IMG/VR virus record: IMGVR_UViG_3300032053_000016
Span: 32,001-96,000 of that record
From: a virus
Direction: 5' to 3' (one strand)
Length of the DNA: 64,000 bases
Positions within the stretch are counted from its first letter, which is position 1. Every line of letters starts with the position of its first letter. The position numbers and the translations under genes were made by a program. This document shows positions 1-64,000 of this stretch, one piece after another. Under the pieces are notes generated by a model. It was given only the letters and a program-made list of their open reading frames with translations. It ran no database searches and was not told where the DNA came from.

Positions 1-667
1 ACGAATTTGGGCAGTTGAGGTAACCAAACGGGCCAAACAGGATCGGATCGAACATCTCCAGCATGGTTGGCGCGTTGCCACCCTTGCCGTACCCGTTGAA
101 CGTGTTGTAACGCTGCGAGGCTATGAACTCGAACTGCCCGCTCGTCGGGTTGAGGTAGTACATCGACGACGAGTTGGGCGACAGCACCGACTCCTGCGTC
201 AACGGGACGGTGATGCGGATGATGGTCTTGCCAGCCAACCCCGACGAGAAGCGATCAGACGCGATCGCGTACGCGGCCCCCGTCATGAACTTCGAGTTGA
301 GAACAGGACGTTCATCCTGCTCGTACAGCTTGTCCTCAACGAACGGGCCTAACGTCTCAACCTGCTCACGATGCGTCAGCCACTGATCGACGTTCTCTGG
401 CCGCGTGTTGCCGATCACGACGAAGCTACTGGTGAGGTCGTAGGCGGTGTGGATCGACCCCGTGGGCAAGGTCGTCGGCAGGCTCATGTTCACGTTGTCT
501 TGAAAGATCACGGTTCGCGTGTCGTCGAAGTAGTACTTGTTGCGTCCTGTACGCGTCCTGTCGCCTGTTCGCGCCTTCGTCGGGTAGGCGCCCGACCTCT
601 GATCGCGCGCGCGCAGCTCCACCCTCGGCGGCGTGAATCGCATCGACGACGTGAAGGGAGCGAACAT
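1..667 (-). CDS. Probable virion structural protein, N-terminal part (runs off the window; MFAPFTSSMRFTPPRVELRARDQRSGAYPTK...)
   Basis: Translated by hand. ATG at 667 overlaps the TGA of the upstream gene, and the frame stays open to position 1. Not in the ORF track because it is truncated. Lies in the structural module. Confidence 0.6.
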   Translation of the reverse strand, partial: MFAPFTSSMRFTPPRVELRARDQRSGAYPTKARTGDRTRTGRNKYYFDDTRTVIFQDNVNMSLPTTLPTGSIHTAYDLTSSFVVIGNTRPENVDQWLTHREQVETLGPFVEDKLYEQDERPVLNSKFMTGAAYAIASDRFSSGLAGKTIIRITVPLTQESVLSPNSSSMYYLNPTSGQFEFIASQRYNTFNGYGKGGNAPTMLEMFDPILFGPFGYLNCPNS

Positions 668-1131
668 CAGTAGTCGAACCCCGAGGAGCCAAGCTGCGAG
701 TAGCCGATCGGCACCATGTTCTCCGTCCCCGGGGTCATGCCTGTCAACGCGGTGATCATGTCACTCTCCATGCTAGAAGACGTCATGACGCCTTTGGGGG
801 CGTAACCCTCAACGAACGGGCCTTGACGTCGATCGTCGTCGCTGATGCTGTCGACCACAACCTTGACGTCCCCGAAGTGATCGGAGTTGTCGCGCATGGG
901 GAAGCCACCAACACGCTTGTCGGAGTCCTTCACGATCTGCACGAACACGTCTGACCCGCGGCGTTCGGCAACGTTCCCCTCGCCTAACGCCGCCCACAGC
1001 TTGTGAATGATGTCTTTTGGGTGAACGCGCTTTGTCGCCAGATCGCGAACAGCGAGTGGTTCGACGGATCCATCTCTAGACGCCCCATCCTCAAGCAGCT
1101 CAGCGTTGATTTCTTCGATAGGTTGTCGCAT
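667..1131 (-). CDS. Hypothetical virion-associated protein (possibly the C-terminal half of a split gene)
   Basis: 154-aa ORF coupled to the next gene by TGATG; structural context. Confidence 0.55.
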   Translation of the reverse strand: MRQPIEEINAELLEDGASRDGSVEPLAVRDLATKRVHPKDIIHKLWAALGEGNVAERRGSDVFVQIVKDSDKRVGGFPMRDNSDHFGDVKVVVDSISDDDRRQGPFVEGYAPKGVMTSSSMESDMITALTGMTPGTENMVPIGYSQLGSSGFDY

Positions 1132-1199
1132 CGTGTCTTGACTCTACACTAAGAACAAATCAAGTGCGATTTCGACCAGATCATGGATTCGACTAAATG

Positions 1200-1478
1200 T
1201 TACGGCACTGGGCCGTAGTACGAATCTCGGTAGCGGCGCAGCGTGCGAACGTCGCGTAGAGAGATCGGACGGTCGAACGCGAAGACCTCCGCGAGCCGGC
1301 GCACGGCGTACGCGGCAGTGCCACCGTAGGTGCCGATGGCGACGGCCGCGCCGCCAAGCGTGTTCGCACCGCCGACCGCCGTGAGGTCTCTTCCGCCGCT
1401 CGTGTCGTCGATGTCGGGCGTGATCGACGAGACGATGGGGCCGGTCGGAGCCTTCCTGAATCCGAGGAGGAAACTCAT
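1200..1478 (-). CDS. Short, internally deleted IPT/LamG-like protein or remnant
   Basis: ATG at 1478 overlaps the upstream stop. PIVSSITPDIDDTSGG resembles an IPT start and RDLTAVGG resembles RGDLTVAGG of the upstream gene. Confidence 0.4.
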   Translation of the reverse strand: MSFLLGFRKAPTGPIVSSITPDIDDTSGGRDLTAVGGANTLGGAAVAIGTYGGTAAYAVRRLAEVFAFDRPISLRDVRTLRRYRDSYYGPVP

Positions 1479-2704
1479 GGGTGTCTCGCTGCCGCCCACT
1501 TGTAGAACTTGGCAACGTCCACGTCGGACCAGTTCGACGCGACGGTCACCACAGACAGCATCTTGCCGTCAAACTTGTACAACCCCCCGGCGTATGGGTT
1601 CTGCCCGAGGTAGACGCCTCCGCCGGCGACCGTGAGGTCTCCACGCGCAACGGAAGAACCCTGCACGCCATTTACTTGCATGTACGCAAGGGAGTTGGCT
1701 CCGTTTGGAATTTTGCGACCCACCAACACGTTGCGTCCAATGGCCACCTTTTGAGGCGATACGGCGCTGGCGAAGGAGCCGTCGTAGAACGACATATACG
1801 CTGTTCCGATGTCGTCGATGAGCACTCCCGTGTAAGCACCCGTGCCGTTCCAGTCAGACCAGAGGTAGGAGTAGTTGCCTGCCGTCGGTAGTGACGTGAG
1901 GTCAATCACTAGCGCGAAAGTACACCCGGCCGTGTGGGACGTTGAGCCGATGAACGTGACTGTCTGCGTGGAGGTGGACAAGAAGTCGTTGTTGACCTTC
2001 TTGAAATCGGGCGTTCCTGTCGGGTTGTTGTCCGGGTAGTTCGTGGCCTCCGTGAAGGTGGGGCCGACCCTGGCCGTCCAGGTGCCGGGAGCGTAGTCAG
2101 GAGACTCAAGGAAACTCGTCGCGGACGCAGGAACGGTCGGATCCCAATACTCAAAGAGCGTGTTCGCCGCGTTGGTTCCGCCGGGCGTCGTCACAAGGAT
2201 GGACTGCGATGCACCCGCGGCGTGTGCCGGCATGACGATGAGCAGCTCGGTCGCGCTGATGACTGAGAATGAGACGACAGCCGTACCGTCGACCGTCACG
2301 CTCGTGGTGCCTGTGAAGTTCGTGCCGGTGAGCGTGCGCAGCTCGCCGCCTTGTGTGTCCCCGAGATCAAGGTCGATCGCCGACACTGTGGGTGCGCTGA
2401 CCTCAAAAAGTCCATCCTCGAAACGTGTGAGTGGATCAAGTCTGATCCCCTCAAGAAAGGAGTTCTCATCGCGGTGTGACGGGCGATCTTGCCCAAGCAC
2501 GAACTGCGGCACCTCATGGTTGCCTGATTGCCCGTTGTAACCGCTGTGGATCTTGACGATCCCGTTGGCGTAATGGACTGTTCTGGTGAGCTCCACACCC
2601 TGACGGAACGCGTCGACCGGCGACGTGTCTGTGCTTGAGTTTGTGGAAGATCTGCGCCGATCTTTCTCCTGCGAATCGTCAAACGGTTTGATAGATCGCG
2701 CCAT
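1475..2704 (-). CDS. Virion protein with an IPT/TIG (Ig-like) domain and a C-terminal LamG/ConA-like domain
   Basis: APTVSAI...GG...TLTGTNFTGTTSVTVDG...PAHAAG...VTTPGG is a typical IPT/TIG pattern. The beta-rich C-terminus ends YLG...FDGKM, LamG-like. Confidence 0.65.
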   Translation of the reverse strand: MARSIKPFDDSQEKDRRRSSTNSSTDTSPVDAFRQGVELTRTVHYANGIVKIHSGYNGQSGNHEVPQFVLGQDRPSHRDENSFLEGIRLDPLTRFEDGLFEVSAPTVSAIDLDLGDTQGGELRTLTGTNFTGTTSVTVDGTAVVSFSVISATELLIVMPAHAAGASQSILVTTPGGTNAANTLFEYWDPTVPASATSFLESPDYAPGTWTARVGPTFTEATNYPDNNPTGTPDFKKVNNDFLSTSTQTVTFIGSTSHTAGCTFALVIDLTSLPTAGNYSYLWSDWNGTGAYTGVLIDDIGTAYMSFYDGSFASAVSPQKVAIGRNVLVGRKIPNGANSLAYMQVNGVQGSSVARGDLTVAGGGVYLGQNPYAGGLYKFDGKMLSVVTVASNWSDVDVAKFYKWAAARHP

Positions 2705-3390
2705 CAATCATACTTTCTTTGTTTGGCTGCTTCGCTGAGTCGACGCCGATGTTCGTCAGAGAATTTGTGAGTTTTCATCTTCTGAATTGCTGCGTCAGTA
2801 TGTTTACGACCCAAACCCGCTTTGCTGACATTCAGTTTATGTTCTTCAGAAAGCGTTCGACCAGTGAGAGTCTCTCTTATCTGTTGTTTGATTTCTTTGC
2901 CACGTTCTGTTGAGTAGAGTTCGTGTTTAACTTTCGACATGTTGAGACGAACTTGTTCAGAATGGTGTTTTCCAAACATCGAATGTTTTTCACCGGTTCG
3001 CTGTGATGCAATATTTGACAACTTTTGTCGTGTAACGCATGAGAGCACCTTTCCTGTGTGTGCTTCACTCATCTTATGGCGCGCTTCCAAAGTATGAACG
3101 TATCCACTGATCCCTTCACCGCCGGCAGTTTTGTTAGCACCCCAACGATATTGCGTGCTTCTACAAAACGTGCCATGCTCGAGGATCCCAAGGATCTCTT
3201 GCATAAACGCATATGATTCGTCCTTTGTGGCAAAGATAACCTCACGACGGAACCCATATTTGGCAACAATGCGACGCCAATGATCGTTGTCGCGTTCCTG
3301 ATCTTGAACGCGAACCAGTTGGCCTTTGCCGACGTAGAAGGCTCGAGGCATATCTTCAAGTGTCCAATCAATGTAAACGAAGAAAATCAT
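2704..3390 (-). mobile_element. Free-standing GIY-YIG homing endonuclease with NUMOD3 repeats
   Basis: FVYID...FYVGKG, N.TAGGEG, and repeated HT.E.R.KMS / MFGKHHSE motifs. Confidence 0.8.
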
Positions 3391-6300
3391 CAGAATTTTC
3401 GTAGCACGCCAGCAACTTGCTGCAAAAGGATGCGATCTTGGATGCGCGGCTTGTCAGATTCCCTCAAGTACATGTCGTAGTGGAAGTACTGCTTCTTGTG
3501 ACGTTCCAGCATGTGAGACTCGATGACGAAGTTCGTGCCGTAGTAGACGGTCTTGCGAGGAACAAGGTGCTCGACGAAGTACGCCACGCTCGAGTCGAAC
3601 CAACGGTAGAAGTCGAAGAACGCGCGGAAGTTCATCTTGCCGGTGAGTCGGTTGAAGTACACCTCTTTGAGATGCTCAAGGTTGGGGTAGTTTGACGAGA
3701 AGTCGTTCTCCGGAGCACCGAGCGCTGTATCGAGCTCGTCGAGCGTCGCGAACATCGTGATCATGTCGCGGTTGAGCGCGTCCACCAGCGAGAACTCGAT
3801 GGAGAGCCTAGGGTCGTCCTGCGGCTCCTCGTTCTTGGGGACCTCGTAGACAGGGGTCGACGACGCCCACGGGGTGCGTTTCACCTTCTCAACGTCGTCG
3901 TAGCTGCGAACACGCACCTTCTCGGACGTGACCGCCTCGTCGATGTTTGGCGAGATGTAGCTGTACCCATGCACGACAGGCGTCACCACGCGTGTGGATG
4001 TCGGGAACCCTGTGCCGACGCAGTGAAGCGAGTTCTGCGAGTAGTCGAACAACGAGATGTTGCCAGATCCGTCTGCGTTGACCGTCTGCTGCTGCATCGT
4101 GACGTCGTACCTCAGGCGTTCCCACGCGCCCGTCAGGTGCGAGCTGAAGTTGTAGTTGACGTGTGGGTTCTTCACGCCAGCGGACGTTGGGTTGCGTGCG
4201 TGTTCGCGCCACTCAGCAGGTTCAAGCGCCTTTGACCAGAAGCGGAGGTACGCCACTTGGCCGTCGAAGCGCGTCTCACGCACGTCGTCTGTCGCCAACG
4301 GTTGAAGGTAAGAGGATCCAGCCGTGTCCACCGACGACGATCCGATGCGCACGTAAGCGCCGCTGTAGTTCGTCAGCGTGATGTTCTCCCAAATGCTGAA
4401 CTCGCCGACGACGTACTCCATGAACGTCGTCGATGCCGTGACCTCCTGTATCACGTCGCCGAAGTTCTGCTTGACAGCGTTGATGAAGTACGACGATGAC
4501 ACCGAGTTTGATCCTGTGAGATCGGAGCGAACCCTGCCGAACGAGATGTACCACGGGTCGCCGTCGAAGACGTCAACGCTCGCTGTGAGCGCGAGCAGCG
4601 GAGAGTTGGCGAGCGTCGCGCCGTTGCCGGGCCTAGCGTACAACACGAGCTTCGGGTTGCTGCCAGACACCGCGAGCAGGTTGAGCACCAGGTTCTCGGT
4701 TGCCGTGCCGGTCACGTACATGCGAGCGATGCTCTGCGTGTTTGGCTTGGGTCCTGTTCGCGTGGCAGGCCAACGGTACAAGCCTTCGTGCGTCCACGAT
4801 CCTGAGGTCCAGAGGCCATCGCTAACGCCATTGGACACGCCGTGAGGTGGGTGTGATGCTTGTTGAACGAATGTGCCGCTCACGGTCGGCTGGCCAACCT
4901 CCACACGAGACCCACTGAGGTGTGGAGACACGATCGCGGATCCGCTCGCGAACCCAAGGAACAGCATCGGGCTCATGTGTTTCTCACGGGCAGACGACAG
5001 GTCTCGACGTGTTGGGCCGCCACGCTCCTTGATCTTGAAGGAGTTGTTGGGATCGATGCCGATGGAGCGAAAGAACGTCTCGATGCTGTGTAGTGTGCCT
5101 TTAGATCGGACGATCTCGCCCATGTTGGTGAGCACGCGTCTCATGATCTGGTTCTGCACGCTGTACAGCGATGTTTCGTTGAACGAGTACGAAGCCTCGA
5201 CATCGTCGCCGTCCTTGTACTGCGCGAACGCGCTGTCTGAGAACAGGTTTGGCATCTTGATGCCGAACTCACGCAGAGCGAGCGGCAAGAAAACGTCGGG
5301 TGACGTGTCGAACTCGTCGTAGTCCACGTAGTGCAGCTTCGCGAACGAGTCAACGAACAGCTTCAGCTCGTCGAAATATTTCGCCCACGTGTAGAGCAAC
5401 GCCAGCAGCAACTGCGTTGAACCAAGCACGCCAGATCCTGGGATGGAGTTGCCTTCGTACGATTCGCCAACGGATCCTTCTTCGCTCGTTAACCCTTGGT
5501 AGTCTTGACCGTCTGTGAGGTAATGCTTTGGGACGAGGCGTGTGATGAGGTTGGGGTTGTCCTGATCGTACAAGCTCGCGCTCATAAGCAGGTCAACGTT
5601 GAGCGTCTGGACGTCGGCAAATCCTGGGAAGATCACTGGGTTGAGATCGGCACGTTCGTTCGCGACAGGCGCGGCGATGCTCCCCGTTGAGCGAAGCGCG
5701 AAATCAAACCCCACGATGTACGAATGGAGGCCGTTCCCCGAGCTGTCTAGCACGATCGTGTTTGTGCTTGACGTCACGTCATCGCTCAACGAGCCGGTTG
5801 GTTCGTTGAACTTGTAGTACAAAGCCAGGCCATCTTGCGCAAAGATGTTACGTGAACGATGCTTTGCGATCTGCTCTGCGTGTCGTGCAAGCGTGAACAC
5901 GCGTAGTTCATCAAGAGAACCACTAAGCGTCTTGTCTGGGGTGATCGTCGTCGCTCCAAGTGTGAAATCTGATCCAGATCCGATGAGCAGCGACGCGTTG
6001 TTTGTCAAAACGCTGTCGAAGACGTAACTGTTTGAAGACACGTTCGACAGGTCACCGTTCACAAACAGTTTGAGTGTCGCGGAATCCTCACGATCGTACA
6101 CACCGGCGATGTGAACGAAAGTGCCACGATCCACGCTGGCTGAAGCCACAAGGCAGTGTGAACCCGAGAACATGCTCCAGGCAACCTCGGCGACCGACGC
6201 AGACGAACCGCTCTTGATGTAAGCGCAGAACCCGACGTTTCCAACAACATGCTTCTTTTGAAGGATGACCTGCGAACCAGCCTCTTCCGGCGGCATGTAG

Positions 6301-6803
6301 AGGTAGAACTCAACTGTGTAAGGGCTGTTTTTTGGATCGAGAACGGTGTCACCGCTCTTGTTTTTGGAGAGATCGGGGATCGTGCTGCCTTGGTGATCGG
6401 TCACAGAGAGGTACGATTGCGAGAAGTTCAAGTACCCAACGTTGCGTGGGAACTGATCGATCACCCACTTCTCAAACCCTGTGAGAACGTCGAAGAACTT
6501 CTCTAGCTCCTTCTTTGAGCCGTCGAACGGGTAACCGTTGATGATGCGATCGAACGAGACGTTGACCTTGGCTTGCGCCGAGTTGAAGAAGGTGTGGTTC
6601 TCAAACTTCGACCAATCAACCTTCAGCTGTTGCGTTGATTTGAGCCCAGACTCGTAAGGATCGTAGGCGAACGACGCCGAAGACAGGTAGTTGCTGTCGA
6701 TGTTGTCAGAACCCTTGAACGTGACTGTGCGCGAGGATCCACGCCCAACGTCGGCGAGGTCAGCTACACTGAAACGTGTGGGGGTGTTGGGTCGTCGAAA
6801 CAT
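3390..6803 (-). CDS. Large virion/baseplate protein with LamG/ConA-like domains
   Basis: 1137 aa. Contains YTVEFY, HIAGVYD...LKLFVNG, LSGSLDELRVF, LYYKFNE and a second LamG-like unit (FDGQVAYLRFW). Next to baseplate genes. Confidence 0.7.
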   Translation of the reverse strand: MFRRPNTPTRFSVADLADVGRGSSRTVTFKGSDNIDSNYLSSASFAYDPYESGLKSTQQLKVDWSKFENHTFFNSAQAKVNVSFDRIINGYPFDGSKKELEKFFDVLTGFEKWVIDQFPRNVGYLNFSQSYLSVTDHQGSTIPDLSKNKSGDTVLDPKNSPYTVEFYLYMPPEEAGSQVILQKKHVVGNVGFCAYIKSGSSASVAEVAWSMFSGSHCLVASASVDRGTFVHIAGVYDREDSATLKLFVNGDLSNVSSNSYVFDSVLTNNASLLIGSGSDFTLGATTITPDKTLSGSLDELRVFTLARHAEQIAKHRSRNIFAQDGLALYYKFNEPTGSLSDDVTSSTNTIVLDSSGNGLHSYIVGFDFALRSTGSIAAPVANERADLNPVIFPGFADVQTLNVDLLMSASLYDQDNPNLITRLVPKHYLTDGQDYQGLTSEEGSVGESYEGNSIPGSGVLGSTQLLLALLYTWAKYFDELKLFVDSFAKLHYVDYDEFDTSPDVFLPLALREFGIKMPNLFSDSAFAQYKDGDDVEASYSFNETSLYSVQNQIMRRVLTNMGEIVRSKGTLHSIETFFRSIGIDPNNSFKIKERGGPTRRDLSSAREKHMSPMLFLGFASGSAIVSPHLSGSRVEVGQPTVSGTFVQQASHPPHGVSNGVSDGLWTSGSWTHEGLYRWPATRTGPKPNTQSIARMYVTGTATENLVLNLLAVSGSNPKLVLYARPGNGATLANSPLLALTASVDVFDGDPWYISFGRVRSDLTGSNSVSSSYFINAVKQNFGDVIQEVTASTTFMEYVVGEFSIWENITLTNYSGAYVRIGSSSVDTAGSSYLQPLATDDVRETRFDGQVAYLRFWSKALEPAEWREHARNPTSAGVKNPHVNYNFSSHLTGAWERLRYDVTMQQQTVNADGSGNISLFDYSQNSLHCVGTGFPTSTRVVTPVVHGYSYISPNIDEAVTSEKVRVRSYDDVEKVKRTPWASSTPVYEVPKNEEPQDDPRLSIEFSLVDALNRDMITMFATLDELDTALGAPENDFSSNYPNLEHLKEVYFNRLTGKMNFRAFFDFYRWFDSSVAYFVEHLVPRKTVYYGTNFVIESHMLERHKKQYFHYDMYLRESDKPRIQDRILLQQVAGVLRKF

Positions 6804-6834
6804 CTATGTCTCTGGTTAACGTAGGCTCTTTACA

Positions 6835-8403
6835 TCAAACGAGTGCCAAGCGGAACGCTGGCGACGCGTCGTAGAAGATCTCTTCTTGACCTCCGTCAAC
6901 GATCTTGACATCAAGCACGTAAGAACGTCCAGGAACAAGCGACTCCATCCAAACATCGAAGTGGAGGTAGTTGCTGTCTGAGCTCATCCTTGTGCAAGTT
7001 GTGTCGAACGGTATGATCACCTCGTCGCTGATCGAGTCACGAACGGAGTAGTACGCCTCCAGTATGAGGCTGGGTTCCTCTTGTGGAACGCGCACGTACG
7101 TGTACGCCGGGTTCAACCTGTCAAAAACGAAGCAACGGAACCGAATCTTGTCTGTTGGGGAGTACTCAACCGCTGTGTTCGGCACGTTCACTTGGTAGTG
7201 ACGCGAGCGGAATGGGCCAAGCGTTGTGTCTGGCAAGCGAACACACAGCGATCCGCTGTAGTACGCAACCGTGCCATCTAGAGAACCCCACTCCTGTTTG
7301 AATTTCACAAATTGGTTCGCGTGGTTGGTCCCGTTTGACGCGCTCAACGCTGCGTTGAGAATGAGGTCACGCAGGTTAGGTTCACTGGATTTCACCGTGA
7401 ACGTTGCGGAGTACAACCCGGGTGTGTAGACAGATCCAACAAGGAACTGCGAAGCGGTCACCGACTGCGAGTACTGCTGGTAACCCGTGGATGACGAGTA
7501 GTACGTCCACAACTTGAGCATCATGCAGTTCGTTCCCGTGATGGGCGTCAACGACGATCCAGAGACAACGTTGGTCGGTGTTCCTCGCGCGTACTTGCGC
7601 ATGAAGATTGTGCCTGGTTCATCGAAGTAGAACGCAGACTGGTGACTGACTTTTGAATCGTCGTAACGCACGATGAGCTGAGGGCGTTTGTTGTTGTCTA
7701 TCGCTTGACGCGAGGCAAAACGTTTGACGAAGCGGGTGCGTGTGTCACCCTCTTGCGATTCCGTGAAGGATACTCGGTACCCATAGTCGGGCATCTGCCC
7801 TGCGAGGGTCGCAGACACGATGCGTGTGACGTCTACTGAGAGATCTTCGGTTCCGTCCACAAAGCTTGCTGTTGAGAAGAGGTCAACAAGGCCGGATCCA
7901 AGGCTCCCACTTGAAATGATGTCGATGTTCGCAGACCCGAGCAAACCAGACGCGTTAGCACCCGAGGCGAACCAAACGCTAGGTCCACCTGCGGTCGTGT
8001 ACGAAGCGGTGAGGAAGTTGACGACGTCTTCGTCTTGATAGAACACGACGTCTCGACCGCGACCTTCGTCCCACGAACGAGAGAGCGGGTACACTTTGAT
8101 CGTGTAGTTGCGTGGCGTCGTCTGCCCACCGTACACGTCGTGAAGCCTTAGTGCGCAACTGAACGTGGGCGATGTGATGTCAAGCAAGCCAGCGACGTAA
8201 TCAGCTCGCAGACTGGTGAGATCGAAATGAACAAGCAATCGTGTGAGCTCGCACACGGCGTTGGAACCCGATTTGTTCAACCCGTACAACTTGTAAAGGT
8301 CAAGTGTTCCAGCCTCACCGGTGTTCGCGTTCGTCTTCGCTACACCTTTAATGATGCGATCAGTGATGTACGCATCCTTGTCTGCCTTGATCGCACGATA
8401 CAT
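6835..8403 (-). CDS. Probable virion structural protein
   Basis: 522 aa, beta-rich, TRLLVHFDL / PLSRSWDEG / RPQLIVRYDD motifs; coupled to the baseplate wedge gene. Confidence 0.6.
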   Translation of the reverse strand: MYRAIKADKDAYITDRIIKGVAKTNANTGEAGTLDLYKLYGLNKSGSNAVCELTRLLVHFDLTSLRADYVAGLLDITSPTFSCALRLHDVYGGQTTPRNYTIKVYPLSRSWDEGRGRDVVFYQDEDVVNFLTASYTTAGGPSVWFASGANASGLLGSANIDIISSGSLGSGLVDLFSTASFVDGTEDLSVDVTRIVSATLAGQMPDYGYRVSFTESQEGDTRTRFVKRFASRQAIDNNKRPQLIVRYDDSKVSHQSAFYFDEPGTIFMRKYARGTPTNVVSGSSLTPITGTNCMMLKLWTYYSSSTGYQQYSQSVTASQFLVGSVYTPGLYSATFTVKSSEPNLRDLILNAALSASNGTNHANQFVKFKQEWGSLDGTVAYYSGSLCVRLPDTTLGPFRSRHYQVNVPNTAVEYSPTDKIRFRCFVFDRLNPAYTYVRVPQEEPSLILEAYYSVRDSISDEVIIPFDTTCTRMSSDSNYLHFDVWMESLVPGRSYVLDVKIVDGGQEEIFYDASPAFRLALV

Positions 8404-10247
8404 CAGACTGCCTTTCCAAGGATATCGTCGTCAGGAAATTTCAGTTCGTAGATGCCTCCAGGAGGCGGAATGATCACACCACGATGCGTGAAGTTTTGGA
8501 GATCGTGGTAGATCTCGCTGTACTCACGACCGTCGACCAGGTTCGTGAGGTTCTCAAGTTTGACCGTGTTCACCGAGACAACTCCGTTCGTGTTGTAGAT
8601 GAGGTTGTCAATGTCAGACAGAACGATTGGCTGATCGATGTGGAAGTTGCTTGTCTTGAAGAACGTGCGAAGTTTGGTGTTCACCAGCTGCAACACCGTC
8701 TTCTTGTTCATGGCTAGATCCACGGTCACTTCGTACGTGACCTTGATGTTCACGATGCGTGCGTCAACGATGTCGATCGCATCCGAGATCAAACGGTAAC
8801 CGTTGAGGTAAGTGCGAAGGTTGTCCTTGAGCGCGTCGGTCGCGAAGTCAAGTCGATCGTCAGCATCCTTGCAGATGACGTAGAGCTGCGTTGAAAGCGG
8901 GTTGTTAGGGGTTGCACGCGCGGCAGACCGAAACACACGTCCGAAGTCAGACGGCATCGTGTACACGCGCGAGATCAAGTCAGGCTTGGTAACGATGCGC
9001 GACTGCGCGCTTCGAACGAGCGGCACAAGCTCCTTGAGCTCATCAGGCGTCGGAGCGTCTAAGCCACCGATGGCCTTCCTCCTGTTCCTAACGGTCACAG
9101 AGCCACGCACGGCCGCCGCGATCGCGGCTGACGGTGTGACTGGGAAACGTAGAACCAGCGAGCTGACCACGCGGATCGTGTTGGGTTCCACGTTGTGAGT
9201 GGAGCCGCCGCCGTAACGGTAGGACACCGTCGCGACAGTGTCTGTCCCACTGACGCCTAGCGTCTTGGTGTCCAGCAGCTTCTGCGGGTTGAGCGTCGTG
9301 CGTGCGAACGTTGTCTTCCCGTAGAGAGGAAGCGCGAACTGCGACGGATCGGGGACGGCGTCATCCTCAAGTGTGTCAGCCGAACCACCGCCGAAGACCA
9401 ACGTTGTTCCACGATCGTCAAGCGACACACGAGTCGTGTACCGGTAAGGAGCCGGCATCAGCTGCATAACCATTGGCACCTTGTTGACGTCGTATCCTGC
9501 GTTCGTGAACGCCTTGTAGATCATGTCCTCTGCAAGATTGTTGACGCCGTGGTAGATGTTTCCAAGCGTGTCAGTCACAGCTGCGATGGATGTCACGTTG
9601 GGGTTGCTGAGCGTGATCCGTCGAAACGGCACGAAACCGTTGAACGTGTAAGATTCGGCCGTTGAGAACCCAGATATCGCGAGGGCTTCGCCACGCAGGA
9701 TGAACGTGATCGGGACGCCGTTAGCGTCCGTCTCGCCAACCTGGTACTCGGTTGTCAGTGCGCCGTCCGAATCCACCTTGGTGTAGTCCACGTCTTGCAC
9801 GAGCTCGAAGTCAACGCCATTCTCAGCGGTGCAGACGGAGCCTGCCTCGAGCACAGGAAGTGCAGACGGCAACGGTCGAAGCACGCCATCGATGCTTGTT
9901 GCAGGTGTTTCAATGAACAGAGAGAGTGTGACGACCGCCGGCGAAGCGCCAACGATGTCGACGCCCGCGCGTCGCAGTTGTCGCTCGATGTTGTCTGTCT
10001 CAACAGACGTCTCGGGGTCAAGCTCGCTGAACTGGTGATCAAGGTAGAAAGAGAGCGAGTCACCGATGTACGCTGGCATGTCCATGAGCAGCCCGCCCAT
10101 GCTGGCTTCAGACAGGTCAACGATCTTGTCACCGTAGTACGAACGTGCGTACTCGACGAGATCCTGTCGGAACGCGTCGAACTCCTTGTTCAGGTAACGG
10201 CGTTGCCTAACAGACTTAATTGCTTCTCGTTTTGTATCGGTTGACAT
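8403..10247 (-). CDS. Baseplate wedge subunit (T4 gp6 / baseplate J-like)
   Basis: YLNKEFDAFRQDLVEYARSYY...DLSEASMGGLL...YIGDSLSFYLD N-terminus; GG.DAPT..ELK...AQSRIVTKPD core. Confidence 0.8.
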   Translation of the reverse strand: MSTDTKREAIKSVRQRRYLNKEFDAFRQDLVEYARSYYGDKIVDLSEASMGGLLMDMPAYIGDSLSFYLDHQFSELDPETSVETDNIERQLRRAGVDIVGASPAVVTLSLFIETPATSIDGVLRPLPSALPVLEAGSVCTAENGVDFELVQDVDYTKVDSDGALTTEYQVGETDANGVPITFILRGEALAISGFSTAESYTFNGFVPFRRITLSNPNVTSIAAVTDTLGNIYHGVNNLAEDMIYKAFTNAGYDVNKVPMVMQLMPAPYRYTTRVSLDDRGTTLVFGGGSADTLEDDAVPDPSQFALPLYGKTTFARTTLNPQKLLDTKTLGVSGTDTVATVSYRYGGGSTHNVEPNTIRVVSSLVLRFPVTPSAAIAAAVRGSVTVRNRRKAIGGLDAPTPDELKELVPLVRSAQSRIVTKPDLISRVYTMPSDFGRVFRSAARATPNNPLSTQLYVICKDADDRLDFATDALKDNLRTYLNGYRLISDAIDIVDARIVNIKVTYEVTVDLAMNKKTVLQLVNTKLRTFFKTSNFHIDQPIVLSDIDNLIYNTNGVVSVNTVKLENLTNLVDGREYSEIYHDLQNFTHRGVIIPPPGGIYELKFPDDDILGKAV

Positions 10248-10261
10248 CTAGTTCTTTCCCC

Positions 10262-10753
10262 TCACGTGAGGCCAACGATGACTTCTAGGGATTGTTTGAC
10301 GGAGTTGATGGAGGGAACATCGTAGGTGAGGAGATAACGTCGTAAAGACATCGTCGGTGCATGTGATCTCACTTGAAGATCCTCGGCGTTATCGAGTGGT
10401 AGCATCTCTTGCAAAGAAACGAACGGCATCCACTTCTCTACTGCTGCCCTGATGCGAAACGCAACTTCTTGATCGTAATCGTCGCGCGCGAGCCGTTCAG
10501 ACGCAAGCTCAAATAGGTTTGCCCCAAAGTCGTACTGCCCTAACCGCTCGCCCCAGTTGGTGAGCACGAGGTTGCGCAAGTTGTCCCTAATCTGATCAAA
10601 CAGATCAGTGTGCATTTCGTAAAGTGCTGTATTTCCGTACCGTAACGGTGTTTTGATGCCAATAGGGATGACAACGCGTGCCGCATCGGCCTCAGAGCGG
10701 ATCGTGATCGCGCTCTTACCAACTGACTTGAACGAGATAGCTGATGCTGCCAC
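10262..10753 (-). CDS. gp25-like baseplate wedge / sheath initiator
   Basis: QIRDNLRNLVLTNWGERL...FGANL...I..AVEKWMPFV is the GPW/gp25 signature. Confidence 0.85.
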   Translation of the reverse strand: MAASAISFKSVGKSAITIRSEADAARVVIPIGIKTPLRYGNTALYEMHTDLFDQIRDNLRNLVLTNWGERLGQYDFGANLFELASERLARDDYDQEVAFRIRAAVEKWMPFVSLQEMLPLDNAEDLQVRSHAPTMSLRRYLLTYDVPSINSVKQSLEVIVGLT

Positions 10754-10784
10754 GGGGCTAACTACGCCTTCACTCGCACCCGGC

Positions 10785-11693
10785 TCAGATCAGACCGGTC
10801 AACGTGGCGACGCTTTTTGCGATGGTGCCAGCGCCGACCAACATCCCTACGATGTCAGTGCACACCATGGCAACAACGTCTTTGATGTAGATGAGGATCG
10901 ACGCGACGAAGATCTTCGGCACAACGAGCAGAATACCCAGATCGATCAACAAGTTGATGACGATGTCGAAAGCAAGCCCTAGAACCAACTTTGGAAGGTT
11001 TGGCAGATCGAGAACCAACTTGATGTCTGGTGGCACCGTGAACTTCAAAAGTAGGTCAAATGGTAGCTTTATCAAACCTAACAAGAGATCAGGCAACACT
11101 AACGGAGGGAGCGCTACATCAAAAGAAGGGAACGGGATCGGCGGTGGGATTGGAGGCAAAGGAATCGAAGGTAAACTCAACTTGATTCCTAGATCAGCAA
11201 GTTTTATCGCAAGATCTGGAGGTGTGATCTTCAACTGCGCAGCTAGATCAGGCAGCGTGAACGGGATTGGGAGATCCACGTCCAGATCGAGCCCAACGTC
11301 GAAGATGGGGAAGAGTGGTGTCGTCCCGTTGGCGTCCATGGCAATCGCCGTCTTCTCGTAGAGAAGATCGGGGAAGATGGCGTGCCACATTGGACATTTG
11401 CTGGGATCCACGAGTTGAGAAGCGATGATCGCTGCGATCGGGTCTGTTTCGAACCAGAAGACAGGCTCGGTCGTCAAAGTCGTGATGTTGAATATCGTTG
11501 GACCTGGGATCGGCGGGAGTGGAAAGAGTGAGTTGAAGATCTTCGTTGACGGAGATCCTCCTTGCCCATTTGCGTTGCCACTCAACAGAAGCGCAACAAC
11601 CTCTTCGATGTACTTGTCCTTCGCCGTCTTCGTCAGTTTGCCGTCTTTCAGCAATCCAACTCCAGTGAGGATAGGACCGTAGACTTTTGCCAT
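10785..11693 (-). CDS. Proline-rich hydrophobic protein in the baseplate module
   Basis: 302 aa with LPSIPLPPIPPPIPFP and a hydrophobic C-terminus. Confidence 0.6.
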   Translation of the reverse strand: MAKVYGPILTGVGLLKDGKLTKTAKDKYIEEVVALLLSGNANGQGGSPSTKIFNSLFPLPPIPGPTIFNITTLTTEPVFWFETDPIAAIIASQLVDPSKCPMWHAIFPDLLYEKTAIAMDANGTTPLFPIFDVGLDLDVDLPIPFTLPDLAAQLKITPPDLAIKLADLGIKLSLPSIPLPPIPPPIPFPSFDVALPPLVLPDLLLGLIKLPFDLLLKFTVPPDIKLVLDLPNLPKLVLGLAFDIVINLLIDLGILLVVPKIFVASILIYIKDVVAMVCTDIVGMLVGAGTIAKSVATLTGLI

Positions 11694-11695
11694 TT

Positions 11696-13084
11696 CTACT
11701 TGACCAACACCTTGCTGGCAAACGTCCCGTTCAACGCGTCAGCTCCACCTTGCGAGCCAAGCATCGTGTCGATGATCGGCGTGGCGGTGACCGATCCACC
11801 CGCCCCCTTGTTGTTGACCCTCGTGCACAGGATCGCCTTGTCAGCGTCCTCACCACCCAGTAGAACAAGCCCGGTCTTCGCTGGCAACGCCACGATGTTT
11901 CCATCCTTGATGAGGAACCCGGCGCATTCTGACTCTGGTGAGTCTGCCTTGGGTTGGACAAGGATCTTTGCTGTCTTTCGTGCGATCAGTCGGATGTGAT
12001 CGGTTTTGATGACCGTCGCGGGGCCCGGCTTCTCCTTGCTGGAGAAGTTGATCTCGAAGTTCCCGTCGGCGTCCGTGTTCATCGAAACGTACATCCTTGA
12101 CAGATCAAGCGCGAAATCGGGATCGCCTTCTTCTTTGTTCTCGTCTGCTTTTCGTTTCGATCCTTCCTTCTTTCCAAGCGTGTTGGTCACTTCTTTGGGT
12201 GCTGTCTTCTTGGAGCTGCCACGTCCCGCGACGATGTCGATGGTACCAGCAAGACCCTTCGCATCTTTGTCAGGCTTCCCTTTGACACGTTTGCCTTTGG
12301 GTGTGGATTCGAACTCAGCTGTGCGTCCAACACGGTCAGTGCCGAGCACGATGAGCGTGTTGTTTGAACCCTGAAAGGCTGTGTCTCCTGGGCGTTTTCG
12401 GTAACGTGGGACCAGCTCATGATCTGCCACCTTGCCCGAGTCAGAGTCTTTCAGCAACTTCTCGTACGCCTTGGCGTCTGTGTCAGACGAGCTTGCGCCC
12501 ACATTGGTAGTCTCAACCTTCCCATCGCGCACGAACGTTGGCCCGTTGTCAAACCCTGGTTTTGGATCTGCTGATCCTTCGTACTTCTCGGCTGTGTCTT
12601 TTGCGCGTTCGGACACGTGGAACTTCCGGTCCGCGTGTGTGTGGTTGAGGTCGTCAACATGTCTTGGTTCCGAGATCCTGCACATCCAGAAACCGTGGTC
12701 GATGGATTTTTCCTGCTCAAAGAACGCCCAAACATGTTCTCCAGCTTGCGCTGGCAACATGATGTGTGGCGGAAAGAACGGAAAGAGGTAGTGGTGACGT
12801 TCGTGACCGCCGGCTGACTCGTTCACCACACGCGCGATGACCGTGTTTGGAGGCATCTGCTTGAGGAACGCCGCCTCAGTGAGGCCGTACTTCCCCTGGA
12901 TGTCTTTGATTCGATCGTCGTCGAGCTCCTGTGGATCGAATATGACTTCATCGACGAGGAAACGTTTCAAAAAACGATCACCGCCAAGCGTTCCAGCTCC
13001 AAGAGCCATGGCGCCAAGTACAGAGCCAACTCGACCCTCAGCGGCTGCGGATGTCGCACTGTTTCCGGCGCTTCTATTCGTCAT
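11696..13084 (-). CDS. Putative baseplate hub/spike (gp5-like) protein
   Basis: PFFPPHIMLP..GEHVW (OB-fold-like), GDTAFQGSNNTLIVLG, and short beta-repeat segments; position upstream of gp25. Confidence 0.5.
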   Translation of the reverse strand: MTNRSAGNSATSAAAEGRVGSVLGAMALGAGTLGGDRFLKRFLVDEVIFDPQELDDDRIKDIQGKYGLTEAAFLKQMPPNTVIARVVNESAGGHERHHYLFPFFPPHIMLPAQAGEHVWAFFEQEKSIDHGFWMCRISEPRHVDDLNHTHADRKFHVSERAKDTAEKYEGSADPKPGFDNGPTFVRDGKVETTNVGASSSDTDAKAYEKLLKDSDSGKVADHELVPRYRKRPGDTAFQGSNNTLIVLGTDRVGRTAEFESTPKGKRVKGKPDKDAKGLAGTIDIVAGRGSSKKTAPKEVTNTLGKKEGSKRKADENKEEGDPDFALDLSRMYVSMNTDADGNFEINFSSKEKPGPATVIKTDHIRLIARKTAKILVQPKADSPESECAGFLIKDGNIVALPAKTGLVLLGGEDADKAILCTRVNNKGAGGSVTATPIIDTMLGSQGGADALNGTFASKVLVK

Positions 13085-13464
13085 CGTTTCTTGCCGATCT
13101 TTGTCGGTTCTTCCGCGAACTTGTCGTAGAGTGCATCCGCCGAGATCTCGCCGGTGTCAGCTTGATTCTCAAGGGCTGCGTTGACTAGCTCAGCCAGTTT
13201 GAGCAGCTGATCGTTCGCTCGACTCATTCTCTCGATGTACTTCGCGATGTTTGGCCCATGCAAGGCGTGTTGCTGTGCATCATCGGACACAAACCCTGAC
13301 AGGTGCGTGTACATCTGGAAAGCGTAGTCACGATCCTGCAAGGCGTTGGTGTAGATGTCCTGCCACAGGATCTTGCGTTTGTCCTGTAGCGAGGTGATAG
13401 AGTCGAGAAGGTCCTTGAACCCTGCGATCTTCACGTTGATTGCTTCGTTGATTGTCGTTCCCAC
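13081..13464 (-). CDS. Hypothetical helical protein
   Basis: 127-aa ORF overlapping the next start. Confidence 0.6.
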   Translation of the reverse strand: MGTTINEAINVKIAGFKDLLDSITSLQDKRKILWQDIYTNALQDRDYAFQMYTHLSGFVSDDAQQHALHGPNIAKYIERMSRANDQLLKLAELVNAALENQADTGEISADALYDKFAEEPTKIGKKR

Positions 13465-13485
13465 GAGACTAAGGTAACACCTTGC

Positions 13486-14247
13486 TCAGAGATCGAGGAT
13501 CCCGATTCGTTCAAGACGGTAACGTCTTTTGATAGACTGGAGCGCAGTTGTGAGTTGCTTGGATGTGAGCCCTGACAGTTCTCGCAAGTAAAGCAGGATT
13601 CCGCTCTTGTTTAGGATGTCAGGAGCGTTGTGACCGTTCACGAGCTCGAACAGACGTGAGATCGAATCGATGCACAAGATCTCGTTTGGGTTGGTTGTCT
13701 CATGACGTAGTTCCCCCAACATGGCAACGATCTTCCTTGATATGATCCCGTCTGGTCGATTCTCATCCTCAAACACACGCTGAGAATCCTCCATGATTTG
13801 AGACTCGAACGGCGCGATCTGATCCTCGTCGTCGATGGAGATGAGTCTTCTAGCCTTGGTGTTCTTCTGCTTCGTACGGATGATGAGCCAGTTCTTGGCA
13901 ACGACGTTGAAATACGAGAAGGCATTTGTTCCTCTCGTTGAGTCAAACTTGTGAATGGTCTCAAAGAGAAAATGCACACAATCGAACTTCAACTCTTCAG
14001 AAGTCTCATTTGCTGCCGTGAAACGATGGATGTTGACAAGGTTGTCAACCAACGCTGTGAACGCTGGTGAGATCCTTGCCACGTAGACGATGTCACGTGC
14101 CTTCTTATCCTCGCCTAGCCCTTGGTACTCGACGATCGCGGCTTGCGTGTCAGCATTGAAGTACATGCGAGACGGATCGGTCTTGCCCGGTTTCCGCTTG
14201 ATCTTCGGTCGTGGCAACGTGGATTTTTCATTCTTGATCGGTGTCAC
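13486..14247 (-). CDS. Phage sigma-like factor (T4 gp55-like late transcription factor)
   Basis: YFNADTQAAIVEY...KFDSTRGTNAFSYFNVVAKNWLI resembles the gp55/sigma region-2 'FDP.K..AF.YF' motif. Confidence 0.6.
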   Translation of the reverse strand: MTPIKNEKSTLPRPKIKRKPGKTDPSRMYFNADTQAAIVEYQGLGEDKKARDIVYVARISPAFTALVDNLVNIHRFTAANETSEELKFDCVHFLFETIHKFDSTRGTNAFSYFNVVAKNWLIIRTKQKNTKARRLISIDDEDQIAPFESQIMEDSQRVFEDENRPDGIISRKIVAMLGELRHETTNPNEILCIDSISRLFELVNGHNAPDILNKSGILLYLRELSGLTSKQLTTALQSIKRRYRLERIGILDL

Positions 14248-14554
14248 TTGTTGGAACCTTCTCTTCTTCTTCGGTATTCCAACTTTGAGCGAGGCGAATT
14301 GCCACAGTCATAAGGCTGGCGTGAACTCGCTTGAGCTCGTTGTGAATCTGTAACACTCTGGCATCGTTTGCCGCCAATGGCATGTCAAGGATCTTTCCAA
14401 CCACGATGTGAGCCGTGTTGATCGTGTCAAGACATGCTTCAACGGCTAAACCACCGGCATAGGCCGTGTTGTTGATCTTCAACGCTCGAAGTGTGATCAA
14501 CACGTTACCGGTGATGCTCGCTATCAACAGAAGAGACAAGATAACGACGATCAT
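14228..14554 (-). CDS. Small protein with an N-terminal membrane anchor
   Basis: MIVVILSLLLIASITGNVLI hydrophobic stretch followed by a helical region. Confidence 0.6.
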   Translation of the reverse strand: MIVVILSLLLIASITGNVLITLRALKINNTAYAGGLAVEACLDTINTAHIVVGKILDMPLAANDARVLQIHNELKRVHASLMTVAIRLAQSWNTEEEEKVPTSDTDQE

Positions 14555-15750
14555 CCGCCCACCTTCATGAGCACATCATCAAAAACAGCGCTCCAAGCGT
14601 TAGCGATAGCATCTTGACTGTATTTTGCTCGAATCTTCACGCCGAGATCCTTAGCCCACTCACGTGGGATGCTGCACGACGTGTGAAACTTGCGTACGCG
14701 TCGTCTGAAATCTGATTCAGAGACCTCAGCCCACTTCGCTCCGCGTGGGAAGATCTTGTCGTCTGCACGTTCCTTGGGGATCGTCGCCAACGTGCATGGA
14801 AGGTCCACGTAACGCCCAAGACCGAGAAACTCGGTGTGCGCTGACCAACCTGTCGCGATGACGGGCAGATCACACGCAGCTGCCTCCAGTAGTGGCAACC
14901 CAAAGCCTTCACCGCGTGTCGCGCTGACCAGCGCTTTGACGTTCGGGTGACGATACAGTGCAGCGACGGCATGATCGTCAAGGTCGCCGTGCACAAGGTG
15001 AAGCTCTGGAAGCTTCTTCTTCGTGCGTGAAGTAACATCGTTGACAATGTTTCGAACCGTGTTCTCCGTGTGATACGCGTCGAACGTGGTGCTACGACCC
15101 TGATTCGTCTTCAAAAGGATGCCAACGTCTTTGTCGTCGGCGAACTCCTCAAGCAGCCAACGTATCGTGTTGTGCAAGTTCTTGCGATCGGCACGAGCGT
15201 TATCTTGCCCTGTCATCTGCCCAAACACAAGAAACGTGAACAAGGGTAGCGGATCCAACGTTGAAGTGTCGATGTTTGCGTCAAGAAGCGCGCTCGGAAA
15301 ACTCTCAGCGATGACGTGTGCTTTTTCAACAGGAGCGGACCAACCAGCGTTCTTGAGACTGTTGAGCGCGTGCTTAGATGGCACAACAACATGATCCATA
15401 CTGTTACACGCTGTCACCCACTCAGGAACTGATTTGTCAGTTTCAACCGCAGCAGTGACACCAACGTTCACGGTCGCGAGCGTAGGGTTCCATTCATTTG
15501 GCAGCTGGAGTTGGAAGCTCACGTCAGCTTTTCTTGGCAGTGGCTTGCAGCGCATCGCGAGCGCGTTCACAAGCGGATCGCGATCGACGTTCGTGATCCA
15601 GGTCGTGTTCCCCCAATACAACGGCTCACAGTAAAGTTCGATAGAGTCAGCGGCGACGAGACGCATCAACCACTCGCCAATCTGACGTGCGTGCGTGCCG
15701 TATCCCGACATTGTCAGGATGGGCGCGCGCAGGATGACGACGGGTTTCAC
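14551..15750 (-). CDS. GT-B (GT4-like) glycosyltransferase
   Basis: SGYGTHAR N-terminus; TRGEGFGLPLLEAAACDLPVIATGWS. GTG start at 15750 overlaps the upstream stop. Confidence 0.85.
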   Translation of the reverse strand: MKPVVILRAPILTMSGYGTHARQIGEWLMRLVAADSIELYCEPLYWGNTTWITNVDRDPLVNALAMRCKPLPRKADVSFQLQLPNEWNPTLATVNVGVTAAVETDKSVPEWVTACNSMDHVVVPSKHALNSLKNAGWSAPVEKAHVIAESFPSALLDANIDTSTLDPLPLFTFLVFGQMTGQDNARADRKNLHNTIRWLLEEFADDKDVGILLKTNQGRSTTFDAYHTENTVRNIVNDVTSRTKKKLPELHLVHGDLDDHAVAALYRHPNVKALVSATRGEGFGLPLLEAAACDLPVIATGWSAHTEFLGLGRYVDLPCTLATIPKERADDKIFPRGAKWAEVSESDFRRRVRKFHTSCSIPREWAKDLGVKIRAKYSQDAIANAWSAVFDDVLMKVGG

Positions 15751-17000
15751 TTGATCACCTTCTTGGTCCAACGTGGTCGCCTAGAACGCCAGTTGGTGAT
15801 CACGTCATCCAACCCCTTGTCCCATGTCTTGATAAGGTTGTCCATGTCAAACTCCGTGTGAGCGTAACGCATCGCTTTGAGTCCCAACTCCTTACGAACA
15901 TCAGGCTCCATCTTGTACATCTGCCAGTAAGCATCGGCAACAGACTCTGGTTTGACGATGTCTTCCACGATGTACGGCGTGGATTGGCTGCCAACAAGTT
16001 TCTTGCAGTCGACTTCAAGCGGGATGCCGTTGAACGATCCGTCACGGTAATCAATGACTTGCCGCGTCATGCCTCCTGTCTTGTTGGCAATGATGGGCTT
16101 GCCGCACATCATCGCTTCAAGCGTTCCGAGCCCAAATCCTTCAGCGTACGAGATGTTGACGACCGCGTCCGAGATGTTGTAGAGCACACGCATGTCGTCG
16201 AGGTTGAGCTGCTCACGTGAGAACACAACGTTGTTGTTGAGCTTGAGGATGTCAAGGACATGCAACAGGTTAGGCCCTTCGAAATCGTTTGGATCGGTGT
16301 GCATCAACAGCGTTGCCTTCTGATGACCCTCTTCTTGCTGGAGTTTATCAAGGAACATTCGGAAAGACCACATCACATCTGCTGGACGCTTGCGGTGCGC
16401 GTTGCGGTTGACCCATGAAACGACAAAGTGATCTGAGCGGTCTGGCAGTAGACGGTTGCGATGCATCTGCTGCTCACCGACGGGAAGCGGGTAAAAGACG
16501 TCCTTCGGCAAGGCATGTGGAGCCCACTTGACCTTCTCATCGCCGAAGATCGGCTGCAGGAAGTCGTACGTTGGACGGTTGATGCAGAAGAACATGTCGA
16601 CGATGTCGTACACGTTCCTGTTGTAGAGCGGCGGGTACTCACACTGATCCCAGAGATGGTTGTACACGATGGGGCACACCTGGTGGATCTCGTCGTGCAC
16701 TTCAAACATGTTCATGAAGAACCGAGGGTCGTTGAAGATCACGATGGCGTCTGGCTTTTCGGTCGCGAGGAGCTGCCGATAGAGATTCTTGTCGCCGAAC
16801 CCATCGATCGGTTTCACGCAGACGTCGATTCCTGGGACCTGGACGACGTCGTAGTTCTCGTGTTTGATGGCCGCGCCAAGTTGGCAGATCTTGTACTTGT
16901 TGGTTGCGGCGAGCCCGCACGCGAGGTAGCGACTTTGCGTGCCGACTCCTGAACTTGCGAGGAGGTTATCACTGACTAGGACAATCTTCTTCTTTGTCAT
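15747..17000 (-). CDS. GT-B (GT4-like) glycosyltransferase
   Basis: SGVGTQSR, NRNAHRKR, AEGFGLGTLEAMMCGKPII. Confidence 0.88.
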   Translation of the reverse strand: MTKKKIVLVSDNLLASSGVGTQSRYLACGLAATNKYKICQLGAAIKHENYDVVQVPGIDVCVKPIDGFGDKNLYRQLLATEKPDAIVIFNDPRFFMNMFEVHDEIHQVCPIVYNHLWDQCEYPPLYNRNVYDIVDMFFCINRPTYDFLQPIFGDEKVKWAPHALPKDVFYPLPVGEQQMHRNRLLPDRSDHFVVSWVNRNAHRKRPADVMWSFRMFLDKLQQEEGHQKATLLMHTDPNDFEGPNLLHVLDILKLNNNVVFSREQLNLDDMRVLYNISDAVVNISYAEGFGLGTLEAMMCGKPIIANKTGGMTRQVIDYRDGSFNGIPLEVDCKKLVGSQSTPYIVEDIVKPESVADAYWQMYKMEPDVRKELGLKAMRYAHTEFDMDNLIKTWDKGLDDVITNWRSRRPRWTKKVIK

Positions 17001-17033
17001 ATCGCGCTGGTCCGGAATATAAGACGTTTTCGA

Positions 17034-17294
17034 TCAAGCCAAACGACGACGATCATTACAACACTCAAACGGCGTCGTCTGACGCTCCCACCAAGTGCTT
17101 ACTCGATTATCAAGTGTGCTAAGAAACGTGTGCACGTCACACTCAACACCATCAACATCCCCAGCCACCGTTTTGATCACGATGTACACGATACTGAACT
17201 TCTCAAATGGAGTGAGAGTTGGGTAATCGAACTCCCACGACTCACCTGTGCGGTCATGAATGGGTTTTCCGTCTGATAGTTTAGAGACACTCAT
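17034..17294 (-). CDS. Hypothetical protein
   Basis: Fills the gap between two genes; ATG at 17294. Confidence 0.4.
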   Translation of the reverse strand: MSVSKLSDGKPIHDRTGESWEFDYPTLTPFEKFSIVYIVIKTVAGDVDGVECDVHTFLSTLDNRVSTWWERQTTPFECCNDRRRLA

Positions 17295-17317
17295 GCCGCT
17301 TAATTCATGTTGAGCGA

Positions 17318-18142
17318 TCACGGGCACCACTCCGTCTTCTTGTACTCGCAGTACTTGCAGTTCCACTCACTCTTGTTTTTGATAGCCATGCCACGTTTGA
17401 CGCTGCCGACGAAGTTGTTTAGGACAGTGAGCGTGCGTTTCGACGTCGTGGGGCCGACTGACACAGGGATGAAGCTGCAGAGTTTGCCGGCCTTCGCGGA
17501 TTTTACCGCGATGATGTACGCACATTTGATACGATCGTGTGGGATGTTCGCCTTCGCAGACCAGAAGTTCTTGTACAAGGAGAGCTGATACGTGACCTTG
17601 GGATCCATCAACTTTCGCTTGTCCCACGGTCTCGACGCGGTCTTCCAGTCGATGACCCAGAAGATGGTGCCGTGCTTCTTGTCTGGCACCTCGATGATGA
17701 GGTCGATGAACCCTTTGAAGGCTGTGTCAGCGTGCTGCGCAACATCCAGGATGATGGCCTCGTAGAGGTTGTCCTCTGTCTTGTGAAGCTTCCACTCAGG
17801 GAACTTTGCGTTGAGGAATCCCATCGCCTCGACGGACATCAGGATCGCGCGTTCAACGTTCGCCTCAGGGTCAAACTTCTCACGTTCCTTCGGATCGGTG
17901 ACACGCTCTAGTTCCTGCTTGACAACCCTCAAGATCTCAACACGGTCAGGCTCCTTGCCGTTCGCTCTAGCCTCAACACAGCTGTGGAACGCGGTCCCGA
18001 TGATAGTGGCAGTTCCACGCTTATCAAGATCGATCTTCTTGACATGTTTGAGCAAATGTCGGTAGCTGCAGGTCATCCAGTCACTCATTTCACTGTATGA
18101 CACGTGCGGCTTCCCCGTGGGGAGATGTTTGTAATCGTTCAC
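17318..18142 (-). CDS. PD-(D/E)XK (RecB/Cas4-like) exonuclease with probable Fe-S cysteines
   Basis: SYS...C, GTAFH, KGFIDLI, VIDWKT, QLSLY and C-terminal CKYC...WCP. Confidence 0.8.
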   Translation of the reverse strand: MNDYKHLPTGKPHVSYSEMSDWMTCSYRHLLKHVKKIDLDKRGTATIIGTAFHSCVEARANGKEPDRVEILRVVKQELERVTDPKEREKFDPEANVERAILMSVEAMGFLNAKFPEWKLHKTEDNLYEAIILDVAQHADTAFKGFIDLIIEVPDKKHGTIFWVIDWKTASRPWDKRKLMDPKVTYQLSLYKNFWSAKANIPHDRIKCAYIIAVKSAKAGKLCSFIPVSVGPTTSKRTLTVLNNFVGSVKRGMAIKNKSEWNCKYCEYKKTEWCP

Positions 18143-18252
18143 GTAGTGAAGCTAACACTCTCACCAGAAACGGTCAGGTAGGTATGACGTGATGACGCTC
18201 TCGTTACTATTGTCTTGTGACGTCACTGTCAAACGTCTGAATAGCTAAGAAC

Positions 18253-18732
18253 ATGCTCACACGCGCGAAGTTGAACACCCTGGTGGAACGTGTTGTCAGA
18301 CGTCTAAGCGAGGCAGTCCCGCCGCCGGCGACCGCTAAGGCAGGAAACTTCCGCTACAACGCAGCTGGCGAATCCATTCCAGACGAGCAGTCGGCGACGA
18401 GCCCCACGACAGGCACGACCCCCACACAGATGCCACCGACGCAGCATCCACCGACCATGCCGGCCGCGAGAAGCACGACGCAGCAGCAGGCCGACGCGGA
18501 GACGCAAGGCAGCACAATCAGTCGCAACCCGATGGCGCGTCCAAACACACAGAAGACCAACAAGGTCAACAACATCAAGAAGGCGCTCGACGCTCAAGGG
18601 TACACCGCGGATCCTGCCAAAGCGAAGCATGTGACACAAAGCCTCAACGCTTGGTACGATCAGCTCGATCCGTCTGACGCTCTCGTGGCGACCGCAGACG
18701 AGCTTGCCTTGCGATTCGCTGGCGAGGGATGA
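18253..18732 (+). CDS. Hypothetical protein with a T/P/Q-rich linker (possibly virion-internal)
   Basis: 159 aa; preceded by TAGCTA 5 nt upstream; overlaps the kinase start. Confidence 0.6.
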   Translation: MLTRAKLNTLVERVVRRLSEAVPPPATAKAGNFRYNAAGESIPDEQSATSPTTGTTPTQMPPTQHPPTMPAARSTTQQQADAETQGSTISRNPMARPNTQKTNKVNNIKKALDAQGYTADPAKAKHVTQSLNAWYDQLDPSDALVATADELALRFAGEG

Positions 18733-19685
18733 GACTCCTCCGAGCTCTCGTCAGAGGCATGCTTCTCGAGGACGAGGACATGCTCAAGAAATGGGCGCTG
18801 ACGAGCGGCACCCCAGTCGAGCATGAGCTTGCGAAGAAGGGCATCGTCCCGATCCAGCACGGCGCTGAGCAGACATCCAAATTGGGTAGTGGCAGAACAA
18901 ACACGGTGTTGGACGTCATTTACAAGGGACGTCGAGCGGTGGCCAGGATGTCTGAAGATATGGATGAGCTGGACAAAATGGTCAATTTTGTCTCAAAAGC
19001 GAACTCTCTTCCAGCAAAGTATCGCAAGCATTTTCCCAAAATTCTCACGACATTCGATCTCGAGATCGAATCAGAACACAGCATCGAGTACTACTACGGA
19101 GCAGTCGTTGAACAGTTGGATCCCATGCCGCCGGGTCTTGAGTTTGACTTAGACCATCAGAGTCTTGTAGGCAATTTGCAGCGTTCGCGAGCGAGCGCCG
19201 TGTTGAACAACCACAAGCTTGTTGAAGACATTGCTGACGATGCGACTGACATCAAAGATGTTCGTGACGAACTCATCACGATGTATGAACTTGACATCAG
19301 AGGGAAGCTTCTATCGTTTGTTGGCAAACCCATCAACGACTTCGATGAGTACCTCGTTGGTGTGATCGACAAGCATGCTGATGGAAGAAAATTCAACAGA
19401 GCTTACTACAAGTTTGGACGCGGGTTGCTCACGGCGTTGAGAGGCGCCACGATCCCACATGAACCAACATCGTCTAGAGCAGAGAAGCAGGTTGCGATCG
19501 GGCATCCTTCGAGGAAGGTTCGTGAATTCTATGAGTTCCTTGAAGCCCTAAAGAACGCAGGCATGGAGTGGTCTGACCTACACACTGGCAACTTCATGGT
19601 TCGACGCGAAACAGGCGACTTCGTCGTCGTCGATCCAGGTGATTTCCTAGATCTACGTGGTGAAGCTCGTGAACAGTCGTGGTGA
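18729..19685 (+). CDS. Protein kinase-like fold protein
   Basis: KLGSGRTNTV Gly-loop, SDLHTGNFM catalytic loop, VVDPG in place of DFG. Confidence 0.7.
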   Translation: MRLLRALVRGMLLEDEDMLKKWALTSGTPVEHELAKKGIVPIQHGAEQTSKLGSGRTNTVLDVIYKGRRAVARMSEDMDELDKMVNFVSKANSLPAKYRKHFPKILTTFDLEIESEHSIEYYYGAVVEQLDPMPPGLEFDLDHQSLVGNLQRSRASAVLNNHKLVEDIADDATDIKDVRDELITMYELDIRGKLLSFVGKPINDFDEYLVGVIDKHADGRKFNRAYYKFGRGLLTALRGATIPHEPTSSRAEKQVAIGHPSRKVREFYEFLEALKNAGMEWSDLHTGNFMVRRETGDFVVVDPGDFLDLRGEAREQSW

Positions 19686-19688
19686 TCT

Positions 19689-19883
19689 TCAGCGGAACGT
19701 AGCCTTGACAACCTTGCTGTTCTCGATCTCCACACAGACTCTGTCTGTGCGTTCATCTTCGGGGTAGGAGAGGAACGGCACACCGTCGACGCTGATGAGC
19801 CGGAAGAGCATGTTCTTCAGTTCGGCCACGTCCTGCGCACGCTTCTTAGACATCCCAACGAAATCAACGATCGGTGTGGTCAT
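19689..19883 (-). CDS. Small hypothetical protein
   Basis: 64 aa, coupled to the phosphatase gene. Confidence 0.55.
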   Translation of the reverse strand: MTTPIVDFVGMSKKRAQDVAELKNMLFRLISVDGVPFLSYPEDERTDRVCVEIENSKVVKATFR

Positions 19884-20371
19884 GTAGTCGACTCTACGTC
19901 GATCGTTGGCAGTGTTGGACTCTCAGTTTCTTTGAGGTTGTCGATCAACCACTTTGCGAACGTGTCGTTGCACAGCGCCATCGGTCGGCAACTGCGTATG
20001 TGTTCGACACACTCTTCACCAGACCACCCAGTGCGCAAATGAAGTGCCATGGCTGTCACCATGCCGGATCGGTTGAGGCCGGCCATGCATGTGACAAGCA
20101 CCCTCTTGTCTTTGTCAAGCAGTTGAGCGACACGTTGTGCAGCAAGGATCCACGTCGGCAAGAAGCGCATCATGCGGTTGACTCGCACGTCATCGTCCCC
20201 AGGCGCGCAGATCACCTGAACGCCTGGGTACAGCTCTTCGTTTTGATTCTCGCCTGCTGCAAGGACGAGCACGTCAAACCCACGTTTTGCGAGCTCGTCC
20301 CCGTACGGGGGATAAGCGCCTTGATACAACCCTTCGTAGATCTGATTCACGTCGATCGATGGCATGTTCAC
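19880..20371 (-). CDS. Dual-specificity (Cys-based) protein phosphatase
   Basis: VLVTCMAGLNRSG is a CX5R motif; also IYEGLYQG and IRSCRP. Confidence 0.85.
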   Translation of the reverse strand: MNMPSIDVNQIYEGLYQGAYPPYGDELAKRGFDVLVLAAGENQNEELYPGVQVICAPGDDDVRVNRMMRFLPTWILAAQRVAQLLDKDKRVLVTCMAGLNRSGMVTAMALHLRTGWSGEECVEHIRSCRPMALCNDTFAKWLIDNLKETESPTLPTIDVESTT

Positions 20372-20378
20372 ACTCTAG

Positions 20379-29264: not shown

Positions 29265-29798
29265 ATGGACTTCTGCGAAAAATATACTTTGCTTCACCGC
29301 TTGATGACCGATCACAAACGCGAGAGCTTTGTGGAGACCGGAACGTACGAGGCCAAGATGAGTCTCAAGATGTCGGATCTGACCTCGAACGTACGATCGA
29401 TCGAACTTAGCGAAAAGCTTCACAACGAAGCTCTCGTACAAGTCAAGAAAGCAAAGAAGGACGGCGTAATCACGCTCATCTTGGGGAACAGCGCCGAGCA
29501 GCTGCCGAAGGCTCTAGACGGGGCTTCTAAGCCGCTCGTGTGGCTCGACGCGCACTGGTCTGCTGGGAAAACTGTGCGCGACGATAGTGGCAGCGACACC
29601 CCTATTGTGGCAGAGCTTCACGCCTTGAAGGAATGGGGAGGAGACGCCGTTATCGCAATCGATGACCTCTGGTGCTTCAACGGCAAGAACGGGTACCCTA
29701 CCTTTGAGAGACTACGCGAAATCGTTCGCGAGCTGTGGCCAACGGCAACGCTCACGCGAGTCGACGAGTGCGTCTGGTTCCAGGTCGATCCCGCTTAG
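29265..29798 (+). CDS. Putative SAM-dependent methyltransferase (opposite orientation to its neighbours)
   Basis: FVETGTY, SIELS, GNS, WLDAHWS, IAIDD. Confidence 0.75.
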   Translation: MDFCEKYTLLHRLMTDHKRESFVETGTYEAKMSLKMSDLTSNVRSIELSEKLHNEALVQVKKAKKDGVITLILGNSAEQLPKALDGASKPLVWLDAHWSAGKTVRDDSGSDTPIVAELHALKEWGGDAVIAIDDLWCFNGKNGYPTFERLREIVRELWPTATLTRVDECVWFQVDPA

Positions 29799-29802
29799 AC
29801 GT

Positions 29803-30573
29803 TCACGACGTCTTGTCAGCGACGCGACCCTTGTTGCGCTTGACACGCAGCTCGTTCAACTCGGGATCCTCGGGATCTTCGGGACGCTTCTTGAACTGCG
29901 TGGAGGTGTACTCACTCTCCAATTCAGCCTCTGTCATTGGGACGTAGTAGTACATCGCAAGGCTGCGTCGCGTCATGCCTTCGGGACAGGTCAACGGTTC
30001 GGGATGACCGTGGTTGGATTTCATGTCGGTGCGAAAGACGACGGTGCGGTTGAAGATCGGGAGCACCTTCGACACGCATTCCGTCATTTCCTTGTTCCAG
30101 AGTTCAAGGTTGCCGCCGTAACTCGCGTCCCAGTTCTCGTTGAGATAGACGATCATGTTGAGCTTGCGGAAAGCCTTCATCGGGCGGTGGATGTTGAAAT
30201 CCTCGTGCACATCTAGCTTGCCACCTGGCTTGATCTGGTGAAGGCCACCGCCGTTGAGCGTGTGGTCTGGGACAAGGTTCTCAAGCCCGGCAAGCCGGCC
30301 AAGCTGCGCGACAACATCAGACGAGTTAGCCTCGTCGAAGAACTCGCGAAACCCAACGTCGAGCTGTGACAGATCGTTGAAGGCGAACTTTCGCTCGAGC
30401 GGGTTGTCGTACTGCCACCACTTCTTCTCCTCAACACTTGGGTACTTCGGCACAAGCGACCGCAACGCTTCGGGATCGATCAGGTTGTCGACGACGACAT
30501 GCGGGAACGGATGACCGTTGCGGAACGACTCGATCATCAGGTTGGTGTCGATGCGTTTGGTGAAGAACTTCAT
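29803..30573 (-). CDS. 2OG-Fe(II) oxygenase (prolyl-hydroxylase-like)
   Basis: PFPHVVVDN, GGGLH, LDVHED (HxD), YLN..W...GGNLELW, HGHP, RRS. Confidence 0.85.
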   Translation of the reverse strand: MKFFTKRIDTNLMIESFRNGHPFPHVVVDNLIDPEALRSLVPKYPSVEEKKWWQYDNPLERKFAFNDLSQLDVGFREFFDEANSSDVVAQLGRLAGLENLVPDHTLNGGGLHQIKPGGKLDVHEDFNIHRPMKAFRKLNMIVYLNENWDASYGGNLELWNKEMTECVSKVLPIFNRTVVFRTDMKSNHGHPEPLTCPEGMTRRSLAMYYYVPMTEAELESEYTSTQFKKRPEDPEDPELNELRVKRNKGRVADKTS

Positions 30574-30752
30574 GACTTGTATCCTGAGCACTCGAGAGCT
30601 TCGTCTGTGAACGGCGCGTACGTCAATCCTTGATCGTCAAGTGTAACCAGCAAAACCCATTCGTTTTCGCGAAGCGTGGCGGGCATCTCGCATCGCGAGC
30701 ACACATGTGTGTTGGAGTTGCGTTGCTCCTTCTGTCTGAAGTCGTGCTTCAT
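30570..30752 (-). CDS. Small hypothetical protein
   Basis: 60 aa, coupled at both ends. Confidence 0.5.
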   Translation of the reverse strand: MKHDFRQKEQRNSNTHVCSRCEMPATLRENEWVLLVTLDDQGLTYAPFTDEALECSGYKS

Positions 30753-31186
30753 GGCTTGTACTTCTCGTTCCAGGCGTTGAGAACATGTCGATAGACCAAC
30801 ATGTTCGGGCGGTACTGTGGGTTGCCGAAGATCGGCGCGTCGCTGCCATTGAGCACGAGGTGAAGCGCCGCGGCAACTGCGGCCGACCGACTCTTCCCAG
30901 CAGTGCAGTGAATCACAATCTGTTGAGCGTTGGGATGTTCCAAGACAAGATCAACGATGCGTTCTCCATCTCCAGGTTGAGCGAGCGGACAGCTTTCTTG
31001 AGTCTGTCCTGGGGCGTGCTGATCCAGATCCCAAAAGAAAAGGTTAAGCCTGCCAAGGGTATGCTCATTTGTCTTGATGTTAGCTGGCTCTTCACCCGGG
31101 CAGTTGATGGAGACAATGATGTGCGGGACGTCTGATAGATCCATCGCCTCGATGAGGGGACGACTACAGACTTGGATGTCGATCAT
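30749..31186 (-). CDS. Cys-based protein tyrosine phosphatase-like protein
   Basis: VIHCTAGKSRSAAVA is a CX5R motif; PNMLV. Confidence 0.8.
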   Translation of the reverse strand: MIDIQVCSRPLIEAMDLSDVPHIIVSINCPGEEPANIKTNEHTLGRLNLFFWDLDQHAPGQTQESCPLAQPGDGERIVDLVLEHPNAQQIVIHCTAGKSRSAAVAAALHLVLNGSDAPIFGNPQYRPNMLVYRHVLNAWNEKYKP

Positions 31187-31329
31187 GACATCCCCGAACT
31201 CTTACGCTTGAAGTAAAATTCATGCTCGTGTACACCAACAAGCTCCCAACCTTGAGCTCCAAGTTTGTTGAGAATCTCACATCTTAACGAGTAGACAGAG
31301 ATGCTCGCAACATGGTATTCCCACTTCAT
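31183..31329 (-). CDS. Small DUF4177-like protein (MKWEYHV...LNKLGAQGWELV...YFKR)
   Basis: Translated by hand; coupled at both ends. Confidence 0.65.
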   Translation of the reverse strand: MKWEYHVASISVYSLRCEILNKLGAQGWELVGVHEHEFYFKRKSSGMS

Positions 31330-32294
31330 GGCCCAACCATGTCGTGAATCCAGTTAAATGTTGTCTCTAGACCTTCGATGAGTTTCTTCTTTGGCCGCCA
31401 GCCGAGCACCTGGTCGATGAGCAGGTTGTCGCTGCAACGACCTCTGACGCCTTGAGGACCCTTGACATGCTTGACGGTGAGCTTCTTGCTCGAGATCTTG
31501 ATGACCATGTCAGCGAGTTGGTTGATCGTCACCATCTCGTCGGAGCCGATGTTCAACGACTCTGTGTAGTCAGAACGCATGAGGCGAAGCACGCCTTCGA
31601 CACATTCATCGACGTGGAGGAAGCTGCGAGTCTGCTTGCCGTCTCCCCACACCTCGATCTCGCCGCCGTCCTTCGCTTGCGCGACCTTGCGACACATGGC
31701 AGCGGGAGCCTTCTCACGACCGCCGTCGTACGTGCCGAACTCGCCGAAGATGTTGTGGAACCTGGCGATGCGTACGTCGACACCCTTGTTGCGTTGGTAC
31801 GCCTTGTACAGACGCTCGCTGAACAGCTTCTCCCAGCCGTACTCGGAGTCCGGAGCGGCGGGGTAAGCGGAGGCCTCGGAGCACACCGGGTTGTTAGGAT
31901 CAAGCTGGTTGCGCTCGGGGTAGATGCACGCCGAGGACGAGTAAAAGATCTTTGGCTTGACATTGAGAGCGGAGACTCCGTCGAGAACGTTCAAGTTGAT
32001 GGTCGCCGAGTTGTGCATGATGTCAGCGTCGTTCGCGCCGGTGAACACGAATCCGGCCCCGCCCATGTCGGCCGCAAGAGAAAAAATCTCATCATGACCT
32101 CCTGCAACGATTGCGCGTGTGAAGTAGGGATCGCGAAGATCGTCGCGAATGAAAGTTTCACCTGGGCAGATTTCACGAAATTCTGGCTGCTTAAGGTCAA
32201 CAGAGGTTACATGATAACCCTCTTTGATAAGACGACGAACCAAATGTCCGCCTATGAACCCGCCTCCGCCTAAAACAAGTCCTCGTTTCTTCAT
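31326..32294 (-). CDS. NAD-dependent epimerase, GDP-mannose 3,5-epimerase-like
   Basis: GGGGFIG, LAADMGG, YSSSACIYP, YGWEK, GGREKAPAA, GVRGR.SDN. Confidence 0.85.
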   Translation of the reverse strand: MKKRGLVLGGGGFIGGHLVRRLIKEGYHVTSVDLKQPEFREICPGETFIRDDLRDPYFTRAIVAGGHDEIFSLAADMGGAGFVFTGANDADIMHNSATINLNVLDGVSALNVKPKIFYSSSACIYPERNQLDPNNPVCSEASAYPAAPDSEYGWEKLFSERLYKAYQRNKGVDVRIARFHNIFGEFGTYDGGREKAPAAMCRKVAQAKDGGEIEVWGDGKQTRSFLHVDECVEGVLRLMRSDYTESLNIGSDEMVTINQLADMVIKISSKKLTVKHVKGPQGVRGRCSDNLLIDQVLGWRPKKKLIEGLETTFNWIHDMVGP

Positions 32295-33010
32295 TTTGAC
32301 GATCGTCCTGCCTTTCCGTATTTTAGCAGATTGCACACAGTGGCCGGGCTGGTGTTGTGTTTAACTGCGATGTCTTTCAACATTGTTCCGTTCGCACGAT
32401 CAATGCGCATGCTTTCGATGATCTCAGCCGTCCATCGAGACCTTGCAGATGCAAGCTCACTCATGACTTGTCGAAAGGCGGTCGAACGCTTTTGTCCTAG
32501 ATTGGCAAGCCTTGTTTTCTCTACGGCTTCGCGTGACCGCGGGCCCATCTTCATACCGGTGTGAGCTTTTGCAATCTTTGCTTTTGTTTCATCAGGCATG
32601 GGCCCACGAATTTTCCCGATTCGACATTCACTGTTCTTGCGTCGATGCTCTTCTGATTGTGGGACTCCTTTGTTCCAAGAGATCTGGCCACGGCGAGCGA
32701 TGCTCATCCGAAGTCGTGAAACAGCCGAGCGTTTCAGTCCTGTTTGACCACATGAGCCGCCGGCGGTGTGGTTTGCTCCCCACCCGTGGAACGTGTTGTG
32801 CAAAGCGATGAGGTCGGCCTCGAAGTCGTAAGCGGCCTGCTCGTCCTTCGTCCCGAACACTTCCTCACGATGCCAACCGTGCTTGTCGCGAATGCTCTTC
32901 CAGTGAGCGTTGTCACGTTCGCGGGTGTGCACTCGCTTGTGCGTCCCCTTTCCTACGTAAAAGGGCCTCTCATCGTCAGTGCGGTCAACGTAGACAAACC
33001 AGACGCTCAC
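32291..33010 (-). mobile_element. GIY-YIG homing endonuclease with NUMOD3 repeats (paralog of 2704-3390)
   Basis: FVYVD...PFYVGKG...ERDNAHW...TKDE...WGANHTAGG; GTG start at 33010. Confidence 0.8.
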
Positions 33011-33801
33011 TATCGCAGAAGGTAAGCTGCCTCGGTGAGGACCCGATCCTTCGTTTTCTCGTGGCAGTGATGCATGATCCATGGATAGCTCTCCAGGATC
33101 GGCACCTTGTTGACGTGCAGGAAGTAGTTGACCGCCGTCTGTTCGGCGCAGCTCCATACCTTCGTCTTCTTGCCCGGCGCGTCCGGGAAATGAGACACGT
33201 CCGTGACGTCGACCGCGATGAGCTTCTCGCAGTACCCAACGATGTCGCCTGCGTTCGCCTGGTACTCCTTTGTCAAGCCAAGCGTGCCCATGTTGAAGAT
33301 GGGGAAGTCCTCGGTGCCAAGCCCCTCACGTGCCGCCTTGCGTTCACCCCAGTACTCACGTCCACCTGAGCACATCCTCTCTCGTTTCCAGGCGATGGCC
33401 CCACGGTGAGCGAGGAGGTCATCGATCGGCTTCAGGCATGTCAGGTCGTTGTCGAGCTTCAATGCGTCGTGACGGCCATCGTGGTTCATCTCCACGATCT
33501 TGACGAGCGGCCAAAAGGAGTACCAATGCGATTGCCACTCACGGATCTCCTTCGTTAGATCGACGGTGTCGAGGTAGTCGAGCGACACGTTGTACGCCTT
33601 CAACTTGTCAAGGATGAGTCCGCAGTCGTCTGTGAAGACGCGGTAGAGCATCTTTGGGTTGTGGTGCAGGAACGTTGCGATGGATGCGGCCGTGTACGAG
33701 AAGATGTAGTCCTTGTTCTTGTACACCTCACTCGCCCAGTGACGACCGGAGTCGGTCACAGTCTTGAGGTTGTAATCAAATACCAGCGAGTAGACTGTCA
33801 C
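33010..33801 (-). CDS. Putative GT-A fold nucleotide-diphospho-sugar transferase
   Basis: VFTD, LKLDND (DxD), FNMG, EQ motif; GTG start at 33801. Confidence 0.55.
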   Translation of the reverse strand: MTVYSLVFDYNLKTVTDSGRHWASEVYKNKDYIFSYTAASIATFLHHNPKMLYRVFTDDCGLILDKLKAYNVSLDYLDTVDLTKEIREWQSHWYSFWPLVKIVEMNHDGRHDALKLDNDLTCLKPIDDLLAHRGAIAWKRERMCSGGREYWGERKAAREGLGTEDFPIFNMGTLGLTKEYQANAGDIVGYCEKLIAVDVTDVSHFPDAPGKKTKVWSCAEQTAVNYFLHVNKVPILESYPWIMHHCHEKTKDRVLTEAAYLLR

Positions 33802-34067
33802 TTCACGTTCTCCTCGGGTTTGTGAAGGCTGCTGACGATCGTTCCGACAAACGCGCCAACCATTGCGGGGATCAGCATCCAATGATTTGAGATGTACTCG
33901 ATCGTTGTGAACCCGCCGGCGAACACGATGATGGACGACCACACCGCAGCGCGGAGCATCTTGGTGGTCGCCAGCGAACGGATGTAAACCGACCACGCGT
34001 AATCGACGAAAGCCGTCGCCGCGAAGACGAGGACGACCTGGAGTAGCAAGCGTTCAAACGGCGACAA
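33798..34067 (-). CDS. Small membrane protein (about 3 TM segments)
   Basis: Hydrophobic segments; GAFVGT. Confidence 0.65.
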   Translation of the reverse strand: MSPFERLLLQVVLVFAATAFVDYAWSVYIRSLATTKMLRAAVWSSIIVFAGGFTTIEYISNHWMLIPAMVGAFVGTIVSSLHKPEENVK

Positions 34068-34827
34068 AGGGAGACCACACGAGCACTTGACACTCGCTCT
34101 TTTTGACGTTTTCTTGTTGGATCTTGGAGAGGCAACTCGAGGGAAGGCTGTCTTGAAGCTCGGCGAGCGAGAATTGCACGTCGGCGTTACGCGGTTGTGA
34201 GTTGTACGTCACGTAACCGCTCGCCGCGCGCTTCATGAGCTTGTCGACGTAGCCGACTTGGACGTTCTTGGTGAGCTCGGTGAGCGCGTAGTTGCTGATG
34301 AAGGCGTCGACCGGGAGCTCACCGTACTCGAACGCGCTCACGTACGCGACGTTCGTGATGCCGTACGCTCCGAGGTAACGTTTGGCGAGCGCGAGGGCCT
34401 CGGGCAAGTCGACGACAGTGTAGCTCTTCGGGGTGTGGAAAGCGTGGATCATGCGACACAGGCCTCCGTATCCGCCGCCGACCTCCACCACGTTGGCCCC
34501 GTCGAGGAGGACGCCGTTGAGGTGCATGTCGTGCACGTTCCACGCGTAGCGCAGCGTGGTGGACGTGAAAGCCTGCCCCTCGATCAAGAAGAGCCTTGGC
34601 CCGCCGACCTTGTCGTTCTGCTGGATCTTCTCGAGGTTCCCGGCGAAGAACTCCGTGCCTTTCAGCTTCGCGTGGTAGCCGAAGCCGACGCAGTCCGGCA
34701 TGCCCTCGACGATCTCGCGCACCCCGGGCTCGCGCCGGAACCAGTTGAAGACGATGTCGTCCTCGGACGCGCGCTTGAGGGCGTCGGTGTAACGCGTGAT
34801 GCTTTCGTCGGACGTGAGCCAGGTCAT
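34054..34827 (-). CDS. Putative sugar O-methyltransferase
   Basis: TTLRY, VVEVGGGYGG, VDLPE, FISNYALTE; ATG start at 34827. Confidence 0.8.
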   Translation of the reverse strand: MTWLTSDESITRYTDALKRASEDDIVFNWFRREPGVREIVEGMPDCVGFGYHAKLKGTEFFAGNLEKIQQNDKVGGPRLFLIEGQAFTSTTLRYAWNVHDMHLNGVLLDGANVVEVGGGYGGLCRMIHAFHTPKSYTVVDLPEALALAKRYLGAYGITNVAYVSAFEYGELPVDAFISNYALTELTKNVQVGYVDKLMKRAASGYVTYNSQPRNADVQFSLAELQDSLPSSCLSKIQQENVKKSECQVLVWSPFVAV

Positions 34828-35219
34828 GTTGCCTTGTTTTCTTTGGGGGCGGATTGCTTGAGCGCTTTCTCGACGCCGTCCAACGCGGCGCGGAGCGCTT
34901 TGCCCGCCCCGTCGGATTGCACGACCGACATCAAGACCGGCATGATGGCGAAGTACGCGTCGACCAGCTCCGCGTGCGCGGTCTGCAGCGTCTTGTGAGT
35001 CTCGGCCAAGCCTTCGCGGCCGTCCTCCAGCCCGTACCCGTACGAGGCTCGGCAGGCGTCGGGCACCCACGACCAGTCGCGGTAGAAGGATTGGTCTTCG
35101 GGTTCGCCCCTGTCGCACTCCTCCCAAGCCACTTCGCCGTTGCGGACGATCCGCATCGTGAGGTCGATCTCGTTGGGGTCATCGTGCTCGAGCGTGATTT
35201 CGAACTTGCTTTCCTTCAT
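34824..35219 (-). CDS. Hypothetical protein
   Basis: 131 aa, coupled at both ends. Confidence 0.55.
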   Translation of the reverse strand: MKESKFEITLEHDDPNEIDLTMRIVRNGEVAWEECDRGEPEDQSFYRDWSWVPDACRASYGYGLEDGREGLAETHKTLQTAHAELVDAYFAIMPVLMSVVQSDGAGKALRAALDGVEKALKQSAPKENKAT

Positions 35220-36130
35220 ACGTCTCTCATGGCGTCCAGGTCGAGGACGATGTTCTTGTACTGCTTGACGATCTCGTCGATGTGGAAGCGTTGGCCGACG
35301 GCGAGCGCGCGGGCGCTCTCCATCTCCGTGAGGCTGCTGCCCTCGATGAGGAGCTCCAGGCTTTCCATCATGCCATCACGGGTCTCCTCGAAACGGCTGG
35401 CCCCGCCGCCGTGCTCCAAGTAGCTTTCGTACGGCGTGCAGACCGTGCGGATGCCGAACGACTGGAAGTTCGACAGCTTCGTGTTTGGCTTGTGCCGTTT
35501 CAGCAGCTCGGCGAACCGCGGGTTGGAGCTCAGGCTCGACTCCGCGAAGACGACGCCGACGTCGATCGTCTTCATGATCTCGACGCACTCCTCGCGCGTG
35601 TTGGGGTGGACGGAGACGAACTCGACGCCCATCTTCGCGCACAACGCTTCGATCTCCTCTTTGGCGGAGAGCTGCTCGGGCAGGCCAACGTACCCGACGC
35701 GGGCCGCCTTCTTGAGCGTGTTGACGTGCTTGTCGTAGTTGACCGTGTGGTGCGGGACCACATAGATCGGCTTGTTGTCGGCGTACGGCTCGAGGTCTTT
35801 GAGAGTCACCGTGTTGTTGACGATGTAGAAGTCGCACTCGGGGTGGGCGTACGCCGAGAGATTCTCGACCTTCGCGCCGCGGAAGAAGGCGTCCCCGCAC
35901 ATTGAATCTGCGACGTCGAATCCGATTCGATGCCCGCGGCGTTTCAATTGAGCGGCTAGACCAGCGTCGTATGTTCGAATGAACAACGAGATGTCGTTTA
36001 GACTGGTTTCACGCTCCCAATCCGTGTTGTGAACGTCGAGTACACGTGATCCTTCTCGAAGAGCATCGGCGACTTGTCGACCTCTGATGAGACCTGACGT
36101 GCGCGACAACATGCAAACGAAATTGATCAC
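35216..36130 (-). CDS. Glycosyltransferase-like protein
   Basis: SGLIRGRQV, VGYVG, KPNTKLSNFQSFG; GTG start at 36130. Confidence 0.6.
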   Translation of the reverse strand: MINFVCMLSRTSGLIRGRQVADALREGSRVLDVHNTDWERETSLNDISLFIRTYDAGLAAQLKRRGHRIGFDVADSMCGDAFFRGAKVENLSAYAHPECDFYIVNNTVTLKDLEPYADNKPIYVVPHHTVNYDKHVNTLKKAARVGYVGLPEQLSAKEEIEALCAKMGVEFVSVHPNTREECVEIMKTIDVGVVFAESSLSSNPRFAELLKRHKPNTKLSNFQSFGIRTVCTPYESYLEHGGGASRFEETRDGMMESLELLIEGSSLTEMESARALAVGQRFHIDEIVKQYKNIVLDLDAMRDV

Positions 36131-36543
36131 TGTGTCGCCTTCTGGTGATTGTAGACGCGCTCGATCCAGGAACGGAACTCTGCGACGGTCTGGTTGTTCT
36201 TGGCCGCGTTGCACCTCCAACAACACGTGACCACGTTGCCCATGGTGTACGGAAGCGCGCTGTCGACCCTGTCTAGGCCGTTGATGCCTTTGGTCTTGTA
36301 CGTGTCGATGTGCCCGATGTTTTCGGACTCTTTCCCGCAGTAGTGGCACGGCTTGACGAAAAGTTCATCGGCTTGTTCTCTGGTGAGTTCCCAAGCAATG
36401 TCGCGCATGATTGCACGTCGTCGAACGCTGTCGTACTTGATACCGAGCTGCTTCCCGTACTTCGTTGTGCGTCGGTACAACCGCGGCTTGCCCTTGTAGA
36501 GAAGTCGAAGGTTCTCCTTTTCTTGCTCGGAGATCTTTCTCAT
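36127..36543 (-). mobile_element. HNH endonuclease
   Basis: PCHYCG...GLDRVDS...YTMGNVVTCCWRCNAAK. Confidence 0.8.
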
Positions 36544-37298
36544 CGCCTTCTGACGCCTCGGATGCTCGTGTCGATGTTGTACTCCTTCATCAAGCGTTCC
36601 ATGATCTCGGGGTACTCGTCCATGTTCCATTGACCCTTGTTGATGCCGGTGCAACAATACGGCCACGTCACGGAGTCGTAGTGGAACTTGCCCACCTGCG
36701 GCTCCCCGTTCCAGGTGAAGACGCCCTTGATGCCGCACTGACGAGCGCCGACGTTCCACTTCTCAGACTCCAACCATTTCTCCGACCCAACGTGGGAATA
36801 CAGCTTGATGAGCCGGCCCTTCTTCCACATCGTGGCCTGCATGCTGAACGCGTCCTGCGTGGCCATGTCGACCTCGAAGAAGTTGTCCTTCGTGTGCTTG
36901 TCGAGCGACGTGTTGTAGCCGCAGCGGATCATACGAACGAAGTCGTAGTCGGTGTCAAGGAGGTAGTCGCGGACCTTCGCGATGCGCTCGTGGACGACGT
37001 CGGCGTACAGGAAGAAGTCATCCTGTAGGTAGATGACGAAGTCCTCCTTGACGTGGTCGAGCCCGGAGAGGTACTGCTTGTAGTACGGGTCGGCGTCGTC
37101 GTGCTCGACCAGCTCGTGTCCGGCGAAGTCGAACTTCGCGCCGGACCCTTTGTCGGAGAACACGTACGACTTGATGCCGCCGAGGTGCTTCTTCAGCTGC
37201 CCGAAGTGAATCGGCCACACGTCAGCGTACTTGGACGTGGTGTAGGTGACGCAGGCGACGTCAGCGAGCGAAGACGGTGTCGAGGATCTGTTGAGCAC
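36540..37298 (-). CDS. Glycosyltransferase-like protein (GT-A, DxD)
   Basis: YADVW, YLQDDFFL, SMQATMW, GINKGQW; start codon uncertain. Confidence 0.6.
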   Translation of the reverse strand: MLNRSSTPSSLADVACVTYTTSKYADVWPIHFGQLKKHLGGIKSYVFSDKGSGAKFDFAGHELVEHDDADPYYKQYLSGLDHVKEDFVIYLQDDFFLYADVVHERIAKVRDYLLDTDYDFVRMIRCGYNTSLDKHTKDNFFEVDMATQDAFSMQATMWKKGRLIKLYSHVGSEKWLESEKWNVGARQCGIKGVFTWNGEPQVGKFHYDSVTWPYCCTGINKGQWNMDEYPEIMERLMKEYNIDTSIRGVRRR

Positions 37299-38223
37299 GG
37301 TTCTTGGCCGTATGGTAGCACATCGCATGCTCCAGACCACGCTCTCCAATGAGCTCGGGGTTGGCGTCATTGAAGACAAGGTGATGGATGCTCTTTGACA
37401 GCTCGTCTGGGGTGGACCACGACACCGCATGCTCGAAGTCCAAGAACGGGTGTGGGAACTCGACGTTGTACCGTTGATACAAGACGCACGCGCGCGCCCC
37501 CACGGCTTCCCAGAATCGGTCACACGTGTCGCCACCGCCCCACGCATCCACAACGATCCGCGCGCGTCTCAGGTGGTCCTTGTACTCACTCGATGACAGG
37601 TCACTGCGCACAACGATGTTTAGTTTGTGTGACGCGTCGGTTGTGTCACGAAAGTTTTGGACGACCTCGATGGCCTCCTTTCGCATGCCGGTCTTTGTGT
37701 GACCGAGTGAGCAGAGCACGTCGATGTCCTTCTCGCCTGTCATCACTACGTGACGATCGCACATTGCGAACGGGAACGGGACGACGTCGCGTGCAAGGTC
37801 TTGTGCGTATGTCTCGCGTTTGAAGTAGTGACCGCAGCGCTTGAGCATCTCTTCGTCAAGCCACGGCTCACCGCGACGACGCGACGGGTTGGTCAACGAA
37901 GCCGCGGTCTGATCGCCCGACTCCCACCCGGTGGCGGACCACTCGGATCCGTCGATATACACCGTTCGATCGCGTGGGAAATCGGAGTCAGCGACGAAGT
38001 AACGACGAGGAGGTCGGTTGCCTCGCACCTTGCCGAAGAAGCAAAGCAGCAAGTCACTACTCTTCAATTCCTCACGGAAGGAGCCGTCGATCAGAGAATG
38101 CTTGCAGAATCCATTGCCAGGATCAGAGACAACGAGCTGGTGTCCAAGTTCAGACAGTCCCTCAAGAACCATCTCGCACAAGTAATCGCGTTTGTTGTCA
38201 GGCGTTATGCAAGCGATCTTCAT
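37261..38223 (-). CDS. Glycosyltransferase-like protein
   Basis: YIDGSE, YFKRE, KDIDV, Y...LRRARIVVDAWGGGDTCDRFWEA. Confidence 0.7.
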   Translation of the reverse strand: MKIACITPDNKRDYLCEMVLEGLSELGHQLVVSDPGNGFCKHSLIDGSFREELKSSDLLLCFFGKVRGNRPPRRYFVADSDFPRDRTVYIDGSEWSATGWESGDQTAASLTNPSRRRGEPWLDEEMLKRCGHYFKRETYAQDLARDVVPFPFAMCDRHVVMTGEKDIDVLCSLGHTKTGMRKEAIEVVQNFRDTTDASHKLNIVVRSDLSSSEYKDHLRRARIVVDAWGGGDTCDRFWEAVGARACVLYQRYNVEFPHPFLDFEHAVSWSTPDELSKSIHHLVFNDANPELIGERGLEHAMCYHTAKNRAQQILDTVFAR

Positions 38224-39224
38224 GTTGTCATCCTCACGATGACATCGAGGTACTTCTTGCACATCGTGTCTGCGCTTAAGTCAGCGGTGAATGCTCTTCT
38301 GCTGTACGTCACGTAGTCATCTTTGATGGTCTCGAGCGCGTCCTGAAACCCTTTGACGCCGCCTACAAGCTCCTCACCGTAGCGCTGACACATCTCAACC
38401 ACGCCTCCGCCATCACCGTGGAAGATCACAGGCAAACCGCAAGCTGCGCCTTCAACATGGTGAGAACCACACGCCTCCCAACGCGCGCCTGTCACGTAGA
38501 CGTCGTGTTTACGCAACTCATCACCAAGTTCAATGCCGTACAACGGAGCGATGATCTTGGTGTGTTTTGGAATGTGTCCGGCAGGGTAGCGTCCGATGTA
38601 CGTGAATTCAAAAGCGCCGCCAACATCAATCAACTCATCGATGTGTTCGTAGAGGTCAACACCTTTTGACGGGTTATTTGACCAATGATGTGTGACGAGA
38701 CGGATCGGAGCATGTGGCTTGTTGAAGCCAGGTGGAAAAAATGTCTTTCCATCGCTGCCAGAACGTATCCGTTGCCATTCGGTCGATGTCCACCTACCAG
38801 CGTGAAAATACCTTTCATCACAGCCGTTGGTGATGACACACACGTTGCTGTGACTCGGTCGCATGTCCTTGCTCGCGTAGTAGTCGGCAACCCAACTAGA
38901 GATGAAGACGGTCGCGTCTGCCACAGCGTTCGAACCCATGATGATGCGATCAAGCTCATCTCCACCGCGCGTCTTGCCGGTGTCGTTGACACGGTGAAGC
39001 ACTTTGACGTTCGGGTTGGATTGCTTGTAACGCGCGATGTCACCAGCGGAGAACCCACCATCCTCGTGACGAGGATCAAGCATGACGATCGCGTGGATCC
39101 CAGGTTCAAGCGTGTACACAACTTGATGCCCGATTGTTGTCAGGTAGTCGGCGAACGTGGTCGCAAAATGCGCACCTCCACCCCAAGGCGTACGACGTGG
39201 CATCCTGTTGAAAGCGATCTTCAT
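38220..39224 (-). CDS. GT4-like glycosyltransferase
   Basis: PWGGG, WSNNPSKG, EACGSHHVEGAACGLPV. Confidence 0.8.
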   Translation of the reverse strand: MKIAFNRMPRRTPWGGGAHFATTFADYLTTIGHQVVYTLEPGIHAIVMLDPRHEDGGFSAGDIARYKQSNPNVKVLHRVNDTGKTRGGDELDRIIMGSNAVADATVFISSWVADYYASKDMRPSHSNVCVITNGCDERYFHAGRWTSTEWQRIRSGSDGKTFFPPGFNKPHAPIRLVTHHWSNNPSKGVDLYEHIDELIDVGGAFEFTYIGRYPAGHIPKHTKIIAPLYGIELGDELRKHDVYVTGARWEACGSHHVEGAACGLPVIFHGDGGGVVEMCQRYGEELVGGVKGFQDALETIKDDYVTYSRRAFTADLSADTMCKKYLDVIVRMTT

Positions 39225-39403
39225 GCTGCCAATCTCTCAACGAGAGCGTTGAAAAGAGTGATTTGCTGCTCACGTGAGAGCCTATTCAACTTCTTCATGA
39301 AGCCGTCGAACTCCATGCTGAGCATTCGAGTCGCGTGACGATCACGCACGGCGAGAAAGTCGGCTTCGAGCTTAGCAGCGCCTGACTCGTAATCGTCGTT
39401 CAC
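39221..39403 (-). CDS. Small hypothetical protein
   Basis: 60 aa, coupled at both ends. Confidence 0.5.
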   Translation of the reverse strand: MNDDYESGAAKLEADFLAVRDRHATRMLSMEFDGFMKKLNRLSREQQITLFNALVERLAA

Positions 39404-39636
39404 CCTTTGCTCCCGATCGGGTCGTTCCCGTAGCTGTTACGCTCGTGGATCAGGCCATCCTTGCTGTGGATGAAGTGCTCACCCTTGTTGAGCATGGCAC
39501 GCTCTCGACCAGCTGCCTTCGCTTCCTTCTTCGTCTTGTGAACAGGCCCGAACTGCACGTCATCTTCGGTGTTGACGTACCCGTTCTTACGGTTCCCTGA
39601 CGTGTGAACTGCTTTTCCACTGGTGATCTCTGTCAT
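39400..39636 (-). CDS. DUF2188-like protein
   Basis: TKKEA.AAGRE.A.....EHFIH.KDG.I.ERNSYGNDP. Confidence 0.75.
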   Translation of the reverse strand: MTEITSGKAVHTSGNRKNGYVNTEDDVQFGPVHKTKKEAKAAGRERAMLNKGEHFIHSKDGLIHERNSYGNDPIGSKG

Positions 39637-39648
39637 GTTTGTCTCTTT

Positions 39649-40581
39649 TCACGCAAGTCTCTGGAAGTAGTGCTCGATCGTGAGCTCAAGCCCGCGAGTG
39701 AACGTCGTGAACCGACTAGGATCGATGTCACTCTCGATCCAGTAACGACGGTCATGTCCAAGTCGATCGGCAACAAACACAACGTTCGCGTTTGGGATCA
39801 TCCCGAGCTCACGGTAGCGATCGTCTACCTGTTTGATGATGGCGACGTTGGTGTCTGTGTAACCAGACGAGATGTTCAGGATCTTGTTTGTCACACCTGA
39901 GACGATGGTATCACGGATCGCTCTGACAGTATCTCCCACATACGTCCACTCACGACGTTGCATGCCGTCTCCGTAGAGAGGGAAGTCCCGCACGGTGATC
40001 ATCGCCTCCAACAGCTTGGGGAGGAACTTCTCTTTGTGCTGGCGCGGGCCAAAGTTGTTCGAAGGACGAAAGATGAGGTACGGCTGCTTGTACGTGTTGT
40101 GATACGCGAGCAACATCATGTCGGCGGCTGCCTTCGTGGCCGAGTATGGGTTGCGTGGGCGCAACGGATCAGTGGTCACGTAACCTCGATCGCAACCCAA
40201 CGCGTCACCGTAGACCTCATCGGTCGACAACTGACAGAACAGAGCGTTGTAATGACGTGCAACATCCATGAGCGCAGAAGCGCCGTGAAGGTTTGTTCGG
40301 ATGAACGGCTCGCTGTCGTTGATCGAGTTGTCGACATGTGTCTCGGCAGCGAAGTTGACGATGACGTCGAACCCACCTTGGAGAAAAACTGTGTTCATCG
40401 CATGCTTGTCACATATATCAAGCTGTTTGAACTCGAACTTCCCCCACGACTCAGACAGGTTCTTCAGGTTGCCAGCGTACGTCAGCTTGTCAACGACGGT
40501 GACGTTGTCACCACAGGACACGAAATGATCAACCGCGTGGGAACCGATGAAACCTGCGCCGCCTGTCAGAAGAACCTTCAT
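39649..40581 (-). CDS. rmlB: dTDP-glucose 4,6-dehydratase
   Basis: TGGAGFIG, DKLTYAGN, FAAETHVDNS, STDEVYG, PYSATKAA. Confidence 0.92.
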   Translation of the reverse strand: MKVLLTGGAGFIGSHAVDHFVSCGDNVTVVDKLTYAGNLKNLSESWGKFEFKQLDICDKHAMNTVFLQGGFDVIVNFAAETHVDNSINDSEPFIRTNLHGASALMDVARHYNALFCQLSTDEVYGDALGCDRGYVTTDPLRPRNPYSATKAAADMMLLAYHNTYKQPYLIFRPSNNFGPRQHKEKFLPKLLEAMITVRDFPLYGDGMQRREWTYVGDTVRAIRDTIVSGVTNKILNISSGYTDTNVAIIKQVDDRYRELGMIPNANVVFVADRLGHDRRYWIESDIDPSRFTTFTRGLELTIEHYFQRLA

Positions 40582-41468
40582 GCGGTCTTATCGTAGTTCT
40601 CTACGCACCAGTCGATGACCTCTTCAGCCGTGCGTGGGTGGTAGCCGGTGCTCTTCAACTTCTCGATGTTGAGCACCGTGTTTACACGCTTTACCTCGAT
40701 GGAGTCAAGGTACTCCTGGTAATCGACCGGCTGTGGATCGAGCTTCGGGTTGAGCTTCACGAGCTTGACCGCGATCTGATACGGCGAGATGGTGCCTTCG
40801 TTCGCGCAGTTGAAAATGCCAGTGGCTCTGACCTTCAACAGGTGATCCACCATGTCGCAGAAGTTCTCGATGCAAGTGATGGAGTTGGCGCTCTCGATGA
40901 ACCGCGCGGGGGCTGGCACGCTCAGGAACTTCGTCAGAAGGTTCGTCTTGTATGGGATGGCGCTGACCAGCTGCCGCGGTCGCAGGATCAGCACAGGCAC
41001 GTCCAGCTTCGCGTTGAGGATCATCTTGTCTGCTTCGGCTTTGGAGAAAGCGTAGAAGCTCGCCGGCGTGGGCTCGTCCTCCTCGCTGTACTCCTTTTCG
41101 GTTCCCATTCCGTCGAACACGCAACCTGATGAGATGTGGATGAGCTTCCACCCGAGTGCGTCGCAAGCTTCGGCGACGTTGAGCGCGCCGAGGGTGTTGA
41201 CCGCGTAGCATTCCTCCTTGTTGTGTTCACAATATTCAAGATTAATGAGAGCTGCTGTGTTGATGACGACGGGGTTGAGACTGTCCACCACATGGTCAAG
41301 GTCGCCCTTTGCTCGAAGGGCGAGAACTGCCTTGTCATGCGCCGCTTTCATGACCTTCGCGAGCTTCAACGGCTTGTCCGTGATCTCGATGTCCTTGTGA
41401 CCAAGAACAACGTCTCCGGGTTTCTTGAGTTGCTGCGCGAGCTTGCCGTTGCCGATGATGATCCTCAT
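40578..41468 (-). CDS. dTDP-4-dehydrorhamnose reductase-like protein (possibly bifunctional 3,5-epimerase/4-reductase)
   Basis: VINTAA...CE, VNTLG, HISSGCVF, SFYAFSKA, ILRPR, NLLTK. Confidence 0.75.
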   Translation of the reverse strand: MRIIIGNGKLAQQLKKPGDVVLGHKDIEITDKPLKLAKVMKAAHDKAVLALRAKGDLDHVVDSLNPVVINTAALINLEYCEHNKEECYAVNTLGALNVAEACDALGWKLIHISSGCVFDGMGTEKEYSEEDEPTPASFYAFSKAEADKMILNAKLDVPVLILRPRQLVSAIPYKTNLLTKFLSVPAPARFIESANSITCIENFCDMVDHLLKVRATGIFNCANEGTISPYQIAVKLVKLNPKLDPQPVDYQEYLDSIEVKRVNTVLNIEKLKSTGYHPRTAEEVIDWCVENYDKTA

Positions 41469-42247
41469 TTGAACTCCTTTGTGACCTTCGAAATGAGGTC
41501 TATGTCTTCTTTGAACGCACGATTGCGCATCATCTCAGTCGCGCGCTGGTAACTTTCATGTGTTCCAGCATCGACCCACCCGTCTTCCACACGGAAAACA
41601 TGACCAGTGTGAAACGCGGACTTGACATACGCCGAGTTGACGTCGGAGATCTCGTACTCACCACGCGCGGACGGTCTGAGCCGCTTGATGATCTGGAAGA
41701 CGTCAGCGGAGTACAGGTACAACCCAAGCACCGCGTCAGAGCTTGGTAGCACGTCAGGCTTCTCGACAATGTCTTCAAGACCACCGTCGACACCGTACTT
41801 TGCCACACCGAAACGCTTCGCGTCCGGCAACTCCTTCACAAAGAGACCAAAGTCCGTCTTCTTGTCTTGGGCAAAGAACGCGATGTCAGCCGCCACGTCG
41901 TCCACGTTTTCAAAGATGTTATCGCCGAGGATGACGGCAAATCGATCCTGTCCAACAAAGTTTTCGCATAGACCAAGCGCAGCAGCGATGCCGTTCGCGT
42001 TGTCTTGAACCCTGTACGTCATCTGACACCCGTACTCCGAGCCTGAGCCGAGCAACGACATGATCGCTCCAACATGCTCAGTGCCAGTGACAAGCATGAT
42101 GTCAGTGATGCCAGCTTTGAGGAACACGTTGAGAATGTGCACGATGATCGGCACCTCACCCATCGGTAGCAACGCCTTGTTGGTCACCCGTGTCAATGGG
42201 TAGAGTCGAGAACCAGTGCCGCCTGCGAGAATGACGCCCTTCATCAA
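41465..42247 (-). CDS. rmlA: Glucose-1-phosphate thymidylyltransferase
   Basis: GVILAGGTGSRLYPLT...NKALLP, LGDNIF, EKP, SARGEYEISD, WVDAGT. Confidence 0.92.
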   Translation of the reverse strand: MMKGVILAGGTGSRLYPLTRVTNKALLPMGEVPIIVHILNVFLKAGITDIMLVTGTEHVGAIMSLLGSGSEYGCQMTYRVQDNANGIAAALGLCENFVGQDRFAVILGDNIFENVDDVAADIAFFAQDKKTDFGLFVKELPDAKRFGVAKYGVDGGLEDIVEKPDVLPSSDAVLGLYLYSADVFQIIKRLRPSARGEYEISDVNSAYVKSAFHTGHVFRVEDGWVDAGTHESYQRATEMMRNRAFKEDIDLISKVTKEFK

Positions 42248-43314
42248 CGCGAAATATAGCGCTTTGTTTGGGAACTACTTCGAATCGCCATCAAGAGGTT
42301 GAAGTCAGTCCACCCTTGAGATACATCGTACTTGAGACGCTGACCTCCTTGTGTGATGACATGATCAGCGAAGTTGTCGACTAGAACTTTGAGCGCTTCC
42401 TGTTGATCGTTGAGATGATCAGTCTGAGCTTCCCAAGCGTGTGTCTCCAAAAGAGGACCGTCTGGTTTGTAGAGCTCACCGAGGATCGACTGCGTCTTTC
42501 CGGCGAAGCGGCCTGGGTTGACCCTGACAAGCATGGTTGAGTGGTCGGGTCCTTCAAGAGCCACCCTGATGTTGAGATCGTTGTCGTGGTTCACGATCGA
42601 AGCGCACGACGTGTAGATGCGCAACGAGCATGGAGAACGATACTTGCAACGGTTGTAGAGTGAGCTGAAGTTGTAGATGGCCACCTCGCCGGTAGCGAAT
42701 CGGATCTGCCCGCTCTCCCAGTTCTCTGTGTGTCCGTGCTGTGACACGCCGTTGCCGTCTTTGAACGACGCCATTGGGACGCCGTGCGACATGCCGCAGA
42801 CCTCGATCGGCACCTTGTCGAAGCCGATGTAGCGTCGAAGCTGCGCGAGACCATGGTACTCGAACGTGCGAAAGTCGTTGACAACCGTGTGAGGCTTGCC
42901 GTATCGGCTATGACCTAACACGTTCATCTTGAACTGCTCAGACGGCAGCCAAGGCGTCTGCTCGGCGATCTGAAAAGGAATACCCTTCTTCTCGGCCTTG
43001 GTGACCACGTCCTTGGTCCAAACAGGCGTCTCGGCCATCAACGGCTTGCCGTAATCGAGGCATCGTAAAGCGATCTCAGTGAGCGCCGAGGAGTTGACCG
43101 CGATGACGAGCGCGTCGCTCGAGCGCGCCAACCTGTCGAGATCCGCGTAACGTGTGTACCCAAACGCATCGATGAGCTTTTGGCCTTTCGCGAGGTCGCG
43201 GTTCCAGAACCCGCTCACTTCGATGTCGTTGTTGGAGTTGAGGACAGGTGCGTACATGTCGTGCACACGTTTGCCTGCTCCAACGATGCCGATTCGTAGC
43301 TTGCCAACTGTCAT
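42244..43314 (-). CDS. Gfo/Idh/MocA family oxidoreductase
   Basis: RIGIVGAG, GKPLMAETP, AEQ. Confidence 0.75.
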   Translation of the reverse strand: MTVGKLRIGIVGAGKRVHDMYAPVLNSNNDIEVSGFWNRDLAKGQKLIDAFGYTRYADLDRLARSSDALVIAVNSSALTEIALRCLDYGKPLMAETPVWTKDVVTKAEKKGIPFQIAEQTPWLPSEQFKMNVLGHSRYGKPHTVVNDFRTFEYHGLAQLRRYIGFDKVPIEVCGMSHGVPMASFKDGNGVSQHGHTENWESGQIRFATGEVAIYNFSSLYNRCKYRSPCSLRIYTSCASIVNHDNDLNIRVALEGPDHSTMLVRVNPGRFAGKTQSILGELYKPDGPLLETHAWEAQTDHLNDQQEALKVLVDNFADHVITQGGQRLKYDVSQGWTDFNLLMAIRSSSQTKRYISR

Positions 43315-43484
43315 TTTTCATCCTTCAGCAGGTCGCGAACCTGCTCCAACACCTCGTCAAGTGTGTCACGTCGACTGTCCCACGCACCCTCGCGTTCAGG
43401 ATCGGAGACGTACGGGTTGCCGCCGTAACCCACTGTCATCTCATGCTCCAACCACGCTTTCAGGTACAACAGTTTGTCGTTCAT
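43311..43484 (-). CDS. Small hypothetical protein (MNDKLLYLKAWLEHE...)
   Basis: Translated by hand; coupled at both ends. Confidence 0.5.
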   Translation of the reverse strand: MNDKLLYLKAWLEHEMTVGYGGNPYVSDPEREGAWDSRRDTLDEVLEQVRDLLKDEK

Positions 43485-44212
43485 CGATCCTTCTCTCTTC
43501 GCATGACGTAACGATCGTGTAACGTCGCGTGCCCTTGCTTATCAGCGAACCGCTTCTGATACTCGTGCTCAGAAGCGAACGAGTACATGACTCTGACAGA
43601 TCCGCACGGGTTCTTGTCTGCTACGACACCGTGAAGCATTGAGGACTCGAACATCAATACGCGGTCGTTCGACGACTCAAGTACCTCGTTCTCGTACTTG
43701 GAGATGAGCATCGCGTCAAAACGCTCGTCGTTCGCCATACACCGATGCGTGCCGCGCACGAACTTCAAACGTGGTTCTGGTATCTCAAACGTCGGGTAGA
43801 AATTGATCTTCACCACGGGGGGAAACGCGCCCACGATGGGGTTGCGATCGAACTGGTACGCGTCACGGTGCCAATCTTGGTGCGGAGGACCTGGCATCTG
43901 CTTGACAACCTGAGCGTGAACGAGCGACAGCTTACGACCCACGATGTCCTCGAGCAGATACGGGAGCTCGTTCGCGAACAAGAAATCCAAGAAGATGTCG
44001 TCGTAATCGTAGACGTTCGGGCGTAGATGAAAAACGTTCTCCATCCTCTTCTCGTAGAAGAAGCCAGCACGCACGTCGTCGTTCCACAGCTTCTCGAGCA
44101 CGTCGACCATGAGCTTGCTGGATCCATGATCCACAGGCAACAGATCGAACCCGTTGGCGTAGAACCTCTCTTGCGGTAGCAGTTTCTCCTGATCGAAGTC
44201 GACGAGTCTCAT
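43481..44212 (-). CDS. PhyH-like 2OG-Fe(II) dioxygenase
   Basis: QDWHRD, FVRGTH, MLHG, R near the C-terminus. Confidence 0.75.
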   Translation of the reverse strand: MRLVDFDQEKLLPQERFYANGFDLLPVDHGSSKLMVDVLEKLWNDDVRAGFFYEKRMENVFHLRPNVYDYDDIFLDFLFANELPYLLEDIVGRKLSLVHAQVVKQMPGPPHQDWHRDAYQFDRNPIVGAFPPVVKINFYPTFEIPEPRLKFVRGTHRCMANDERFDAMLISKYENEVLESSNDRVLMFESSMLHGVVADKNPCGSVRVMYSFASEHEYQKRFADKQGHATLHDRYVMRREKDR

Positions 44213-45147
44213 GTTGCTACGACGAATTTTAGCACGTCTTCGTAGGCTTTCGCACACTTCACGATGTCAACAGACGACGGATCAGCACGACGACCTTCCA
44301 TCATGAGCGGCAACGTCACTGTCGGTGTGACGTGTGGAGGATTATCGTAATCAACCAATCCAAACTTGTACTCCTCATGGTCAGAGACGACGACGCCGTA
44401 CCTCTCGCCTACCAACTCCTTGGTGCCACCTTCGCTGGAGCAGATCACGAGACATCCTTGCGAGATCGCCTCAACCACGACATTTGGACAGTGATCTAGC
44501 CATGCGAGGTGGATCATCCAGTCAGCGATGGAGTAAACCTCTGCACACAGATCGTGACGGATGCTGCCGGCGTAGAAGATGTCCTTGTCGGCCACCTGAA
44601 CGTCGGGGTTGTTACCGAGCACGATGAGGCACGAGCTTGGATGCTGCGAAGCACGGATCGACTTGAAGACTGCGATGTTGTCGATCAGACGTTTCTGCGG
44701 GTGCCAGTTCGACGAGCAGACGAAGACCTTCTTGTAACGTTTACGGATCTCAATCAACGCTTCACTTCGCAATGTTGCAGGGGCGATCTCGATGCCGTTA
44801 GGAATGACACGCCCTGATCGTGCACCAAACCACTTCGTGGTCATCTGCTTGTCGAACTCACTCTGCCAGATGACGTAACTGGCTGCGTCATACGCGGCGT
44901 GGATGCCACGGTTCATGCCGGACGCCATTTGCTCAGGTTTAAACCAGATTCCATCGAGGCGTTGCACAAACGGCTTCTTCGGATCGAGCTTCGTTGACGG
45001 CTCGATGAACACAAGGGCGGCGTCGTAGTCGTCGGGATCGGCCACGATGTGTCCAAGGTTGCCCAAAGCTATGGCAAGTCGCTTAGCGAAGCAGTTGGGT
45101 CCGGTGTGTTCGGCGTTGAAGTCAACGCCGTCAAAAAATACCTTCAC
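44209..45147 (-). CDS. GT4-like glycosyltransferase
   Basis: GPNCF, RLDG, QSEF, DHCPNVVVEA, GGTKE. Confidence 0.82.
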   Translation of the reverse strand: MKVFFDGVDFNAEHTGPNCFAKRLAIALGNLGHIVADPDDYDAALVFIEPSTKLDPKKPFVQRLDGIWFKPEQMASGMNRGIHAAYDAASYVIWQSEFDKQMTTKWFGARSGRVIPNGIEIAPATLRSEALIEIRKRYKKVFVCSSNWHPQKRLIDNIAVFKSIRASQHPSSCLIVLGNNPDVQVADKDIFYAGSIRHDLCAEVYSIADWMIHLAWLDHCPNVVVEAISQGCLVICSSEGGTKELVGERYGVVVSDHEEYKFGLVDYDNPPHVTPTVTLPLMMEGRRADPSSVDIVKCAKAYEDVLKFVVAT

Positions 45148-45326
45148 GCATCCTCAGCTTTCTCTAGCGATTCCATCGCCACCTGGACTCTAAGGCTCGC
45201 TCGAACGTAGCCACCGTGATCACCATTTTCTAGGCATTCAATGGCTCGACAAATGTCTTGTTTGATCTCGAACTCCAAAAGTCGAACGTACAGATCATTG
45301 ACGTCGCTGGAGGGATCCTTCGTCAT
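45144..45326 (-). CDS. Small hypothetical protein (tandem paralog A)
   Basis: VRLLE...AIECLENG..GYV. Confidence 0.5.
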   Translation of the reverse strand: MTKDPSSDVNDLYVRLLEFEIKQDICRAIECLENGDHGGYVRASLRVQVAMESLEKAEDA

Positions 45327-45477
45327 CTCTGTACCACTTTTCGATGTTTTCACAGGTTTTAACGTAGCCTTCGATGTTCCCGGCTTCCAAACACGAGATA
45401 GCGTAAAGACACTCGCCTTCCAACATGGCTTCTTTCAACCGCACGCCGAACGTCTCACGTTTCTTATCGCACGCCAC
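45295..45477 (-). CDS. Small hypothetical protein (tandem paralog B)
   Basis: VRLKE...AISCLEAG..GYV; start codon uncertain. Confidence 0.5.
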   Translation of the reverse strand: MACDKKRETFGVRLKEAMLEGECLYAISCLEAGNIEGYVKTCENIEKWYRDDEGSLQRRQ

Positions 45478-45922
45478 GACGCTTGAGCTCGTCCATGATG
45501 TCTCCCGCGAAGCTCGACTCGCTGAACAGGCCTGCGATGAGGCGGATGTCCTGCAGTGGGACGCGATCAAGCTTGCACTTCGTGTACACGGGGTGGACGT
45601 CGTGCTTCCACGTGTCCTCTTCACGTGTGATGATCGTGCTGTCACCGATCTTGATGGTCTCGTACATCTTCTGTGCGATCCAGCAACGTGCATCCTCATG
45701 GATGTTCTGCGATCCCTTCGCGAACACGTTGTGAACGGTCTCCGACACGCAGTCGAACATCTCCTCCATGGTGTCCTTGTCAAGTTTACGGGTGCCGTCC
45801 GCGAACTTTTGGAGCTTCATCCCGAGGTGGTACGACAACACGTCTAGAAAGCGAGGGCCTCCAGGTTTGCCAACGTTGGGCGGGATGGTGACAGGGTGGC
45901 GTGGTTTGGGTTCGTCGTTCAT
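45464..45922 (-). CDS. Hypothetical protein
   Basis: 152 aa, coupled to the upstream gene. Confidence 0.6.
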   Translation of the reverse strand: MNDEPKPRHPVTIPPNVGKPGGPRFLDVLSYHLGMKLQKFADGTRKLDKDTMEEMFDCVSETVHNVFAKGSQNIHEDARCWIAQKMYETIKIGDSTIITREEDTWKHDVHPVYTKCKLDRVPLQDIRLIAGLFSESSFAGDIMDELKRRGVR

Positions 45923-46650
45923 GTGATAAATCCTCTTTTACGCAAAAATTCCGCTTCTTCTTTTTGAAAGCGAGCGTCGTCAGTCTGAAATGTAGCGGGG
46001 CTCATGTCACAACGGTAAGCGTACATTGTGATCGGCACGTGAACGCGTTTCTTAGCAAGTGCGAGCACCGGCAAGTAGATCGCTTGGTCGCCGGCACGTT
46101 TGATGTACTCGCCGTCAGCGCCGCGGTAGTTGGCGTCGAAGACATGTTTTGACACGCTCTTCTTCCAAGTCTTGAAGTGACTAGAGACCCATGGGTGTTT
46201 ATACGGGTCAACGCCAGACGGCAATGCTGCCGAGATGTTTTGGTTTGTGATCCCGTTCTGATCAAACCAGCGATGATTGCTCCAAGCAGCCTCTAGATCT
46301 GGGATCTTTTCGTAAGCAGTCGCCATGATCTCAAGTGCGTTGAGGTCACAGAGGTAGTCGTCTAGGTCGAGACGGCAGACGATATCGTCATCATCCATCT
46401 GCGACATGGCTAGGAGAACGTTGTATACCTCCCATCGCCGTTCCTTGTTGCGAACGACGCTGACTTTGTGTTCGATTCCAAGCCACGTAGAGTACGTTTC
46501 GACTTGGTCAGCGGTGCCGTCAGTAGAGCAATCGTCCACGATCACCGCGTACCAATTGGTGTAGCTTTGACCGGCCATTGAGACAAGCGTCTGCCACATG
46601 GTCTTGACGCTGTTACGTGTGGGGATAGCGAAGGCGAATGTGACGCTCAT
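45919..46650 (-). CDS. GT2 glycosyltransferase
   Basis: IPTRN, IVDDCSTDGT, RLDLDD. Confidence 0.85.
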   Translation of the reverse strand: MSVTFAFAIPTRNSVKTMWQTLVSMAGQSYTNWYAVIVDDCSTDGTADQVETYSTWLGIEHKVSVVRNKERRWEVYNVLLAMSQMDDDDIVCRLDLDDYLCDLNALEIMATAYEKIPDLEAAWSNHRWFDQNGITNQNISAALPSGVDPYKHPWVSSHFKTWKKSVSKHVFDANYRGADGEYIKRAGDQAIYLPVLALAKKRVHVPITMYAYRCDMSPATFQTDDARFQKEEAEFLRKRGFIT

Positions 46651-46799
46651 TTACACTCACAAGCTGGACAGCGTTTAGACTCGATCGGTTGTTCGGTGAT
46701 CTTGATCATGCACACTGCTCCCTGGTACGTTGCCTTGCATTCAAACACCGAGGTGTTGTGATGACAGCCGATAAGAAACAAAAACACGAGAAACTTCAC
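46647..46799 (-). CDS. Small Cys-rich putative lipoprotein (MKFLVFLFLIGC...)
   Basis: Translated by hand; short hydrophobic signal with a LIGC lipobox; coupled at both ends. Confidence 0.45.
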   Translation of the reverse strand: MKFLVFLFLIGCHHNTSVFECKATYQGAVCMIKITEQPIESKRCPACECK

Positions 46800-46969
46800 G
46801 GTGAACCATCGTTCAACTCACGCAGTAGCGCGATGAATTCCTCCAGTGTAGCGTAGTCACATCCGGCTGCGCCCGCAGCCGAATACACTTCATCAAGATC
46901 TGACAGCAACCCATCCACATCTTCGGGCGTGAGGTGGATGTCACCCTTGTCATCTGCGTAGACGTTCAC
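46796..46969 (-). CDS. Small acidic hypothetical protein
   Basis: Translated by hand (MNVYADDKGDIHLTPED...); coupled at both ends. Confidence 0.45.
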   Translation of the reverse strand: MNVYADDKGDIHLTPEDVDGLLSDLDEVYSAAGAAGCDYATLEEFIALLRELNDGSP

Positions 46970-47742
46970 CAGTCCCAGGTCTCCGACACCACACTCAGCT
47001 TCGCCTTGTTGGCGACAGCGCCTTCACGTGTGAGAAGCAGTTGCCCGTAACGGATCTTCTCGTCTGGCCAGCGACGATCGTCAAAGAAGACGCGACGATC
47101 CATGATGATGAGCTCACTGCTCACGTCGGCAGGCAGATCGCACTCCTCAAGCGCTTCGTGCACCTGGATCGCAGCGTCGGTGCCCTTGTCCATGTGCCAG
47201 TCGTCGAAGAGGCAGAAGCAGGACCACATGTCTTTCACACCCTCCCAGTCGCCACGGACCGCAGGAGCTGTGTGATCACCGTCGATGAACACGAGATCGT
47301 ACTTGTCGTTCATCTTTGGCAAGACGTCAGCCGACTTCCCACGCGCAACCTGAATGCGACTTGTCCACTCCGTTGGGAACATCTGCGCGATCATCTGCAT
47401 GTGTTGATCGTCTAGCGCCGGCTCAACCACCATGACCTGCCCGTCGTTTCCAAGCTCAGCGAACGCCTTCGCGGCGCACAACGCGGAGTAACCGCGGCCG
47501 AACCCGATCTCAAGGTACGAGTCAAGCTTGTACTTCTTGATGAGCGAGTAGATGAGCAATCCACGCTCGAGGTTGGGTTTGAAGAACGCGCCCACTGTGC
47601 GGAACAGTTCAGAGTTAGGATCACGGAGCTTCTTCGCGGTGGCTTCTCCAATGTAATCGAACTCCCCTAACGAGAGGGATTCAACCGGCATGCTGATCTC
47701 GGCGAGCTTGTCTTTGATGTTGACGTTCTTGTTGGGCTTCAT
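46966..47742 (-). CDS. Class I SAM methyltransferase (Methyltransf_24-like)
   Basis: YLEIGFGRGYS, DLVFIDGDH, LFDD. Confidence 0.8.
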   Translation of the reverse strand: MKPNKNVNIKDKLAEISMPVESLSLGEFDYIGEATAKKLRDPNSELFRTVGAFFKPNLERGLLIYSLIKKYKLDSYLEIGFGRGYSALCAAKAFAELGNDGQVMVVEPALDDQHMQMIAQMFPTEWTSRIQVARGKSADVLPKMNDKYDLVFIDGDHTAPAVRGDWEGVKDMWSCFCLFDDWHMDKGTDAAIQVHEALEECDLPADVSSELIIMDRRVFFDDRRWPDEKIRYGQLLLTREGAVANKAKLSVVSETWDW

Positions 47743-49763
47743 GTGTTACTCGTGACGGTAGTTCGCTTCTTAGGCAAGATCCCGAGGTTTTGTAGTTCTT
47801 CCGGAGGTCTGACGTCCTTCAATGTCATCCACGGTGTTTTTTGTCCAAGATATTTGGAGTGCCAGACGTGACCACCCGTCTTCTCTGCAAGCTCCTTCGC
47901 TCGCTCCTTGATGTCAAGATCGGTGACATCGCTCCACGCTTTGTCAAAGAACATGTTGGTCTCCGCGGTGTCAACGTACTCCTTGCCCTCAAGGACGTTC
48001 CAGTGACGCGTCCAGAAGTCACGGTAGAGGCGGATCTTACGCTCGATGTCGAGCCAGCTGGCGTGGTACACAGACGGCACATTCTGCACGACACGACTGA
48101 ACCAGTCCTCGTACATGAGCAACGCCTTCGGGTCGCCTGTCAACGCTAGACGACGAATCTGCTCCATCTCGTTCGTGAGGAAGCCGAGAAACACGATCGG
48201 CTCGCCGGTGTTGACGTCGATCGGGTCGCAACCGTCTGTGCCAGGCAAGGCAACAAGGCGACCTTCCGCATCCTTGGATCGCAGGTGAACTGGCACGCCG
48301 TGCCCGATTCGCGGGGAGTTACGGCTGACGCGCCACTTCCACGGTGTGACATCGAGTCGCACCTTGTCAAGTCCACCCCAATACTCGACGACTGGGAGTG
48401 ACAGCATAGGGACCGCCTTGGGGAAGTTGCCGACGAGCTCGCGAACCTTCTTCCAGTCCTCCTTACGCACGAGCTCGTCGACGTCCATCTGCCAGACGAA
48501 GTCGCCGGTGCAACGCTTGCGTGCTTCGGCCTTCTGCATGCCGTCGAAGAGGGCGGAACGAGGGTCGGACCAGTCACGCTCGACAACATGAACCTTGAGT
48601 CGCGACTCGTGATTCAGTTCAATCGAATGTTCACCAGGCTCTTTTGCATTCGGCAGCAGGTTCGAACGTTGAAGCGCGTAGAGTTTGTCACGCGTTTCAT
48701 CTGTGGATCCCGCATCAACCACCACGACCTCGTCGCAGAAGCCAAGCATCGACTTGATGCACTCCTCGAACGGGTACTCCTGCTTCACGCAGTTGAACGT
48801 CGTCGCGTAGCCGGACAGTGTCACCTCCTTAGCCATCGAGCGCGCCGTTGCGCGCCAGAAGACCGCTGGAGCCCCTCGAAGGTACTCCTCGATGTGCGTC
48901 AGGTCATCAGTGGCGAACCACGATTCTTTGGCGTGTTGAACGTGGTCGTTGAGTCTCAACTCGCAACCGAGCAACTTCGCTTCAATGACGAGGCGAGGGC
49001 ATGTGTCGCCGCCGGCTGGGCAGAACACGAGACCCTTCGCGCCAGCGAGCTTGCGCAGCATTTGATCGTACGAGACGCCGCCGATCAGCTCGTAATCGAG
49101 CTCGTCACGTTCAGCGTTGTACACCGACAGTTCGGTGCCTTTCACCCACGAAGTAGACTGGAGGATCAACCACTTGTCAGACTTGACGATGCTCTCTGAT
49201 CGAAGTGCTTCGATCGTGCGAAAGAAGCGGTCGTCGAAGACGCTGGAGAGCACGGTGTTGGGGTAGTCAACAAGGAACGGGAAACGGTCGTGGTAAGTCT
49301 TCTGCTGCTCTTCACTCATCCACCAGGTGTGCTCGGCGGCAGACATGAAGCTGGAGACGACGTTGCCAAGCTGAGTCGTGTGACAGTCACACGGCTTGCT
49401 CTCGTTGAGCTCATGTTTTTCAACCGATCGGTACTTGCAGAACTTGTAATCACACTCCACGATCGAGTAACGAAGGTTGGTCGCGATGGAAGGAAAGAGC
49501 TGGGACTTCAGGCTCGAGTAGTTCCCGAACACCCAGAACTTCTTTGCTCCCTGTTTGATGTGCTCGATCGTGAGCTCTGAACAGAGCATCTTGTGCACCT
49601 TCAAAGGTGCAGCGTCGATCAACGCTTGAAGCGTCAACTCGGCGCCTCCAATGAGTTGCTCAGGGTAAGCGTCCGACACGAAGACGATCTGAGCGTCCTC
49701 CGGAAGGAGCGTGTTGAAGTTAAGTTTCGCGAATAGGGATCCGTCTTGTCTCACGCCTGTCAC
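47739..49763 (-). CDS. Fused GT-B + GT2 glycosyltransferase
   Basis: N-terminal half: GGAELT, WVKG, DTCPRLVIEAKLLG. C-terminal half: DEVVVVDAGSTD, QMDVDE. Confidence 0.8.
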   Translation of the reverse strand: MTGVRQDGSLFAKLNFNTLLPEDAQIVFVSDAYPEQLIGGAELTLQALIDAAPLKVHKMLCSELTIEHIKQGAKKFWVFGNYSSLKSQLFPSIATNLRYSIVECDYKFCKYRSVEKHELNESKPCDCHTTQLGNVVSSFMSAAEHTWWMSEEQQKTYHDRFPFLVDYPNTVLSSVFDDRFFRTIEALRSESIVKSDKWLILQSTSWVKGTELSVYNAERDELDYELIGGVSYDQMLRKLAGAKGLVFCPAGGDTCPRLVIEAKLLGCELRLNDHVQHAKESWFATDDLTHIEEYLRGAPAVFWRATARSMAKEVTLSGYATTFNCVKQEYPFEECIKSMLGFCDEVVVVDAGSTDETRDKLYALQRSNLLPNAKEPGEHSIELNHESRLKVHVVERDWSDPRSALFDGMQKAEARKRCTGDFVWQMDVDELVRKEDWKKVRELVGNFPKAVPMLSLPVVEYWGGLDKVRLDVTPWKWRVSRNSPRIGHGVPVHLRSKDAEGRLVALPGTDGCDPIDVNTGEPIVFLGFLTNEMEQIRRLALTGDPKALLMYEDWFSRVVQNVPSVYHASWLDIERKIRLYRDFWTRHWNVLEGKEYVDTAETNMFFDKAWSDVTDLDIKERAKELAEKTGGHVWHSKYLGQKTPWMTLKDVRPPEELQNLGILPKKRTTVTSNT

Positions 49764-49769
49764 TCTAGC

Positions 49770-49950
49770 AGCTGATCGCTGGGTAGTAGGCCGAAACCTT
49801 CGGTTTCATGTGACTACGCTCAATCCAGTACTCTTTAAATCTGATCTTCTTAAGAGATCGATCTCCCTTCAAATTTCTCTGATCGAGAGCCTGATAGCTC
49901 ATTACAATCGAAAAGGCGGTTGGGTGGGGTCGGAGGATCTAAGGGACATG
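49770..49950. other. AT-rich divergent intergenic region; candidate replication origin/promoter region
   Basis: Main strand switch of the window; TTTAAAT/AAATTT tracts and about six GATC sites. Confidence 0.3.
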
Positions 49951-49968
49951 TTGTCGCGTATGTAGAGA

Positions 49969-50442
49969 GTGATGCCTCCTCGCCGCAAGCTATCCGACGA
50001 CGATCTGGAGTTTCTTGTAAAAGAGATCCACAGTAAACTTGACGGAGTCGTCTTCAACGGCGGGTTCGAAACGTTGGTTTCTAACGTCCAGATCATCCAG
50101 AAGACGCAGGAGGAAATGCTGGTCAAGATGGAGGACGTTCACAAGGTCATCTACGAGCCAGACGATGGTCTCTTCGCTCGCGTGAAGAAAGTGGAGACGA
50201 ACCACGATCACGAGTTAGCACCCCTGCGCCGCGAGGTTGACGATCTCGACAAGTGGCGTGAGAAGCTTCAAGCGCAAGACGGGTTGTTCGAGATGGCAGT
50301 TCAAGCTCACAAGGACGTGAAAGAGTTGAACGCGTGGAAGAAGCGCATCATCGCTCTCGTCGTCGCAGCAGCTAGCAGCACGCTTCTCATGGGTCTGAAG
50401 ACGTTCTACGACCTCATGAAAGACCACGTATCGCTGCACTAA
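49969..50442 (+). CDS. Coiled-coil protein with a C-terminal hydrophobic helix
   Basis: IYEPDDGLFARVK; IIALVVAAASSTLLMGL. Confidence 0.6.
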   Translation: MMPPRRKLSDDDLEFLVKEIHSKLDGVVFNGGFETLVSNVQIIQKTQEEMLVKMEDVHKVIYEPDDGLFARVKKVETNHDHELAPLRREVDDLDKWREKLQAQDGLFEMAVQAHKDVKELNAWKKRIIALVVAAASSTLLMGLKTFYDLMKDHVSLH

Positions 50443-50451
50443 CATGCTCAC

Positions 50452-51657
50452 GTGAAGTTGAGCAAAGCTTCGATCGTTGAGGGGGTGACGGCCGCGAAAG
50501 CCTACACGGGTGGAGGCGTCACGATCGTTGGCAGAGACTCTCTGTCAAGAGTGGCTGTCGTTGGGCCAATGGGCCTACTGCTGAACACGCGAGCGCCTGA
50601 CGACCTAGATGACGGCGCAGTGCACCCGTTCCTGATGGCGTTAGAGCACGCTCGCGTTAGCGAGACGCAAGGCCCTGGATCGCTACGTGCGAGCGTCGTC
50701 TACGCTGACAGGCTTCTTCGAGGAGCCTCGCCAGCGTCACGTGAGCTGACTGGTCGCACGTTCACTCGCGCCGACGTCGCGCGCGTGGCTGGAGGCATCC
50801 TCGACGCCGACGATGTTGAGGCGATGACGGTGTTTGTTCAAGACGCAGGCGCTAGTCGGTACATTGTTGAGCGACAGCCGGCGAGAGCAGACAGCGTCGA
50901 GTTCGTTGACAGCTACGAGTTCAAACACACATCGAAATCCATCGATGGCACGGTGTGCATGGACGGCGCTCGAGTGTTGGTCGCAGACGGCTACATCGAG
51001 ACAGTTGCCGAGATCCACGGCGTGCTTGACCGCTGCGCGAAGGAGGGTGAGAGACTGCTTATCTGCGGTCGTGGATTCTCGGATGATGTGATGCACACGT
51101 TGGCCGTGAACCGTTCACGTGGGACATTGGTGGCGTACGCGTTGACCTTCCCGTTCGACGATACGGATGCGAACACGCTGGTTGACGTGGCAACGATCGT
51201 GGGAGGAGACGTTGTTTCCTCTCTCAAGGGCCAGTTGTACTCAGCTGTCGATGTGACCGCGTTGCCGCGCGTTCCATACGCGCGTTTGCGCGGGCAGACG
51301 TTAGATTTCCGTGGCGAAGGCACGGCTGAACGTGCGGCAGCAGTGCTCCTTGGCGTTCAGAGCAAACTCGCTGAGTCCGAAGACCCAGTGCGTTCCATCC
51401 TTGAACGTCGCGTGAGACGCCTCTCAGGGGCATGCATGATCGTGCGCTTGGAAGATGGAGTCAACCACCTCTCACGTGTGGAGGCTTGGGATCTCGCGCT
51501 CAGAAGCCTGCGAGCCGCGACACATGGCGTCGTGGACGCGACTGACAACGAAGCTTGGCCTGGACGCGACGTGGTGCCGTTGAGCTCGGTGGCCATGGCC
51601 CACGAGACGGCACGCAAGCTCGTTCGAGCGTTAGAGTCGCTGGATTCTTATGTCTGA
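50452..51657 (+). CDS. Divergent chaperonin (GroEL/Cpn60-like)
   Basis: GPMG, ADGYIETVAEI, RGFSDDVMHTLAVN, DVATIVGGDVVSSLKG, LERRVRRLSG follow GroEL motif order. GDGTT is not conserved. Confidence 0.6.
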   Translation: MKLSKASIVEGVTAAKAYTGGGVTIVGRDSLSRVAVVGPMGLLLNTRAPDDLDDGAVHPFLMALEHARVSETQGPGSLRASVVYADRLLRGASPASRELTGRTFTRADVARVAGGILDADDVEAMTVFVQDAGASRYIVERQPARADSVEFVDSYEFKHTSKSIDGTVCMDGARVLVADGYIETVAEIHGVLDRCAKEGERLLICGRGFSDDVMHTLAVNRSRGTLVAYALTFPFDDTDANTLVDVATIVGGDVVSSLKGQLYSAVDVTALPRVPYARLRGQTLDFRGEGTAERAAAVLLGVQSKLAESEDPVRSILERRVRRLSGACMIVRLEDGVNHLSRVEAWDLALRSLRAATHGVVDATDNEAWPGRDVVPLSSVAMAHETARKLVRALESLDSYV

Positions 51658-52605
51658 TCAGCTAACAGGCGCGGCGGCCGGCGGAACGTTGCCAGGGCCA
51701 AGCTTGTTCGACGGCTTCGCGGGTACCTGGATGTCCATCAACCCCTTGGCTTTTGCCAAGGCTTGGATCACCTTGTTCGCAGCATCCTTGTCGACCCCTG
51801 ACTGGCTAGCGATGAAGTACGCGATGTCGCTGATCTTCGCAGCGTCAGTTGTAGCGTCAAGGCGTTTGTTGGCGGTTGGAGGAGCGACCTGCGATGGTGT
51901 CGGGGCAATTGCACCCTTTGTGGCTGCCGCTGCTTGTGTTGGAGCAGTCGCGGTCGTGCCTGTGGTGGGAGCTCCGCTTGCTGCCGGGGTTGGAGCAGCC
52001 TGGCCCGCAGTCGCGGGTTGAGCAGTCTGCGCCGGTGGAGCCGGTGGCGCAATTTGTGGAGTAGCAGCGATCTGCTGCGCATTCTTGAAAAGCATTTGCG
52101 GATTTGTGTTCTGCAGCAACTCTTGAGCGGCTGCCTTGACGTTCATGACGTACGGCAATTTGCCGAACGCTTTCGTCATGATGGCGATCAATTGTTCTTG
52201 CTTCTCGGCAGGAACTAACTCTAACATGGATTTCTGGTTTTCCTGCTCCATGCCAGCTGGGACGAAACCCTTTGCAAGCGTGGGGATGTTTGCCAAACCG
52301 GCACGGATTCCATTCGCAAGATTCACTGCTTTTGCGACAGGATCTCCGCCAAGCCCAAACACATTCTTGATACCTTGCTTCAACCCACCTTGGATGTAGT
52401 TGTGAAGTTCGTTCGTCGCCTTGTCGATGGCCATGTTGAAGAGGTCAGCGTTAGGTGGAACAAGGTTTTTGAGCTTCGCTAATGCATCCTCATACTGCTT
52501 CATTTTTGCAGGATCAAGTCCAGCCTCCGTGAGTTGGGAAACACCTTCGCGTGGTGTTCGCTGTTCGTAAACGTTCTTGAGCGTGCGATCCTTGAGCCTG
52601 ATCAT
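51658..52605 (-). CDS. Hypothetical protein with a P/A/T-rich linker (probably virion-associated)
   Basis: Start MIRLKD has TAGTTA 5 nt upstream. Confidence 0.6.
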   Translation of the reverse strand: MIRLKDRTLKNVYEQRTPREGVSQLTEAGLDPAKMKQYEDALAKLKNLVPPNADLFNMAIDKATNELHNYIQGGLKQGIKNVFGLGGDPVAKAVNLANGIRAGLANIPTLAKGFVPAGMEQENQKSMLELVPAEKQEQLIAIMTKAFGKLPYVMNVKAAAQELLQNTNPQMLFKNAQQIAATPQIAPPAPPAQTAQPATAGQAAPTPAASGAPTTGTTATAPTQAAAATKGAIAPTPSQVAPPTANKRLDATTDAAKISDIAYFIASQSGVDKDAANKVIQALAKAKGLMDIQVPAKPSNKLGPGNVPPAAAPVS

Positions 52606-52643
52606 GTTGGTAACTAGCCGATTCACGACGTAAGATAGACATC

Positions 52644-52910
52644 ATGCAAAAGCAACGCAATGCGGCCGAGAAATCCCTTCTTGAGATGGCAGAATCCATC
52701 AAGACGGTCGTCGATCAACGTCTCTACGCAGCGCTTGGTGAGTCCGGTGTGGAACGACAGAAGTCCCACAAGATCCTCGCGATCGTCAACGCGGCGATCG
52801 ATGAGACCTACGGACGTTCTGCTAAGCACTTCGATAAGACGCTTGATACTCTTGTGAAGGCAGTCCAGGAGGACTGCCAGCTCAAGGGTTCCAAAAGCGC
52901 GAACAAGTGA
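52644..52910 (+). CDS. Hypothetical protein
   Basis: 88 aa, helical. Confidence 0.55.
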   Translation: MQKQRNAAEKSLLEMAESIKTVVDQRLYAALGESGVERQKSHKILAIVNAAIDETYGRSAKHFDKTLDTLVKAVQEDCQLKGSKSANK

Positions 52911-52925
52911 AAGCTGGGTGAAACG

Positions 52926-53399
52926 GTGGCGAAACATGGTGTCAAACATCTTGTTAAATGCGTCTGTGTACTTCCGCAGCTGAGCAAGCAAAAGGATCCA
53001 CCGTCGCACGAGTTCACGGTCTTCTCGATCTACGACGACGATCCCGAGGATTTCGAGACGTCGTTCGTGCAGTGCGACAACTGCAGTGTGATTCATAAGG
53101 TCACGGACGTCTGTGTATCCTCCATCTTACGTGGCCGTGACGAGATGAAATCGATCGTCACGCTTGACGACGTCAAAGGATCGGTGCCGTCTAAATTGGC
53201 AGCCATCCTCGATCAAAACAAGGTGGATCTGCCAACGTGGCAACAGGTTGCCTGGATCGTGGAGACCAAACAATGGGGCGCTTACGTCATCCTAACATCC
53301 GAATACGTTGATGGAGCTCGTCAAGGAAAGATCATGACGATCCTTGATGACACTCTCTACAAGATCAGCAACTTCACAAACGAGACAGCAACAAGATGA
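52926..53399 (+). CDS. Hypothetical protein with Cys motifs
   Basis: KHLVKCVCVLPQ, VQCDNC..IHKV.DVC.S. Confidence 0.65.
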   Translation: MAKHGVKHLVKCVCVLPQLSKQKDPPSHEFTVFSIYDDDPEDFETSFVQCDNCSVIHKVTDVCVSSILRGRDEMKSIVTLDDVKGSVPSKLAAILDQNKVDLPTWQQVAWIVETKQWGAYVILTSEYVDGARQGKIMTILDDTLYKISNFTNETATR

Positions 53400-53632
53400 A
53401 CGAACAGAACATCGGCAACTCCGACGGTGACAAGAAGGTTCAAGACCTGCAACTCTGCCGTGATGTGGTGCATGAGATCATGAACCTCAACCCATCTCAA
53501 ACCCAAATACTGATGGTGATCCAACTACTTGGATGTGAACTGCTTCACCACGAACAGATGGTTGAGGTGGTCGCAATGACCAAAGAGTTCATGAAGGGTC
53601 AGAATGCGTTGTTCATCCCCGACGAAGAGTAA
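53396..53632 (+). CDS. Hypothetical protein
   Basis: 78 aa, coupled to the upstream gene. Confidence 0.6.
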   Translation: MNEQNIGNSDGDKKVQDLQLCRDVVHEIMNLNPSQTQILMVIQLLGCELLHHEQMVEVVAMTKEFMKGQNALFIPDEE

Positions 53633-53654
53633 AGAACGTACCAGCTTGTGAAGC

Positions 53655-54245
53655 ATGGGACGTTCAACAGTCATCAACGGCAACGCGTCGCTCGGATCTG
53701 GCGACGAATCAACGGCGATCCAACTCGCTGAACGCATCGTGTACCTGGCTGGTGAGGTGAACGAGCAGGCCATCGCTCACGTGACAGCAACGATCATCGC
53801 GTTGGCAAATTTAGACAAAACGTCACCTATCAAGCTCATAATCAGCACGTATGGAGGTTCCGTCGATGAGATGTTTAGCCTCTACGACATCATCAAGTAC
53901 GTTCCATGCCCTGTTCACACGATCGCGATAGGCAAGGTGATGTCAGCTGGTGTTCTCCTCGTCGCATCTGGACAGAAGGGAAGTCGACTCATCGGTCGTT
54001 CCACACGTCTGATGATCCACCCGATCTCGGCCGGTCAAGAAGGCACCGTCTTCCAGTTGAAGAACGAACTGTCTGAATCTGTTCGTATGCAAGCTTTGAT
54101 GGAAGAATTACTTGCTGCAAACACGAAGATGACAAAGACACAGGTTGCATCTCTCATGAAAAAAGGGTGTGACACGTACATTACTGCGAAAGAAGCAGTG
54201 AAACTTGGCATCGTTGATGCTATCTTTGAAGCACGGGAGAAATGA
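53655..54245 (+). CDS. clpP: ClpP-like protease
   Basis: ISTYGGSV, GKVMSAG (Ser), MIHP (His), DTYITAKEAVKLGIVD (Asp). Confidence 0.88.
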   Translation: MGRSTVINGNASLGSGDESTAIQLAERIVYLAGEVNEQAIAHVTATIIALANLDKTSPIKLIISTYGGSVDEMFSLYDIIKYVPCPVHTIAIGKVMSAGVLLVASGQKGSRLIGRSTRLMIHPISAGQEGTVFQLKNELSESVRMQALMEELLAANTKMTKTQVASLMKKGCDTYITAKEAVKLGIVDAIFEAREK

Positions 54246-54246
54246 T

Positions 54247-54456
54247 ATGGAAGGCACACTGAAAGAAAAGATCGACGCGCTCAAGAACCTGCTCGACTCG
54301 CTGGACGATGACGTTCAGAAGAGTGATGAGGGTACGCTCGCAGCTGGTGGGCGGGCGCGAAAGCTGCTTCAGGAACTCAAGAGGCTTGCGCAAGACGCAC
54401 GACTCTTCTGTCTGGAGCGTGATCACGTTCGCAAGACGACCGCGAAGACCTCGTAG
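54247..54456 (+). CDS. Hc1-like (histone H1-like) small protein
   Basis: LK.LL..L..D..K...G..AAG.RARK.LQELK..AQ..R. Confidence 0.65.
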   Translation: MEGTLKEKIDALKNLLDSLDDDVQKSDEGTLAAGGRARKLLQELKRLAQDARLFCLERDHVRKTTAKTS

Positions 54457-54491
54457 TAGACATCTGACGTGGAGGCGTACTTAAACAGGAA

Positions 54492-54908
54492 ATGCCAGCC
54501 CCTAAAGCCTTCCTCCGCGACATGCATGACTTCAAGCTCGATCCCAAGGTGGCCTACACAAAAGGCCACCTTGGGCCTGACGGTCGCATGAAAGACACGA
54601 GAACTAGCGACGCAGTTGAACCTGTTGTCACACAAGTTCTTGAACCGTTCACAAATGTCGATGCCACCGCAATCGATCCAGATGAGCCTATGAGATCTGG
54701 TCTTGTGTACACATCCTCAGATGAAATCGTTACACCGCTTGAGACCGTTGAAGTTCCTACGGTCACGATCAAGGCGTCAACGAAAACGAAAGTAAAGTCG
54801 AGCAAGAAATCGACTGCAGTTGTTACGAATACTACATCTGGAGAAGACAACAGTGGTAAAAACGCGGTCGAATCGGACGATGAGAAGCCAGAGTCTACCG
54901 AAGACTGA
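54492..54908 (+). CDS. Hypothetical protein with a low-complexity S/T/K/E tail
   Basis: TACTTA 8 nt upstream of the ATG. Confidence 0.55.
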   Translation: MPAPKAFLRDMHDFKLDPKVAYTKGHLGPDGRMKDTRTSDAVEPVVTQVLEPFTNVDATAIDPDEPMRSGLVYTSSDEIVTPLETVEVPTVTIKASTKTKVKSSKKSTAVVTNTTSGEDNSGKNAVESDDEKPESTED

Positions 54909-56244
54909 TCAGCGTAAGACTTTCATTCTTGACACAAACGTTTTCCTCAGTGACGTCGACGCGATCGGCTCGTTTGGGGACAACGATGTGGTCATTCCAC
55001 TTGCTGTCTTAGAGGAGTTGGATTCCAACAAGAAGCGAATGGACGAGGTGGGTCGTAACGCACGTTCGGCATGTCGAAAGCTCGACGCGCTTCGTGACGT
55101 TGGAAGTCTGCATGATTGGGTCCCTCTCCCTAACGGAGGTCGGATCTGTGTTATGCAGAACAAGGCTGACGCGAAATCCATCCTGCCGTCTGAACTCCAC
55201 AGCGACAAGAACGATAACCTGGTCATTGCGTGTGCGCTTCAACTCAAGGATAGCGATCCCATCGTTGTGTCGAAAGACATCAACGTTCGTGTGAAATGTG
55301 ATGCACTTGGTGTCATTGCTCAAGACTACTTGAAGCAGCGTGCAGCCGACATGGCTGAGAACCTCTACACAGGCGTGCTTGTCACTCCACTCGACGACGA
55401 TCTTGTCGCCACTGTGTGGGCGACTAGGCAACTAGACATCGACGACGTGCCTCACGACACACATCCCAACCAGATCGTCGTCATCCCACGCAGTGGTGAT
55501 GCAGCGACCACGACAGTTGTCCGTCACATGAACGGCAAGTATCGTCTTGTAAAGGAACATCGTGACGTGTTTGGGCTTGAGCCACGTAACAAGGAACAGA
55601 ACTTCGCTCTGGATCTGCTGTTGGATGAGAACGTGAAGCTTGTCACACTGGTTGGCCCCGCCGGATGTGGAAAGACCTTGATCGCTCTCGCGGCTGGGTT
55701 GCAACAGACGCTTGGTGCACATCCGATCTACGACAAGCTCGTTGTGACCCGTCCTATCGAGCCGCTCGGTCGCGACATTGGATTTCTTCCTGGAACATTT
55801 GAAGAGAAGATGGCGCCATGGATCGCGCCGATCCGTGATAACCTTGGCTTCCTACTCTCTCACAAGGGGAAGAGTGGTAAGAAAGGAGCCAAGGATATCG
55901 AAAGCGATCCGTACATCAACATGCTCTTTGAGCAGAAGAAGATCGAGATCGAGGCTGTCGCGTACATTCGTGGGCGCTCCATTCCAAACTCGTTCATCAT
56001 CATCGATGAAGCGCAGAACCTCTCAGTCCACCAACTCAAGACGATCATCACACGCTCAGGTGAGAACACGAAGATCGTTCTCTGTGGTGACGTGCATCAG
56101 ATCGATGTCACGCACATGGACGCCGTCTCCAACGGTCTGTCGTACGTGGTTGAAGCCTTTAAAGACGAAGAAATGGCTGGTCACGTCACCTTGATCAAGG
56201 GAGAGCGCTCAGCATTGGCCACGCGTGCAGCTGAACTGCTGTGA
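54880..56244 (+). CDS. phoH: PIN-domain + PhoH ATPase (YlaK/PhoH2-like)
   Basis: FILDTNV, EELD, VSKDINVRVK; GPAGCGKT, GFLPG, YIRGRS, IIDEAQN, GDVHQID. Confidence 0.9.
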   Translation: MRSQSLPKTDQRKTFILDTNVFLSDVDAIGSFGDNDVVIPLAVLEELDSNKKRMDEVGRNARSACRKLDALRDVGSLHDWVPLPNGGRICVMQNKADAKSILPSELHSDKNDNLVIACALQLKDSDPIVVSKDINVRVKCDALGVIAQDYLKQRAADMAENLYTGVLVTPLDDDLVATVWATRQLDIDDVPHDTHPNQIVVIPRSGDAATTTVVRHMNGKYRLVKEHRDVFGLEPRNKEQNFALDLLLDENVKLVTLVGPAGCGKTLIALAAGLQQTLGAHPIYDKLVVTRPIEPLGRDIGFLPGTFEEKMAPWIAPIRDNLGFLLSHKGKSGKKGAKDIESDPYINMLFEQKKIEIEAVAYIRGRSIPNSFIIIDEAQNLSVHQLKTIITRSGENTKIVLCGDVHQIDVTHMDAVSNGLSYVVEAFKDEEMAGHVTLIKGERSALATRAAELL

Positions 56245-56276
56245 AAGCTTGATGTTGGTTATCTAGAGTCGTCTCA

Positions 56277-57209
56277 ATGGGGCTACTCGATCCTAAGTCA
56301 CGTGTTCTAGACGTTGTGTTGACCGATCAGGGTCGAGAAGCGTTGGCACGCGACGCGTTCAAGATTGCTTACTACAGTCTGACAGACGCGACGACGTTTT
56401 ACGAGCTCGACGTAAGCGGATCGTCTGACGTCACTGTGCGGGTGCATGCTGAATGCTCCCCAAACACTCCACAGGACGTCATCAGCCTGTTGACGGATGA
56501 CGCAGGGCAGGTGACGCGTGTGCGTTCTACGGCAATGCCTACTGGCTCTGTTTACGGTGGACACATCCTACAAGGCGCTTACCAAGATGAACGCATCTTG
56601 TCGGGTAGTGCCTTTGCTTCGATGGCCGGGCTCATTCTGTCTTCGTCGCTGGACAACCTGAAGAACAACTACGTGCTTGGAACGGTGGATGAGTTTTTCG
56701 AGGATGAGGAATTTAGGCTTGGTCCAAGTCACGTCAATTTCTCGTTGAGTGTGGCAGATGATCCAACCCACCTGAACACAGCAAATGTGTCAGATCTTGA
56801 AGGTTTCATTCAAGATCCACTGCTAAGTCACGTTCCCAACTTCCAGTACCTGCCTCCTATCAACAAGCGAACCTCTGACGAGGTGCCTGTGTCTCTTCTC
56901 GGTCAGTACTCAGCACTTGGTGGCAACATCCAGATGGATTTCAACGATGTTAAACTGGAGATGAGCGCTGCACGTAACGTCGGAAACGTGCGTACATTCA
57001 CGTTTGATCCAGCACCACGAACGAACAACATCCATTTGCAGTTCTTTGAGCAGACCAGCGCTGGGATGACGAAGTTGGACGTGATCGATTTTGGCACGTA
57101 CCGTGGCGACGCAGGCGCGCCGGTTCGCGTGGTGTTCGTAGGCAAGGTGTACTGGGACGATTACGACGTCGAAACCTTTGTCAGGCTCTTCACGATCACG
57201 TTGGAGTAA
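56277..57209 (+). CDS. Probable virion structural protein
   Basis: GLLDPKSRVLDVVLTDQGREAL, LSHVPNFQYLPP, KLDVIDFG; TATCTA upstream. Confidence 0.6.
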   Translation: MGLLDPKSRVLDVVLTDQGREALARDAFKIAYYSLTDATTFYELDVSGSSDVTVRVHAECSPNTPQDVISLLTDDAGQVTRVRSTAMPTGSVYGGHILQGAYQDERILSGSAFASMAGLILSSSLDNLKNNYVLGTVDEFFEDEEFRLGPSHVNFSLSVADDPTHLNTANVSDLEGFIQDPLLSHVPNFQYLPPINKRTSDEVPVSLLGQYSALGGNIQMDFNDVKLEMSAARNVGNVRTFTFDPAPRTNNIHLQFFEQTSAGMTKLDVIDFGTYRGDAGAPVRVVFVGKVYWDDYDVETFVRLFTITLE

Positions 57210-57213
57210 GAGA

Positions 57214-64000: not shown

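What the first reader, a model, noticed from the sequence alone, without database searches (positions are those of the whole stretch)
14551..49763. About 35-kb phage-encoded glycan synthesis and decoration island
About 11 GT-like genes (GT4, GT2, a GT4-GT2 fusion, GT-A types), 5 SAM methyltransferases (several of sugar O-methyl type), rmlA/rmlB/RmlD-like, Ugd, a GME-like epimerase, a Gfo/Idh/MocA oxidoreductase and 2 dioxygenases. No Wzx/Wzy, ABC transporter or undecaprenyl-phosphate initiating transferase is recognisable, which argues against host O-antigen conversion and for cytoplasmic glycosylation of virion proteins, as in giant viruses and some mycobacteriophages. The size is exceptional for a phage.
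Basis: partly seen in the sequence, partly recalled or inferred. Interest (0 to 1): 0.75.

Follow-up and report, generated by a model that had tools for sequence, protein, structure and literature searches.

The report
Huge-phage sugar-chain gene island
A fragment of an uncultured giant phage carries a 35-kb block of soluble sugar-making and sugar-attaching enzymes whose ends are conserved and whose middle is swapped between related phages, most likely to coat something of the phage's own, though what it coats has not been measured.

Summary
The inventory is real. Window 14551-49763 lies in a 107-kb fragment (CheckV completeness 29%) of a huge T4-like phage. It holds 10 supported glycosyltransferase (GT) genes plus 1 lead, 5 methyltransferases, RmlA/RmlB/RmlD-like genes, a GDP-mannose-3',5'-epimerase-like gene, a short Ugd-like gene, a Gfo/Idh/MocA oxidoreductase and 1-2 dioxygenases. 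Three homing endonucleases and other non-glycan genes are interspersed. RmlC is absent.

- **No membrane machinery:** five related phage records have no initiating transferase, Wzx, Wzy or ABC-2 permease.
- **Conserved ends, variable middle:** four relatives keep a GT4 pair plus a PD-(D/E)XK nuclease at the baseplate end, and a GT4, a GT2 and a 650-aa GT-B/GT-A fusion at the PhoH end. The sugar cassette between them is exchanged: amino/formyl sugars, Galf, heptose, or nonulosonic acids with a sialyltransferase-like GT.
- **Phage-specific fusion GT:** it has over 2000 metagenomic homologues.
- **DNA target disfavoured:** published nucleoside LC-MS of Flavobacterium phage immuto, which keeps the nuclease-GT4-GT4 trio, reported no glycosylated base.

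Best reading (about 0.4): glycosylation of a phage-intrinsic acceptor, probably virion protein. Host-envelope remodelling (about 0.3) is not excluded.

The kind is known from jumbo cyanophage and giant-virus glycan clusters. This scan earlier noted smaller GT/MT islands in other phages.

The parts
14551..17000 (-). Conserved pair of GT4 glycosyltransferases (14551-15771, 406 aa; 15747-17000, 417 aa). Both keep an E-x7-E motif. They are joined by overlapping or near-abutting coding ends to the baseplate-proximal genes downstream.
   Evidence: Pfam PF00534, 2e-8 and 1.4e-13. Orthologues at 41-85% identity in G001, G002, G003 and G005. Homologues in the same order in Flavobacterium phage immuto and Microcystis phage Mel-JY01. 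Predicted heterocomplex: ipSAE 0.86, best of 3 controls 0.00, partner pLDDT 91, runs agree in 100% of contacts.
17318..18142 (-). PD-(D/E)XK (Cas4/RecB-like) nuclease that always accompanies the GT genes.
   Evidence: PF12705, 1.6e-20. Found next to the GT4 pair in G001, G002, G003, G005, immuto and Mel-JY01. Lies between the split halves of the fusion GT in L008-L010.
18253..21052 (.). Non-glycan or unknown genes inside the block: two plus-strand ORFs (one with a weak kinase hit), a DSPc-like phosphatase (19880-20371), a PTH2-like gene (20379-20723) and a 110-aa unknown ORF.
   Evidence: Shared only with G001.
21341..21979 (-). TnsA/HNH-like homing endonuclease, absent from relative G001.
   Evidence: PHROG_15137 endonuclease, 1.3e-8. 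No G001 homologue.
21976..22932 (-). Short Ugd-like NDP-sugar dehydrogenase with N-terminal and central domains only.
   Evidence: PF03721 6.5e-28 and PF00984 1.4e-17. TIGR03026 covers positions 2-295 of 413. PF03720 is absent from G000-G003 and G005. The same short form occurs in G002 and G005.
23815..24513 (-). 232-aa protein whose residues 100-201 copy a segment of the lineage's gp23-like major capsid protein.
   Evidence: BLASTP against the G001 capsid protein: 49% identity, E 2e-33. No counterpart was detected in the syntenic G001 island at >=50% query coverage.
24510..28612 (-). GT-B-like gene (24510), three methyltransferases (25496, 26221, 26883) and a GT4 (27689).
28594..29241 (-). 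GIY-YIG/NUMOD3 homing endonuclease, absent from G001.
   Evidence: TIGR01453, 9.8e-17. Absence.
29803..30591 (-). 2OG-Fe(II) oxygenase of the prolyl-hydroxylase-like family (PF13640).
   Evidence: PF13640, 2.6e-18. NCBIfam peptide-modifying YhhC, 9.5e-10.
31326..32336 (-). GDP-mannose 3',5'-epimerase-like SDR, inferred to supply GDP-L-galactose or GDP-L-gulose.
   Evidence: phmmer against PDB 2c59: E 4.8e-93, 315 bits.
32291..33157 (-). NUMOD3 homing-endonuclease-like gene, not found in G001 at >=50% coverage.
   Evidence: PF07460, 3.4e-7. Only 49 residues align in G001.
33010..33801 (-). GT-A glycosyltransferase of GT8/GT6 type with a DxD motif. The ORF as listed (to 33996) is about 66 codons too long at its 5' end.
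   Evidence: Homologues start at query residue 66-70. AF2 pLDDT 94.7. Foldseek LARGE1, LgtC and blood-group GTA/GTB, about 1e-7 to 1e-6.
34054..38262 (-). NanM-type sugar O-methyltransferase (34054), two unknown genes (35216 with a GT-B lead; 36540) and a GT-B-like gene (37261). This is a GC-rich patch.
   Evidence: TIGR04371, 1.4e-21. PF13524, 1.1e-10. Atlas lead 0.87-0.89. GC 0.58-0.62.
38220..43314 (-). Weak GT4 (38220), DUF2188 gene (39400), then a 6-deoxyhexose block: RmlB-like (39649), RmlD-like (40578), RmlA-like (41465) and a Gfo/Idh/MocA oxidoreductase (42244).
43481..47742 (-). PhyH-like gene (weak, 43481), conserved GT4 (44209), unknown gene (45464), conserved GT2 (45919) and an O-methyltransferase (46966).
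   Evidence: The GT4 and GT2 are conserved in G001-G005.
47739..49763 (-). Conserved 674-aa fusion: N-terminal GT-B (GT4-like, residues 22-312) and C-terminal GT-A (GT2-like). It anchors the PhoH end of the locus.
   Evidence: AF2 pLDDT 89.2. VIA Z 20.0, rmsd 3.2, 272 residues aligned to 6kih. Foldseek SunS/TarS/RmlT, 1e-9 to 1e-7. 2077 homologues at E<=1e-5.
8403..14554 (-). Baseplate module directly downstream and co-directional: Baseplate_J-like (8403), gp25-like (10262) and conserved unknown genes (11696-14554).
   Evidence: Junctions read from the ORF coordinates: 4-nt overlaps at 14551/14554 and 13081/13084, and a 2-nt gap at 11693/11696.

Best explanation
The island is a self-contained, entirely cytoplasmic glycan factory of a roughly 350-kb T4-like phage.

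- **Anchors.** Five conserved 'anchor' GT genes probably lay down an invariant core on a conserved, phage-intrinsic acceptor, most likely one or more virion proteins. They are a GT4 pair that probably works as a heterodimer, a GT4, a GT2, and a GT-B/GT-A fusion.
- **Cassette.** The exchangeable part between the anchors supplies unusual activated sugars, further GTs and tailoring enzymes that diversify the outer glycan between related phages.
- **Predicted donors in this phage.** An NDP-6-deoxyhexose made by the RmlA, RmlB and RmlD-like enzymes (without RmlC), GDP-L-galactose or GDP-L-gulose made by the GME-like enzyme, and O-methylation by three or four methyltransferases.

Shown here: gene content, folds, absence of membrane machinery, the conserved-ends/variable-middle architecture, and phage specificity of the fusion GT. 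Inferred: the sugar identities, the division of labour between anchors and cassette, and above all the acceptor.
For: 1. All enzymes are soluble. There are 0 polytopic membrane proteins in the island and its five homologous loci. PGT, Wzx, Wzy and ABC-2 families are found in 0 of 5 records, including a 267-kb record that is 78% complete; the controls ring in 10-14 of 14 genomes.
2. Of 41 island ORFs, 35 are shared with close relative G001. Only 6 are shared with all of G001, G002, G003 and G005: the GT4 pair, the nuclease, the GT4, the GT2 and the fusion GT (plus a generic SDR match). Cassettes differ completely between relatives.
3. The nuclease-GT4-GT4 trio occurs in the same order in cultured phages of Bacteroidota and Cyanobacteria. 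A host-specific acceptor is therefore unlikely.
4. The fusion GT has 2077 homologues at E<=1e-5; all of the best 120 are >=48% identical, on contigs up to 351 kb. It has none in 50,697 cultured-phage records. In 185,579 species genomes it gives only 9 loci, all on MAG contigs of inconsistent taxonomy.
5. The GT4 pair is joined by 4-nt overlaps or short gaps to baseplate-proximal genes on the same strand (coordinates).
6. The GT4 pair is predicted to form a complex: ipSAE 0.86, best of 3 controls 0.00. That mark was reached by 116 of 157 solved complexes and 2 of 215 mismatched pairs. Partner pLDDT is 91 and the runs agree in 100% of contacts. My own 5-row alignments were used, so these counts hold only roughly, and the pass may reflect likeness to solved GT-B dimers.
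7. DNA is disfavoured. LC-UV-MS/MS of immuto DNA gave canonical dA, dC and dT plus fdPreQ1 only (PMC10516641, sections 11 and 18 read as passages). Mel-JY01 (complete genome) has no ThyA-family gene.
8. There is precedent: clade-specific glycogene clusters of 6-33 genes glycosylate Mimivirus fibrils (PMC9614988, passages).
Against: - No acceptor was identified. The major capsid protein is not on this contig, and no Ser/Thr/Pro tracts occur in credible structural ORFs.
- Soluble GT4/GT2 enzymes are also what O-antigen and capsule loci use on lipid-linked intermediates, so the missing membrane parts could come from the host.
- In print, such clusters in jumbo cyanophages are read as host-surface modification (PMC7824862 section 3.4.10; PMC12801897).
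- The universal acceptor could be a conserved host lipid intermediate rather than a phage protein.
- The constant linkage to a PD-(D/E)XK nuclease is unexplained. Relative G002 also encodes a pyrimidine-hydroxymethylase-like enzyme (best PDB hit CMP 5-hydroxymethylase, 3e-47), which keeps a DNA link possible.
- In immuto the GT4 pair is not next to the baseplate.
- Only 29% of the genome is in hand.
Confidence: 0.42

Rival explanations
1. Host-envelope remodelling. The phage GTs and sugar pathways act at the inner face of the membrane on host undecaprenyl-linked O-antigen, capsule or EPS intermediates. Host initiating transferase and exporters are used, and the infected cell's surface changes (superinfection exclusion, avoiding re-adsorption to debris, grazer evasion).
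For: This is the reading in print for polymorphic glycan clusters of jumbo cyanophages (PMC7824862 section 3.4.10, passages; PMC12801897, passages). The gene families (GT4, GT2, RmlA/B, Ugd-like, DegT, NeuB) are those of O-antigen and capsule loci. The conserved-flank/variable-centre layout resembles bacterial serotype loci. The GT-A domain of the fusion GT resembles TarS and RmlT, which decorate teichoic acid in the cytoplasm.
Against: No initiating transferase, flippase, polymerase or ABC permease was found in 0 of 5 records. The anchor GTs are conserved at 41-50% identity in G002, G003 and G005 and recur in phages of different phyla. The fusion GT is missing from the non-MAG genomes among 185,579 species genomes searched; that search used patterns, so its sensitivity is limited. 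A virulent T4-like phage has little time to re-coat a cell.
Confidence: 0.3
2. DNA hypermodification. Some or all GTs glycosylate hydroxymethyl-pyrimidines in phage DNA, and the linked PD-(D/E)XK nuclease degrades unmodified DNA.
For: Relative G002 encodes a ThyA-family protein whose best PDB hits are CMP 5-hydroxymethylase (3e-47, 165 bits) against at most 97 bits for thymidylate synthases. It resembles SPO1 gp29. Phage GT-A and GT-B enzymes put Kdo, heptose and di/tri-saccharides on 5hmC (bioRxiv 10.1101/2023.12.21.572611, passages). A nuclease is always linked to the GTs.
Against: The hydroxymethylase lies about 130 kb from the island in G002. No ThyA-family gene is on this contig or on G001, G003 or G004. 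Mel-JY01 (complete genome) has none, and immuto has one scoring 280 bits on the Pfam thymidylate-synthase model, which I read as canonical. Immuto DNA nucleosides were measured and no glycosylated base was reported (PMC10516641). Ten or eleven GTs plus several O-methyltransferases far exceed any known DNA glycan. The contig carries N6/N4 and C5 DNA methylase genes. The TET/JBP search found nothing, but its control was also silent, so that result is uninformative.
Confidence: 0.07
3. A soluble or secreted glycoconjugate not attached to virion, DNA or envelope: for example a cytoplasmic polymethylated polysaccharide, a glycolipid, or a glycosylated small molecule or peptide that manipulates the host or competitors.
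For: There are many O-methyltransferases and a peptide-type 2OG oxygenase. The best fold matches of the GT-A domain are the glycocin S-glycosyltransferases SunS and ThuS. Relatives carry carbamoyltransferase and radical-SAM/SPASM genes typical of natural-product pathways. Iyer et al. consider a secondary metabolite for a second cyanophage cluster (PMC7824862).
Against: No precursor peptide, lipid-synthesis gene or exporter was recognised. The anchor-plus-cassette layout and the tight coupling to baseplate genes fit a structural role better. The fold matches are generic for GT2.
Confidence: 0.1

Closest known systems
Glycan ('LPS/capsule modification') gene clusters of jumbo T4-like cyanophages (P-SSM2 15-gene cluster; S-SCSM1; S-SCSM2R with 22 genes including 13 GTs)
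   Same: Many GT families together with NDP-sugar epimerases/dehydratases, nucleotidyltransferases and methyltransferases, clustered in a large myovirus. Content is polymorphic between related phages. The target has never been measured (PMC7824862 and PMC12801897, passages).
   Different: This is a different phage lineage. A fixed set of anchor GTs, including a phage-only GT-B/GT-A fusion and a probable GT4 heterodimer, flanks the variable part, and the block abuts the baseplate operon. Homology of individual genes to the cyanophage clusters was not tested here.
Giant-virus glycogene clusters (Mimivirus clade-specific clusters of 6-33 genes; CroV 38-kb, 34-ORF cluster; chlorovirus capsid glycosylation)
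   Same: The virus encodes the whole pathway from sugar nucleotide to multi-domain soluble GTs with no membrane machinery. Sugars are of bacterial type. Cluster content is clade-specific. The size is similar (PMC9614988, passages). BFVD fold matches of the fusion GT include multi-domain GTs of Mimiviridae, Klosneuvirus and Tupanvirus, but TM scores are low (0.2-0.3) and the likeness is generic.
   Different: In giant viruses the glycans on fibrils or capsid have been chemically determined. Here nothing has been measured. The host is a bacterium, so the host's own lipid-linked pathways are available as an alternative route.
Mycobacteriophage virion O-glycosylation (Che8, Corndog, Myrna; Freeman et al. 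2023)
   Same: Phage-encoded soluble GTs (and O-methyltransferases in some phages) that glycosylate capsid and tail-tube subunits. This is cited in PMC12619734; the Freeman paper itself was not held, so the gene names are recalled.
   Different: Those cassettes have 1-4 GT genes and no sugar-nucleotide pathways. No mycobacteriophage appeared among the 9 phage records matching the GT4 at E<=1e-8. The acceptor C-terminal tails could not be looked for because the capsid gene is off this contig.
Bacterial O-antigen / capsule serotype loci
   Same: Conserved flanks with a hypervariable centre; RmlA/B, Ugd, DegT, NeuB, GT2/GT4 and methyltransferases.
   Different: They lack the defining membrane steps: the initiating phosphoglycosyl transferase, Wzx/Wzy or ABC transporter, and ligase.
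Phage DNA-glycan biosynthetic clusters (C5-MT/5mYOX or ThyS + GT; Pyle et al.)
   Same: Phage GT-A and GT-B enzymes with sugar-activating genes. A hydroxymethylase-like gene exists in one relative.
   Different: Those clusters are small and sit beside the base-hydroxymethylating enzymes. Here none is adjacent, and a cultured carrier of the conserved GT trio has no reported glycosylated nucleoside.
'Moraphages' (large aquatic phages, up to 307 kb, four core glycosyltransferase orthogroups; PMC12619734)
   Same: Large aquatic phages with several GTs in the core genome. The authors list DNA, host serotype or virion as possible targets (passages).
   Different: Whether this contig belongs to that lineage was not tested. 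The paper's text does not name immuto, IMG/VR ids or the MAG contigs found here.

Membership tests
Wzx/Wzy- or ABC-transporter-dependent O-antigen/capsule locus | Initiating polyprenyl-phosphate glycosyl/phosphoglycosyl transferase (PF02397 or PF00953) | tested here: not met
   0 of 5 phage records (G000, G001, G002, G003, G005). Controls ring in 10 and 12 of 14 genomes.
Wzx/Wzy- or ABC-transporter-dependent O-antigen/capsule locus | Flippase, polymerase or ABC-2 permease (PF01943, PF04932, PF01061); polytopic membrane proteins in the locus | tested here: not met
   0 of 5 records for each family; controls ring in 13, 10 and 14 of 14. A Kyte-Doolittle scan found no ORF with >=2 hydrophobic segments in the islands, apart from one 126-aa opposite-strand ORF in G005.
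Wzx/Wzy- or ABC-transporter-dependent O-antigen/capsule locus | NDP-sugar pathway genes plus several GTs in one block | tested here: met
Autonomous viral glycosylation cluster (giant-virus type) | Virus-encoded sugar-nucleotide synthesis plus multiple soluble, partly multi-domain GTs, clustered, with lineage-specific content | tested here: met
Autonomous viral glycosylation cluster (giant-virus type) | Glycan chemically present on virion proteins | not testable with these tools
   The phage is uncultured and no proteomic or glycan data were available.
Mycobacteriophage-type virion O-glycosylation | Sequence relation of the GTs to the mycobacteriophage GTs | tested here: inconclusive
   Only one GT4 (15747) was searched. 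Its 9 matching phage records at E<=1e-8 include no mycobacteriophage. The other GTs were not searched.
Mycobacteriophage-type virion O-glycosylation | Glycosylated C-terminal extensions on capsid or tail-tube subunits | not testable with these tools
   The capsid and tube genes are not on the 107-kb contig. No Ser/Thr runs occur in its ORFs.
Phage DNA glycosylation system | Hydroxymethyl-pyrimidine source (ThyA-type hydroxymethylase, or C5-MT + TET/5mYOX) linked to the GT | tested here: not met
   There is none on this contig. In G002 it lies about 130 kb away. Mel-JY01 has none. The TET search is uninformative because its control was silent.
Phage DNA glycosylation system | Glycosylated nucleosides in virion DNA | not testable with these tools
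   The only indirect evidence is immuto DNA, which shows dA, dC, dT and fdPreQ1 (PMC10516641).
dTDP-L-rhamnose pathway RmlABCD | RmlA, RmlB and RmlD at equivalog level | tested here: inconclusive
   Best models are rmlA (191.7 bits, cut-off 360.65), dTDP-glucose dehydratase (290 bits, cut-off 365.1) and rmlD (98.2 bits, cut-off 224.05). The family is right, but the specificity is not established.
dTDP-L-rhamnose pathway RmlABCD | RmlC 3,5-epimerase (PF00908) | tested here: not met
   No match at E<=1 in the 107-kb contig; the control rings in 11 of 14.
UDP-glucose 6-dehydrogenase (Ugd) | C-terminal UDP-binding domain (PF03720) | tested here: not met
   Absent in G000 and in G001, G002, G003 and G005. 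The N-terminal and central domains are present.
GDP-mannose 3',5'-epimerase | Full-length similarity to characterised GME | tested here: met
   E 4.8e-93, residues 21-334 against 34-342 of 2c59. The next family scores at most 91 bits. Activity was not tested.
GT4-GT2 fusion glycosyltransferase | N-terminal GT-B fold and C-terminal GT-A fold with DxD | tested here: met
   Residues 22-312: Z 20.0 to 6kih, 19.7 to HepE, 19.5 to BshA. PF00535 covers residues 322-459. D427 and D429 are invariant. Foldseek SunS/TarS/RmlT.

The most novel reading that the evidence does not exclude
A widespread clade of roughly 300-370-kb aquatic phages carries a 'serotype locus' for its own particle. A phage-only set of anchor glycosyltransferases fixes a core glycan onto virion protein. 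Swappable cassettes then give each lineage a different bacterial-type outer glycan: methylated 6-deoxyhexose with L-galactose here, and formylated amino sugars, galactofuranose, heptose or sialic-acid-like nonulosonic acids in relatives. This would be the bacteriophage counterpart of Mimivirus fibril glycosylation. Particle surface chemistry would then be under diversifying selection, for example to evade grazers, host defences or sticking to debris.
Probability: 0.35. Interest if true: 0.8.

Novelty: new member of a known kind. Interest (0 to 1): 0.55.

Why it matters
What large phage-encoded glycan clusters are for is an open question. They are annotated by default as host-surface modification, and no target has been measured in any jumbo phage.

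This locus adds three usable handles:
- A clean architecture, with phage-only anchor GTs and exchangeable sugar cassettes, seen on independent contigs.
- A marker protein, the GT-B/GT-A fusion, with over 2000 metagenomic homologues. It allows a large-scale test of whether cassette type follows the host or the phage.
- Two cultured phages, Flavobacterium phage immuto and Microcystis phage Mel-JY01, that keep the conserved nuclease-GT4-GT4 trio. For immuto the DNA nucleosides are already known, so a glycoprotein stain or glycoproteomics of virions would settle the target.

If virions are glycosylated, this affects phage-host recognition, phage detection by predators and immune systems, and the design of phage particles.

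Tried and rejected
- **Split Ugd.** I tested whether a homing endonuclease splits Ugd, with the 110-aa ORF 20720-21052 as its C-terminal domain. There is no PF03720 signal at E<=5 or anywhere on the contig. The short form is conserved in relatives, so it is not a recent break.
- **T4 late-promoter consensus.** 0 matches in 64 kb. The sigma-70 and terminator scans were no better than shuffles: 7 against 9.9 expected, and 22 against 17.6. The 9-mer enrichment and inspection of the intergenic regions gave no shared promoter, so expression timing could not be inferred.
- **Acceptor tags.** I looked for mucin-like Ser/Thr/Pro tracts. None occurs in credible ORFs of the contig.
- **Unknown proteins against PDB sequences.** 35216, 33010, 22942 and 42244 gave nothing useful.
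- **Profile comparison of the fusion GT with the island GT4.** Only a 27-column motif match (probability 3.7%, E 0.012). The fold search settled the GT-B assignment instead.
- **Rfam at gathering threshold.** 0 matches in the window, so the ARAGORN tRNA-like call is unsupported.
- **TET/JBP search.** No hits, but the control was silent too, so it is uninformative.
- **Papers.** No paper on Mel-JY01 was found. The Freeman et al. paper is not held.
- **Moraphage membership.** It could not be decided from the paper's text.
- **Chimeric or cellular contig.** Rejected. Phage genes lie on both sides, and the same layout occurs on independent viral contigs.

Full report
**What the DNA is.** The window is bases 32001-96000 of a 107,401-bp linear IMG/VR virus record that CheckV rates 29% complete. 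The full genome would therefore be roughly 350-370 kb.
- The island is flanked on the same contig by phage genes: Baseplate_J-like and gp25-like proteins, TIG/LamG fibre-like proteins, a ClpP-type prohead protease and PhoH. Further out lie RtcB, an RNA ligase, Thg1, a sigma-70-like factor, DNA methylases and HNH/GIY-YIG endonucleases.
- The baseplate protein has only distant relatives among 50,697 phage records: 6 records at 28.5-30% identity. These are an uncultured 484-kb phage, Microcystis phage Mel-JY01 and Flavobacterium phage immuto.
- No DNA-level match exists in that collection.
- The contig is viral and not chimeric, because the same layout recurs on independent viral contigs (see below).

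**Inventory (observation).** Nearly all ORFs from 14551 to 49763 are on the minus strand.
- *Glycosyltransferases.* Pfam supports GT domains in nine genes (14551, 15747, 24510, 27689, 37261, 38220, 44209, 45919, 47739). Two of them, 24510 and 38220, score below the curated cut-off.
- *A tenth GT.* 33010-33801 had no family hit. Its homologues start at about residue 66 of the listed ORF. With a 17-row alignment AlphaFold gave pLDDT 94.7. Foldseek placed it with retaining GT-A enzymes of GT8/GT6 type (LARGE1 1.3e-7, LgtC 9.4e-7, blood-group transferases; TM about 0.5). It has an invariant DxD.
- *An eleventh GT* (35216-36349) is a language-model lead only (0.87-0.89 to viral GT1-like clusters).
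- *Methyltransferases.* There are five. 34054 matches the NanM-type putative sugar O-methyltransferase model above its cut-off, and 46966 hits the O-methyltransferase family. 25496 looks more like a DNA methylase.
- *Sugar-nucleotide genes.* These are RmlA-like, RmlB-like and RmlD-like (right families, all below NCBIfam equivalog cut-offs) and a Gfo/Idh/MocA oxidoreductase. An SDR is strongly like plant GDP-mannose 3',5'-epimerase (E 4.8e-93).
- *Missing or truncated.* RmlC is absent from the contig. The Ugd-like protein has only the NAD-binding and central domains. The C-terminal domain is absent from this and four related records, and the short form recurs in G002 and G005. It is therefore a conserved variant, not a wreck.
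- *Dioxygenases.* One 2OG oxygenase is solid (PF13640, prolyl-hydroxylase-like). A second dioxygenase is weak.
- *Interspersed non-glycan genes.* A PD-(D/E)XK nuclease, two DSPc-like phosphatases, a PTH2-like protein, three homing-endonuclease genes, a capsid-fragment gene and a tRNA-like element.

**No membrane machinery.**
- A hydropathy scan found no ORF with two or more hydrophobic segments in the island. The same holds for the homologous regions of five relatives, apart from one small opposite-strand ORF in G005.
- Profile searches for Bac_transf, Glycos_transf_4, Wzx, ABC-2 permease and Wzy_C found 0 of 5 records each, including G002 (267 kb, 78% complete). The same searches rang in 10-14 of 14 control genomes.

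**Architecture across relatives.** A scan of viral contigs with the 674-aa protein returned 8 loci.
- *G001* (132 kb) is collinear over the whole 34.9-kb island. 35 of 41 ORFs are shared at 39-86% identity. It lacks the three homing endonucleases, the capsid fragment, one methyltransferase and a DUF2188 gene.
- *Shared by all four* (G001, G002, G003, G005): only the GT4 pair, the PD-(D/E)XK nuclease, the 312-aa GT4, the 243-aa GT2 and the fusion GT, plus a generic SDR match.
- *G002 cassette:* DegT aminotransferase, a PglF/CapD-type dehydratase, two formyltransferases, a GNAT, UDP-galactopyranose mutase, a carbamoyltransferase, PfkB kinase plus cytidylyltransferase, and a GT9.
- *G003 cassette:* GDP-mannose dehydratase, DegT, GNAT, NeuB, CMP-sugar synthetases and a GT29 (sialyltransferase)-like protein.
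- *G005 cassette:* NeuB, two cytidylyltransferases, a radical-SAM/SPASM enzyme and FkbM methyltransferases.
- The islands measure about 35, 35, 26.5, 28 and 24 kb. These sizes are derived from the coordinates.

**The anchors.**
- *Fusion GT, fold.* It folds with confidence (pLDDT 89.2). Residues 22-312 are a GT-B of GT4 type (Z 20.0, rmsd 3.2, 272 residues aligned to sucrose-phosphate synthase 6kih; HepE 19.7; BshA 19.5). The C-terminal half is a GT-A whose best Foldseek matches are SunS/ThuS, TarS and RmlT.
- *Fusion GT, distribution.* It has 2077 homologues at E<=1e-5 among 8000 scored candidates. All of the best 120 are >=48% identical, on contigs up to 351 kb. There is none in cultured phages. 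In 185,579 species genomes there are only 9 loci, all on MAG contigs of inconsistent taxonomy, one of 305,838 bp. I read these as mis-binned phage.
- *GT4 pair.* With the nuclease upstream, it occurs in the same order in immuto and Mel-JY01 (24-35% identity). Both members keep the E-x7-E motif.
- *Predicted heterocomplex.* A complex prediction supports, but does not show, a heterodimer: ipSAE 0.86 against 0.00 for the best of three controls. That mark was reached by 116 of 157 solved and 2 of 215 mismatched pairs. Partner pLDDT is 91 and contact agreement between runs is 100%. I used my own 5-row alignments, so the calibration counts hold only roughly, and likeness to solved GT-B dimers may contribute.

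**What is the target?**
- *DNA.* G002 encodes a ThyA-family protein closest to CMP 5-hydroxymethylase and SPO1 gp29, so hypermodified pyrimidines are plausible in this lineage. However, the gene is about 130 kb from the island. Mel-JY01 has no ThyA-family gene, and immuto has one scoring 280 bits on the Pfam thymidylate-synthase model. Immuto DNA has been analysed by LC-UV-MS/MS and gave dA, dC, dT and fdPreQ1 only (PMC10516641, passages of sections 11 and 18). Ten or eleven GTs and several O-methyltransferases are also far beyond the known DNA glycans (preprint 10.1101/2023.12.21.572611, passages).
- *Host envelope.* This is the reading in print for cyanophage clusters, and it is not excluded, because host enzymes could provide initiation and export.
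- *Against a host-specific acceptor.* The anchor GTs are conserved across phages of different phyla, and the fusion GT is phage-only.
- *For a virion role.* The cytoplasmic-only design, the tight coupling of the GT4 pair to baseplate-proximal genes (4-nt overlaps), and the giant-virus precedent of clade-specific glycogene clusters (PMC9614988).
- *Missing.* No acceptor was found. The capsid gene is off the contig, and no Ser/Thr tracts exist in its ORFs.

I put virion or other phage-intrinsic protein glycosylation at about 0.42, host remodelling at 0.30, a free glycoconjugate at 0.10 and DNA at 0.07.

**Novelty.** Large, polymorphic glycan clusters in jumbo phages are described (PMC7824862; PMC12801897 reports 13 GTs and 22 genes). 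A lineage of large aquatic phages with four core GT orthogroups is also described (PMC12619734). 'Exceptional size' is therefore overstated, and the kind is known. What is added here is the anchor-plus-cassette layout, the phage-only fusion GT family, the probable GT4 heterodimer, and the pointer to two cultured phages in which the target can be measured. Earlier notes of this scan describe smaller GT/MT islands in other phages. They are unchecked and were used only as leads.

Noticed in passing
window 23815-24513 (-): A 232-aa ORF inside the island. Its residues 100-201 are 49% identical (E 2e-33) to residues 448-562 of the gp23-like major capsid protein of relative G001. The N-terminal 99 residues are unknown. 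It was not found in G001's island at >=50% coverage. Its position among glycan genes may or may not be meaningful.
   Followed up: partly
window 21175-21253 (-): ARAGORN calls a tRNA-like gene with an undetermined identity and an odd anticodon loop, in the 289-nt gap after the homing endonuclease. Rfam finds nothing at gathering threshold.
   Followed up: partly
window 21976-22932 (-); L014:17016-17873; L019:6590-7456: A Ugd-like dehydrogenase that lacks the whole C-terminal UDP-binding domain is conserved in at least four related phages. The missing domain is not encoded elsewhere in a 78%-complete relative. Its substrate and partner are unknown.
   Followed up: partly
window 21341-21979, 28594-29241, 32291-33157, also 2704-3390: Homing-endonuclease genes (TnsA/HNH-like, GIY-YIG, NUMOD3) sit between glycan genes, overlapping their ends. 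The three inside the island are missing from the otherwise collinear relative G001.
   Followed up: partly
L020:384-1376 (G002, about 252.6 kb): A relative encodes a 330-aa ThyA-family protein whose best solved relatives are CMP 5-hydroxymethylases (3e-47), and which resembles SPO1 gp29 and Bacillus phage G gp319. This suggests hydroxymethyl-pyrimidine DNA in this lineage.
   Followed up: partly
L008, L009, L010: In three viral contigs the GT-B and GT-A halves of the fusion GT are separate genes with a PD-(D/E)XK nuclease gene between them. The recurrent nuclease-GT linkage is unexplained.
   Followed up: no
L023-L031 (genome contigs): Nine contigs filed in bacterial MAGs of unrelated taxa (Gammaproteobacteria, Pelagibacter, Halobacteriovorax, Methylococcaceae and others), one of them 305,838 bp long, carry the phage-type fusion GT. 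They are probably mis-binned huge-phage contigs.
   Followed up: no
L018:3930-7598 and L019:10383-13954: Relatives G003 and G005 carry NeuB, CMP-sugar synthetases and (in G003) a GT29 sialyltransferase-like gene in the cassette, that is, a nonulosonic-acid pathway in a phage.
   Followed up: no
window 34001-38000: GC rises to 0.58-0.62 against about 0.53-0.55 in the rest of the island. The genes here (sugar O-methyltransferase, two unknowns, one GT) are shared with G001 only, so this may be a horizontally acquired patch.
   Followed up: no
window 19880-20371 and 30749-31186 (-): Two dual-specificity-phosphatase-like genes lie inside the island (PF00782, 3e-12 and 5.1e-5). Both are conserved in G001 (76% and 86%). 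Their role is unknown.
   Followed up: no
L032:415-2325 (G001), L033 (G002): The lineage's gp23-like major capsid protein is 636-651 aa long. The Pfam Gp23 match is split by about 200 residues between profile positions 77 and about 117-128, which I read as a large Gly/Ser/Thr/Ala-rich insertion.
   Followed up: no
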